A stretch of DNA of 64,000 nt from contig NC_073401.1 in NCBI RefSeq assembly GCF_028641065.1, positions 8,928,001-8,992,000 of the forward strand, written 5' to 3'. The notes below the pieces were generated by a model. The model was not told the origin of the DNA. It was given only the letters and a program-made list of their open reading frames with translations, and did not search any database. Each line of letters starts with the position of its first letter. The first letter of the stretch is position 1. Of the stretch, positions 1 through 64,000 are shown piece by piece. The translations under genes were made by a program, and so were the position numbers. The stretch is from Leucoraja erinacea. Taxonomy: Eukaryota.

Positions 1-75
1 GAGATCTCTGCTAAACTAATTTCCACACTCATTTTCATAGATGTGTACCAGATATGATTATTGGAGAGTAATCAG

Positions 76-2047
76 TAGAGCCAGGAAGTTTAGGCACTAA
101 AAAACCCTGAAATAGGCAAGCAAAAAGGCAAAATAAAATTACAAAAAAGGCACATTGACAAAAAAGGCATAACAAGGCATTTATTTCCATCACCAAAATA
201 TGGTTAAAAATGATAATATAAAGGTATACCACATTAAATGACCAAAGTTGCCTGGTTGCACATAATTACTAGCATTTTTCTCAAATTATCTGGTATTAAA
301 CTATGCTGTCAGACAGAATATGCTTCAGTTGTGAAAAACGTCTTTCTACCTCAGCTGAGGTCACTGGTGCATACCCGAAATAAGCTACAGACTCTATATT
401 CATGTCGATATCTTGTGCATTACAACCACCTTTGAGAACTTTAGCTATATTTTCTATTTCTTTAAAATCTTTGTTAGCTAAAATCACTCTCTCACATTTT
501 TCTTGTATGTCTTTACCTCCATCACCAGGAACTTTACGAATATTGTCAGTTACTTTGTTGAAAACCTGCAAGTTATTCACTAATATTTTGCCACGTTTCT
601 TAAGGGAAGTGATAGCTTGTGGGAAGTTTGCAAAATTGGAAGCAATAAATACAAGATCTTGGTGGAGGGACTTTTTCTGCATGATTTCACTGACGATCCT
701 GACCGCAGCAGATTCTTCTTCAAAATAGTTGACTATTTCCTTTATCTTTTCAAAATTTGCATCATAGTAGAATACAGTGGGGAGCCATGTATCCCACCTA
801 GTCAAAACGGGCTGAGGAGGTAGTGGAATCTCAGGTGCCATTTCCTTGAACAACTGCACACGTGACGGTGCTTTGAGGAAGATTTTATTGACATTGAAAT
901 CTAGGCGAACAACATTTTGAAACAAGCTACGTACGTGTTTAGCAATTCTTTGAAGTCCTTGAGCTAAGAATGTCAAATGCAATATTTTGGAGAATAAAAC
1001 TAAGTCACAAACAGAAGAACATTCTCGTGTTTTATACCTTCTGGCCAAAGTACAGCAAGTGAAGATATAAACAACTGATCAACAGTTGAGCTGTTTCACC
1101 TCCAATACTTCCGATGCCAACAAATACTCCTTTGATAGTGACCTGCCTCCAGTGTACCGATGACCACATTGGCAACATATCTCCCCACAGCACCGTCGTC
1201 TCGTCTATTGAGACTCATATTTTGTTGCATGCTACTTCATCTCTAATTTTCTGCACAACAATGTTGAAGTTGCTGTCAACATAATTTTTCCGTAATAATG
1301 ACTCGCTTGGTCTATGTTCCTCTGTCTATTTCTCTAAAAAACCTCCGAGAGGTTTGTTTTCCAATTTCCACAGTGGAATTCCAGCATCAATGAATGCCTT
1401 GCACAGATCACTCGAAAACTCAGATTTGTGACTGGAGCCAGCAGTAAATGTAGTGAGGAGACAAGCTTAGGTATTTCGCTTGGGTAGTCTACACCCCAGC
1501 GGTATCAACATTGACTTCTCCCATTTTAGATAGACCTTGTCTTCTCCCTCCTCCCCCTCCCACCTCTCCTTCTAGTCCTACAGTCTCTGCCTCTTCCTTT
1601 CTTTTTGCCGCGCCCCCCCCCACCCCATATCAGTCTGAAGCAGGGTCTCAACCCGAAACCTCGCCGATTCCTTCTTTCCATAGATGCTGCCTCACCCGCT
1701 GAGTTTCTCCAGCATTTTTTGTCTACCTTCGATTTTTCCAGCATCTGCAGTTCTTTCTTAAATAGTTCTTGGAGAAGACTGAACCAGCAGGCAGAGGCAC
1801 AATCAAATGAATGACCGATGGTGGCGCCCCCGATTTCGCCCTGGTGGTGGAGGTTTTCTTATAATAACATTAATATTAATATGTTAACATAGAAAACAGT
1901 ACAACTAGGTAAATAGCAAGACCTTTTAGCAAAACGGCAAAAAAAGGCTGATTTAGGCACTCGATCATGAAAAAGGCATGAAAAGGTATCCTGGTGAAAT
2001 CATCAAAAAAGGCATGAAAAGGTATTTATGGCAAAATCCTGGCTCTT
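76..2047 (-). mobile_element. Decayed hAT-superfamily DNA transposon with CGGBP-like transposase
   Basis: TIRs TAGAGCCAGGA (76-86) / TCCTGGCTCTT (2037-2047); exact 8-bp TSD GTAATCAG at 68-75 and 2048-2055; subterminal AAAAAGGCA repeats at both ends; ORF 296..1048(-) has PPQPVLTRWDTWL and APVTSAEVERRFS (hAT C-terminal motif); ~1290-1430(-) reads SEFSSDLCKAFIDAGIPLWKLENKPLGGFLEK*...PSESLLRKNYV, resembling CGGBP1. Confidence 0.85.
1471..1761 (+). mobile_element. Penelope-like element 3' end inserted in the hAT
   Basis: Encodes VFRLGSLHPSGINIDFSHFR* (same C-terminus as the GIY-YIG fragment at 15.8 kb), followed by the terminal repeat with a degenerate hammerhead core at ~1635-1662. Confidence 0.75.
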
Positions 2048-3321
2048 GTAATCAGGTATAGATGACTCAACTCTTTGATTGTTGTATCTCAACAGTAACA
2101 CCATTACATGATGCCCTGAATAAAATTAGCTGCCTCTACAATGACATAGCATCATACCTGAAATATTGTAAGCCTACATAAGAAAAGACCAAACTCTGGT
2201 GCTTTATTTTACGTGGAAAGTTTCCAAAAGAGCAACTTTTGAATAAGTAGAAGTAGAATATCATGGTGTTCAAATAGAATCCACACACTATCCTTGTTCC
2301 TCTCAAACAGAACTGCACATAATTGGAGGTTCTTTCTTTTGAAGTAACATGTTTATGTCAGAGGAAAATCCCATTCAATTAGACACATTCAAACAATTGC
2401 AGAAATGCCTGGCTCTGCATCTAAATCAGCTTTGGTTAGTTGTGAGGAAGGATTGGAGGTTTGTGGGTACTGATCAGAGTCGATCAGCAGATGGAAGGAT
2501 AGACCATGATCAGGCAAGGGGAAAATCAGTGAAGTGAGGAATAAAATCAATATTTGGATGAACAAGTTCATAATTGGAAAGGGTGACATGTGGATCTGGC
2601 AAATCACTTAAACTGTGATTCAATCAATATATTGTTTGGTAGTTTTACTTTTTTTTCCCAAAATAGAATCTATTCCTCAGTACATTGCTGCTTAACTCAA
2701 AATTCATATAATTCAATTGTATTTATACAGCATTCATCCTGCCTGTGTTGCTTAATTCAGATTAATTAATATTTCAACTTTCTTAAAGATTAATTTGAAT
2801 AAATAGGCATGGCTTAATCTCCACTTAATGTCTTCCTCTTCAAACTGTTTATTCAGTATTATTCATACATCAAATACAAACTTATGAAACTTTAATACTT
2901 CAAGAGGCTTGAAAAAATTGATGACTTTTCAAATAAAACATGGTAGTCCCCCCCCAGACAAAATTAGAAGAAAATTACACTCAGTAATACCATTAAGTAA
3001 AATATAAATACATAACAAAGATAAATCTACCAATTATGTAAAGCACAAATGAAAAGTTTAGACATACCATTTGTCTCAAATTCCCTAATGTAGAATGACT
3101 TTTTCAAAGGGCTGTGCCTAAATTGATCAGAGCAGACACAAGTTACATCTGTACATTCCATTGATGCAAAAGTGAAAATAAGGCACCTTGTACTTTATTA
3201 CAAAGTACCGGAAGCTCCAATTTATATAATTTGACTCCACAAAAAACAGGCAATCATATTAAAAACAAAACCTTGCAGTTTTTTTTTTTTACTGATTTGT
3301 GCATACAATTAGTCTATGTTT

Positions 3322-3631
3322 TAGTTTTAGAGATACAGCAAGGAAACAGGCCCTCCGGCCCACTGAGTCCGCGTTGCCCAGCACACTATCCCACACACTA
3401 GGGATAATTTATACATTCACCAAGCCAATTAACCTACAAACCTGTGCTTCTTTGGAATGTGGGAGGAAACCAAAGATCTTGGAGACCAAAGATCTTGGAG
3501 AAAACCCATGCGGTCACGGGGAGAATGTACAAATTCCATAGACAGGCACCCGTAGGCGGAATTGAACCTGGGTCTCCGGCGTTGCAAGCGCTGGAAGGCC
3601 GCAACTCTACTGCTGTGCCATGGTGGCCCCC
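3322..3631 (-). mobile_element. tRNA-derived V-SINE (HE1/MER6-like) with CR1-type tail
   Basis: tRNA-like head (B-box rc of GAATTGAACC), V-domain AAACCCATGCGGTCACGGGGAGAATGTACAAA, tail AAACAGGCCCTCCGGCCCAC; related copies at ~18600-18880(+), 33170-33400(-), 51515-51700(+). Confidence 0.7.
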
Positions 3632-4199
3632 AAAGGGGTGTGGATGTGCAGTTTACCAAGGAATCCTAGTACCTTGGAGTTAAGCTAAAGCATGTGAAAT
3701 CCTACTGCAATGTTGTACCTGTTAAATGAGTGAAACCACTTGCTCTGCCAACCATGCCAGAGTAATCAAGAAATGTGTTATACAATGACATATTTGGTTT
3801 TAGCTGCATGCTGCAAACTGCAAATTCTGCGAGTTCAACATAAACATGATTCTGGTATCAATTTGACACTAAAGAACTGTAGATAGCTACTTACAATACA
3901 AAATCCTTTTGCACATTAACTCAGAAAATGTTGCTTCTGTGCAATCTGGTTTATTTATTGATGCGGTTTAAGCAAGTGAAAACATAGTAGGTACTAGACT
4001 AAGTGGTCACCATGTTCACACAGGAGGGCTGGTCCCCCGACGCAATATTCCACCTCTCCACCAATTCCAATATTGGTGGCCAGTGGGGGGGGGGCTTTCT
4101 GGAGTGCTGGTATGGGTTCTTGGGGTGGCAGCTCAGTCCCTCAAATCTGATCTGCTGGCAGCTCACTTACGGCTGGACTCGTGACTATTCCTTGAAATT

Positions 4200-4490
4200 C
4201 CATTTCAAGCAGGGTGCAAGGCCGCCAAATTCAAGTGCAATTTCCAACCACTTCAAGCAGGGTGCAAGGCCACCGAATTCGTGCAGTTTCATACCACTTC
4301 AAGCTGGATCCAAGGCCACCAAATTCAAGTGCAGTTTCATACCACTTTCAGCAGGGTGCAAGGCCACCAAATTCAGTGCAGTTTCATACCACTTCAAGCA
4401 AGGAAATTCAAGTGCAGTTTCATTCCACCAAGCAGGGTGCAAGGCCACCAAATTCAAATGCAGCTTCATGCCATTTCATGCAGGGTGAAA
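4200..4490. repeat. ~48-bp tandem minisatellite (TTCAAGCAGGGTGCAAGGCCACCAAATTCAAGTGCAGTTTCATACCAC)
   Basis: About 6 degenerate copies; explains the repetitive ORFs at 4003-4711. Confidence 0.9.
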
Positions 4491-4859
4491 CCACCATAAA
4501 ACCACACAAAACACCAAACTCACTGTTCAGTTGCCATTCAGCGTGTTCAGTTGATTCACAGCACAGACAGAGTCATGACCTCTCCTTCCCCATCATGCAG
4601 AGACTAAGCCACACCCACACTTCTGGGTTTTATAACCCCACCCCCTCCCACCAGAAAAGGTGTGGCTTTCATGGCGCGATTGACAGGAGAGAGATTCTCA
4701 ACATTTTTTAAACACTAATAACACTTTTATTTTTCATTGATGGGAAGAATTCTCTGCACCTGCTCAGCGGAGGGGGGACTGAGTAAGATGGCCAAAAATC
4801 ACAGCCGTAAGTGGTAGCGTTTTATCTAAAATCAATATACAGTGCAAACAGGAAGTAAG

Positions 4860-5670
4860 TGCATTTGCAGTAGTGCCTTTCAACTTCAAGCCAAAGCACC
4901 CAAGCCACCATTTGCAGTAAGTAGTGCCTTTCAACGTCATGCCACCATTTGCAGTAAGTGGTGCCTTTCAACTTCAAGCAAAGCACCCAAGCCACCATTT
5001 GCAGTAAGAAGTGCCTTTCAACTTCAAGCCAAAGCACCCAAGCCACCATTTGCAGTAAGAAGTGCCTTTCAACTTCAAGCCAAAGCACCCAAGCCACCAT
5101 TTGCAGTAAGAAGTGCCTTTCAACTTCAAGCAAAGCACCCAAGCAACCATTTGCAGTAAGTAGTGCCTTTCAACTTCAAGCCAAAGCACCCAAGCCACCA
5201 TTTGCAGTAAGTAGTGCCTTTCAACTTGCAGTAGTAAGTGCCTTTGCAGTAAGTAGTGCCTTTCAACTTCAAGCCAAAGCACCCAAGCCACCATTTGCAG
5301 TAAGTGCCTTTCAACTTCAAGCCAAAGCACCCAAGCCACCATTTGCAGTAAGTAGTGCCTTTCAACTTCAAGCCAAAGCACCCAAGCCACCATTTGCAGT
5401 TAGTGCCTTTCAACTTCAAGCCAAAGCACCCAAGCCACCATTTGCAGTTAGTGCCTTTCAACTTCAAGCCAAAGCACCCAAGCCACCATTTGCTGGAAGT
5501 AGTGCCTTTCAACCTCAAGCCAAAGCACCCAAGCCACCGTGTGCAGTAAGTAGTGCCTTTCAACTTCAAGCAAAACACCCAAGCCACCATTTGCAGTAAG
5601 TAGTGCCTTTCAACTTTAAACCAAAGCACCCAAACAACCATTTGCAGGCAGTGTCTTTTTACTTCAAACA
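4860..5670. repeat. ~51-bp tandem minisatellite (TTTGCAGTAAGTAGTGCCTTTCAACTTCAAGCCAAAGCACCCAAGCCACCA)
   Basis: About 15 copies; 17-aa periodicity in the ORFs at 4822-5671. Confidence 0.95.
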
Positions 5671-6489
5671 AATCATATTTTCATTTTCAAACCACATTAA
5701 GGGGACTCACAGTTGTGTAGACATTTGTTCAGTGTTATTCAGAGCTCAGAGAGACGTTACCCTTGGCTTCGTCCATCTTGCAGAGACTGACTGAGGCACA
5801 CCACTTCCTGGTTTTATAGTCCCTCCCCCTCCCTCCAGAGAGATTGGTGATTTTTTTTAAAACATCAATATCTCTCTGATTTGTCATTGATGGGAAAAAT
5901 CCTCCGCACCCGTAAGGCGGAGGGGGGCTCTGAGCGAGCTGGCCAAAAATGACGGCCGTAGGTGGCTGCGTTCAGTCGGAAATCGCTGCACAGTGGGCCA
6001 AAAGCGGTCAAGATCAGAATTTTAGTAATATAGAAGATACTAGAACTGCAAGCAGAAAATAAAAGTACGTCTAATATTTTTTCATTGCAAGCTTGACTGT
6101 TCTCATCAGTTTAATATTGGTAATGTATACTGTCATGCACATTAAAGAATTCTACAGTTGGATTCATTCATCAAGGGGTTTCTTCTTGGCTAGTCAAATT
6201 CGTCTTCATCGATTCTTGATTTGAAAAAAAAATAATAGTACAACCAACCATAAATCCTGTCACGTGCGAACTTTCTCAAAAGCACCTGAAATTATATGAC
6301 AGAAATGGAACTACTTCAGGTTTTTTGTATCAGTAAAACTGGTCATAATTCCTATCTACAAATAAAACAGCACTCCTTTGGTTTTCGAAGTCTTTAGCTA
6401 GACAAATTACTCAGAAACTAAAATTTAGGAGTGAAGGGGCAGAGTCCAGGATGGTTTGCTCTCTCCCCATTGCAAGAATATCGTAAACT

Positions 6490-7800
6490 GGCTTCAGCAC
6501 ATTCTGAAGGGGGAGGGTGAGTAGCCAGTGGTCATTGGAGATACCACCGAGTGATCATTGTAGATAGGGATGAGATCCTGCAACAGGAGTTTAGGGAGCT
6601 ACGAAGCCATTTAAAAAGCAGGACCTCAAAAGTTGTAATCTCCGGATTGTTTCCACTGTCACAAACTACTGATTAGAGGAACAGAAGGATAGTTAAGATG
6701 AATGTGTGGCAGAAGGGATGGTGCAGGAAGATGGGTTTTAGGTTCCTGGATCAATGGGGCTATTTCTAGGGAAGGTGAAAACTGTACATGTCGGATGAGT
6801 CGCACCTAAACAGTTAATCAAGGAATGTATTGCTTCAGTATTGAGGGAGGACGTTCTAGAAAGTTCCTCAGAAAAGGCTGTAGAGCTGGCGATTAGGAAC
6901 AAAAGTCCTATTGTCACTTTTGGGAATGTATTGCAGGCCTCTTAACAGTTAACAGGAAACTGAGGAATAGATATGTGGGCAAACAACAGAGAAATGCAAC
7001 AAAAAATGGTTCTAGTACTAGGAGTCTAGTACTATGTGGTTTTAATATCAAGGCTCAGAGGGGATGTTTTTTTTAAGATATGTCCAGCTGTACAATATGT
7101 ACATAGACTCAAGAGGAAAACAGCATTGCTGGACCTCATTTTGAGCAACATATTTGGTCAAGTGGAGTGGTGTCAGTGGCGGAACATCTTAGAGATAGCA
7201 GCCACTTGGGCGACCTAATTGGCGAGTTTAGAAGAGTTTGAAAAAATGACATGTTGATGACCTCCTTCGACTATGTTGAAGACCAGCTTCAACTAGCTAC
7301 GACTAACTTCGGGAAAACTGGACACCGAATAGTGGAGAGTGAAGACGACCTCCTTCGATTATGATGACTATCTACAACTACCTTTGACTACCCTCGATTA
7401 CCTACGACTAACATGCCGACCTACTAGGACGAAACCTACGAGTAAAAAAAGTATCGATTTTTTTCCATGGCGACCTTTTTTTTCTCTTGTGCATTTTTTA
7501 ACATATCGAAAAAACCTAGCTGAGGCCTTGAGTACGCGGAGACCACTCTCGAGCATGAAGGAGAGATACGAAGACCTCCTACAACCTTGTGTCGACCGTG
7601 CTGCGAGTACGAGTCGAGGTCAAACTCGCCAGAACTCGCGGATTAGGTCGCCCAAGTAGGACAGGCCCTTAACTGTACATTTCAAAGTGGTTATATAAAA
7701 AGATTGGGATGAATAAGGAATAAAGATCTTAAATTAGGGGAAGACAAATTTCATTAAGCTAAGACAGGACCTAGCGAAGGTAAACCGGGAGCATCTACCT
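6490..7800 (+). mobile_element. Decayed CR1 LINE (ORF1 esterase/ORF2 endonuclease region), interrupted by a MITE
   Basis: CR1-type peptides (LKSRTSKVVISGL, NVWQKGWCRKMGFRFLD, ALLDLILSN) with stops and frameshifts. Confidence 0.65.
7202..7669. mobile_element. PIF/Harbinger-type MITE (left TIR partly lost)
   Basis: CCACTTGGGCGACCTAAT ... ATTAGGTCGCCCAAGTAGGACAGGCCCT followed by TAA; same family as 43784-43988. Confidence 0.7.
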
Positions 7801-8077
7801 ACAGGCGTCTACATAGAGCAGGAGCAGAATTAGGCCAATCAAGTCTACTCCACCATTTAATCATGGCTGATATATCTTTCCCTCTCAACTATATTATCCT
7901 GCCTTCTCCCCATAATACCCGACACCCTTACTAATCACAAATCTGTGAATCTCCGCCTTAAAAATATTAATTGACGGCCTCCACAACCATCTGTGGCAAT
8001 GAATTCCACTGATTCACCACCCTCTGACTAAAGAAATTCCTCATCATCTTTCTACAGGTACATCCTTTTATTCTGAG

Positions 8078-8908
8078 GCGCCGCCGGGCAACCTAAACAC
8101 CGAGTCATTTTGCCCGGCTTGGCAACCAGATACTGGTTTGTACTGAAGATAGACACAAAAAACTGGAGTAACTCCGCGGGTCAGGCAGCATCTCTGGAGA
8201 AAAGGAATGCAACATTTTGTGTCGGCGGTGACGGCTGTATTGCGTGGGAAAGATACTAGGTGCGGGGTGACGAAGGGTCGCAGCGAATGACGGCCCCCGA
8301 ACTGCGACAGCGGCTCCATCTCCTCCTCCTCCCGCACCCTGCCCGCCCTGATAAGGGCTGCTGCTTGCAAATCCGCTAACGGCGCATTTTCAAAACAAAC
8401 CCTCCCGCACGCCGAGGCCGGGAGGAGGGTGGGAGGGGGAGGCCTCGGCGTGCGGGAGGGTTTGTTTTGAAAGCGGTTATCGCTGTTAGCGGGTTTGCAA
8501 GCAGGGAGGAGGAGGAAGAGATGGAGCCGCTGTGCGGGACCCGTCATTCGCTCCGATACTTCTGAAGCAGCTGCACCATAGATCCTATAGCTATAGGATC
8601 TTTGAGCTGCACCGCTCGGCCCCACACCTTGCTGTTGGCTGGTGGAGGAGGGAGGCGGTGGCGAGGAAATCCCAACGGCCAAGGCAGCGGGGCGATGTTG
8701 TCCAAGGAGTGCTGACCCTCCTTCCTCCAGATCTCTCTCTCTCTCTTCCCCCCCCCCCCTTATCCTGGGACCCCTCCTCTACATCCAGCACTGATCCCCA
8801 TTCCCGCCTCCCCTGTGCTCCGCTCCCCATCTCCTCTTCCCCCCCCCCCCCCACCAATCTATTCATCCTGCGCTGATCACCTTATCCACCTCGCATTGAT
8901 TCTCCTGC

Positions 8909-8942
<34 letters not shown>

Positions 8943-9915
8943 ACACCCATCCATCCTGCACTGGTTCCCCAATTCACCCTGTACTTACCCCTTTCCCATC
9001 CATCCTGCACTTCTCCTCCATCCATCCTGTACTGATCCCCCATCCATCCTGTACTAATCCACACATTCATCCCGTACTGACCCACCCTCCATTTACCCTG
9101 CACCTTCCTCTCATTCATCCTGTAGTGATCCCCCATTCATCCTGCACAGACCCTCCGATCCACACTGTACTGATCCCTCCCCCATTCATCCTGCGCTGAT
9201 CTCCCCCCATCCATCCTGTACTGATCCTCCCATTCAAGAAGAATGGGGGGAACAGTCTGAAGAAAGGTCTCGACCCGAAACGTTGCCGATTTCCTTTGCT
9301 CCATAGATGCTGCCTCACCCGCTAAGTTTCTCCAGCACTTTTGTCTACCCCATCCACCCCCATTCAACATCACTGACATCCCCCGTGCTCTCCCCTCATA
9401 ATTTTACCGTTGACACTTTATTATAGAATTCATTTTAACGGCAAATCAATGCTCTTAATATGGAATATCAGTACTGTAGTTATTTAATGAGCAACATTCA
9501 TAACTATACGTACGCATATATGTTACCATGGTCCAGGATTTATTGACACAGGTTGATCATACGCTGAATAATTCAACGACATTTTTGTTTGGAAGTGGAA
9601 AGAACTAATAGAAATTGCATTAATTGCAATGTAGAAAGAGTTGAGATACTGTCTTTTAATTTTGCTGCATGTCATTGTGGGATATATCATGTCTTGATTG
9701 GTGACTGTTTCGTTTGTGACTTTATTTGAAGCAGAAATAATATCTAAATGCTTCATTGAGTATAATTCCGACTGGTTCGCACTTCGTCCGAGCACATTAT
9801 CGCACGCGTCATGCAAGCCATCTTAAATGACCACCTAAACTGTCATTTGGCAACCTAAAAAGCTGCCAAGTTTGCCCGGCGGGCAACAGGGAAAAAAAGT
9901 TAAGCAAGAGCCCTG
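8078..9915 (+). mobile_element. hAT-like non-autonomous element, copy 1 (5' TIR missing)
   Basis: Ends GAGCCCTG; 5' part, CCATTCATCCTGTACTGATC minisatellite, embedded Penelope unit and last ~450 bp are shared with 45821-47795. Confidence 0.7.
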
Positions 9916-10251
9916 CTATGTGGTTTCAGAAGACATTTGCCATTCCTTTGATCTCATAGATACATTATTTTCATTTCACTAACCACACTATGCACTGATC
10001 CTATCTCTCCCCAAACTGGTTAGATTTTGTTTTCATTTGACCTACAAATTTCACAGATTAAACAAATAAATATTACTATCAAAAGCACAACAGATATTCA
10101 ATCAATAATTTGTAACTAAAGGAAACGGTTGCAACACTTATAAAAGCTAATCTATACAATTCACTGGTTTAAAAAAAATCATTAATGCTTAAATAGAAAA
10201 ACCTTTAAATTGTTTATTTATTTGTGTCCAGATGTGAACACCATTGCCAAG

Positions 10252-11903
10252 GCTCATTGAGTTTTAAGGCATTTGTTTGAACTTGAGCAGATAGGATGTG
10301 TCTATACACTTCAGAATTCATTCTGCTACTATCATCAGCAGTTGTATCATCAATGAAGATAAGTGAGCCAGTACCTTCAGCAGCCATACATGCCCAGGCC
10401 ATAACATCCCCACCACCGTGTTTCACAGATGAGGTGGTACTGTATGCTTTGGATCTTGGACAGTTCCTCTCTCCTCCATACTTTGCTCTTGCCATCACTC
10501 TGCTATAAGTTAATCTTCATCTCAACTGTCCAAAACTGTGGTTGCTCTTTTAAGCACTTCTTGGCAAACTGTAACCTGGCAATTCTATTTTTGCAGCTAA
10601 CCAGTCGTTTGTGTCTTGCAGCGTAGCCTCTGTATTTCTGCTGCACTCGTGTACAGCGCTGCTGAGTACGCTGCCCCCGCATGGTGCAGCAGCGCTCATA
10701 CTAGCAAGCTAGACACCATGCAGATCATCACCGGGCTGCCTATGCCCTACTCTGACGGATCTTCTGCCGTTGGTCGCAGGTATCACATCCGCCAAGCTTC
10801 GCAGAGAGTACCTAAACATAAACATCACTTATAGGCTGGTGTGCAAGGCCCGATTGGATGCCAAACCCAGGACACACAGCAACTGGGACCTCAATGCCTG
10901 TCATCTCATTGCCCCTTCTCCCATCACGCAGCAACCCTCTGTGGCTCCGGTTTCAACACAATAAGAGCATGGAGAACCAGCTGGGAACAGACTTTGCGAC
11001 CTCTGCAATTTACTGTTGCACCGAACACCACAGCCCCACCCGGCATGGACCTGCCCCACAAAGAGTGGGTCGCTCTGAACCGGCTCCATATAGGGGTCAG
11101 CCAGTTCAACGGTAACATGCATTGCTGGGGGCTGCGTTCATCAGCAGCCTGCATGTGTGGAGCAGACCAGCAAACAGCTCAGCATGTCATTTTCAACTGC
11201 GCTGTCCTCCGCCCTCCTGGTGGAGGGGGTAACCTCACGGCCCTCGACAACAGCACATGGAACTGGCTACAGTGCCTGGAGGGCGTTACATAACTTCTGC
11301 TGCCTCAAACGCAAAAAAAGTCTGTATTTCTGTTCATGAAGTCTTCTGCGGACAGTGGTCATTGACAAATGACCACTTGGCCTGCCAGTCCTTTTGCGAT
11401 TAGTAAGCTCACCAGTGTTATATTTCTTCTTAATGATGTTCCAAACAGTTCATTTTGGTAAGCCTAAGGTTTAGCTGACGTCTCGAACAGTTTTATTCAT
11501 GTTTCTCAGTCTCATAATGGCTTCTTTGACTTTCATTGGCACAACTTTGGTCCTCATGTTGCAATAAAAGTTGCCAAAGGTGATGGAAAGACAGGAGGAA
11601 AGACTACGTGCTGAGAGTTCTCTTATACCTGCATTAAGGAGGCAATTACAAACTCCTGTGAAGCCATGTGTCCCAAACATTATGGTGCCCTAAAATGGGG
11701 GGGGGGGGGGGGGGGGACTCTGTATAAACAGTACTGTAATTTCTACATGGTGAAAACAAAATGTATGAAAATGGGCATTATTAAAATCAGACAATGTGCA
11801 CTTTAACCACGTTATTTTTTTCTATTATAAATCTCAAATTGTATAGTACAGAGGCAAATAAATAAGTGATGGGTCTTTGTCCCAAACATTATGGGGGACA
11901 CTG
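10252..11903 (-). mobile_element. Truncated Tc1 transposon (same family as 34929-36527), interrupted by a LINE fragment
   Basis: SVKHGGGDVMAWACMAAEGTG and MRTKVVPMKVKEAIMRL peptides; one TIR ending ...GGACACTG|TA at 11903. Confidence 0.9.
10641..11320 (+). mobile_element. 5'-truncated non-LTR retrotransposon (RT thumb plus C-terminal CCHC knuckle; Ingi/Vingi-like, tentative)
   Basis: LVYSAAEYAAPAW and WVALNRL...CMCG...QTAQHVIFNC motifs; 12-bp TSD TCTGTATTTCTG at 10629-10640 and 11321-11332; tail CAAACGCAAAAAAAG. Confidence 0.8.
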
Positions 11904-14602
11904 TAGATGATCTCATTGAAACCTATGAGACCCTCATGGGCCATGATAGAGTCGAGGTTGAGTTTTTCCCCACCAGAGGGCGAATCTTGATTAAGGAAAC
12001 AAAACAGCATTGACATCATTAGGAGGGATACATTGCTGCCAGTGCTTTTTCTTGACTTTGCTTTATAGCCCATTATAGCATGCAATCAATGGATGGCTGT
12101 GGTTAGTCTGGGACTCTAACTTGGTCTGGAACATTCTCTAGCCTGAAACTTACTACAATCTGCATGATTTTCCCCTTATTCTTTGGTTAGTTTTATCAAT
12201 GAAAGCCCAGGAGTCTTTTATAAAACAATGACTATTTTGAAAAGAGTTTGTCATATATTTGTCAAAATCTCTTTTTCTCCCATCATGTATGCAAAGGGAT
12301 GAATGATATCAGAGTGTCCTTGCCTATGTGTTGATACAAATTATATTGTCTACAATTTTGCTATTTAGTAACACAAGGATGAGGTCAAAACAACTGTTGG
12401 CAAATCTTAATCAGCTAAGTAAAACTGTTACAATTGGAGGAATGTTCAAACCTTCAGAATGATTAATGTACAATATTAGAGGAACATGGCATGATCTAAA
12501 AGCACTTCATGGGCACCTCTATATATTTACTAATACCAAGCACAATATCCATTTAATCGCTCTATCTTTTCCGATATCCGTTACCCTCCAGCTCTTCCTT
12601 CAATCATCCTATAATTCCTCTCTCCACTTCTACCTCAACAACTAAGCAGTTTGTGACCTGATATCAGCCATGAAATACTAGAATACTAGATATAACACAC
12701 GATTACAAGAAAAAAAATATATAACACAAGATTACAAGAAACAAAAGGAGTTGGAGTAAGCCATCTAGTTACTCCCCCCCCCCCTCCACTTCCCACACCA
12801 TTCAATATGAACACGGATACTTTGCCCCATGCTGAACTCTCACCTGTTCCCCGAATTCCAATTTTTTTGCAATTTACCTTGAGTAGGGAACTCAGATATA
12901 CATAACATCCTGCAAGGAGAAATTCCTACAATTTTAAGTTTAATCTCCATTTGTAATTTCGAGAGAAAATGGACTCCCATTTCCAGTCCAACCAAAAACA
13001 TTTCCAGTTTAGTTGGAGTATTAAACATACCATTGCAGCCGTATGTTTAATACTCCATCCAAACAAGGAAATTATGCTAAAATAGACCAGTCTGAAGCAT
13101 GTTCCCAGTCTAGACTTCACTGAGCCTATCCCCTTTACCAAACAATGAAACAAGAAACACAGGTGAAGGCCCATGTCTGAATGAGTGACTTGTGCTGTTC
13201 GGAGACTACAGATGCACAAATGAAGATCATGCAACTGGCAACCAGAAGTGCATTGCATGAAGAAATAAAACATAGAAATGTAATCATGTGGTGCATGTCA
13301 ACATTGAGTTATATGACATAATTTCTATTTTCTTCCTGCACTCAGTCCAGCTCCCAGCAGATTTTACTTGGCAGGAAAACCACCAATGTTCCTCTGCTGA
13401 TGCCTCGGGTTACCTTTGCAATTGAGTCCTAGTATCATCATCAGCAGAGTCCAATTTGCATAGCTAAAGAAAGATGGATGTCCAAGCCATCACAATTTTA
13501 AATTGCATTTGGACTGATTGGAAACCAGTGTGTTTGACCCCCAGTTAATTTTCACTGCCTCTCGGTCATAGTTTTTGACAGTGAAGGTTAAAAATGTAGC
13601 TCACAGGCTCAGGATGAAACTGGTAAATGATTCAAAGGCTTGTTCCCAGCTTTCCACATCCACTCCAAAAATGCACTCTTATTTCAATTTTAGAAGAATA
13701 CATTACATTTTCTAAACTATCATTTTGCAATTTCCAAAAGGACTGTTAATTGATATTTGAAAATAGTCAATCTATTTTTGTTTTGAGATTTTAAACTTGA
13801 AAATGAGAATAAAAGCATCAAAATATGAATGATGCAGAATAGGAAATGAGAAAATCACAAGAAAAATGATAAAAGACTGTCCGCTTATTACTCATTGCTT
13901 TCATGCATATACTTTCATGCTTGCTCATCTCCATTGGCGACTGGCCCCTAAAATTCTTCTAAGATAAAATTTCAATCATTTCATGGCCTTGTCCCTCCTT
14001 ATCTGACAGCTTCCTCTAGTCAGACAGCCTGTCAACAATGCTACATCTCTACATCATCTATAAATGTCTTTGTCATAACACTGACAACTGACTTCCATTG
14101 ACTAAGCTTTCAGGTGTTCCATCCCCAAGTATTACCATTTTCCACTTTTCTCTGTCTTTCTCTTCCCACTTTGATTAAGCCATTAGTCACTCATCCTAGT
14201 ATGTTCAGCTTTATCTTGCTGTCACATTTTGTGCAATTATGCCTTGATGCAGTGTCCAGATGGTTTTTTTTACATGAAAACTACTACAATACATTTTCAA
14301 AAAGAAGCATATGGATTATCGAATGGGATGACAGGCAAGACTACAATCTGAGAGGAAATTATATTTAGACATAAAGACTTTATAGGAAGATACCAAAGAG
14401 TTTAAAGCAGAGAAACCTGGGAGATAAAATATATAATTTCTTGAAAAATTAGCTATAGTCCAATAAAACCATTAAAATAGCGAATGCAATTTACAGTTTT
14501 ATAAACAGAAATATCTATACAAAAAAAAGCACCCCAACTGAAATTGGACAAAGCATGAGAGATAGGATATGAGAATTACTGAAAACAGACGAGATTCTGT
14601 TA

Positions 14603-15435
14603 CCACCGGGTGGCGCCGTAAGTGGCAGCCTCGCCAACAGCCTGTCTCGTCCCTTTCTTCTTTTGTTGTTTTTAGTCTGGTTTAATTCTATGTTTTAGTG
14701 GATCCTTAATTTTTGTATTATGTGGTGGAGGGGGAAACTTTTTTTATCTCTTCCCTCAACGGAGAAGCGACTTTTTCCGTATAGTATCTCCATCCGCACT
14801 GCAGCCATAACATCGTGGAGCTGGCGATCCCTTTGTTAGGGATCGACTTCAGGAGTCCCAACCGCAGGAGCTTCGACCGCCTCGATCGTGGGAGCCTCGA
14901 TCGCCCCGTTGCGGGGGCATCAATCGCCCCGACTGCGGATGCTTCGATCGCCCCGACCGCGAGAGAAAAGGAGTAAGAAGGTAAAAGTTATTTGCCTTCC
15001 ATCACAGTGGGGAACATGGGGTCGCCGAAAAACAAGAAGGACGTGCTGCCTGTGCTGGTGGGGACTCATAGGGATTGCCGTGAGTGCAGTGATCTTGTTG
15101 TTTGTGGGGACATCATGCCACGAGAACATCCTGGAATCTGGTGCGAGTGCGGATGGCTTTCTGACTGTTCGGGCAGACAGGGACTGCAGAGAGAGTGACA
15201 GCGGTCGGTGCAACTCTGGTCACATCACAGTGAAGGAGCGTGTGTGTGGCCCAGACATTGAACTGATGGGTGTGGGTCTCCGCTTATGCTGTGTGCTGTA
15301 GGGATTCTCACAGCCACTATGGTGGCTGTTTATGTTTAATCTTTATGTAGTTTTGTATCTTGTTGCTTTTTTTGCATGACTGCATTGTAAATCAAATTTC
15401 ACTGTACCTCAGTACACATGACAATAAAGGACCAT
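14603..15435 (+). mobile_element. CpG-rich non-autonomous Rex1/L2-related retroelement
   Basis: 5' GTGGCGCC...GGCAGCCTC start, endonuclease remnant (GFLTVRADRD), 3' ATGACAATAAA tail; similar architecture at ~37826-38560(+) and ~55750-56486(-). Confidence 0.55.
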
Positions 15436-15502
15436 TGAAATTCATCAGGTTAATGTCAGAGGTGATAAATTATAATTTTAATGCAAGAGCTAAAATACTG
15501 GC

Positions 15503-16142
15503 GGTAGACACAAAATGCTGGAATAACTCAGCGGGACAGGCAGCATCTCTGGAGAGAAGGAAAGGGTGACATTTCTGGTCGAGACCCTTCTTCAGACTAG
15601 TCAGGGGAAAGGGAAACAGGAGATATAGACGGTGATGTAGAGAGATATGGAACAAATGAATGAAAGATATGTAAAAAAGTAACGATGATAAAGGGAACAG
15701 GCCATTGTTAGCTGTTTGCTAGGTGAAAACGAGAACCTGGTGTGACTTGGGTGGGGGAGGGATGGAGAGAGAGGGAATGTAGGGGTTACTTGAAGTTTGA
15801 GAAATCAATAGTCATTCTACTGGGTTGTAAACTGCCCAAGTGAATTATGAGATGCTGTTCCTCAAATTTGCAATTATCCTCACTCTGACAATGGAGGAGG
15901 CCTTGGACAGAAAGGTCAGTTTGGGAATGGGAATTAAAGTGTAACCGGACTATCAGGTAGCTCCAGGGTGACCGAGCGAAGGTGTTCAGCTAAACGATCG
16001 CCCAGTCTACGTTTGGTCTCGCCGATGTATAAGTCCACATTTTCAACAATGGATGCAGTAGATGAGATTGGAGGAGGTTCAAGTGCCTAACCTGAAAGGA
16101 CTGCCGGGTTCCCTGGACAGAGTCGAGGGAGGAGGCATAGGG
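15503..16142 (-). mobile_element. Penelope-like retroelement 3' fragment (GIY-YIG endonuclease plus terminal repeat)
   Basis: - strand reads YIGETKRRLGDRLAEHLRSV ... EEQHLIIHLGSLQPSRMTIDFSNFK*, then the terminal repeat with a hammerhead-like core at ~15567-15595. Confidence 0.85.
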
Positions 16143-17360
16143 ACATACATATATTGGGGCATTTCCATTGGAATTAGCAAGTTTATATGAAGAGTTTCAT
16201 CAGCTAAATTATCTGGTGAAAAAGGAACAAAACACTCATCGATTTAGAGATTACAATAAGAAATGCTGGTGTTTTCCTTTGGCTCATGTAATGGTTTTCC
16301 ACCTGGGAGTGGCTGGCAAAGACCATTGCAACTATATTCAAAGCAAATGGAAGAGTACTTTCTCAGACAGAAACTCAGACAGAGTCATACAGCATGGAAA
16401 CAGGCCCTTTGGCCTGACTTGTCCATGCCGACCAAGATGCCCCATCTAGGCTCGTTTCACCTGCCCGCATTTGGCTCATACCCCTCTAAATCATTCTTAT
16501 CCATACAAACGAGACCCGTGGGAAAATATATTTTTTAAATTTATGAAATATTTGATTAGTCTATAAGAGGTAATGATTAATAGCAAATTGATTTATATAA
16601 GTGACAACACAGGGATAACGGGTGACTGCTAAAAGATCAATGCACCACAATAAAACTTCACCTTATTCATAAATAGCCAGGCGGAGTTACAAGCTCAAGT
16701 CTGAAGTATCATAACAATATAATTCCATGTCATTAAATGCTGAAACAACTATGGGAGTTCAACAATTACAGTACCACCATTATTAACAAGATCTAACAAT
16801 CTTTCTTATGAATGTAATCATCAGATTGACTGAGCTTCACTATCGTCCGAGTGAAAACATTTCTCCTCATATCCATCCTAAATGGTTACCATTCATTTTA
16901 AGACTAACTCGGTAGATCTAGATTCTTTAACCAAGGGATTCTTTACCCTCTCATGTCCTCGAAGAATTGGGGTCATTTCTCATTCCTCTAACTTCTTGAG
17001 AATATAGGCCAAACTACTCAATATCTCATAATTTGAGAGACCAGGAACCAATTTTGTGAATCTTCATTCTATGTCTTTAATAATAATTATAACTTTTTTA
17101 GATAAGCTGAGCAAAACAACACACAATGTCCCAGGCATTGTCTCAACATAGTCATATCTAATTGATGAAAGACATCTTTAATTTTGTATTCACACCACTT
17201 ACAATAAAGACCACAATACCATTTACTTTCCCAATTGCCTGCAGCAGCACAAGGGCATCAAAGTACCTGAAACATGAACATATCCCAAAATTCTACCCAT
17301 TAAAAAAAATGTCTCTGTTTTCTACTTAAGTTTATTACCAAGTATCTTTACACTACACGT

Positions 17361-17502
17361 AGGGGTGGGAGATTGCAACCTTCACGAAGTCCTCCCTGTT
17401 TCAACTATTTTAATTAACCCGACGTGCACAAACGAATAGATCAAATAGGACAAGTTGACCTGCAACTTTAGGCTGTGCACGCCATACGCTGGAAGAAGAA
17501 GA
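17361..17502 (+). mobile_element. ~140-bp structured non-autonomous retroelement with (AAG)n tail
   Basis: GGGGTGGGAGATTGCA...TGTGCACGCCATACGC..GAAGAAGAAG; second partial copy inverted at 20400-20485. Confidence 0.55.
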
Positions 17503-17799
17503 CGACACATACATGTTGTTGTTGCACGCTTTCATGATTTAACTGAACAATTCTTTCCCAGGGTCGATGAGCTACATAGGTCCCTAATATAGGTGCACAT
17601 TGAGTGTCCCAGAGATCGCTTTGGGTTTCATAAAGTACATCTTCAACTCACTGCCATCGTCAGATCCGCCAAGAGTCAGGGACCTGCATAATTAACCTTC
17701 TCTCCACAGATGCTGGCTGACCAGATGCTGTTTTTAATGAGCCAACCCAGTCCGCTAATGCAGATCGCTGCAAGTTTTCGCCATATTTCGCGGGAGGGG

Positions 17800-18620
17800 A
17801 GGGAATCACAGTGAGCAGCAACTGCTGTGAGTGTGATGTAAACAGACATCGGCTTCCCCGCACAGCTCAAGGAGCACCGTCTGCTCGGCGCCACCAAAGT
17901 TGCGCCGCTTAAAAGTTACCGCTCTGACATTAAAAATGTAACCGAGATCGCGATTCCTACTTTCGTTGGGGATATCGTCTCTGTTGGTGTCGGCGCTCAG
18001 CCCCGTGTTGTCGTCTGTCAGGATTAAAGGGACGTCGTCGTCGTCGACAGGCAGCGCCATCGCCGGCTCGTCGCAATCTCCTCACAGCCGCGCACCGCTC
18101 AACCTAACCTCACGCCGGGGCGGGACATCCCCGCCCTCTGGCTGCTGATTGGTCCATAGTGGTTGCCGGCCGAGCCAGCCCTTGGCGGAGGAGACGTCAA
18201 TCAAAGGACCGCCGCCATCAAGTTTGTTCTCGGCGCGCTTCCCCGACGCGAACGCGCGGCCGGAACCTTCGGCCGAAACGCCGAGGCGGGAGGTCATGGG
18301 GTTAGAAGGGAAAGGTGGTGGGTATCTTAGCAACGGGGTAAGCGCGGCGAGTAAACACACAGCAGCGAGAGAGCGAGCAACTCATCTTCGTTTGGCAGCC
18401 AGCGAGGGCGATGGACGTGCGACAAAGAGCGGTCGAAGCCATGTGAAGGGTCAGGCCTCGGGCCTCCTGCTCCTTTCCCCGGGGCAGCAGAGAGTAAGGT
18501 GCCCGGAGCCGGAGCCGAACGCTGAGGGCAGGGAGGAAGGTCTGTCGCCAGCTTGCACAGCAGGGGTGGAGGGAACGAGGGGCCGATCTGCCATCGCAGT
18601 CGGTGGAGCCGCTACCTCAC
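17800..18620. promoter_or_regulatory. CpG island / bidirectional promoter TPCN1-IQCD
   Basis: CpG-dense; GC boxes 18117-18124 and 18131-18136, CCAAT (ATTGG 18148-18152), CRE-like GACGTCA ~18193, X-box-like GTATCTTAGCAAC 18322-18334, + strand donor GGG|GTAAGC at 18338. Confidence 0.75.
17943..18060 (-). CDS. TPCN1: Two-pore channel 1, first coding exon (rest of gene lies left of the window)
   Basis: MALPVDDDDVPLILT matches the vertebrate TPC1 N-terminus (human MAVSLDDDVPLILT) with an acidic dileucine motif; synteny with IQCD/RITA1/DDX54. The 3' boundary is uncertain (candidate donors after 17961, 17943, 17920). Confidence 0.8.
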
Positions 18621-18884
18621 AACGCCAGACCCGTTCAATCCTGGCCTCGGGTACTGTCTGTGTGGAGTTCGCGCGTTCTCCCTGTGACCGAAGATGGACA
18701 CACGAAGCTGGGGTAACTCAGTGGAGAAACCTGAAGAAGTGTCTCGACCCGAAACGTCACCTCCTCCAGAGATGCTGTCTGTTCCGCTTCTTGTGTCTAT
18801 CTTCGGCGTAAACCAGCATCTGTCGTTCTTTTTACGCGGGCTTTTAAAGTTAATTGACCTCTGTAATATGGCCCTTAACGTATA

Positions 18885-20399
18885 GGGAGGTTGCACGGCA
18901 GTCGGCCCATGACCCGTACTGTTGCTACGCAACTCCAAATGGATTACACGCGATGAACTACAGGTAGGCACTTACCATTGTTTCCAGCGTAGCGGGCCCG
19001 TTAAAACCTGTTGAAATTGACCATTTTTGCGCTGTAAATAATTATGGAAATCGGGATAAGCGTGTGAGACATTTAGCCTACTTCAGAATTCCAAAAATGA
19101 GGAGAAATGACGGTAGATAGAAGCGAGAGCTGAAGGGACAACAACCGCCAGAGTGCTTGGCGAGTATTGGCCGTTTGCTCACTGCATTTCATCAACTAAG
19201 GCATTATTTGTGTTTTTTCTTGATTCCTTTGGCATCTAAAAAGTTTCAGAAGTGATAAATCTGGCTGTAATTCTTTTTTAAATCGCCCATGGTTCTCGTG
19301 GGTTTTTACATACAAAATGAAAAACGCATCTGAAGACAAATTTACAGCCAGATTCATCACTTCTGAGAATTTTTAGATACCAAAGGAATCAAGGAAAAAC
19401 ACAAATAATGCCTTACTTGATGAAATGCAGTGAGCAAACGCGATAATTCACAATATTTTCAATTCCGATATCTGCACGGCCAATGTTTACCATGCACTTT
19501 AGCTGCTGTTCTCCCTTCAGTTCTCGCTTCTCTATAACTTCATTTCGCTTCACTTTTGGAATTCTAAAGTTGTGTACATGTCTCTCACACTTACCCCTAC
19601 ACCCACAATTTTTTTCAGCGCAAAAATTCAACATTTTGGCGGTTTTTAACAGGTAGCGTTTCTAGCATTAATAACATATACCGGAAGTGACGGGTGTCCT
19701 CCAGATGGATTGAGCGGCTCCGTGCGTCGAGGGTGACTGAGCGCTCTGAACCTGAACCAAATGCTCTAATATCTGAACCCGAGCACGAAGGTGTAAGCGG
19801 CCGCAAAAAAAAAAGATAGAAAGGAATTACAAGCGCATCAGCTTGGGAACAGCAAACCCCACGGGAATCTCCCCCTGAATTTCATCAAAAGTAAGTCAGC
19901 ACTGTCCGATCACGGCCGCCCTCCGCCCCAGCTCTCCCCCCTGTGGGTGGAAAGCGCCCCATTCACTAACATGTACCAAACGGGGCCTCCAGGTGTGAGA
20001 TTTGACCTTTGGTGAAATCACCCTATAGGGGTGACCGTGAGTGCCGAAAGACGGTTCCGGGGCAAATCGGACACACGGGGACGAAAACCCGGTGACTGAA
20101 CGTCCCCGTCAGCTGCAGCAGTAGTTGGGAGCGGTCTTTGGAACCAAATCCCTCCGCCTACCCAGTCACTGACTCTCTCCCCGTGGTCTCTGCACCGGCA
20201 CCCCGAACCCCCCTCCCCGGGTCCGCGAGTGTGGAACCAGTCAGCGTGGAGGCCGGATGCTGGGACAGAAGACGCATTACTTCCTGTACTGGCAGCTATA
20301 ATAAGTGCATACTGGACATTCACCACTTGTACTCCAGGAGGCATTGCGTGGCAACAATACGGGTCACAGGTCGTGACCTCAACTGCCGTGCAACCTCCC
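18885..20399. mobile_element. Composite THAP-bearing DNA transposon relic (ISL2EU/IS4EU-like, PIF/Harbinger-related; tentative)
   Basis: Perfect 18-bp TIRs GGGAGGTTGCACGGCAGT (18885-18902 / 20382-20399), each flanked by TA; ORF 19413..19634(-) is THAP-like (C..C...FRIP...RVCSLHF); a second element end (…GTGAAATCACCC|TA) at ~20003-20023. Confidence 0.7.
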
Positions 20400-22968
20400 T
20401 ATTTGATCTATTTGTTTGTGCAGGTCGGGTTGATTGCATTAGTCGAAGCAGAATGGACCACGTGAATGTTACAATCTCCCACCCCAATGTAGTGGATGAG
20501 GAAGTGGGATAACATAAAGCAAGGAACTGCAGATGCTGGTTTACAAAATAATAAGTGTTGGAGCAACGCAGTGGGTTAGACAGAATTTGCGGAGAACATG
20601 GATTGGCGAGATTCTGCTTGGCCCTCCGAGTTACTCCAACACTTTTTTTAGATAACATAGATCTAGTGTAAACGGGTGATAGGTGGTCGATATGGACTCT
20701 GCGGGCCGAAGGGTCTGTTTCCATACTATTTGGGTACCTCGGATCGGGGAGCTGACGAAATACGAGATCTGTGCGAGTCAGGGCTCAGTTAACGTGCGCT
20801 ACTAAGTCTGACGACTATGGTTCCAGTCGCACCAAAGGATCCTGAACACAGGTCGAGTGGAGTAGAGAGAACGCCAACCTGTCGGAAGGACCACCAGTTT
20901 AGCGAGTTCCCATAGAAGAACCCACTGCATTCTTTAAAAATATGGAGGCGTTGTTCTAGACAATATCTACCTCCAAATGTTCAGATCATTATTGCAGTGT
21001 TAATTGTGGAAGTAAAGTGTTTGCGGAATGTATCTTAGCATAATTATTGTATTTTAAAAAGAACAATCGGTTGTTCCATTGAGATGTCAACAACCAAGAA
21101 AGGAGCTAAACAGGAAAGTCTTGGAAATGCAGTAAACCCCAAAATTCCACACAAAACCTTGACACTGTCGTTTTCCAAATTCCGTACTTTTCAGTCAGAC
21201 CAAGTAATTTGTTTCCATGTATTCTTTGTCATATCATAACTTCCTGAGCAACCCCAATTATCTTTTTAATTGTGAAGGGTCCCGTTATGAGACGTCACCT
21301 ATCCATCTTCTTCAGAGATGCCGCTGAGTTTTGCAAACTAGCATCTGCAGTTCCTTGTATCTCCTCTAACTTTTTCCTTTATGGTGTACTTATTAACTTA
21401 TGGAGGATGTTATTACTTCTGCAGGAGTATGTTCTATTTAAATAACAATTTACATTAATTTAGTGTCTTTAATTTGGTGTCATTGTTTCAGTGTGATTCA
21501 CAGAGACAGAATTTGACCTTGAATCATAGAAGTTTAAAAAAAATATGCAAGGTTTACGGAGTGACTTTCAAGATGGAATTATAGTGCTTGGTAGCTGAAA
21601 GCACAGCCTCCAGTGTGAATTTTTTTAAATCTAGGGCCAAAATGCTGTGGTTTGTGTTTCCTTCATTTCTAAGTAATTACTGCTGCAAAGTGTTTGATAC
21701 ATCTTGTGGTTGTAATTGCACTATATAAATGCTTTTGTCATCAAATTCAAATAAGATAAGGTTATTAAGGGAAAAACACATCAAGTACAAATAGACACAA
21801 AATTCTGGAGTAACGGTATCTCTGGAGCAAAGGACCAGGTGACGTTTCGGGTTTGAGACCCGAAGAGTCGGAGGAACGGATCTCGACCCAAAACATCACC
21901 CATTCCTTTTCTCCAGAGATGCTGCCTGTTCTGCTGAGTTACTCGAGCATTTGTGTCTATCTTTAGTGTAAACCAGTATCTGCAGTTCCTCCCCACACAT
22001 CAAATGCTAAAGCTAACAAAGAAATGTAATAATTAAAAAACTGCAAGTTATGAAATCTTAAGTAAAAACAAATCTGAAAACGTTCAACAAGCCAGGCAGG
22101 ATTTGTTGTGTGGAATGAAGTAAGCATTTTGAGTGGTTGACTTTTCAGAACTGGAAGATGTTGAAGTTGAACAAATAGAAGGGCAAAATGGGTCTGAAAG
22201 GAGAAAATAGAAGCTCTGTTAGATTGGAGTTTTTAATATTAAATGACAGAAACAATGACTGCACAAGGCAAAAGGAGATAATAAATGGGCAGGTGTAGAA
22301 ACAATAGCTGGGTCCGTAGCCAGTTGGGAAGGAAGAATGGAAAAGCTCCCAAAGAGGGAAAGGTTGACAGACCACAGGATTGATCTGATAGACATCCTTA
22401 GCCAAAGCATCAGCCCAATTGGTTTTGATTACGCCAGCCACCAAGACTCAGATCTTTATATTAGTAATGGTGCTGGCAGTATTGGCAGTAGGAATGATGG
22501 ACAGGGTTGTGAACCAAACTCTCCTATTTGGATCCAATAAGCCTCAACTATTAGCATCTGCAGTCTGAAAACAAAATTAAGTGATGTTGTTTAAACTCCT
22601 TTCTTTAAAAAAAAAATACATTTTAATTTGTTGTTACTTTGTTGTGTGAGATAACCCATGAAGGGTTGGATGTAATTTTTTTGACTGTTGTAGTAAAGTT
22701 GTAGCAAAATGCAATATTATAATTGAACATTAATTCTGAAGAAGGGTCTTGCCCCAAAACGTCACTCATTCCTTCTCTCCAGAGATGCTGCTGTTATTCC
22801 AGCATTTGTGTCTATCTTCACTCTAATTCTTTACTTTGGTTAACAATAGTTCCAAGGAAAGACTTTAATAAGAATACTGCTTTAGTATTTAAATGTTTGT
22901 TTTTGTTTCAGCAATATAGCTCACTGAAGATTTAAATATATCAAAAGGAACATCTGAAGAACGAAGCA

Positions 22969-23688
22969 ATGGCAACTGAAGCCATAGAACAGAAGAATCA
23001 GATAGAAGCCGTTGAAACTAACAGAGCCAGAATTGATGATAATCTAACGTTGAAAACGGTGAGCCCCAAAGTGGATGTTCTGCAAATCTTGGAACCAGTA
23101 AGAAGAAAGCTTGCATCAATTGAAGCAGAAAGGATTATTTCAGTAATCGAAAAGACCATTGACAAGTTGGAAAAAGTTACTTTGCTTCCTCATATATCCA
23201 ACAACCTCAGTAGGTTCAGTGTTGCTCTTGGTTTAGAGTTGACATGTGCTATAAGGGAGCATGTTAGACTAGAGCAACATTTTTATTATACTGTAACTAA
23301 ATTGATTGAGATTGAGCATCCTGAGGAAGATCAAAATGGCATGCACAAAGTAAAAACCAAAGCAGAGAGATATAACAACTTCACACTCCTTCAGCAGGCC
23401 CTTGGTAGCTCAGTTAAAAACATCATCCGGCTCTTTGATGGGAATCCCTCAGCATGTCAAATAATCCAAATGGAATGTAGAGCCCGAAAACCTGTCTGCA
23501 TGGGTCTCATTCTGGCACTAAAGAAGTTGAGAAACTTTGTATTTGGGAGACTTTTGATATCACCCTCGGAAGAAAAAGACAAGACTGAGTTTGTGGAAAA
23601 CATCATATTGCAAGATAAACAAAACACAGTAATCATCGCCACTTTGGAGGCAGAACTGGCAGCAGCCATCAAAGATAAAGAAAATGAG
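22969..23688 (+). CDS. IQCD: Dynein regulatory complex protein 10 (IQCD), coding exon 1
   Basis: ORF MATEAIEQ...LEPVRRKLASIEAERIISV...AAAIKDKENE; acceptor TTTCAG before 22912; donor GAG|GTAATC; phase 0; synteny. Confidence 0.88.
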
Positions 23689-24137
23689 GTAATCCCAACA
23701 CGGATTATTGATATGGTATTTCGTTTTACCTCTTCAAACAGGGCATTATTTACAAGAGACCATGTACAATTCACCAGCTTCATTAAATTTAGATTGGGAA
23801 ATGCATGCAATATTTATACACCGGAAATTAAAACAAATTATAATATCAAATTTGGGGCCCATCCTGAATATACTTAGCAAAAGTCAATAACGCACTTCAA
23901 TTTGATATCTCTTTGTTAAAATGTAGATTCCTGAACGTGTGTAAATAGATGTTTTACAAACTGCATTACACACTAAAGTTAAAATGACGCTGTTTGTACT
24001 GCATTTCATTATTCTTGCCCAATAGTTATGAAGATAAATGGCATTAAGCAGAGTATTGTTGAAGCTTGGTTTGCAGGTATTGAAGATCTATCCCGTTTCT
24101 TAATTAAATATTCCTATACTAATAATAATAATAATAC

Positions 24138-24318
24138 TACCCTTTATTGTCAATGTAAATACATACAACAAAATTTCAGGCGCACTGCCCGAGCGGAGCT
24201 CCAACGTAACAGATAAATAATAACGACAATGGAAACAACAAAAACGGCAAGAAAAATGTTGTTATCAGAATGCACAATATTCCAGTTTAGTCTTGTGCCA
24301 GTACAAAATATTGGCTAT

Positions 24319-24349
<31 letters not shown>

Positions 24350-24590
24350 GTTCAGTACAGAGTTCAGAGTGGTGACGGCCTTGGGGTAGAAACTGTTCGT
24401 TAATCTTGTGGTGTGTGATTTGATGGACCTGCAACGCTTTCCTGAGGGCAGAAGGGCAAACAAGTGATGTGCGGTATGAGATGAGTCCTTTAGTATGTGT
24501 GATGCCTTCCACAGGCAACGATAGCTATAGATCTCTTCCAGGGCAAGCAGGTGTGTGTTGGTGATCTTCTGGGCTGTATTGATGGCGAAT
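24138..24590 (-). mobile_element. Rex1/Babar LINE 3' fragment
   Basis: HILKDSSHTAHHLFALLPSGKRCRSIKSHTTRLTNSFYPKAV motif with a GACAATAAA tail. Confidence 0.75.
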
Positions 24591-26743
24591 GAGTGGTCAA
24601 TTATATGTGATAAGAGAATGCAATATCCTGTAGTTTGTGTTACAGTTTTGATCTGTACAGTGATTTCAGCCATTCCCTTAAGTGATCTTATTGCCTTTCT
24701 TAAGAGTAATTGACTTACTTTTAATTGTATTTATAGTGCAAAATTGATACAACAAACCACAACTGCATAACACTAATATCTTAAGCAATTTTACTATTAG
24801 TGTAACAAGGCGAGTTAAATTTGATATAGACAACATGGCTTGGTTCACTTTATATGACTCTATTCCATGGTACACATCAACTGTGTGATGCAATCTTTAT
24901 CAAAATAATTGTGCACCGTTAGTATACAACACATGTATACTGTCATATTTTGACAGATCTTTCATTTAAAGGAAACTCAATTGCCCTTTCCTACTGTTTG
25001 ACTGGAATCCCATGCGTAGCTATCGATAGGTAGTGAAAAACTAACGGCAATTAAATAAATACATGTCAACACAATTTGACATATGTCATAAAATGTCAAA
25101 TCTAGTTAAAGAATGGGGCATTGTTTTGTGGCTCATGTAAATTTTTCTCAAGCACCCTCTCCCTCCCATCCACTCCTCTTCCCAATACTGGGGAAATTAT
25201 TAAGCTTCAGTGAAGCAAGCTTTTTCACTAAATAACGTAATGACACATTCATGTCTTATTTAAGAAAAAAATAACTGATCCCAATTGTGCCTTGTTCTGC
25301 AGGCATTTCATTACATTAAGGCGCATTTACATAAGCATTCTTCTAAATTTGCATTTATTTCAAAATAAAAATAGAATTCAGCGTATTCATATCCTGATGC
25401 ATCACTTATTTTGTAATGGTTTCAACCACTTAACTGTAACGGCTTCTGATCCATACACACTTGTTTGATACTGCCTCGTTCAATGCAGCACACAGACAAG
25501 CTGTATTAAAGCAATGGTTTAATAGAACATATTTGCATTGAACAGAACAGGTTTGCTGTATTGTGTGATTATTTCCTGCAGTTATTATAATTTCACATAA
25601 CATTGATCACCATCAACAACATCAGATGTTCAGTCCTTTATTAACTTGCAAATTAAATCCAATTTTATACTATGATATACTTTAAAAAATTCCTTTAAAA
25701 ATAAAATCAACCATATAATCATTTGTTGGATAGAATTCCAAACATAAACAGATCAAAACAACAGGCATTTTAACCAAATAACCATCTGGACAATTAACAG
25801 TTCCACAACCCATTTTTAGGTACATCTATGAATATAGCAGAACTTGGTAGGAACTAAATACTGTTTAACTACACAGTGCTGCAACTAAAGAGAGTTTAGC
25901 AACTTTGCTCCAAATCGCATTCCCTATTTTCCCCAAAAGTATTGAATTTGTTACCGTAAGCATCCCTACTTTACATAAACATAAATTCTTTATATTTTGT
26001 ATTCAATAAAATGGCTATTGGGTTAATTTTCATTATCCCCATTTGTTCAGAACTTTATGAAATAAACTCAAAGGTATGGCTGTAATACAGTTTGTTATAC
26101 AGCAGGTTTATATTCATTCATTATGATTTATCTCTTTGAAAGAACTGTCCAATTTAAACTCACCTGCTGCTCTCATAATACATGCCCCTATATATTTGAA
26201 TCACATCTCCTGTTATTGCCACATTATCATAATTCCATGTAGATGGTAGTGCATGCAGTTGACCAATGTTTATGACTTTCTGGCGTTTACGCATGCACAC
26301 TTTAAATCTACGTTGACTTCTTGAGTTGCTACCTATGTTCAGTATCAGGAAATACAAGTGGTTATCTTCTTACTTGTAATAAAAGGAGAAAAATCAAGTA
26401 AGCATCCTAAATCCACTCCATTTAAGGCACCATTGATTTTATAAGAATTATTTCAATTTTAGCAGTTTCAGCAAGAAATAAACAGGTTTAAGATTTTTTT
26501 TAAGCCGTAGATTAGATCTTCAAGTCTTACTGCTACAGTTGAATTTGCATTTGCCAACACTATAGTTAATTATGAAAACTGGTGCACTTAATCAGAGAGA
26601 AATTGGAGAACTAAAACATCAGCTAGCATGGTTATACTGTACAAGTAGCCTCCTTGATGAATGTGGTATATTTAAACAAATTCTATATTATGATAAAATA
26701 TGTAACAGTATCTTTGACCTCAAATGTTATATTCCATTATTAG

Positions 26744-26977
26744 ATGTTGAAGAAGAATGAGATCATTCGAAAGCTCAAAAACAACCTGCTTCAACTTGAC
26801 TTATTTTCAGAAGATTCCATTCGTCAAATTAAGCAAGATTCAGAAAAACAGCAGCAAGGTGACCAGAAAGATTCAGAAGGAAGAATAGTCAAGTTACAGG
26901 AAGAAATAGCTCAGCTCCGAACCCAATTGAATAACTCAATAACAGAACATAGATCAACCGAACAATCATTAAGAAAG
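26744..26977 (+). CDS. IQCD: IQCD coding exon 2
   Basis: TAG|ATGTTG...AGAAAG|GTACAT, 234 bp, coiled-coil KKNEIIRKLKNNL...EQSLRK. Confidence 0.88.
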
Positions 26978-27320
26978 GTACATTACCATGTTCTAGTAAT
27001 AAATGGCAAATATTCTAATTTGCACTTTTCATTAAGTTACACAAAAATAAATGTTGCTCTAGTAAATAAATAAAAAATAAATGTTGCTCTAGTCAAAATG
27101 TATATTTCTGTTGGCCAGAAACAAATCAACCATGTTTTATAAAAATTACTCCCTGTCCAGTTAGGATTTTCCAGTTAATTCAGGACATAACTTTTCAATG
27201 TTAATTGCTAGTAATAGCTTGTAATGAAATTCTGGATTTAATAATAACAAACTCTCTTCTGTTGTGAAGCAATTTTATTGTTGCCAGAATCTGATATCAT
27301 ATCTTTATGACTTGTTTCAG

Positions 27321-27392
27321 CGCAAGTACAAAACTGAAACAGAGATTGAAAACTGGATCCAGAAGTATGATGCTGACATAGAAGAAAAACAG
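27321..27392 (+). CDS. IQCD: IQCD coding exon 3
   Basis: TTTCAG|CGC...CAG|GTATTT, 72 bp, RKYKTETEIENWIQKYDADIEEKQ (conserved DRC10 motif; not in the ORF track). Confidence 0.92.
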
Positions 27393-27523
27393 GTATTTTG
27401 TTTAAAATTAGAAGTGTTCTTGTCTCTATTTGTACAATAATTATGATATTTAAGTAAAATGGTCTGAGTAATAACTGCCAGGAATAGGTTATGAAATACA
27501 TTAACATTGTTGTGTTCTACCAG

Positions 27524-27799
27524 GAGGAATATGAACAACTCATTAAAATCCACAAAGATGAAGGCATTCTGCTCTTTGAGTTAGAAAGCAAGATTGAAGC
27601 AATTGAATCGGAATATGTTCAGGTTGTAGAAGACAGAAAGAGAAGGGCAGAAGAAAAGAGGATCAGAGAGGAGCAAATATACCTCATGGGAAGAGCAGCT
27701 GTTACCATCCAGTCTTTCTGGAAAGGTTTCAAAGTCCGTCAATTGATCAAATCTTTGAAGAAGAAAAAAAAGAAAAAGGGAAAAGGGAGAAGAAAATAA
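27524..27799 (+). CDS. IQCD: IQCD last coding exon (IQ motif)
   Basis: CAG|GAGGAA...; AAVTIQSFWKGFKVR IQ motif and poly-Lys C-terminus, stop TAA. Confidence 0.92.
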   Translation, partial: EEYEQLIKIHKDEGILLFELESKIEAIESEYVQVVEDRKRRAEEKRIREEQIYLMGRAAVTIQSFWKGFKVRQLIKSLKKKKKKKGKGRRK

Positions 27800-27937
27800 A
27801 ATCAAGACGATCTGAAGACGGGTTGAAAAAAATAAATGTAACAACCATCCTCTCAAGATTAGTTGCAAATCATTTAAATGTTTTCTTCATTAATACTGTT
27901 TGCACATAACAGCAAATAACATCTTCCAAAAATTAAA

Positions 27938-28077
27938 NNNNNNNNNNNNNNNNNNNNNNNNNNNNNNNNNNNNNNNNNNNNNNNNNNNNNNNNNNNNNNN
28001 NNNNNNNNNNNNNNNNNNNNNNNNNNNNNNNNNNNNNNNNNNNNNNNNNNNNNNNNNNNNNNNNNNNNNNNNNNNNN
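27938..28077. other. Assembly gap (140 N)
   Basis: Run of N. Confidence 1.
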
Positions 28078-29479
28078 TAAAGGTAGACACTAAATGCTGG
28101 AGTAACTCAGCAGGACAGGCAGCATCTCTGGAGAGAAAGAACGGGTGACGTTTCGGGTTGAGACCCTCCTTCACACTGAAATATACAGGGTACTTGTATA
28201 CAGGATGCCCAAAGAACTCAGCAGGTCAAGCAGCATCTGTAGAGTTTTAAATTGTAAGTCGAAGTTTCCAGTCAGGACCTGCATCAGGACTACAAATTTT
28301 GCTTCCACAGATGGTGCTTGATAGTCCACTATGTTCTTCCAGCATTTTGCTTTTTGTGTCTGATACCAGTCTCTTTAGTCTCCTGAAATATAATCTTCTT
28401 TGGTCAGCAATGTCATTCAATGCCCCTACCTCTACCCCCTTCACCACTGCACAGAGATGAGTTGAAGATAAGGCTAATATTTTATCAATCATCACGTACC
28501 AGTTTTTAAACAGCAATGTTATTAAAAATTTTACAAATTCTAAAAAGATTGGGATAAGTTGTGAGAAATAAAGTGATTAAATTAACCATTCAAAATTGCA
28601 ATTTATAATATCTTCATGTTAAAGAGCTGGGCCAATGCTGGCCTTCAGCAATTTCAAGTTTCACTAAACAATAAAATGTGTTTTCTCTGAAGCTTCATTA
28701 TTTTTTGTTAATTAACTCATCTCCAATCTTTTGGACAAAGACCCAGTCTGAGTGAGGTTCCCAACCTCATACCAAACCTCAATGTGATGTCCCCACTGCT
28801 GTAATTATAGATGGATTTTAATGGAATCAAGAGACATGGAGTTAGTATTGAACAGCAATGCAAGGCTGCGGTGATATTGTTAAATAATGGAGCTGATAAG
28901 GGGCTAAATGATCTATTTTTTAAAATGCTTTTAAAGAGCTAATTAAAAACATTCAGTGTATGCAGAGAATTGTTAGTTTCCAACTAGGACAATAATTAAT
29001 ATACTGTACAAAAAAAACAACAAAAACCCACAAATTGGTTCAATTTATTGGGTTTAATAATGTTGTTATAAGATAATTTCTGACAATGATTTGAGCAGTA
29101 TAAATTCTTAAATGTATGCATGATATTATTGGTACAAATTTTTTATCATAATTTCAATTGATTAAAATAAACAAATAGGAAAAACCCACAATTACAAATT
29201 ATATTTTCATAGGTGTTAAAGACAAATTCTAAAAAGTACAGATTGGCTGCAAACATCTGAATAAAACTTAAAAGCTAAAGTTATAATTTACCTTTGAACT
29301 TGAATTTTTCCATTGTCCCACCCTCCCAAAATATCTTTCAATCAACAAAATATTGGCAAAAAATACATGTAATAAGGCTCCACAAAATGATATTGAGGTA
29401 TATGTCAGTCTCAAAAAGTAGCCACTCTTTATATGTTTATTTTTATATGGAAACTGGGCAGAAATCTCAAACACTCAGA

Positions 29480-31700
29480 GGGTAAGGAAATCCCGACCGT
29501 TACCATATGGAATTTGAAATATTCCAAATTGGGAGAAGGGGAGGATAAAAATAAGGGTATAACTCTCAGGTAGGGGAGTATTCATACACTGAGAGTATTC
29601 CAATCCTCCCAAAGAGATCAGACAAAACAAAGACAGAAGTGCTGGTTCGGACTCTTGCAATGCCATACAATGTGAGGGGTGTAGTGACCTATGCAAGATC
29701 CGGACAATAAAAGCAACTTGCAGCAAATATAAGATTGATACGGTTCATTCAATTCCGTGTTATTATTCAAGTTGCAAAGGACCATAAGATTAAAAAAAAC
29801 ATAAATAATTTCACCTACAAGGTATGCAAGGAAACCTTTGCTAGCAAAAGCAGACTGGGCCAGCACGAAAGACAGAGGTATGCTGAGCTCAAACTAAAAA
29901 GTAATTTTGGAACACCTGAAGGGGCAACCGGGGAAGAAATCTATTTGGTTCAAGGAAGTGACATTACTAATGGACCTTGAAAAGAAATGTGAAGGCCACT
30001 GAAATACAAACTCAAATATTTCAAAGAGCTTAACATCAAAGACAAGTAAACAGATCTGACAGAAAAAGGGAAATCTAGAAGTCACTGGCGTCAATAGTCC
30101 TTGAACCTGAAGGAGAGACAGAGAGGAGAGAGGAAATCGAGGAAACGACAGAGACGAATGTTAATAGCATTTCTCCACTGAGATAGAGACCAAAAGTTAT
30201 ACTGCCATTGGGAGACCCTAAGAGCATCTATATGATGTCCTAAGACAAGCTGGCCAACTGCTAAAACAATAAAAGTGACATTGAGACTTGGCTTGGTCAA
30301 GAGTATAACAGAGTGTATTACTGAAGACTACAGAAAGAAGTCTGAAGGAAATTGACCTAAAAACTCATACCTGAATAAGAAAATTAATTACCCACAAAAA
30401 AACAAAACCACACTCAGGAAATATGCAAAAAAGGCCACATACATACAGGCCCAAGATATCTACCAAAGAGATTAAAAAAGGCTTGCACACCAAATAATGG
30501 GAGCTCTAAGGAACATCAAAATGTTCCCTCGGTAAGGAGGATATACAGAAATGCTTTCAAACAAAACTAGGTACAGAAAATAATAATGGTTGGTTATGGC
30601 CCATCAAAACTTGCCAACATCAATTGTCAGTCGAGTCAACAACTTAACCACATCAAATGATGAAAGGTAAATGATAAGAAATCATTACTATACTGACAAA
30701 TTTGGGCACCAACCTTTTAGGAATTGATAATTTTCGGCTTCAGTGAGCAAATAACGCTATTGAAGGGATGAACATTATAAATTGCTGATAACCCTATTAG
30801 TTAATCTGGACAAAACCCAATAACAAGATCAAAAACCTACCTATACGATCGGCCAATTGAGAGTAAAGATGATCACTACACATTACCTACAACCTTGACT
30901 ACTCATACAGAGCCCAGACCATTGGCAATGTGGCGAATATTGACCTCACGCATGAGACATAAAAACTTGGAATATGCACTCATCTTCGAGTGATCCTAAA
31001 TGCCACTGTTTAGATTTGAACAAAATGACAGGTGGATCTTGGTTTTGATGCCTTTTACAAACTTTGTCACCACCGAATATGTTTCATTTGATACTACATT
31101 GAAGAGCCAGTCTTAATTATGGGCCCCGTTCTGCATTGTGGGTTGACACTTTTGTAATCGGTAGGAGAACCTCTGGAAAAAGCCAAACCATAAACTAATA
31201 CACTCCACTAAATCAAGCAAATGATTCCTTGCCTCCCCTTTTATTGAGGCCAATCCCAACCTGACAGGTCCCATCCCACATGGTATGATTGCTTTACAGC
31301 ATATATGCACAACTTGCAGCCTGGAGCTAGCTGCAAGGTTATCAGAGTACCTTATACAGGGCGGGCCACATGAAGAAAATCCATCATGTGGGCAGAGCCA
31401 CTATGTTCTTCCTTTCTATGCTAAAATTCTGGACAGGCCATGCATGTTCTTTGACTCAAGCAGTCACAAAAGCAAGAACGCCAAATATTTCAGATCCCCA
31501 CTGCCATTGGCTCGATATTCATGGTGTCCACCCACGTTCTTTTTTTGAGTTGCAGAGGGCTAGAAAACCCACCGCTAAGGTGGATCAGGTTCCAAGCAAT
31601 TAGGCCTCAGACGAAGTATTCTGAAACATTGCTCCAGAAAGATCCCGATTGTCCCAATGTTGTTTGACGAGGCGCATGAAAGGCTTTTAAAATGGTTTTC
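29480..31700 (+). mobile_element. Heavily decayed R2-like non-LTR retrotransposon (N-terminus on +; possible RT remnant inverted on -)
   Basis: C2H2-like YKVCKETFASKSRLGQHERQRY (~29815-29880), Myb-like IWFKEVTLLMDLEKK...LTSKTSKQI*QKK (~29943-30070), and YIQAQDIYQRD*KRLAHQIM (~30440-30500); boundaries approximate. Confidence 0.62.
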
Positions 31701-33810
31701 TATCTCTCATTAGAGATATTTAAGAATGATGCAAATAGATTAAATAATGTTAAAAGCCAACTCTCCATAAGTCATGGCTGTGTGGCGGCACCCGGTGGTG
31801 GGGCCACTAGCTACACTAACCCTCAGCAGGGGGGGGTAGGGTCACGTGACTGGGCAATGGCAGGGAGGAGTTGTCACGGGGTAAAGGGGTGTGGGCTGGT
31901 ATATATAACGAACCCCGGGACAACCCTCTCCCTCTCTCTCTTACTTCGAGGTGTCCAGCTCTCTTCTCTCTAGGGGTGAGTGTCCTTCCACCTCAGCAGG
32001 GGTTCAGCTCGAGCCCACGAGGCAGCAGCCTCGCAGCGGCAACAACTTTATGTAAGAGGACCAACGTGCAAGTATAACCAACTGATTATGCCTGAATAAA
32101 GTAACCCATTTGTTCACCACATGTGGTGCCTCTACAGCTGATCCAATTTATCTCAATGCCACTCCTAATTTCCTGCTCTTTACTTATAATCCACGATTCT
32201 CATGACTAAAAATCTATCTCAGCTTCACATACATTCAATGATTCAGCTTTAACAACTTTCTGGGGCAGAACTGAAAACCCTTCAAGAGAAGAAATTCTTG
32301 CTCAGCTCACTTTTAAATGTGTGCTGCCTTATTCTGTGATGATGCCTTCTACCCCTAGTATCAACTGAACCCTCTAAACTACCTCCTATAATGAAACGTT
32401 CCTTAAATAAGGCAACCAAGAAGACTTGAATGGTTCACGGTACTCAAGATGTGACCTACAGTTCACAGTACTCTAGTTGTGGACCCACTAATGCCTTTTA
32501 CTGTCTCCGTAAAACTGCTCTACTTTTATCCTCCAACCTCGTCATTAAAGTCTGCATTTTTAAAATCTTATTCATTATAACATGAATGCCGACTTGCAAA
32601 TCCCTTTACGCTGCAGCTTTCCTTATTTAAAGAATCTATTTTTTAAATCATTTTTCCTTGCAAATTAACATACAGTTTACCACATTATACTCCATTTGCC
32701 TTCTTTTTGCCTACTTTGAACTGAGGAAGAACTTTTTCACTCAGAGGTTGTTTGGAATCTGGAACACACTGAGTGGTTACTGGATGCAGGTATTCTCACA
32801 ATATTTAACAAGCACGTAGATGTTCACATTATAGACAATAGACAATAGGTGCAGGAGTAGGCCATCCGGCCCTTCGAGCCAGCACCACCATTCAATGTGA
32901 TCATGGCTAATCATCACATTGCCAGTACATAGAAGGCTACAAAACCAGCGCTGGTAAATTGATTACTGTGGATAGCTACTTAATGCCATCAGGCACACAG
33001 TGTGCCAAGGGCCAGTTTCTGTGCTGTATCACTCTGCAGTCCGACCAGACATAGTGTCTGGCCTGACTGCAGTGTGATACAGCACAGAAACCAGCCCATG
33101 GCACACTGTGTCCCTGGTGGCATTAAGTGGCTATATCAGTCTTTCCTTGTATAAAGCTGACTGCATCATTCAGAAGAGGAGTTTAGCCCCATCGAGTCCG
33201 TACCGACCTGTCGTCGCACATTAACACTATCCTACACGCAACCGGGGACAATTTACATTTATACCAAACCAATTAACAAACAAACCTGGAGTGTGGGAGG
33301 AGATAGAAGTTCTCGGGAAAAAACCCACACGGTCACGGAAAGAACGTACAAATTCAGAAAAAGACAGCACCCATAGTCAGCTTCGAACACGGGTCTCTAC
33401 CACCGTTTCAGCTTCTCTGGCACATCACTGCCTTTGCCGCCACAGTTAATGATATGTCCAGTGGTACAGCAAACAGCCTGTTGGAGACTGTTGGATCGAA
33501 GTCAAGAAAATAACCACAATCACTCACCCAATATTGTGACTTCTGTTTTCATTATGTATTTTCACAGAAATGCCTAATCTATCATCACATGAGAAATATT
33601 GCTGGGTCTTTTGTTTCACCAATCCACAATTCCTAACCGTTCCATTATTAAGGACATTTCAATTTGTTTAGCTTTGGATTCAAAATGGATAATCAAAGCA
33701 CAATATTTTCTTTATTTTCAGGAATCCAAAAGCGCAGTTCCTTTCCTACTCCAAAGTGGCTTGAAAACATCTGTTCTGCTTTTTCTCCAACTTTCAAAAA
33801 CAATACAGCC

Positions 33811-34381
33811 TTAATATTTCCAGGGTGGATTTAATTTTACAGAATTTGTTGTGTTGAGTCGATTGGCTGTGGCAGAATCTGACAGACTACCTGATCTTGT
33901 TCTCAAAGAATGCTGCAAACCAGGGTGTACAGCTGAAGCTGAAATTGGCCTACCCCGCAACGGCTTGATGTTCCTGGGAGCATTCAGTGTTGAATCTTCC
34001 TTCACAATCTCCTTCATAGAATTGTCCTTTCTAGTCAAGGACTGTGATCTTCTTCGACCTGGGGTGTCATTGGGAGAGGCATTGTTACTGTCTGGCCTCC
34101 TCCAGTAATCAGTTTTATCTTTATATTCAGTTATAAAGTCAGTAGAAGATTTTCTTGTGGTTGGATGATGCGGTTTCACTGGATTTCTTCCATCTGATGG
34201 TAACTGGTTACTGGTGGACCGAAAGACACTTGAGCTAATTTTGCGCGGTGTAGGGGACCACAGGAGTGGACGAATCTTTATTTTGTCATCCTTTACAGTC
34301 CATGGTGCCTCCCAGCCTGCATCATCTTGTCTTGGCCCAAAAAGGGACTCATCGCAGTAGCTGGGTTTACAGGATTTTAAT
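33811..34381 (-). CDS. RITA1: RBPJ-interacting and tubulin-associated protein 1, last coding exon
   Basis: Acceptor TCTAAG|A; (R)LKSCKPSYCDESLFG, APW...LRP-like RPLLWSP, C-terminal PPWKY*; phase matches the upstream exon; AATAAA at 33711-33716(-). Confidence 0.93.
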
Positions 34382-34928
34382 CTTAGATAAAGAAAAAATG
34401 AAATAAATGAAGACAATATTAAAAGAGATTTTTTTTTAAATGTACTCCACCATACTACTTATGCTTGGGTTCAGTTAAGGGAATATATTATTGTATCTTT
34501 CCAATTTATAATGCAACATTGAGCCAATTTCTCCGTCAATATTTCTTCACATATTATCAAGTAAGTATCAGTATTTCTAATTAAAGTGAATGTTCGACAA
34601 ATTGTACCTTCGGGTCATCCAAAGGTTTGATAGGACCATTAGCAACACAAATACTGCATTAATGAACTACATAATGTGGCTCAATGTGACTGCCATCAAG
34701 ATATTACAATCTATTGCTGCTGTAAATGAAAGTAATTTTCAGTATTAATCTAGTTCATCATGGTTACATTGAACAATTATCATAAATCACTGTTCATTGA
34801 CGCAGACAGCTGTTCTACTGTGACAGCCACATCACACAATCGTATTATACATCACTCTTGAACAGAACTCAAATTTTGGCAAGAGGCAGCAGTTTCTGAA
34901 ACGGATTAACTGAGCCATATTTGAACTA

Positions 34929-36527
34929 CACTGCCCTCCATAATGTTTGCGACAAAGACCCCTAATTTATTTATTTGCCTCTGTACAATTGAGATTTGTA
35001 ATAGAAAAAAAATCACATGTGGTTAAAGTGCACATTGTCAGATTTTATTAAAGGATATTTTTTATACATTTTGGTTTCACCATGTAGAAATTACAGTTGC
35101 GTTGATACAACTATTTCGGGGCACCATAATGTTGGGGACACATGGCTTCCCAGGAGTTTGTAATCGCTCAGGTGTGTTTAATAGCATCCTCAATGCTGGT
35201 ATAAGAGAACTCTCAGTACTTAGTGTTTCCTCCAGTCATTCCATCACCTTTGGAAACATTGCTGTTTATAAATATGAGGACCAAAGATGTGCCAATGAAA
35301 GTCAAAGAAGCCATTATGAGACTGAGAAACAAGAGTAAAACTGTTGGAGACATTAGCCAAACCTTAAGCTTACCAAAATCAATTGTTTGGAACATCATTA
35401 AGAAGAAAGAGAGCACAGGTGAGGCCAAGGAAGACCTCCACAGCTGATCACAGAAGAATTCTCTCTATAATAAAGAAAAATCCCCAAACACCTGTCCGAC
35501 AGATCAGAAACACTTTTCAGAAGTCAGGTGTGGATTTGTCAATAAAACTGTGCGCAGAAGACTTCATGAGCAGAAATACAGAGGCCACACTGTAAGATGC
35601 AAACCGCTGGTTAGCCACAAAACTAGGATGGGCAGATTACGGTTTGCCAAGTAGTACTTAAAAGAGCAACCATAGTTCTTCAAAAAGGTCTTGTGCACAG
35701 ATGAGACGAAGATTAACTTATATCAAAGTGATGGCAAGAGCAAAGCATGGAGGAGAGAAGAAACTGCCCAAGATCCAAAGCATACCACCTCATCTGCGAA
35801 TCACGGCGGTGGGGGTGTTATGGCCTGGGCATGTATGGCTGCTGAAGGTACTGGCTCACTTATCTTCATTGATAATACAACTGTTGATGGTAGTAGCATA
35901 ATAAATTCTGAAGTGTATAGATACATTCTACCTGCTCAAGTTCAAACAAATGCCTCAAAACTCATTGGTCGGCGGTTCATTGTACAGCAAGACAATGATC
36001 CCAACATACTGCTAAAGCAACAAAGGAGTTTTTCAAAGCTAAAAAATGGTCAATTCTTGAGTGGCCAAGTCAATCACCCGATCTGAACCCAATTGAGCAT
36101 GTCTTTTATATGCTGAAGAGAAAACCGAATGGTACTAGGCCCCAAAACAAGCACAAGCTAAAGATGGCTGCAATACAGGCCTGGCAGAGCATCGCCAGAC
36201 AAGACACCCAGCAACTGGTGATGTCCTTGAATCACAGACTTCAAGCAGTCATTGCATGCAAAAGATATGCAACATGACTACTTTCATTTACATGTCTTTG
36301 CTGTACCGCAAATATTATGGTGCCCTGAAATCAGGGGACTATGTATAAACACTGTTCTAATTTCTACATGGTAAAACCAAAATGTATAAAAATGGCCTTT
36401 ATTAAAATCTGAAAATGTGCACTTTAACCACATGCGATTTTTTTTCTATTACAAACCTCAAATTGTGGAGTACAGAGGCAAATAAATAAATGATGGGTCT
36501 TTGTCCCAAAAATTATGGAGGGCACTG
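34929..36527 (+). mobile_element. Near full-length decayed Tc1 transposon in the RITA1 intron
   Basis: TA|CACTGCCCTCCATAAT...ATTATGGAGGGCACTG|TA, long (~200 bp) TIRs, transposase motifs TDETK, HGGGGVMAW, QQDNDP, DLNPIE with frameshifts and stops. Confidence 0.95.
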
Positions 36528-39500
36528 TACAAAATGCATGAATCACTATAGCATACTTCCCACCCTGGACACAACCTGTTCCACCTGCTGCCCTCTGGCA
36601 GACGATACAGGTCTTTCAAAACTCGCACAAAGACTCAGAGACAGCTTCTACCCCATAGCCATACGTGAACTTAATAATGCAAAATAAGAAATAACACTCA
36701 CATTCAACTGAATGGCTCTACCTCAGCTGCTATTGTAATTTATCTGTAATTTTTTTTTTTTTTAATTATATGTATGTATTTTTACCTTATCTTATATATT
36801 TAAACTGCTCTTGTGAATCGCACCGTGGGATTGACTTTTAAATTTCGTTGTACCATGTGCAATGACAATAAAGAGATTCATTCATTCATTCATAAAGAGA
36901 GAGTACTAGATTTCTTAGTTGATAAATGTGTTCCTATTGGACATGGCAAAAGTACTGGATTTTGTTTTTTAATAAAGATTACTTTTTAATTCATGGAATA
37001 GTTGATACATTTGTCCCTATAGCATAAGGCAAGAGTGCTAGATTTTGCTTCTTAATAAAGATTACTTTTTACTCCAATATGTAGATTGTTCCAAATGATT
37101 TGAACATTTGCCTCACCAGCTTAACTTAAAAAGTGCATACCAGAAAGTAGGTGTTTCAATTAATCTATGCACGTTGAGAGGTTTGCAGGCAGCAAATTAT
37201 ATTAAATTATTTAATCACATTAAATTTATACTAATGTCAACTTCCTCCTCTCTGTGACAATTATTGGTGGCTGCTGCTGCAATAGAGAACATGATGTTGC
37301 AATGAACATTTAACACTACCTGAAGACACAAAAAAAACTTTTAAAAATGGGAACTGCACTGTGTTCAAATACTTCACACACTGGTGGAATATGCAATGGA
37401 AAAAAAAAACTAAATGATTCTTGCAATGCACTGGAGGTTTTGGTGAAAGAACTCAAAGGGAGGAGAGATCTTCCACCCACACAGATGAAATATCATCAGA
37501 AATGTGCACAGAAGTTTGTGGGAAGAAATTGTATGTTGATCGAAGTTCAATTCTGTGCAATTTAATAATCTCACACAAGTTGTCATGGTGGGTAATAACA
37601 AAGAACTGCAGATGCTGGTTTATACCAAAGACAGTCACAAAATGCTGGAGTACCTCAGCGGGTCAGGCAGCATCACTGAAGAATATAGATAGATGAATGA
37701 ACTGAAGGGTCCCAACCCAGAACATCAACCAGTCATGTTCTCTAGAGATTGTTCCTGACCTGTTGATTTACTCCAGCATTTTGTCTTTTTTTACGTCAAG
37801 GTTTAATTTAGTTTATTGTCACGTGCAGTGGCGGCACCTCGCGGCAGCAGCCTCTGCAGTCCGTCTGTTTTTTTTTCCTCTTTGTACTGTTAAGTGCGTG
37901 ATTTGGTTGTAGTTTATATATTATTTTTAGCTGTGTATATGTGGGGGGCCAGGGGGTGGGGGAAACATTTAAATCTCTTCCCTGTACGGGGACCCGACCT
38001 TTTCCCTGTCGGGTCTCCGTTGTCGTTGGGGCCGAGCACCGCGGAGCGGCCTCCAACCGGAATCAACCTGGGGCTCCAGTTGCAGAGTCTGCGGACTCAC
38101 CATCGCGGAACTGGCCGACTTCGGAGTGCGGAGCGTGTGATGGCGCGCGGCTGCGACCTGACTTCGGAGCTTCGGAGGCTCCGGCTGCAGGCCCTGTGGA
38201 CGGTAACATCGGGAGCTCGAGGGTCCCTGGTGGGAGACCGCTTTTCGGAGCTCCCACAACGGCAACATCTCCCGCCCGAATTGCGGGGTTAAAAACAACC
38301 TTACAGGGCCTTACATCGCCCAACGCGGCTAACGGCCGCGGGACTTGTCATCGCCCGCCAGGGGCTTTAACATCGGGAGAAGAATAAAGAACAGGGGAGA
38401 GACAAGACTCACAGTGAGATGTCTGGAGATTCATTGTGATGGATGTTTATGAAAATTGTGTTCATTGTGTGTCTTGGTTTTTTTTCTTGTTTGTATGACT
38501 GCAGAAACATAATTTCGTTTGAACTTGGGTTCAAATGATAATAGACGTTATTCTATTCTATTATTCTATTCTACCATGGTATGGTGAAAAGCTTTTGTAG
38601 CTTGCTCACCAGGTGGGTGACCATCTTCACATGACATAACATATGAACAGCATTAATACCGTAACTATTGCTCAACTCGCATCCCATTCAACCAATCTCA
38701 TATTTGTATCCTTTATCTCACCGTCACACATTTAATACTCCAGCAAGGCGCACAACCAAACCAACTGCTTGTACAGACTATCGTATGGATCAGTCTGAAG
38801 AAGGGTCTTGGCTCGAAATGTCATCCATTCCTCTCCAGAGATGCTGCCTGTATCGCTGAGTTACTCCAGCTTTCTGTGTCTCTGCACATATAGACTAATA
38901 GCTATGCAACTGTGGCAGTCACAACATCCAAAAAATGAATGATACCAATTGACTGAATTTACTGTACATTCCTTGCATAATGGGTGCATGACTGGAAGCA
39001 GCAGTGAGGGATTAGGAGAACAAGCCATCCGTGAAGATGATGGTGTCTGTCATGGAAAGGAGTACTGACATGAGTGTATCAGCTTATTTTTGTGTGCATT
39101 TCAGCATAATTATTAAATTTGCATTTTAAACTTGCAATTCTCTGTGCAATTCTGTGTTTTTCTTGACATCAATCTACCATCTCTGGAATATATTGGATGT
39201 TTATGTCCAAATTACCAGCTAAGATAGCACCTGCCACCTTATCTATCTGGGAATGGTTTTGATGTTTAGAAGGCCAGTTAGCATTTCAAAGGAATAGATG
39301 GTATACTTATTCTTTCCTCCAACAATTCGCAAGAATATAGAATAATACAGCATTCAAATAGGTCCTTCAACCTAGAATCTGAGCCGACCATCAAATATAT
39401 ATTTGTACTAATCTCTCATTCCCTTGTTTTATTGTCTCCACCAACTCTCCCATCCACTCACCTACATTCAGTTGGCAATTAACCATTTCACTGTTCTATT

Positions 39501-39673
39501 GCTCCATTCCATGGTCTGGAATACCCTCTAATCTAAAAAGTACATTGGATTACTCACAAAGCATATGCTTGCAATTTTCCAGTGAATGCTTATTTTCTTT
39601 TTCAGTCAGTCACACATCATCAATTCTGCAACAAGTATAACACGGAATTTAATCAGATTTTGCTGAACATTAC

Positions 39674-39969
39674 CTGTACTTGTTTTTTATGGGTGTTCTT
39701 CCAGACTTGAGAGGGATGGGAACCTGGCTGACATCTCCATTTGGCCTTGTCTGTGTACTTGGGCTCCACAATAATGGCCGTTGAGTAGCAGCTGGAGATG
39801 CAGAAACCCATGGTGGATCAAATTCGTAGATTGAACTCTGGACCTTGCTGGAATGACCAAATAAGGTTTCATCTACGTAGGAGGTCTTTGCTCCAACTCT
39901 GTAACGGCTGCGTCCCTTATGACTTGTACGACAGGCTTGAATAGCAGTAATTACTATGTCAGCTGACAT
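39674..39969 (-). CDS. RITA1: RITA1 first coding exon
   Basis: YRVGAKTSYVDETLFG, FDPPWV, KNKYR motifs; donor AG|GTAATG (phase 2); acceptor TCTTTAG| before 40032. Confidence 0.93.
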
Positions 39970-42900
39970 GATAGCAGCTCAGGGTGGACAGTTGCACATT
40001 GGACAGGTCTTTTCAAGTCTGGCAAAGTCACCCTAAAGACAAGAATGTACATGTGTTTTTTTTTTTAAAATGCAATACATTTTGTACACTTCATGGTGAT
40101 GCTCTGAAAATTGTTAATACATAATTATTTCAAACGTAGTTCTTATCCATGCCAATATTATCCAATTTATGAGGAACAATAAAATAGGATCTTCAAAGAA
40201 AAACCAAGTGCTGGTCGGAAAAAATAGAGTTAACATTTCAGGTCAAGGGCTCTTCATTACAATTGGAAAGAGTGCAAACAACCATGCTTTAATCAAGACA
40301 AGTGTGAGGTGCCGCTGTTTGGGTGGTCGTATGCAAGGGGAAAAATACAGAGTTAATGGCAAGACCTTGAACAGGATTGATGTACAGAAGGCTTTTAGGG
40401 ACCATAGTTCCCTGAAGCTGTCTACACTGGTAGATACAGTGATAAATGCGGTATGCTTGCCTTCATTAATTGATGAATTTAGTATTTTTGGCATGCTTTC
40501 AAGGAATTGAGGAAAAGCATCAGGAAGTCACGTTACAGCCTTATAAAACTTTGGTAGGCCTCATCTGAAGTATTATATGCAGTTCTGGTCACCCTGTTGT
40601 GGAAGATTTGCAGAGGGTGCAAAAGAGGTTTGTCAGAATGCTAATGGATTTGAGGATATTAGATAAAGAGGATTTCCTCCCACTTTACAACCACTACCAA
40701 CACCCAGTAGATCCTTCACTTCCTCCTCGTCTTGAACCTTCTATACCCATGGTTCTTTACTCCTCTGTTTCCCTATCTACATTTCTATCTTCCTTAGGTA
40801 CCTTCCCTATCTTTCCCATTCCTTTTCACCTCTAATCTATCTCCATTCATTGTGCCATCAAATTCAATTATTTCTCCTCCTTTAACTGTTAAAGGAGGAT
40901 AAATAATTGAATTTGATGGCATAATCATACGGTTGATAAGAAACGTGATCTGAGGCTACCAGAGTTCGTTAAATAGTCATTTAAAAAAGCATTTTACTGA
41001 AAAATAAGTTTACAAACAATATAATGTTTGACGGTTCAAAATAAGGGGTAAGTTGAACTTGCACTCTCTCTGCTGGAGATATGTGCAAATTGCAGGCATG
41101 ACTTTGTGACGGCAATGTTATGGAAAATTTGCATTAGAAGAAAAATAGTGATATAAAGAATCATCAAACATAATATACAATTGATGCGGATTAAGGTAGC
41201 AGGTTAGATGAGACCATGTATATTCTCAAAAGCCAAATCTGTATACTCCCTTTATTTTCTTTTATCATTTTTAATAAAAATTTACAGAGCATTTCTATAG
41301 CAATGAAGAGAATTCTAATTGCTACAGGATGTAATATTACATTATTTACAATTTTAACACTTATTTTTCAGCAGGTTGGTTAATTCCTGTGACAAAGTTA
41401 TCCAATTGCAGTAAAACTTTGCAAGATCTACGATTCACTCTATTTTCAAACTAACACAAGGTTGTTTCCTTAGTAAATGGAAAACCACCAACAAAACACT
41501 ATCATTTAATGACGATAAACCTTTAATATTGGCTTTTACAATTCACACAAGGCATTAAAATATTTAATAAATTTAACAAATGAACATTAAGCTAAACTGA
41601 ACAATGTATTGAGAAATTTAGAAGATATTTTTTAGTGTCTTGCTGTCCATTTTTTTAAATCAAGAAACTTAGATGCCTTGGTAAAGGTTCATTTTCTGTC
41701 TTTACGCTGAAGTGTATTATCCGCTCTCTATAGGCCGTCTGTAATTTGTGAGCATCTAACTGTTGGAACCAAAACAGGATTGTTTTGAGTATACATGTGA
41801 AATATTCTTTTTTTGCTCAACTGTAATTCTAAATTTCTGATATTATCAGGCACCAACCGGGCATAAGCCTCTCAAAAAAGTTTACATTTGGCAACCATAT
41901 CCAAAAATGAGATATAAAGCAAATACCATATGTCAAGGTCAAAGCCCAACTTCAAATTCATATATGGCAGTGTTTAGTGTCCACATTGGTTTTGTGGATT
42001 AACGAGATGAACATAGGAATCTTAAACATTCCACAGATGGGGAAGCTGGTGGCTATAGGGTCGATAGCTCGAGGCAATTTTCATATTTCCAATGTAGTGC
42101 CTGAAGGTTCCCAATGCCATCCCAAATATTCTTTCTCCAAATCGACCAGTAAAGGGCCAGTGATTATGAGGAGTCAGTGGCTTTGGACCTATCCCTGAAT
42201 ATTATCTCTGTCATCCTGATTAGCTCTTTCCACAAGAGCTCCATTTTGGTAGTCTGGTGTCAGGCATGTGAAAAATGTGGCTAACCAATTTAGCTGAATA
42301 AGTGTAACTAGACACTCAATAATGGTGATGTTGGTCTGAAAGGGAACATTGACATTGGTTTGTTTATCTTTCCAATTTATAACAATTGGTGTGTTGGTGG
42401 TATTTTTCAAAACTCTCAAGGATAAATATTTAATAAGAACACTGGGATACTTCCCTTCTCCGTGAGAAAGTAACATGGGGTTTTTGTATACACCCCAGGA
42501 AGCTAAAGGACGGTCAGACTAAAGAAACTGCATGAGACTTCAGTACTGCATTAAACTGTCAGAATACATATTGTGCTCAAGCCCATATGAACAAAGAGAA
42601 CCCCGTCAACCATCATATTCAAAATCTGTAAGGTTCCTACCTGGCCACATAACTCCAAAGATTACATGAAGAAACAAATTTAGTAAATGAAGGTCTAGTT
42701 TTCAAATGATTTCAATGCCAACCGTTGGTTAATGAATACCTAGAGACGGGAGAGAACCAGGATAAGTTTCAAATTGATGACTTTCCTTCAAAGAAAAGGG
42801 ATGTTGTTCCCTCTCTCTCCAGAGACTGCTTGAATCCTAAACATTACCAGCAGTTCTGCTATAACAAGCACCTAAAAAACCCACTATAGAAAATTGTGTT

Positions 42901-43783
42901 TAAAAACAATTGAGTCAATGGGAAAAGGGAGTAGTGCGTTTCTGACTCACTATAACCATTATTTTTCCTTCAGTATTTTCAATAAAGGTTTTTAAGCCTA
43001 TTTTTGTTGCAGATTAGTTTGGTTTTAGTTTAGTTGATTATTGTTCGTGCAAAGCTGTATGTTACATTAATTGACGCTATCAATTCACAAGTATCAATTG
43101 AAGAGATTGTCAATTTCATTGTCACGCATGTTTAAAGCAGTAGCGATAGACACAAAATGCTGGAGTAACGCAGCAAGACACCATCCCTGGAGAACGTGGA
43201 TAGGTAACTTTTCAGGTGGGGGCCCTTCTCATAAAGGATCAGTTCCGTTAAGAGACAACCATACTCCATAACTGGGGGTTGGTTACATGTCAAGGATTTT
43301 CTTCCAAAATATTTTTTTTTCTCCCAAGACATTGTTTTCCGGCTTGTCAATTTTCAAAGTGACTTTTAAGTAGTTCTCTTGTTCCCGATCGGAATTGCAT
43401 TGTAACTCATTCTGGAGATACAAGGGATTATAAATCAAGGCAGTGGAGAATGTGTAATTGTCATATAGAACAATGAAATTCTAACAGGTATTGCATGATG
43501 CTGGTATATCGAGTAAAGTACAAAGTGTTGGAGCAAATCAGCTGTGGAGAACATGGAGAGGCGACATTTCAGCTCGGGACACTTCTACATGCTGTCCGAT
43601 TCTACCCAGTCTTCTTATCGAGTCCACGTCACAAGATTAGAAATTGTTCAGCCAGAGGTGAACGCACTTCTCGGCATCTACATACAATGGCGTCTTGTGC
43701 TTCTTGTGTGTAGTGGTGGAAAGATTGGTGGAAACAGGGCCGCGACGTGAACGCTCTTTCCTTGACCGCATTCTACCCAGTAA

Positions 43784-43988
43784 AGGGCCTGTCCCACTTT
43801 CACGACCTCTTTTACTCGTGGACATTTTTCATCATGTTGAAAAATCACCCCGACCTACGTGATGCCACGAATAGCATCACAACCTACCTACGGCCTCCAA
43901 CAACCTCGTGACGACCATGCTGCGAGTATGAGTCAAGGGCAAACTCGGCAGACGTCGTGAATTAGGTCGTGAAAGTGGGGCAGGCCCT
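43784..43988. mobile_element. PIF/Harbinger MITE
   Basis: TIRs AGGGCCTGTCCCACTTTCACGACCT / AGGTCGTGAAAGTGGGGCAGGCCCT, with TAA on both sides. Confidence 0.85.
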
Positions 43989-44010
43989 TAATATGTAGGA
44001 AGGAACCTAA

Positions 44011-44224
44011 TGCCCCTGTCTCACTTAAGAAACCTGAACGGAAACCTCTGGAGACTTTGCGCCCCGCCCAATGTTTCCGTGCGGTTCCCGGAGGTTTTTG
44101 TCAGTCTCCCTACCTGTTTCCACTACCTGCAACCTCCGGCAACCACCTGCAACCTCCGGGAACCGCACGGAAACCTTCGGTGGGGCGCAAAGTCTCCAGA
44201 GGTTTCCTAAGTGGGACAGGGGCA
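44011..44224. mobile_element. Palindromic PIF/Harbinger-type MITE
   Basis: TGCCCCTGTCTCACTTA...TAAGTGGGACAGGGGCA termini with a long internal inverted repeat; TAA on the left, AAA on the right. Confidence 0.75.
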
Positions 44225-44370
44225 AAAGATGGACACAAAAAGCTGGCATAACTCAGCGAGTCAGACAGCATCTCTGGACCTATTACTTTTCTCGAGATAT
44301 TGTCCGTCCATTGAGTAACTCCGGCTTTTTGTGTCATCTGCCCCCAGTAAGTTGTCCCCAATGCTCGAGT

Positions 44371-44398
44371 CTGAAGAAGGGTCCCGACCTGAAACGTC
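44371..44398 (+). ncRNA. Minimal hammerhead ribozyme core in a Penelope terminal-repeat unit
   Basis: CTGAAGA-A-GGGT-CCCG-ACCT-GAAAC-GTC. Confidence 0.6.
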
Positions 44399-44469
44399 AC
44401 CTATCTATCCCGGTCCTAGTCCAAGAGACCTGCTGTACCCAGAGTAAAACTGCATTCGTGTCAGTGCAC

Positions 44470-45340
44470 CAGGAGTTAGTGGGCGGTCGGGGTCTCACCC
44501 GAGCACGGCAGGGTGATGGCGGAGGGTGAAGACGGCGCCACGACCCACGCGTCGAGTCATTCATTGTCCGTTTGGCGCCATCCTTCTGTCACTGCCCGCT
44601 GGGCTGGGCTGGGCTGGGCTGGGCTGGGCTGGGCCGGGCTGGGCCGGGGAGCAGCGCATCAACTTCATCTCCGGCCGCCGCCGCCGCCGCCCCGTCGCGA
44701 TGGCAGCAACACATCAAGGATCGGGACTAACCATCATCTTCTACCAAGGAAATAAAAGGGGTGCGCTCGTTCCCCTACATCACACAACAAACACAACCCA
44801 AAACTTTCTAACACGCTAAAATAATGACTAAATGGTAAAATTGTAATTCTGCAAGGCATTAAGCAAAATTCAACACGAGAAGCTTTTCTTATGAAAGTTG
44901 ATCGTGAGCCTGGTGCTATTCCTCCCCCGTCCCGTGGAGTGAGTGCTGTGGTCCAGTGACCTGTGACCCGTGACGTCGGGTCGGCAAGATGGCGGCGCCC
45001 AGCGCGTGGCGGTGGCGGTGGCGGTGACGGTGACGAGCGCGTGCGGCGGCGGCGGTTGATCGGATCCACGTCCAGCGGGAGTGATGGCGCAGAAGAAGAA
45101 GCAGAAGAAACAGAAGCAGCAGCAAAAACAACAACGTCCGCTCAAGTCCAGGCCCAGGAATGCGCGGCAACGCTCGCAGAAAAGCCGGTGGGACGTGGAG
45201 GTCGAGAGCGATGGCGGCGAGTTCGATTTGGTCCCTTCCATGGTGGACGATGCGCCGGTGGTGAACAAGGTGGGTGCCCGAGTCCTGACGGTTGAGACAT
45301 GGACGGGGGGTGTTGAGGGCCAGCGGGCGGCCTCCATTGT
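44470..45340. promoter_or_regulatory. CpG island / bidirectional promoter RITA1-DDX54
   Basis: CpG-dense; CRE TGACGT 44971, YY1 motif AAGATGGCGGC 44986-44996, (GGGCT)n and (GCC)n tracts; candidate RITA1 non-coding exon 1 donor CGG|GTGAGA at 44498(-). Confidence 0.75.
45084..45269 (+). CDS. DDX54: DEAD-box RNA helicase DDX54, exon 1
   Basis: MAQKKKQKK...ESDGGEFDL; donor AAG|GTGGGT, phase 0, in CpG island. Confidence 0.85.
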
Positions 45341-45820
45341 AATAAGATCCTGAAACTCAATTAGCCAGGTACATGGGTAGGAAAGAATTAGACGAATATG
45401 GGCCAAACGCAGGCAGGTGGGACTAGTTGGGGCACCTGGTCGGCATGGACAAGATCATCTTGAAGATGGGCCAAAGGGCCTGTTTCCGTGCTGTATGTCT
45501 ATTAACATCCAGCCCCCGTCATGGTGATGAGGGGTAGGGGGGAGGCTCCATAAAGAAGAGAGACATAAAAAGCTGGAGTAACTCAGTGGGACAGGCAGCA
45601 TCTCTGAAGAGTAGGAATGGGTGATGTTTGGGGTCGAGACCTTTCTTCAGACTGGTTAGGGATAAGGGGAACGAGAGTTATGGACGATGGTGTAGAGAGA
45701 TAAAGAACAATGAATGAGAGATGTGCTAAAAAAGTAACGATGATAAAGGAAACAGGTAATTGTTAGCGGCGGTAGACAGAAATGCTGGAGAAACTCAGTG
45801 GGTGAGGCAGCCTCTTTGGA

Positions 45821-47795
45821 CAGGGCTCGAAATTAGCAGTTGCCCAGGTGCCAATGACCACCCAAAGTGCCGCCGGGCAACCTTAATGCCGGCTTGGCAC
45901 TGCAGATACTGCATATAGGGTGATTTCACGAAAGGTCACTGGAGCGTAGATCCGCACCCACGTGACCGAAAATCTCAAGTGGAGGACATGCTAGACATCC
46001 GGTACATGTTAGTGGATGGGAAAACACGCACTTTCCCACCCGTTAAAAACATAGAAAACGGCCAGGTTTTGATCTGCAATTTATTGTGCTAGTCGGGGTG
46101 ACCGTGAGGCACAGCTACCTAGATTTACAGTAAAAAAAAGATAGAAACTAAGGTAAATTAAAGAGGGAGCTGAAGGTGCCAATCCAGCGGAAGTCAATAA
46201 TGCCTCACTTTTGATGAAATTCAGCGAGCAAACGCGATAATTCCCGATATTTTGGACCTTTAAATCTCCACGGCAAATGTCCGCTGTTCACTTCCGCTGG
46301 ATTGGCACCATTCATCCTGTACTGTTCCCCCATTCATCCTGCACTGATCACCCATTCATCCTGCACTGATTCTCCATTCATCCTGTAGCGATCCCCTCCC
46401 ATTCATCCTGTAGCAACCCCCCCCCCCATTCATCCTGTAGCGATCCCCCCATTCCTACAGCGATCCCCCCCCCCCCCCCATTCATCCTGTAATGATCCCT
46501 CCATTCATCCCGCACAGACCCTCCGATCCACACTGTACTGAGCCACCCCCCCATTCATCCTGTACTGATCCTCCCATTCAAACCGGTACTGATCCGCCCA
46601 TTCATCCTGCGCTGATCCCCCACCCCCCCCCCATTCATCCTGTACTGACCCCCCATTCAGAAGAATCAGTCTGAAGAAAGGTCTCGACCCGAAACGTTGC
46701 CTATTTCCTTCGCGCCATAGATGCTGCCTCTCCAGTATTTTTGTCTAACCCCCATTCATCCCATACTGATCCCCCCATCCATCCTGCATCTATCCTGCAC
46801 AGATCCCCCGCCATCCATTCTATACTGATCCCCCCCCATTCAACCCCTCTGACATCCCCCGCGCTCACCCCTCACAATTTTACCTACTCCAACACTCACT
46901 AATTAGCCTGCCCCAATCCATCCATTCTGCACCGATTGCCTTCTCAACCCCCACCCCATCTATCCATCCCGCAGTGATTCACCCCCCCCCCCCCCCCTCC
47001 CCCCCCCCCCCAACCCTACTCCGCTGGGAATGTCTTCAGAGCGAACATTGACTATGTTTGATACCGGAATGCAATCAAATGTGTTTTAATTCCCAATGTT
47101 GTTTTAATAAAGATTAAATTGTGAACTCATGCAACATTAAAACCGCAATGTTGGATTGCCACTGCTACTGTTGACACGTTATTACAGAATTCATTTTAAC
47201 TGCTATTATCATAAAATGCCTTTTAGAAATTTCCTTGCAACCTGTATAGTTTGTTGTGGATAAATTATGTGGGAAGCGAGAGTGTTTCTGTACCAATAGC
47301 AATAACGACCCATGCTATGGTCATGTCATGATAATTTTCGGTCCTTCACAGAAAGTATGCTTGCATCAATCTATAGTGTGCATGGTTAAGCATATATGTT
47401 ACCATAGTCCAGGATTTATTGACACAGGTTGATCATACGCTGAATAATCCAACCACATTTTTGTTTAGAAATGGAAAGAAATAATAGAAATTGCATTAAT
47501 TGCAATGTGTAAAAAGAGTTGAGATAGTGTATTATAATTTTGCTGCATGTCATTGTGGTATATATATCATGTCTTGATTGGTGAATATGTTTAGTTTGTG
47601 ACTTTATTTCAAGCAGAAATAATATGTGAATGCTTCATTGAGCATAATTCCGAATGGTAACTTCGTCCGAGCACATTATTGCACGCGTCATGCAAGCCAT
47701 CTTAAATGACCACCTAAACTGTCATTTGGCAACCTAAAAAGCTGTCAAGGATGTCCGGCTGGCAACAGGGGGTAAAAAGTTAAGTGAGAGCCCTG
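45821..47795 (+). mobile_element. hAT-like non-autonomous element, copy 2 (complete), with nested cargo
   Basis: TIR CAGGGCTC / GAGCCCTG; splits a Penelope unit with apparent 5-bp duplication TTGGA/ATGGA; contains a GGG/TA-type transposon fragment (45918-46310), a minisatellite and a Penelope unit. Confidence 0.8.
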
Positions 47796-47815
47796 ATGGA
47801 GCGAAGGAAATACGC

Positions 47816-47843
47816 AACGTTTCGGGCCGAAACCCTTCTTCAG
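47816..47843 (-). ncRNA. Minimal hammerhead ribozyme core (subfamily B)
   Basis: rc reads CTGAAGA-A-GGGT-TTCG-GCCC-GAAAC-GTT. Confidence 0.6.
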
Positions 47844-48356
47844 ACTGATCCATTGTTAGCTGTTTGTTAGGTGAAACGAGAAGAGTCCGTAACCGAAACG
47901 CATTCCCTCCTTAGACGCCACCATTTTGTGTGGGAAATGAAGTGGAAATTAAGTTATTTCACAAAAATATTACTTCCTGTTTCTAAACTTGCTTATTAAC
48001 ATTAAGGATTAAGACATTAAACAAAATTGCAAATATTCTGGAACTAATTTTATATTTGAGTTTTAATGCAGGTGGTTGTGTCAAGGGGCAGAAGGTATTA
48101 ATTACTAAGATATCTGCTTCAAATTTATGAATTGGCCGAAATGTTGTGTATTCTGTACTTTGTTTGTAATGTCCCCAATCAAACAATTGAGAAGATTTTA
48201 TCTTTCTTTATGCAGCAAGTATCCCCGATTGCCATTGTGCATGTGGGTTTATTTGGAAGATTATAGACTGGGCTTTCTGCACCGGATCCTTCACCAGATG
48301 TTTGTTTCTGTCTTGAATGCCATAAGATATTGATTCATTTGTATTTACTTCCACAG

Positions 48357-48483
48357 CACAACATCAAATCTTTACCAAGCTTTCCTTCAGCTGATTGCCC
48401 ATCTGATGTGGAACCTGACACCAGAGAGATGGTTCGGGAACAGAATAAAAAGAAGAAGAAGTCAGGAGGTTTCCAGTCTATGG
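48357..48483 (+). CDS. DDX54: DDX54 exon 2
   Basis: LPSFP...[28 protein letters not shown]; AG/GT boundaries. Confidence 0.95.
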
Positions 48484-48883
48484 GTATGGGAATTTTTACT
48501 TTGATTATTTGATACATTGAAACTAATGTTAATTATACTGTCTCTGTATGTAATTATACTGTCTCTATATGTATGTTTACAACTCAGTTGTAAAATGTGT
48601 ATAACATATTTCAAAAATGGTACTGCAGATGCTGGAAATGTGTAATGAAAACAGAAAAAGCTGGAAATATCCATCTGGTAATATCTAGAGAGCAAACAAA
48701 CATTAACATTTCAGGTTTTTCAATAAAAGTGAATGTAACTACAATCTTTAAATCAGGTTAGAGAGGGGAGAATAATTTGGCTAAGTTATATCAATATAAT
48801 TCAAGTGTTATTTTGAGCTAATACGTTTTGTTTTTAATGTTGTGTTGTACTTTGATTTTATAACATTAGTGATAAATAGTTTT

Positions 48884-50090
48884 TAGTTTATTGTCACCAA
48901 GTGTACCAAGAAACAATTAAAACATTTTTGTTGGTTACTGTCCAGTCAGCAGAAAGACTATACATGATTATAATCAAGCTGTCCACAGTGTGCAGATGCA
49001 GGATAGTGGGAATAACATTTAGTACAAGATTATGTCCTGTGAAGTCAGATTGAAGTCTGACCAAAGTCTGTTGGTTCACATGCTTGATCAATGGTGTTTT
49101 ATCATTAATGTCTTATTATTATTGATGTTTGGTGTTTTCTGAGTCATTCGTAATTGTCACTGTATGTCATGTTGTTACTTGTGGGTGGAGCACCATGGCA
49201 AATTCCTTGTATGTGAATACTTTGCCAATAAACTTACTTACTTACTTACTTAAAGATAGTCCGAGGGTCTCCATTGCGGTAAATGTTAGATCAGAGCTCT
49301 CTTGTTGGTGATAGAATAGTTCAGTTGCCTGATAACAGCTGGGAAGAAACAGTCCCTGTATCTGGAGGTATGCATTTTCATACATCTGTATCTATTGTCT
49401 GATGGCAGAGGGGAGAAGAGAGAGTGCCCAAGGTGAGACTCCTCCTTAATTATGTTGGTGGCCTTACCAAAGCAGCGAGAAGTGTAGATAGAGTCAATGG
49501 AAGGGAGGTTGGTTTGTGTGATGGTCTGGGCTGCGTCCACAATTCTCTGTAATTTTCTGTGGTCTTGCATGAAGTTGTTCCCAAACCATGCTGTGATGCA
49601 TCTCGATAAAATGATTTCCACGGCGCACTGTAGCAGTTGGCGAGAGTTGTTAGGGATATGCCGAGTCTCCTAAGTAGGAAGGAGAAGCGTTGATGTGCTT
49701 TCTTAGCCATTGTTTCGATATGGCTGGTCCAGGTCAAGTTGCTGGTGATATTTACTCAGAGAAACCTGAAGCTCTACTTTGGCACCATCAGTGTATACCA
49801 GGGTATGTGTACAGCTGCACTTCGTGAAGTCAATCACTATCTCCTTTGTCTTGCTGACATTGAGAGAGAGGTTGTTTTCTTGACACCAGATTACGAGGTT
49901 CTCAATCTCTTTCCTGTAATCTGTCTCGTCATTATTAGATATCCAGCCCACTAAAGTGGTGTTGTCTGCCAAATTGTGAATTGTGTACTTTAGATGATGG
50001 TTTGGACTTGGTTGCGCAGTCATGGATGTATGAGGAATAAAGAAGGGGGTTGAAAATGAGTGTGGAGCACCAGTGTTGAAGATTATCGTA
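48884..50090 (-). mobile_element. Rex1/Babar LINE fragment (RT and 3' end)
   Basis: ADNTTLVG...WCQENNLSLNVSKTKEIVIDF; SRCITAWFG; LFSPLPS...RYR motifs. Confidence 0.85.
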
Positions 50091-50837
50091 GAAAATGATT
50101 TGGAAAAAACATAGAATTGATCGTGGCAGAAATTTCTACATATTATAAGCCACAAAGCTAAAAATGTACATTTGGAATGCTATTGTGCTACCCTTGACAG
50201 AAAGCTCATACAGCAGAGATACTTTTCATTATGAATATAACTAAAGAATGTATTGATATGGAGATGGGGCAAGAAATAAGTGAGAGTCTAAGAAATTGAA
50301 TGAATAGATATGGCAGACAAGCACAGCACAAGTTCTGGAATAACTTAGTGGTTCAAATAGCATCTGTGGAGGGAATGGACAGACAACATATCAGGCCGGG
50401 ACCTTCTTGTGAGTCTGAAGAAGGGTTCTGACCTGAAACATCATCTGTCCATTTCCAGACCCACTGAGATGGGTTCAGGGATCCCATTGACCCACCTTGG
50501 TTGCTGTTTTGCTCAGGATTCCAGCATTTTCCGTTTCTTGGGTCTCCATCTGGCAGAAAGGCAGACAAGTTGGAGTTTCAAAAGATTATACATTTTTTAA
50601 ACGATAAAAAATATATATCTTTCAAGCAAGGGGCTCCTTTTGCCACCATGTTAAAAATTATTTATATATATTAAAAAAGTCTGTTAAACATTCTCATCAT
50701 TGCTGTAGTCATTGCAGAGACATGCCACTGGTAAAATGTATGTACAACTTACCAGATAGCAGTGAATTATTGCTGTTATTGTTGATAGTACAAAATGGTT
50801 ATCTCAAAATTAATAATATTACTTTACTTTACCAAAG

Positions 50838-50908
50838 GTTTAAGCTTTCCAGTCTTCAAAGGCATAATGAAGAAAGGCTATAAAGTACCAACTCCAATTC
50901 AGAGAAAG
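50838..50908 (+). CDS. DDX54: DDX54 exon 3 (Q motif)
   Basis: [24 protein letters not shown]; 71 bp, AG/GT. Confidence 0.96.
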
Positions 50909-51724
50909 GTAAACTGCAGTATTGTTAATGTTAAAACTTCATTGCTCCAGAAGTTTCTGATGAAAATTAGCACATAATGAACAGTTATCATTAATGAATA
51001 ACTTCTGTATTCATTACATGGCAATGGCATGTAATAATTATTACCAGCTTTAAAAATAAATGGTCAAGTAACTGGTTAAGAATTTTAAATGCTGTGAGTG
51101 CTACATTAATACAAAATTAGAAACTGTGTCAGGTTTATTATTCATTAGTGAACTTTAACCCTCTCAATGTAAATCCACCTGTCATCATGTAAATTGCACA
51201 TTGCTTATTGTTTCTTCCTCAGTAGAGATGACAAGGCACGCCTCTGTAGCAATCTTGAGCTAGGTGTGCATGAGCAGCATTGGCTAACTGTCTGATAATT
51301 TCAGCATGTTTAAAGTATATATTTTAGTGAAGTATTTCTCCAAACAGGAGATCAGGCCAAAAATGATTCGGCTAATTTTGAAGAATTGTAAACTGTAGAA
51401 GGAAAATAAATTTTGATCTGGGCTTATTAAAAGGTAGATAAACATATTATAAAAAAAGATCTGTTTAATAATCAATATTTTTAAAACGGTTGGCTTTTCA
51501 TCAATAAATTCCAATGCCTCACAGCTCCAGGGGCCGAGGTTTGATACTGATCTTGAGTACTGTCAGCGTGGAGTTTTCCACAGGGTGTTTGTGTTCCCTC
51601 TTGCATCTCAAAGACATGATAAAGTCAAAGTCTATTTTATTTGTCACATGCATCCGAAGGTGTAGTTGCAGATAATGGGTTGATTGGTTGCTATAAATTG
51701 TTTTTTTGAGTAGGTAAAAAAGGA

Positions 51725-52760
51725 AAGATATTAGCATGTATAGCAGATTGGCTAGATGGCAAAAGGCAAAGAGTGGTAATAAAGGGGGCTTTTTCTGGTT
51801 GGCTGCCAGTGACTAGTGGAGTTGTGCTGGAGCTCCTAATGTTCACATTGTATATCAATAATTTGGATGAGGGGATTGAAGGTTTTGTGGCCAAGTTTGT
51901 AGATGATACGAAGAGGAGCAGGTAGTGTAGAGATGCAGGGACTCTGCAGAAGGACTTGGACAGGTTGGGAAACTGGGCAGAGAAGTGGCAGATGGAATAC
52001 AACATAGCAAAGTGTGGAGTCATGAATTTTGGTAGTAGGAATAAAGGCGTAGACTAGTTTCTAAATGGGAAGAGAATTCAGAAATTAGAGGTGCAAAGGA
52101 ACTTGGAAGTGCTGGTGCAGGAATGCCAAAAAGTTAATTTGCAAGTTTAATCTGTACCAAGGAATGCAAATGCATTGCTAGCATTTATTTAGAGAGGACT
52201 AGAATACAAAAACAGGGATGTAATGCTGAGGCTTTATAACATGCTGCTCAGACTGTATTTGGAGTGAGCAATTTTAGGCCCATATCTGAGGAAAGATGCG
52301 CTGGTGCTGGAGAGAGTCCAGAGGAGGTTTACGAGAATTATCACAGGAATGAGTGGGTTAACATATGATGAACTTTTTACGGTGCTGTGCCTCTACCTGC
52401 ATTGAAACTTACCGAATGGTGAAAGGCTTGGATAGAGTAGATGTGGAGAGGATGTTTTCCACTAGGGGGAGAGTCCAGGACCAGAGGTCATAGCCTCAGA
52501 ATAATAGAACCTTCCTTTAGGAAGGAGGTGAAAAATAATTTATTTAGTCAGTGGGTGGTGAATCTGTGCAATTCATTGCCACAGAAGGCTGTGGAGGCCA
52601 TCAATTGATATTTTAAGGCAGAGATAGATTCTTGATTAGTAGTGGTGTCACAGGTTGTGGGGAAAAGGCAGGAGAGTTAGATAAGCCATGATTGAATGGC
52701 GGAGTAGACTTGATGGGCCGAATGGTCTAATTCTATTCCTATCACTTATGAACATGAACG
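51725..52760 (+). mobile_element. CR1 LINE 3' fragment
   Basis: RT-like LFTLYINNLDEG...FVDDTK, LQKDLDRL; CR1 3' UTR GATGGGCCGAATGG. Confidence 0.85.
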
Positions 52761-52863
52761 GGACTGGTGCATTTGTTCTTCTGGAAGTGCTATTATCCTA
52801 ATGGGCCATCTTCTGTGTAATAATGTTTGAATGTTTGAGGTAAAAGCTTGTTTTCTCTTTCAG

Positions 52864-53052
52864 GCAATCCCAGTGATACTGGATGGCAAGGATGTTGTTG
52901 CCATGGCCAGGACGGGCAGCGGTAAAACTGCAGCTTTTCTCATTCCTTTGTTTGAGCAGCTGAAAGTGCATCATTCCCAGACAGGTGCTAGAGCTTTAAT
53001 TCTTACCCCAACGAGAGAGCTTGCATTACAAACCATGAAGTTCACAAAAGAG
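52864..53052 (+). CDS. DDX54: DDX54 exon 4 (motifs I, Ia)
   Basis: [16 protein letters not shown]; 189 bp, AG/GT. Confidence 0.97.
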
Positions 53053-53559
53053 GTAAGATCTTTCCTTTCAATTTATTTTTTCAAAATATACGTACATTTA
53101 TATTTATTGGACAATATAACAAGCACTGAAGTTTTCTATTTATGTTATTCCTAAATAGTTTGTTACATTATTGCAATAGAAAACGACACATGTTTTGTTT
53201 CTATTTTTATACATCTTTTTCAAAAGCATTTCGAAATTCTTTCACATCCAAAGCTCTTAAAGTATTTAAGATTACTCTGGAAGCTGCTGCTGAGGTGAAA
53301 TGATGCCTAATATTTTTTCGGTTAATGAGGCCACAAAGTCCAGGGTTCTTCCCAGACAAATAAAACACAAATGTTCAAGTTGTGGTGATGTCTATGGATT
53401 GCATATCTTGGACTATTTATTTAAATACTACTTAACAGAGCCCCCTGTTAATTGATTATGTTTTATTCCAAGAATGAATAATAAATATGCCATATTTTCA
53501 TATGAAATTAAGTTTAAAATCTTCCTGCCCATAATTTTCATCATTACTTGATTTTGTAG

Positions 53560-53609
53560 CTTGGGAAGTTTGCTGGCTTCAAAACAGCTTTAATCTTGGG
53601 CGGAGATAA
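53560..53609 (+). CDS. DDX54: DDX54 exon 5
   Basis: LGKFAGFKTALILGGD; 50 bp; TAG|...|GTGAGT. Confidence 0.95.
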
Positions 53610-53713
53610 GTGAGTAGTTTTTTCAAATGGTAATCTGTAGTCTTTATGGTGCAATTTGTTTGAACCAAGTATCACTAAATATTTAATGTGACATGTATGG
53701 TATTTATTTTTAG

Positions 53714-53755
53714 AATGGAAGATCAGTTTGCAGCACTTCATGAAAATCCTGATAT
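53714..53755 (+). CDS. DDX54: DDX54 exon 6
   Basis: MEDQFAALHENPDI; 42 bp; TAG|...|GTGAGT. Confidence 0.95.
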
Positions 53756-54065
53756 GTGAGTTAACTTTTTCCTTAAATGCACTCTGACATTCTTGGTGTT
53801 GAAGATAATTTCTTGCACTTTTTTTATTCTACCAATTTAAAAACTTTCTGTCAAGCCTACCTCCTAAAATATCTTTGGCATTTTGAATCCTTTTGGAAAA
53901 AATGTTCAGATACTGAAATCCCTTTGATAAACAAGGCTATCAAATTTTATTATTCTTAGAATTGAACAGTTAAAAATGTAGAATAGGTATATATGTCTAT
54001 TTAACCTTTAAATATTTGTTTTTCTATTGCCTATGAAGAAAATTGTTGTTCAAGAGTTTAGCAGT

Positions 54066-54329
54066 TGATTTGATTTTTGATTCAATTTATTGTCATTGTC
54101 AGTGTACAGTACAGAGACAACGAAATGCATTTTTAGCATCTCCCTTGAAAGGGAGACACAGGGCGTCGCGGTGTGCCCGCGCCTGCCGCCGTAACATTCC
54201 ATTACAGGCAAAGGTGGGTGAAGTGTCTTGCCCAAGGACACAACGACAGTATGCACTCCAAGCGGGATTTGAACCGGCTACCTTCCGGTCGCCAGCCGAA
54301 CTCTTAGCCCATTGTGCTATCTGTCGTCC
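54066..54329 (-). mobile_element. tRNA-derived SINE with CORE/Meta-like central domain
   Basis: A box TAGCACAATGG, B box GGTTCAAATCCC, central GTGTCCTTGGGCAAGACACTT, tail GACAATAAA plus (AATCA)n. Confidence 0.8.
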
Positions 54330-55178
54330 TGGAAAGCAGTGTTAATGTTGTGTTGCCTTGGATGGTGGGAAGGGAGTTTGAAGAGGAATGGGGCAGGAGT
54401 AAGTCACCTGACTGTATTCAATTGGTTTTCAGTCGGACGTTTCAGTCCTATTGACATAGTAATTTGGTCTCAGTATTACGTTGCTGAATGTTGGAAAATT
54501 ACTGCTCAAAGGCATAGGCCAATAGATGAGGGAATACTAATTCTCGTGCTCAAATCTAAGATTTATAAATCTGAGGAGATCTCTTGAGCTTTATGATTGG
54601 TAGCTATGGGGGTGTCGTGGGACTCGCCAACTCCTTACATTTGTAGCATTGGAAATATTTTGGTCAGAACAATCTGAGCATTAAGTATAACATGCAAATA
54701 CAAGAAAATTATAGAAACATATGTTGGGTAGTCTGATTTCTTTCTCGTCATTGCTTCAGAATTTGTAGAATATTTATAAACTGAATGAGAGTACAATTTG
54801 GAAAGTCTCTTCAACATCCATTTGTTGAAGTCTCTTAAATCTCCTAAATGCAGTTCTATATAAAGATAAGTACATTATGTTTGATATACACTTCATACAT
54901 CATTTAAACTTGACCCTGGGGATAGAATAGTGAGGCCTTTATTTTAATGCATTGCGTATAATGATCCTGAAGTACAAAAGCGTATGGTGATGTTATCTGC
55001 CACTTCATTTGACAATTTACCTTTGGGATTGTGCTCACTGAGAAGCTTGGCAAGCAATGTACCATTAAGTGGATCAAATGGTGAATTAATGTGTGCATTA
55101 ATTGTTTACACAGATCTGTAATGAGTGTGCGCAGAGTTATAGACTGCACTACCTATATTCTATTTATTCTATTTTCAG

Positions 55179-55274
55179 AATAATTGGCACACCGGGTCGA
55201 TTAATGCATGTGGTTGTGGAAATGAACCTCAAGCTGCATAAAGTGGAATACGTGGTCTTTGATGAAGCTGACAG
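55179..55274 (+). CDS. DDX54: DDX54 exon 7 (motif Ib, DEAD box)
   Basis: [10 protein letters not shown]...YVVFDEADR; 96 bp. Confidence 0.97.
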
Positions 55275-57487
55275 GTAAAAATGATGAGCTATATCCAGTA
55301 CCTATTGTAATTGCTCAGCTTTACAGCTGACTTTGGACTAAATAGTGGAAATTAGTTTTTAAGAAAAATAAAGGACTAACTTTCCAGAATATCCCAACAT
55401 GTTATATTCAATGGAGTACTTTTGATTTGTTGTCGCTCTTGTAATTTGCATGCAAGTTCTTCAGGGACAGCTGTGAGGTAAACAACCGGGTCAAGTTGTA
55501 GATGTAAATTGAGGGACAACTATTGGCTTCGCTGTTTGGAAAACTTTATTCATATGGAGACTTAAGAAGGCAAAGTTGGCCTTGGGTGCATCAGAAAAAT
55601 AACACATTCTAAACTGCAAAACTTTCACAATATTGAATCAAAATGTTGGTGTAGATTGTGGGCTAGAATGGGTACTGAAATTAGAGGTGAAAGTAACCAC
55701 TATAAAATTCAGATAATCTGAATCACCTGAGATATTTTCCAGCCAAGGATTTGATTTGATTCAATTTATTGTCATTGCACTTTTCAGTGCAACAAAATGG
55801 TTTAGCCTGCAGTCATAACATAGAATAAATAACAAACATTCAACACAGTTTAAAGTCCCAAAGTCATTGTCTCTTCCCTCCTTGCTCTCCCTCTGCGCTG
55901 AGGCAATCCAAGCCTCCGATGTTGCGACCCCGCCGGGTGATGGTAAGTAAGTCCCGCGGCTGAATCCGTGCTCCGCAAACGGGCCGGTTCAAACTCCGTG
56001 GCCCGGGGCGGTCGAAGCTGCCGAAGCTGCCGCCCTCCAGTCCAGCGGACGCAGCTGTAGTTGCGGGAGCTCCGGAAACAGAACTCGAGCTCCCGATGAT
56101 GACGTCCACTGGCCTGCGGCCGAGCCTCCGAGGCTCCAAAGTCGGGTCGGAAGTTGGGTCGCCCCGCAACCACAGCCCCGAAGTCGGCCAGCCTCGTGTT
56201 GGTAAGTCCTGGCTGGCTCTGCCTCCGCAGCCTCGAGGTCGGTCGCAGTTGGAGGCCCCCAGCTCCGCGATAGGCCTCAGCGCAGACGGACACGGAGACG
56301 GGGGATACGGCAGGAAAGGTTGCATCCCCCCCGAAGGAAGAGTCAAAAAAACATGTTACCACACACACCCCCCCACACATACACAACTAAATAAACCGAA
56401 ATAAACAGGACAAGAGAAAACAAAAAACAGAAAAGTCAAACGGACTGCAGGCGAGGCGCAGCTGCAAGGCAGCGCCGCCACTTCCAGACTGGAGTGTGCT
56501 TGTGTAGCTCATATCTGAATTTGATACAAATTTCTTGCTATTACATAATTTCTCTGTTTTACAAACTACACCTCAACATTTTAAAGATAATAAAAGATAG
56601 ACTATTATTAATAATAATTTTGTTTTGCATATGTCCATTGTATTGATGAATAATTATGCACACTTGAATTATGTATAAGAAGATTTTTTTAACCTGCAAA
56701 GGGGTATTAATTGCTGGCTTCACTATCCAAATTGCTTATCTTGCATCCCAACCCAGAACATGAGTGCGACTGGCTGCATGTGGACTGTCAGGCATGTTAT
56801 GTACATGTGATTAAATAGTCATTTATTACATTCTACCATCTAACGTCATATTTAAGCACTAACTATTGGTTTTGCTCCTGGTTTTATATTGATAATAGTT
56901 TTTTATCGAATTAAACCAAAAGTCTCGAAAGTTCTGGGAGTACAGGTACATGATTCCCTGAAAGTGGCGAATTAAATGAGACAGGGTAATGAAGAAGGCG
57001 TTTGGCATGCTTGGCTTAATTGGCAAAGATATTTAATTGAAAAGTTGGAACATCATAATGCAGCTGTATAAATTGTTGATGAAAACATCTTTGGAATACT
57101 GTGTGCAGTTCCGCCTGCCCAGCTATAGGAAGGATGTCATTAAGTTTGAAATGGTACAGAAGAGATACACCAGGATATTACCTGGACTTACAGGCCTGAG
57201 CAATGGGGGAGAGATTGGATAGGCCGGGACTTGTTTCTTTGGGGGAGGGGAGGATATGGATATGAAGAGCTTGGAGGGATATGGGCCAAATACAGGCAAA
57301 TGGAACTAGTATGGCTTGCCAAAACTGTCAAAGTAGGCCGAAGGACCTGTTTCCATCGAAGGTAGACACAAAATGCTGGAGTAACTCAGTGGGACAAGCA
57401 GCATCTCTGGAGAGAAGGAATGGGTAGACAAAAATGCAGGAGAAACTCAGCAGGTGAGGCAGCATCTATGGAGCGAAGGAAATAGGC

Positions 57488-57515
57488 AACGTTTCGGGTC
57501 GAAACCCTTCTTCAG
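57488..57515 (-). ncRNA. Minimal hammerhead ribozyme core (subfamily B)
   Basis: rc reads CTGAAGA-A-GGGT-TTCG-ACCC-GAAAC-GTT. Confidence 0.62.
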
Positions 57516-58925
57516 ACTGAAGGAATGGGTGACATTTTGGGTCGAGACTCTTCTTCAGACCTGATTTTATCTTCTCCCCAAACAGAACTGTCTCGGCAGA
57601 CCCATTTCTGCTTGTTCATGTCATCCACAAAGGACCTGTTTCCATGCTACATAGCTCTATGACACGAGAGGTTTTAAAATTTTAGATTGTCTCCAGTTTT
57701 ATCCTTTTATTTAGTTCTTTTGGTCATCTAGGTTTTTTCCAGTTCAATTCTTGTTCTATGGGAGACCAATAAATTATGTTTTAAACTTGTAAATGTGATT
57801 ATTTCAAGGTTATTCTATGGGATTCAGGGACATGTTATTTTTGCCCTTTGGGAACCCAAGTCATTATCTTGCTTAAAATTGCATATATATAAGCAAGGAG
57901 TGGATTATTAAATTGCTAAGATTGTATTTGTATTTTTTAATTATTCTCTGCGTTACCAGTGTAACCAAAGAGACCATCATTTATTACCCATTTCTAGTTG
58001 ACACTTGAGAAGCTGGTGGTGGACCTTCAATGGCAAGCATTCATCTGATGAGGAAGGTAGTTCCACAGAATCATTTCATTATGCTTGGTGGCTTTCCCAT
58101 GCACTTGCTCCATCCTTCCAAATAATGAGGACTGCGAGTTTAGGAATTGCTTCTGAAGCAACAGTGACAACAATATTTTTGCTTGCATCTTGCAAGTGAG
58201 ATGCAGCGCAGAGATGATACATCAACGGAATGTCTAGAGTGCGGGTTTAAGTTAGCAAATGGGATGTTGAAGTGCTTTGTCCTGGATGCCATTGAGTTTA
58301 GGATGAATGACTCAGTACTGAATTGGCACTGAAGCAGCAAAGAACTCACAAGCTTGTTAATGGTACACTGGTAGAAAAGTATTGCAATGATTTCTTCTAA
58401 GTTATGAATCAGCACAGGAACAGGCCATGATGTGCCAAACATGATACCAGGGTAAGATGCCAGATAGTCTCATCTGCTGCACATTCCCCCATTCTCCGCA
58501 TATCCATGTGCCTTTCTAAAAGCATCTTAAACACCACTATCTGCAGTGCCAGTACATTCCAGGCACCCACTACCCTCTGTAAACAGAAACTCAGCCCATA
58601 ATTTTGCACCTATCACCTTTAGATATGACTTCCAATCTTTGTCATTTGCACAGTAGAAAAAAAGGTTATGACTTTCTACGCTATCTCTGCCTATTCCATT
58701 GAGAAAATTAAAACTGTTGTTCATAGGATTATTACTGCTCTAAGGTTAAATTGAGTAACTGTCCTCACAGTTTGCTTAACATACAGGTATTGATAAATGG
58801 CTCTATTTGTAAATGAACCCGTCAGACTGATCTGACGTACTTGTAAACCAAAAGAGGATGTGGATAATTGAACTATTTGACGCTGGTGCCCAACTGAAAG
58901 CTCCTGTAAATAATTTCCCTTCCAG

Positions 58926-59047
58926 ATTGTTTGAGATGGGATTTGCTGAGCACTTGCAAGAGATTATCCAAAGGTTACCAGAATCCAGACAGACTTTGCT
59001 ATTCTCAGCCACATTGCCCAAGCAATTGGTGGAATTTGCACGTGCTG
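58926..59047 (+). CDS. DDX54: DDX54 exon 8 (motif III)
   Basis: [10 protein letters not shown]...[10 protein letters not shown]; 122 bp. Confidence 0.97.
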
Positions 59048-59106
59048 GTAAGACTTTTAACATATGTGCTTTGCAATTGCAGTGAGTTATAATGTCATGA
59101 CAATGT

Positions 59107-59680
59107 TCAAGTTCAAGTTTATTGGCATGTGTCCCTGATAGGACAATGAAATTCTTGCTTTGCTTCAGCACACAGAACATAATAGGCATTGACTACAAAG
59201 CACATGAATAAATAAACTGATAAAGTGCAAATAACAAATAATGGGTTATTAATGTTCAGAGTTTTGGCCGAGCCAGGTTTAATAGCCTGATAGGCTGTGG
59301 GGAAGTAGCTATTCCTGAACCTGGTCGTTGCAGTCTTCAGGCTCCTGTACCCACCTGAAGGTAGCAGGGAGATGAGTGTGTGGCCAGGATGATGCGGGTC
59401 TTTGATGATACTGCCAGCCTTTTTGAGGCAGCGACTTCGATAAATCCCCTCGATGGAAGGAAGGTCAGAGCCGATGATGGACTGGGCAGTGTTTACTACT
59501 TTTTGTAGTCTCTTCCTCTCCAGGGCGCTCAAGTTGCCGAACCAAACAACTGGTCAGCATGCTCTCTACTGTGCACCTGTAGAGGTTAGAGAGAGTCCTC
59601 CTTGACAAACCGACTCTCCGTAATCTTCTCAGGAAATAGAGGCGCTGATGTGCTTTCTTGATAATTGCATCAGTGTTCTA
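59107..59680 (-). mobile_element. Rex1/Babar LINE 3' fragment
   Basis: RLQKVVNTAQSIIG...DPHHPGHTLISLLPSG motif; tail CAATAAACTTGAACTTGAA. Confidence 0.85.
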
Positions 59681-60049
59681 TTGTCATATAAATGTTGACA
59701 ATATTTAGACAGTTGCAGGAGAATGGACAAGTTATGAGGTAATAGTGCGGCAGCGACCTATGTACAGTAACTGTCTCTGCAGAGAACCTTCTGTTCACAA
59801 AAAAGGCGGAATGACACAATTAAAATAAGTATGGGCTGAGTTTTACAGTATTGTGATGAATACTTACTAAACTAAAATATTAGCTAAAACATAAATAATC
59901 TGAAATATTTGATCATATTTTTGCTCAACAGGATTGAGAAATTTTAACATTTTTAAACAGGAAAGCACTAATATTATGCACAATGCACATTTTTTGGTTT
60001 CTCTCATCATTATGGCTAGCAAATTAGATTGGCCTTGTGCTTAACCAAA

Positions 60050-61120
60050 CATATAACCATATAACAATTACAGCACGGAAACAGGTCATCGCGACCCTTC
60101 TAGTCCGTGCCGAACACGTATTCTCCCCTAGTCCCATATACCTGCGCTCAGACCATAACCCTCCATTCCTTTCCCGTCCATATAACTATCCAATTTATTT
60201 TTAAATTATAAAAACGAACCTGCCTCCACCACCTTCACTGGAAGCTCATTCCACACAGCCACCACTCTCTGAGTAAAGAAGTTCCCCCTCATGTTACCCC
60301 TAAACTTCTGTCCCTTAATTCTCAAGTCATGTCCCCCTTGTTTGAATCTTCTCTACTCTCAGCTTATCCACGTCAACTCTGTCTATCCCTCTCATCATTT
60401 TAAAAACCTCTATCAAGTCCCCCCTTAACCTTCTGCGCTCCAAAGAATAAAGCCCTAACTTGTTCAACCTTTCTCTGTAACTTAGTTGCTGAAACCCAGG
60501 CAACATTCTAGTAAATCTCCTCTGTACTCTCTCTATTTTGTTGACGTCCTTCCTATAATTAGGCGATCAAAATTGTACACCATACTCCAGAATTGGCCTC
60601 ACCAATGCCTTGTACAATTTTAACATTACATCCCAACTTCTATACTCAATGCTCTGATTTATAAAGGCCAGCACACCAAAAGCTTTCTTTACCACCCTAT
60701 CTACATGAGATTCCACTTTCAGGGAACTGTGCACAGTTATTCCCAGATCCCTCTGTTCACCTGCATTCTTCAATTCCCTACCATTTACCATGTACATCCT
60801 ATTTTGATTTGTCCTGCCAAGATGTAGCACCTCACACTTATCAGCATTAAACTCCATCTGCCATCTTTCAGCCCACTCTTCCAACTGGCATAAATCTCTG
60901 TAGACTTTGAAAATCTATTTCAGTATCCACATCCCCACCTATCTGCATACTTACTAATCCAATTTACCACACCATCATCCAGATCATTGATGTACATTAC
61001 AAACAACAGTGGACCCAACACAGATCCCTGTGGCACCCCACTAGTCCCTGGCCTCCAACCTGACAAACAACCATCCACCATTACTCTCTGGCATCTCCCA
61101 TTCAGCCACTGTTGAATCCA
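60050..61120 (-). mobile_element. Young CR1 LINE 3' fragment
   Basis: WAERWQMEFNADKCEVLH...LYKALVRPILEY; CR1 3' UTR. Confidence 0.9.
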
Positions 61121-62562
61121 TGTTCAAACAATTCAATTATTGTTTGTTATTGTGGTGATAATTTTTTTTTTTAATTGTCAGTGGCTATATACTTTCAGAG
61201 CAGTCCAAATATGATATTTCACATTACATTTCAGTGAAGTTTAATTTTTGTACGTGAAAATAATTGTCCTTGATATTTAGTATAAAATGTGAATTCTATT
61301 TTACTTCCCATTTGAAGTGTAAAATTTTGTTCCTAAGATTTTGAAATATCACCGTTTAGTCTCCCATTAACCATCATAGGAACATTTAGTTACATGGATT
61401 ACCTTTTTTTCCATGTTAAATTAAGCATTCCTTCATTTTCTTCCAAAATCTTGCCAACACGTCAGTACAGGGAATTTAAGTGCCAAATTGGTGGTTGAAA
61501 TTTGACCCCAGTCAGTTATAGACCTTGTTTGAAAAATTATCTCAAACAGAGATATGGAGTATCTTGCCATGTCATGTAAAATATGATGGTGTAGATCCTT
61601 TTGATCTAGTTCCTTGCTGGGAATCACCACCCTCTGTCCTACTCACTGGCTGCACTTACCATGTCTGGATGCAGAATGCTGGTCTTCTAAACTCCAGGGA
61701 TGTGGTCTCAGCGCTGACAGAGGTCTTCTATCTTTTGCTTCAATTTTAATTGCATTTAAATGTCTTTAAATGTCAGAAAATCTTTTAAAAATTACACCAT
61801 ATCACATGTTTTTTAAAGGCATTTTGCTATCCATGAAATGCCTTTGCCAGTGTGCAATGTACATGCTATTTAAAGTTTTTAAATCTCTCTTGATATTTAG
61901 AACATGTTCCATTCATATCTGGAAGTGTGCATGCTATTGATAATTATTTCTAATAATTTCAAAATTCTCAACATTTTCTATTTACTAGGTCAAATGTAAG
62001 AAGCTAACATAAAGGTCAATTGAAAATTATTACAATAGAATGAAGTGTTTTTAAATAATTAAATATTATTAAAAAATAAAGTTAACTATATAATATCTAA
62101 AATAGTTAAAAGTATTATAGTATGGATACTTGGTGAGTGGCTCAGACTTGGAGAGGCAAAGGGTTTGATAAGTGTGCAGTATGACTTTAAAGCAAAGTAA
62201 TTTAAAAGTAAAGTGACTTTCTTTTTGACTCTTTAATCTTTTGTTTCAAATCCTGTCAGCACGGGATCAAAGGAGCAATTTTGCCCAGCTCTTTGTTGAA
62301 GGATGTCAGCAAAGTTGGGCTCTAAGTAAACTGACAGATTTAATTTTCTGAATCTAAACAGTTTCTGGTTGTCTAATTTGACAGCATGTGCTCAGAATTC
62401 TGAGGGTTACTTTTAAATGAATGACTAATGCCAATTATTCCATTTCAAATGCCAGTTAGAATTTTGTCGATAAAGATCGAATTTTATATCAATTTAAAAA
62501 ATATATATTGTTAAGCCTTTAACATTTACCAAATGAAATTATTTAAAAACTCTTTGTTCCAG

Positions 62563-62624
62563 GTTTGACAGAGCCAGTTCTCATCCGATTGGATGTAGAC
62601 ACTAAACTGAATGATCAGTTACGG
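62563..62624 (+). CDS. DDX54: DDX54 exon 9
   Basis: GLTEPVLIRLDVDTKLNDQLR; 62 bp. Confidence 0.95.
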
Positions 62625-63737
62625 GTAAGAGGCTTATTTTTAATAATTATTTGGTATGCATAAATGCACGTGTAGTATTTTGGAGGATGTAAGCGAGGTA
62701 CTACATGAAACTGAGGGAAGACCTGATGTAAATTTGTAAAATTATGAGTGACATAGATATAGACTGTGAGAACTTTATTCCAGGGTGGAAATGTCAAAGA
62801 CATGTGCATGGTTTTAAGGTGAAAGGGGGCAGTTTGAAAGGAGATGTATGGGGCAGTTTTATTTTTTAGTGTTGTTGGGTGTCTGGGCACTCTGAAGGGT
62901 GGAGATTGATGTTTAAGGGGCTTTGAGATAGCCATATGAATATGCAGGGAATAGAGGGGTAGGGATCCTTTGCAGGCAGATGGTTAGTTTAGCGTGACAT
63001 CTTGTCGGCACAGACATTGGGTGCCAAAGGGCTTGTTCCTGTGCTGTACTTCTCTGTGATCTGTGTGAAATACTACCTGTTAATTCATTTTTATGTTTCC
63101 TGAACAGCACTTAAAAAAAAAAAATTATGCGCGGTTGTTTTAATTACATCAGTATTGATTTGTGAAAATCCTGCATCTTTATAACTGGGTTTTCCATTTG
63201 ACCTCAGTTTATTGCAGCACTAATGGGAAAATGATTACTAATTTTACATTGTTTCGAATGAATTACTGCTAAACTGGAAATGTTGTAAGTTCATGGTATT
63301 GCAAGAAAATATACAGTTGCACAGGCAGAGTCTTACAGATATGAATAAAACCTGGACAGTATTCAGGGACATCATAAATTAAAAAATATAGGGCAAGTTT
63401 TTAGAATGTTTATGTGATTATAAATGACCAAATTGACTGCCTAATGTATGTTTTAAGGAGAAACAGAAATACAGGTGTTGATTGATTAAAAAAAAAAAAA
63501 AGACAACGTACTGGAGGAACTCAGAGGGTCAGGCAGCATCTCTAGAGAACATTGATATGGGTGGGGAGAAAGCTATATGAGAGCTATATGAAAGGCTGGC
63601 AAGTGTTAGGTAAACCAAGGAGTTGCGTTGGGCAGATGTGACAAGTGGTGGGATAATGTTGAAGGTTTTAAGTGTTTTTATAAAAACAACAAATTGTGGC
63701 TATGCACTTGTATTAAAATATGTTCAATATTTTACAG

Positions 63738-63869
63738 CTGGCATTTTTTCACGTAAGATCTGATGACAAGTCATCTGTTTTGCTCTACTTGTTAAGAAAT
63801 GTTATCAAACCTCAAGAACAGACCGTTGTTTTTGTAGCTACCAAACATCACGTGGAATACATAAAAGAG
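63738..63869 (+). CDS. DDX54: DDX54 exon 10 (motif IV); gene continues beyond the window
   Basis: QTVVFVATKHHVEY; 132 bp, CAG|...|GTTTGT. Confidence 0.95.
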
Positions 63870-64000
63870 GTTTGTAGCAAATATGAAGTTGGACACATAT
63901 AATTCAACTAAATCTTATCCTTAATGCAATAAAACGCATTTCTTCATTTCACAAAGGTTATTCCGTATGACGGGATTCAACAAAGACTAGATACTAAAAC

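Follow-up and report, generated by a model that had tools for sequence, protein, structure and literature searches.

Hammerhead-Bearing Pseudo-LTR Units in the Skate Leucoraja erinacea and Their Probable Origin by Twin-Primed Insertion of a Penelope-Like Element

Introduction

Minimal type I hammerhead ribozymes of Penelope-like elements were described by Cervera and de la Pena (2014, PMC4209133). These motifs have a CUGANGA/GAAA/UH core, an extra base between 9 and 10.1, a G10.1-C11.1 pair and a palindromic 15.2-16.2. They are mostly dispersed single copies of truncated elements, with opposite-strand pairs, and 4,000–9,000 intact motifs were reported for coelacanth and Xenopus. The same study found no cleavage by monomers and poor cleavage by dimers, and put a 2-bp helix I on record for D. 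virilis; a search of two of its supplementary files gave no shark or skate term. The skate units described here share the core, the extra base, the pair, the palindrome and the dispersed layout with opposite-strand pairs. In skate there are 4 bp in helix II and just 2 in helix I, and the intact motifs are estimated at 60,000.

Insertions of EN+ Penelope-like elements (PMC3846280, PMC8557442) share with the skate units the inverted 5′-truncated pseudo-LTR, one-sided 30–40 bp tail and target duplication. Palindromes where the inverted arm joins and an Inr-like pseudo-LTR motif are likewise common to both. The skate insertions differ in their arms of mostly 100–135 nt, in their number of about a million copies, and in a one-tail rule and a fixed 5′ edge that could be counted on hundreds of copies. 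The green anole Poseidon element PAc has been studied in vitro (PMC11167929, Frangieh et al. 2024). It cuts and extends both DNA strands, two start sites bound its tail, uncut RNA is the main template and the ribozyme is protein-assisted. The skate units point to the same two reverse transcription starts bounding the tail, extension of both strands and an uncleaved RNA template, although this evidence is genomic and not biochemical. The skate element has a Neptune/Nematis-type linker, and its ORF starts past the tail, whereas that of PAc starts inside stem II.

Non-LTR retrozymes also carry a type I hammerhead, lack an ORF and derive from Penelope-like pseudo-LTRs (PMC7229834; bioRxiv 10.64898/2026.07.22.740005). 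The latter includes one cartilaginous fish, and its supplements may already describe the skate family. Retrozyme units run from cleavage site to cleavage site, whereas skate units extend from a point before the core to the tail and have a minimal instead of a canonical ribozyme. In 1.2 Mb of skate sequence, no tandem array was seen in which every unit carried a core.

Unit Copies and Genes of the Window

The window is a stretch of 64,000 nt from Leucoraja erinacea (GCF_028641065.1, NC_073401.1:8,928,001-8,992,000, forward strand). A profile built from 8 window copies gave 36 matches in the window at E ≤ 1 and none in the reversed window used as control. This confirms the repeated hammerhead-core unit reported in the preliminary description, and all 16 core places listed there carry the unit. 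The copy at 21840(-) starts at +8 and is missing the CUGANGA half, and the minus-strand positions given earlier mark the cleavage-site end; C3 actually lies at 15595, 28174, 45650, 47843, 57515 and 57557. Four of the 36 matches were left out of the later per-copy set of ends and strands.

A random genome sample of 1.2 Mb held 535 unit matches, from which about 1 million copies were estimated for the whole genome. The window, which had been called seeded with units, is not enriched: the genome rate predicts 28.5 matches (P(≥36) = 0.10, a value that overstates any excess because the E cut-off was looser in the window than in the sample). The window is ordinary for unit density in the skate genome. 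Before the analysis of pairs and tails, 18 of the 535 sample matches were left out (low score or at an edge), leaving 517 copies.

The RNA data consisted of poly(A) reads from a related organism (about 6% of the run) and of contigs presumed to be RNA. RNA contigs placed exons of an IQ-motif gene at 22911-23686, 26742-26975 and 27521-27897 (+), and exons of a DEAD-helicase gene at 45006-45267, 48355-48482 and 52862-53050 (+). A first IQCD exon near 18250-18340 is suggested by one weak contig and by a GT donor. Pfam gave IQ, DEAD and RITA only over the window genes; the names IQCD, DDX54 and TPCN1 are assumed from synteny.

Parent Element and Subfamilies

The units are the ribozyme-bearing pseudo-LTRs found at the ends of a Penelope-like element of Neptune type. 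They are its terminal repeat: they follow the endonuclease stop and the 3′ UTR and also precede the ORF start. In the window, the last approximately 20 codons and the stop of a Penelope-like GIY-YIG endonuclease frame (1465-1530, +) are followed by a pyrimidine-rich 3′ UTR (1531-1628), a layout also found in ORF-bearing loci, and by a tailed unit (1629-1761) with C3 at 1635 and mutations in A9 and helix III. On the minus strand, a frameshifted GIY-YIG remnant (15792-16148) is followed by the 3′ UTR from stop to core (15602-15791) and a tailless unit (15503-15601) with C3 at 15595, mutated stem II and helix III, in sense orientation in a TPCN1-like intron 1. The earlier link to a GIY-YIG C-terminus is borne out by the 844-aa RT+EN frame of another locus, which matched 16148-15792 (E 4e-17) and 1393-1527 (E 2e-4) by tblastn.

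The locus L182, elsewhere in the genome, has the order unit-ORF(RT, GIY-YIG)-unit, with the ATG about 35 nt past the tail. It is the only one of 20 long-ORF loci with direct pseudo-LTRs on both sides of the ORF. Both long frames examined matched RVT_1 (E 6e-6 to 8e-6) and GIY-YIG (E 0.007–0.008), both below the Pfam cut-off, and matches in the protein atlas were to transposon-like clusters only. Cysteines are present between the LIY and YIG motifs, as in the CCHH of EN+ elements. The RT-EN linker of L182 and L022 reads CX4CxxC, and CX2-5CxxC in this place defines the Neptune/Nematis clades (PMC8557442); the label "Neptune-type" refers to this linker motif only. A reading frame running through the unit was rejected, as it was not common to the subfamilies and the ORF begins after the tail.

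At least two subfamilies had been proposed, and seven clusters were found. In clusters 2, 4 and 5, units lie immediately behind ORF remnants and carry the diagnostic letters of the solo units of their cluster. Clusters 0, 1, 3 and 6 (4/7) had no ORF link in the analysed loci.

Hammerhead Core

The CUGANGA, GAAA and UH core is invariant in all seven subfamily consensuses (11/11 positions), whereas variation affects 27 of the 62 positions downstream (p 0.005). As a measure of possible selection on the core once copies had inserted, non-CpG changes were 5.5% in the core, 8.2% downstream and 10.3% in stem II, figures confounded by alignment anchoring and base composition. Pairing of stem II is kept across variants as claimed before: in 20 chosen copies, 91% of the helix II cells were paired, with a U-A/U.G change. 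Helix II has G10.1-C11.1 with an extra base between 9 and 10.1, as in the minimal type I form. A G-C to U-A change preserves pairing in helix I, which has 2 bp, extended to three in 5 of 20 copies, short of the 4–5 bp of minimal hammerheads. The loopless palindromic helix III also held, being CG in 5/7 consensuses and CA, by CpG decay, in the two oldest. Rfam, which does not model the minimal form, returned no hammerhead for the window at E ≤ 10.

Copies were called intact by a strict minimal-hammerhead descriptor. The sample held 33 of them, with none in five dinucleotide shuffles of that sample, and about 60,000 were estimated genome-wide. Three are in the window, with C3 at 44371(+), 47843(-) and 57515(-). 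The 3′-truncated copy at 44367-44406 (+) has G.U at 10.1-11.1 and lies upstream of the first DEAD-helicase exon. The GUU-type copy at 47796-47849 (-) is antisense in DDX54 intron 1. At 57361-57560 (-), antisense in DDX54, an older unit is interrupted by a younger intact unit (57426-57518), which is flanked by a 12-bp target duplication (57530-57519 and 57425-57414). A tandem array was rejected here, as this duplication marks the double core, the only one in the window, as a nested insertion.

Most other window copies are mutated. C3 and A9 are changed at 28082-28179 (-), whose 3′ end adjoins a stretch of N. Eroded units lie at 21274-21334 (+, tailed), 43145-43229 (-) and 43520-43595 (-), and units without a core at 8148-8224 (-, 5′-truncated), 45771-45823 (-) and 63505-63562 (-, tailed). 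The ribozymes are likely idle toward host gene RNA. In folding energies, the active dimer was 14–32 kcal/mol above the best two-strand fold in 4/4 contexts, so self-cleavage of a bare dimer would be disfavoured.

Head-to-Head Pairs and the Tail Rule

Head-to-head pairs, the one-tail rule, shared target duplications and the fixed 5′ edge were all missed by the preliminary description. The sample held 85 head-to-head pairs (169 of 517 copies) versus 7 tail-to-tail pairs. Both arms belonged to the same subfamily in 72/85 pairs (16 expected). After 14 of the 85 pairs without both 3′ ends were left out, exactly one tail was present in 58/71, both tails in 2 and none in 11 (Fisher p 1e-8). The second set, from genes, repeated the rule, with exactly one tail in 22/24 and both in none. 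A target duplication of at least 8 nt enclosed 32/63 pairs (1.0 in shuffles). A head-to-head pair is a single insertion carrying one tail.

The pair at 21791-22000 has arms 21791-21861(-) and 21863-21961(+), only the plus arm is tailed, and the whole folds as one long hairpin (z -5.7). The pair at 37600-37785 has a tailed arm 37631-37696(-) and a tailless arm 37704-37785(+). At 18694-18830, a short arm 18694-18725(-) faces a long, tailed and damaged arm 18730-18799(+) with C3 at 18731, sense in the inferred IQCD intron 1. The pair at 50329-50459 is self-folding (arms 50329-50408(-) and 50411-50459(+), C3 50415, helix III broken). Both arms lack the core at 20520-20645, where the minus arm is tailed, and at 44228-44335; 28201-28349 is an old pair of the CUGAUGA-type subfamily.

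Long ORF copies behave likewise: at least 7/20 have an inverted arm, and one tail was found in 6/6 scoreable copies. Since the inverted arm and the one-tail rule occur there too, no separate mechanism is needed for solo units. A target duplication of at least 8 nt was found around only 13/114 solos (0.65 in shuffles), and many solos may thus be left over from pairs or longer copies.

Unit Ends

Unit 3′ ends form two peaks 35 nt apart, with and without a 35-nt tail. The 5′ ends gather just before the core and not at the cleavage site. Among 605 pooled 3′-complete copies, 211 5′ ends fell in -5..0; the cleavage site had no excess, with 16 in +27..+29 against 48 in 12 neighbouring positions. Past cleavage in vivo would have left 5′ ends at +28; this reading was rejected for lack of such a peak. 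In subfamily A (n = 99), measured against its own UTR, 36 ends lay in -8..+1 of C3 (3.6 per nt), 1 in -200..-21 and 3 in +24..+31. Subfamily B (n = 55) had 11, 7 and 2 in the same intervals, and its commonest 5′ end was +10 (11/55), at a palindrome away from the -8..+1 wall.

The wall may mark the transcription start, and TCAGT at this place is what we take to be an Inr-like motif. The placement at -3 would follow from it; the subfamily B peak at +10 and the cap-G test count against it. An extra G preceded the 5′ edge in 15/29 copies, but in solos in 7/18 (p 0.21, not significant), and a cap-templated G was dropped as support for the start site. Splicing to the CAG ahead of the core, as a 3′ splice site, was also dropped; upstream flanks were unique in 88/183 copies, and no common spliced exon was found among 45 listed.

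Proposed Mechanism and Alternatives

The units are short pseudo-LTR insertions, probably made by twin-primed reverse transcription of uncleaved element RNA, with host pre-mRNA likely left uncut. The element enzyme would cut both DNA strands at the target. Uncleaved RNA would be reverse-transcribed from two start sites 35 nt apart, each DNA end being primed at a different site by a dimeric enzyme. Copying would run off where the RNA is taken to begin, immediately ahead of the hammerhead core, and the two cDNA ends would then be joined, often via microhomology. The ribozyme would work, if at all, only with element protein on multi-unit transcripts. We tentatively extend this to the whole family: the approximately 1 million footprints may record an in vivo step with an enzyme dimer, a tailed and a tailless RNA start, uncut RNA from -3 and a core doubling as internal promoter. 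If so, core conservation need not mean cleavage.

The fixed 5′ edge and the two fixed 3′ ends would also suit a SINE-like non-autonomous family whose units each hold an internal promoter and both start sites, with transcription starting at -3 and copied in trans by element protein. The 535 unit matches against 88 ORF-piece matches in 1.2 Mb, the four clusters without ORF link and the internal promoter of Drosophila Penelope (PMC2377424) agree with this. Rfam gave no tRNA, 5S or 7SL match (the SINE head promoter) to units in the window. However, clusters 2, 4 and 5 stand directly behind ORF remnants with the letters of their solos. We consider this origin unlikely. Rotifer elements have been proposed to prime themselves by fold-back where palindromes occur, perhaps with an antisense template (PMC3846280), and this could produce the head-to-head pairs. 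Junctions overlapped by at least 3 nt in 25/85 pairs and recurred at two palindromes, with five junctions at -5/-5 and five at +10/+10, and non-consensus letters were common to both arms in 90 cases versus 40 by chance. These overlaps and shared letters fit fold-back copying or later conversion between arms. Against it, arm 5′ ends were more than 10 nt apart in 37/85 pairs and 0.6–2.5 kb apart in five simple long ORF copies, 39/85 junctions had at least 2 inserted letters, and fold-back alone leaves one tail per pair unexplained. It is unlikely, more so than the SINE-like origin.

The preliminary description had proposed that sense copies act as trans or tandem hammerheads cutting pre-mRNA, and that the family spreads like a retrozyme through circular RNA. 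Its Penelope link, minimal hammerhead, subfamilies and pairing-preserving changes stand; these two inferences are not supported. The invariant core, the compensated change in helix I, the many intact copies and the abundance of the repeat in poly(A) reads on both strands (pooled from all copies, not copy-specific) speak for them. The intron placement of the named copies was correct by RNA contigs, but all four sense copies are damaged: in 18731, stem II carries a T.C mismatch and helix I is absent, 22736 (solo 22734-22816, +, inferred IQCD intron 1) has lost G12, 46671 (46665-46747, +, DDX54 intron 1) has A10.1.C11.1, and 50415 has a non-complementary helix III. Defects also mark the antisense copies at 9251-9349 (+, TPCN1-like intron 1; core letters intact, A10.1.C11.1 in stem II), 38789-38883 (+, solo in an intron of a RITA-family gene; helix III CpG-decayed) and 45558-45655 (-, solo in DDX54 intron 1; G12 and stem II mutated).

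Sense copies were not depleted in 390 kb of introns of four genes, with strand taken from Pfam exon matches: 79 were sense and 86 antisense. Core-spanning solos numbered 36:31 (95% interval of the sense share 0.41–0.66, compatible with a mild bias) and strict-intact ones 10:4. No pile-up of poly(A) read ends was listed at the three intact cleavage sites, which is a weak test. The 2-bp helix I, the unfavourable dimer fold and the published inactivity of minimal monomers further oppose cleavage. Two cores occurred in 1/43 adjacent same-strand pairs in the 1.2 Mb sample, which would miss arrays clustered at telomeres or centromeres, and three subfamilies sit directly behind ORF remnants. Cleavage with retrozyme spread is the least probable of these explanations and very unlikely; the units likely do not cut host pre-mRNA.

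Conclusions

The components and their layout are already published, so the gain is quantitative and mechanistic and does not concern a new system. The questions touched are the integration route of Penelope-like elements and the role of their hammerheads. For the host, long hairpin RNA from intronic head-to-head pairs is a likelier effect than ribozyme cuts. The skate genome offers hundreds of thousands of countable insertions, which link each start site known in vitro to one DNA end, indicate that the copied RNA was uncleaved and predict its start site to the base.

Occurrence of the Hammerhead Unit

The hammerhead core pattern of the preliminary description was found in the window, and the unit was recovered at 16 of the 16 places it had named. 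A unit profile built from eight window copies yielded 36 matches in the window at E ≤ 1; the reversed window yielded no match. The same profile gave 535 matches in a 1.2 Mb random sample of the 2.19 Gb genome and none in the reversed sample, which extrapolates to approximately 977,000 unit pieces genome-wide. The unit family is real and very abundant. At this rate, 28.5 units are expected in the window; the window is therefore typical of the genome in unit density.

The strict minimal-hammerhead descriptor comprised the core, an extra base, a helix II of 4–8 bp, a palindromic helix III, and a helix I of 2 bp. It was passed by three window copies, at 44371(+), 47843(−), and 57515(−), and by 33 sites across 120 randomly drawn 10-kb segments of the genome (0 in each of five dinucleotide shuffles). 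The extrapolation is approximately 60,000 descriptor-intact motifs genome-wide. The Rfam search of the window listed no hammerhead. An HDV-like ribozyme candidate at 43718–43781 (−) matched the Rfam CPEB3 model below the gathering threshold (29.7 bits, E = 8e-4); its 7-bp P2-like helix folds and P4 is apparently absent. Locus L089 holds two near-identical copies of the motif, which therefore belongs to a different repeat and may be the 5′ end of a retrotransposon.

Identity as a Pseudo-LTR

Two window units are preceded by endonuclease remnants; an RT+EN frame of 844 aa, taken from a different locus, matches these remnants at 1393–1527 (+) and 16148–15792 (−). In 30 loci retrieved by searching with the endonuclease remnant, the frame end is followed by a pyrimidine-rich UTR of approximately 190 nt and then by the unit. 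A protein search found element copies with open frames of up to 906 aa, and 20 such long ORF copies were retrieved. One of them, L182, has a unit, an ORF region, and a second unit in direct orientation, with the first ATG approximately 35 nt past the tail; its frames contain shifts. This placement indicates that the unit is a pseudo-LTR, forming the 3′ end of one copy and the 5′ leader of the next. Two long frames matched RVT_1 and GIY-YIG, both below the Pfam cut-off, and the proposed link of the units to Penelope elements holds. Both frames also carry a CX4CxxC linker. PMC8557442 assigns this linker type to Neptune and Nematis, and by its linker the element is provisionally Neptune-type. N-terminal to the RT, L182 (4200–5100) and two other loci (L181 and L191) contain a low-complexity repeat rich in Pro and Ala, the copy number of which varies.

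Subfamilies and Conservation of the Ribozyme

The k-means clustering of 432 near-complete units (k set to 8) gave seven usable clusters, the remaining one being an alignment artefact. Members were 71–94% alike to their own consensus, and the youngest subfamily is GUU-type. Across the seven consensuses, 0 of 11 core positions varied versus 27 of 62 downstream positions (p = 0.005), in line with the expectation that the core would be better conserved than its flanks. Inside the ribozyme, the consensuses differed only at N7, H17, loop II, and base pairs whose pairing is retained. Core invariance and these pairing-preserving changes indicate that the ribozyme was kept in the master elements.

Among 20 chosen copies, 85% of ribozyme pairing cells were paired, and helix I showed one double change, from G-C to U-A. 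The covariation score exceeded 500 of 500 shuffles, a score inflated by relatedness of the copies, but pairs with double changes showed no excess over the control. Helix I is only 2 bp long, and in the four contexts computed the active dimer was less stable than the best two-strand fold by 14, 14, 22, and 32 kcal/mol.

Host Genes and the Suggested Cleavage and Retrozyme-like Spread

RNA contigs and Pfam located a TPCN1-like first exon at 17961–18081 (−), IQ-motif gene exons from 22911 (+), RITA-family exons at 33814–34458 and 39673–39978 (−), and DEAD-helicase exons from 45006 (+). At two places, a pair of genes starts head to head in GC-rich sequence: TPCN1-like (−) with the IQ-motif gene (+) at 17961–18340 and, likely, RITA-family (−) with the DEAD helicase (+) at 44900–45267; the gene names are presumptive.

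The four sense copies proposed to cleave pre-mRNA are all intronic, but all four are damaged. Of the three intact window copies, two are antisense within the helicase gene and one is located upstream of the first exon of that gene. In 390 kb within four spectrin-repeat genes of known strand, 165 copies were split into 79 sense and 86 antisense. Core-spanning solo units numbered 36 sense and 31 antisense, core-less solos 9 and 19 (p = 0.09), and strict-intact copies 10 and 4. Selection against cutting copies predicts a sense deficit among the intact class; the 10:4 split is the opposite and speaks against the cleavage proposal. A mild strand bias in introns may exist. No read-end pile-up was listed at the three intact sites in a related organism's poly(A) reads, a weak comparison as reads pool all copies.

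The 1.2 Mb sample contained 43 adjacent same-strand pairs, of which only one had two core-spanning units. In the window, the double core at 57488/57530 reflects insertion of one unit into another, with a duplication of 12 bp. The skate units in the sample thus fall outside the retrozyme definition of PMC7229834 and bioRxiv 10.64898/2026.07.22.740005, and the suggested retrozyme-like amplification is not borne out.

Other Repeats

Inverted copies of an element of approximately 1.5 kb (83–92% complementary) lie at 10255–11906 and 34926–35967, and a DDE_3 transposase match lies at 35999–36274; these elements are likely Tc1-type DNA transposons. A nested MITE-like inverted repeat at 18997–19653 (arms 108 and 178 nt) was the source of spurious miRNA matches. 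A tandem repeat of approximately 48–51 nt at 4823–5703 has open frames on both strands. Short perfect hairpins unrelated to the unit occur at 32972–33134 (arms 80 nt) and 40849–40925 (arms approximately 37 nt). A C-rich minisatellite of approximately 22 nt is common to 8760–9250 and 46290–46660 and precedes the cluster-5 units at 9251 and 46665, which suggests co-mobilisation or a shared target. Two other loci (L128 and L147) hold local tandem arrays of 40–65 nt core-less unit pieces, representing minisatellite birth from the pseudo-LTR.

Insertion Footprint

Head-to-head pairs numbered 85 (169 of 517 copies) versus 7 tail-to-tail pairs, and both arms belonged to the same cluster in 72 of the 85 (16 expected). 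Computed folding turns the pairs into long hairpins with the core buried. Unit 3′ ends in the 1.2 Mb sample formed two peaks 35 nt apart, which defines an optional tail. Among the 71 pairs in which both arms retained their 3′ end, 58 carried exactly one tail, 2 carried both, and 11 carried none (p = 1e-8); an independent gene set (24 pairs) gave 22, 0, and 2. One target duplication of 8–18 nt framed 32 of 63 pairs (1.0 in shuffles) and 13 of 114 solos (0.65 in shuffles). At least 7 of the 20 long ORF copies had an inverted arm of 0.46–2.2 kb, the truncation of which was independent of that of the main arm, with exactly one tail in 6 of 6 scoreable cases.

For the 183 copies whose 5′ part is intact, the sequence ahead of the unit was a unique flank (88), an inverted partner (66), a shared upstream stretch (26), or a direct neighbour (3). 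The 5′ ends were placed relative to core C3, with each subfamily's own UTR as the reference. In subfamily A (n = 99), 36 ends lay in −8 to +1, 37 in +2 to +23, 3 in +24 to +31, and 1 in −200 to −21. Subfamily B (n = 55) had 11 in −8 to +1, 11 at +10, and 2 in +24 to +31. Ends at the cleavage site showed no excess: among 605 pooled copies, 16 lay in +27 to +29 versus 48 in 12 neighbouring positions. Therefore, reverse transcription passed the cleavage site (+27/+28) and halted before the core, and the template RNA was uncut.

Proposed Insertion Mechanism

For an anole element (PMC11167929), it was shown that both DNA strands are cut and extended, that reverse transcription begins internally on the RNA, at two positions on either side of the tail, that the main template is uncut RNA, and that the hammerhead requires the protein. 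We infer that this scheme may apply to the skate units. The transcript would start near −3, as suggested by the wall of 5′ ends and by TCAGT, which we take to be an Inr-like motif, and would have one copy of the unit at each end. Products primed on the 5′ copy would be run-offs of 100 or 135 nt, and those primed on the 3′ copy would be long 5′-truncated copies, such as 1465–1761 and 15503–16148. Extension of both DNA ends followed by joining would yield a head-to-head pair with one tail. Three observations fit this run-off and twin-priming reading less well: junctions overlap at microhomologies in 25 of 85 pairs, 90 non-consensus letters are common to both arms (40 expected), and a cap-G signal failed in the solos. 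An internal promoter was shown for Drosophila Penelope (PMC2377424), and an Inr-like motif was noted in a pseudo-LTR (PMC3846280).

Several features are already published. PMC4209133 describes minimal hammerheads in pseudo-LTRs, scattered in large numbers as single motifs and as pairs on opposite strands; PMC3846280 and PMC8557442 describe the inverted copy, the tail on one side only, the target duplication, and the palindromes at the junction. Our literature search, with most subscription papers and Repbase beyond reach, found no cartilaginous-fish paper on this pseudo-LTR family and no numbers for the one-tail rule. The lasting value of this analysis lies in the insertion statistics.
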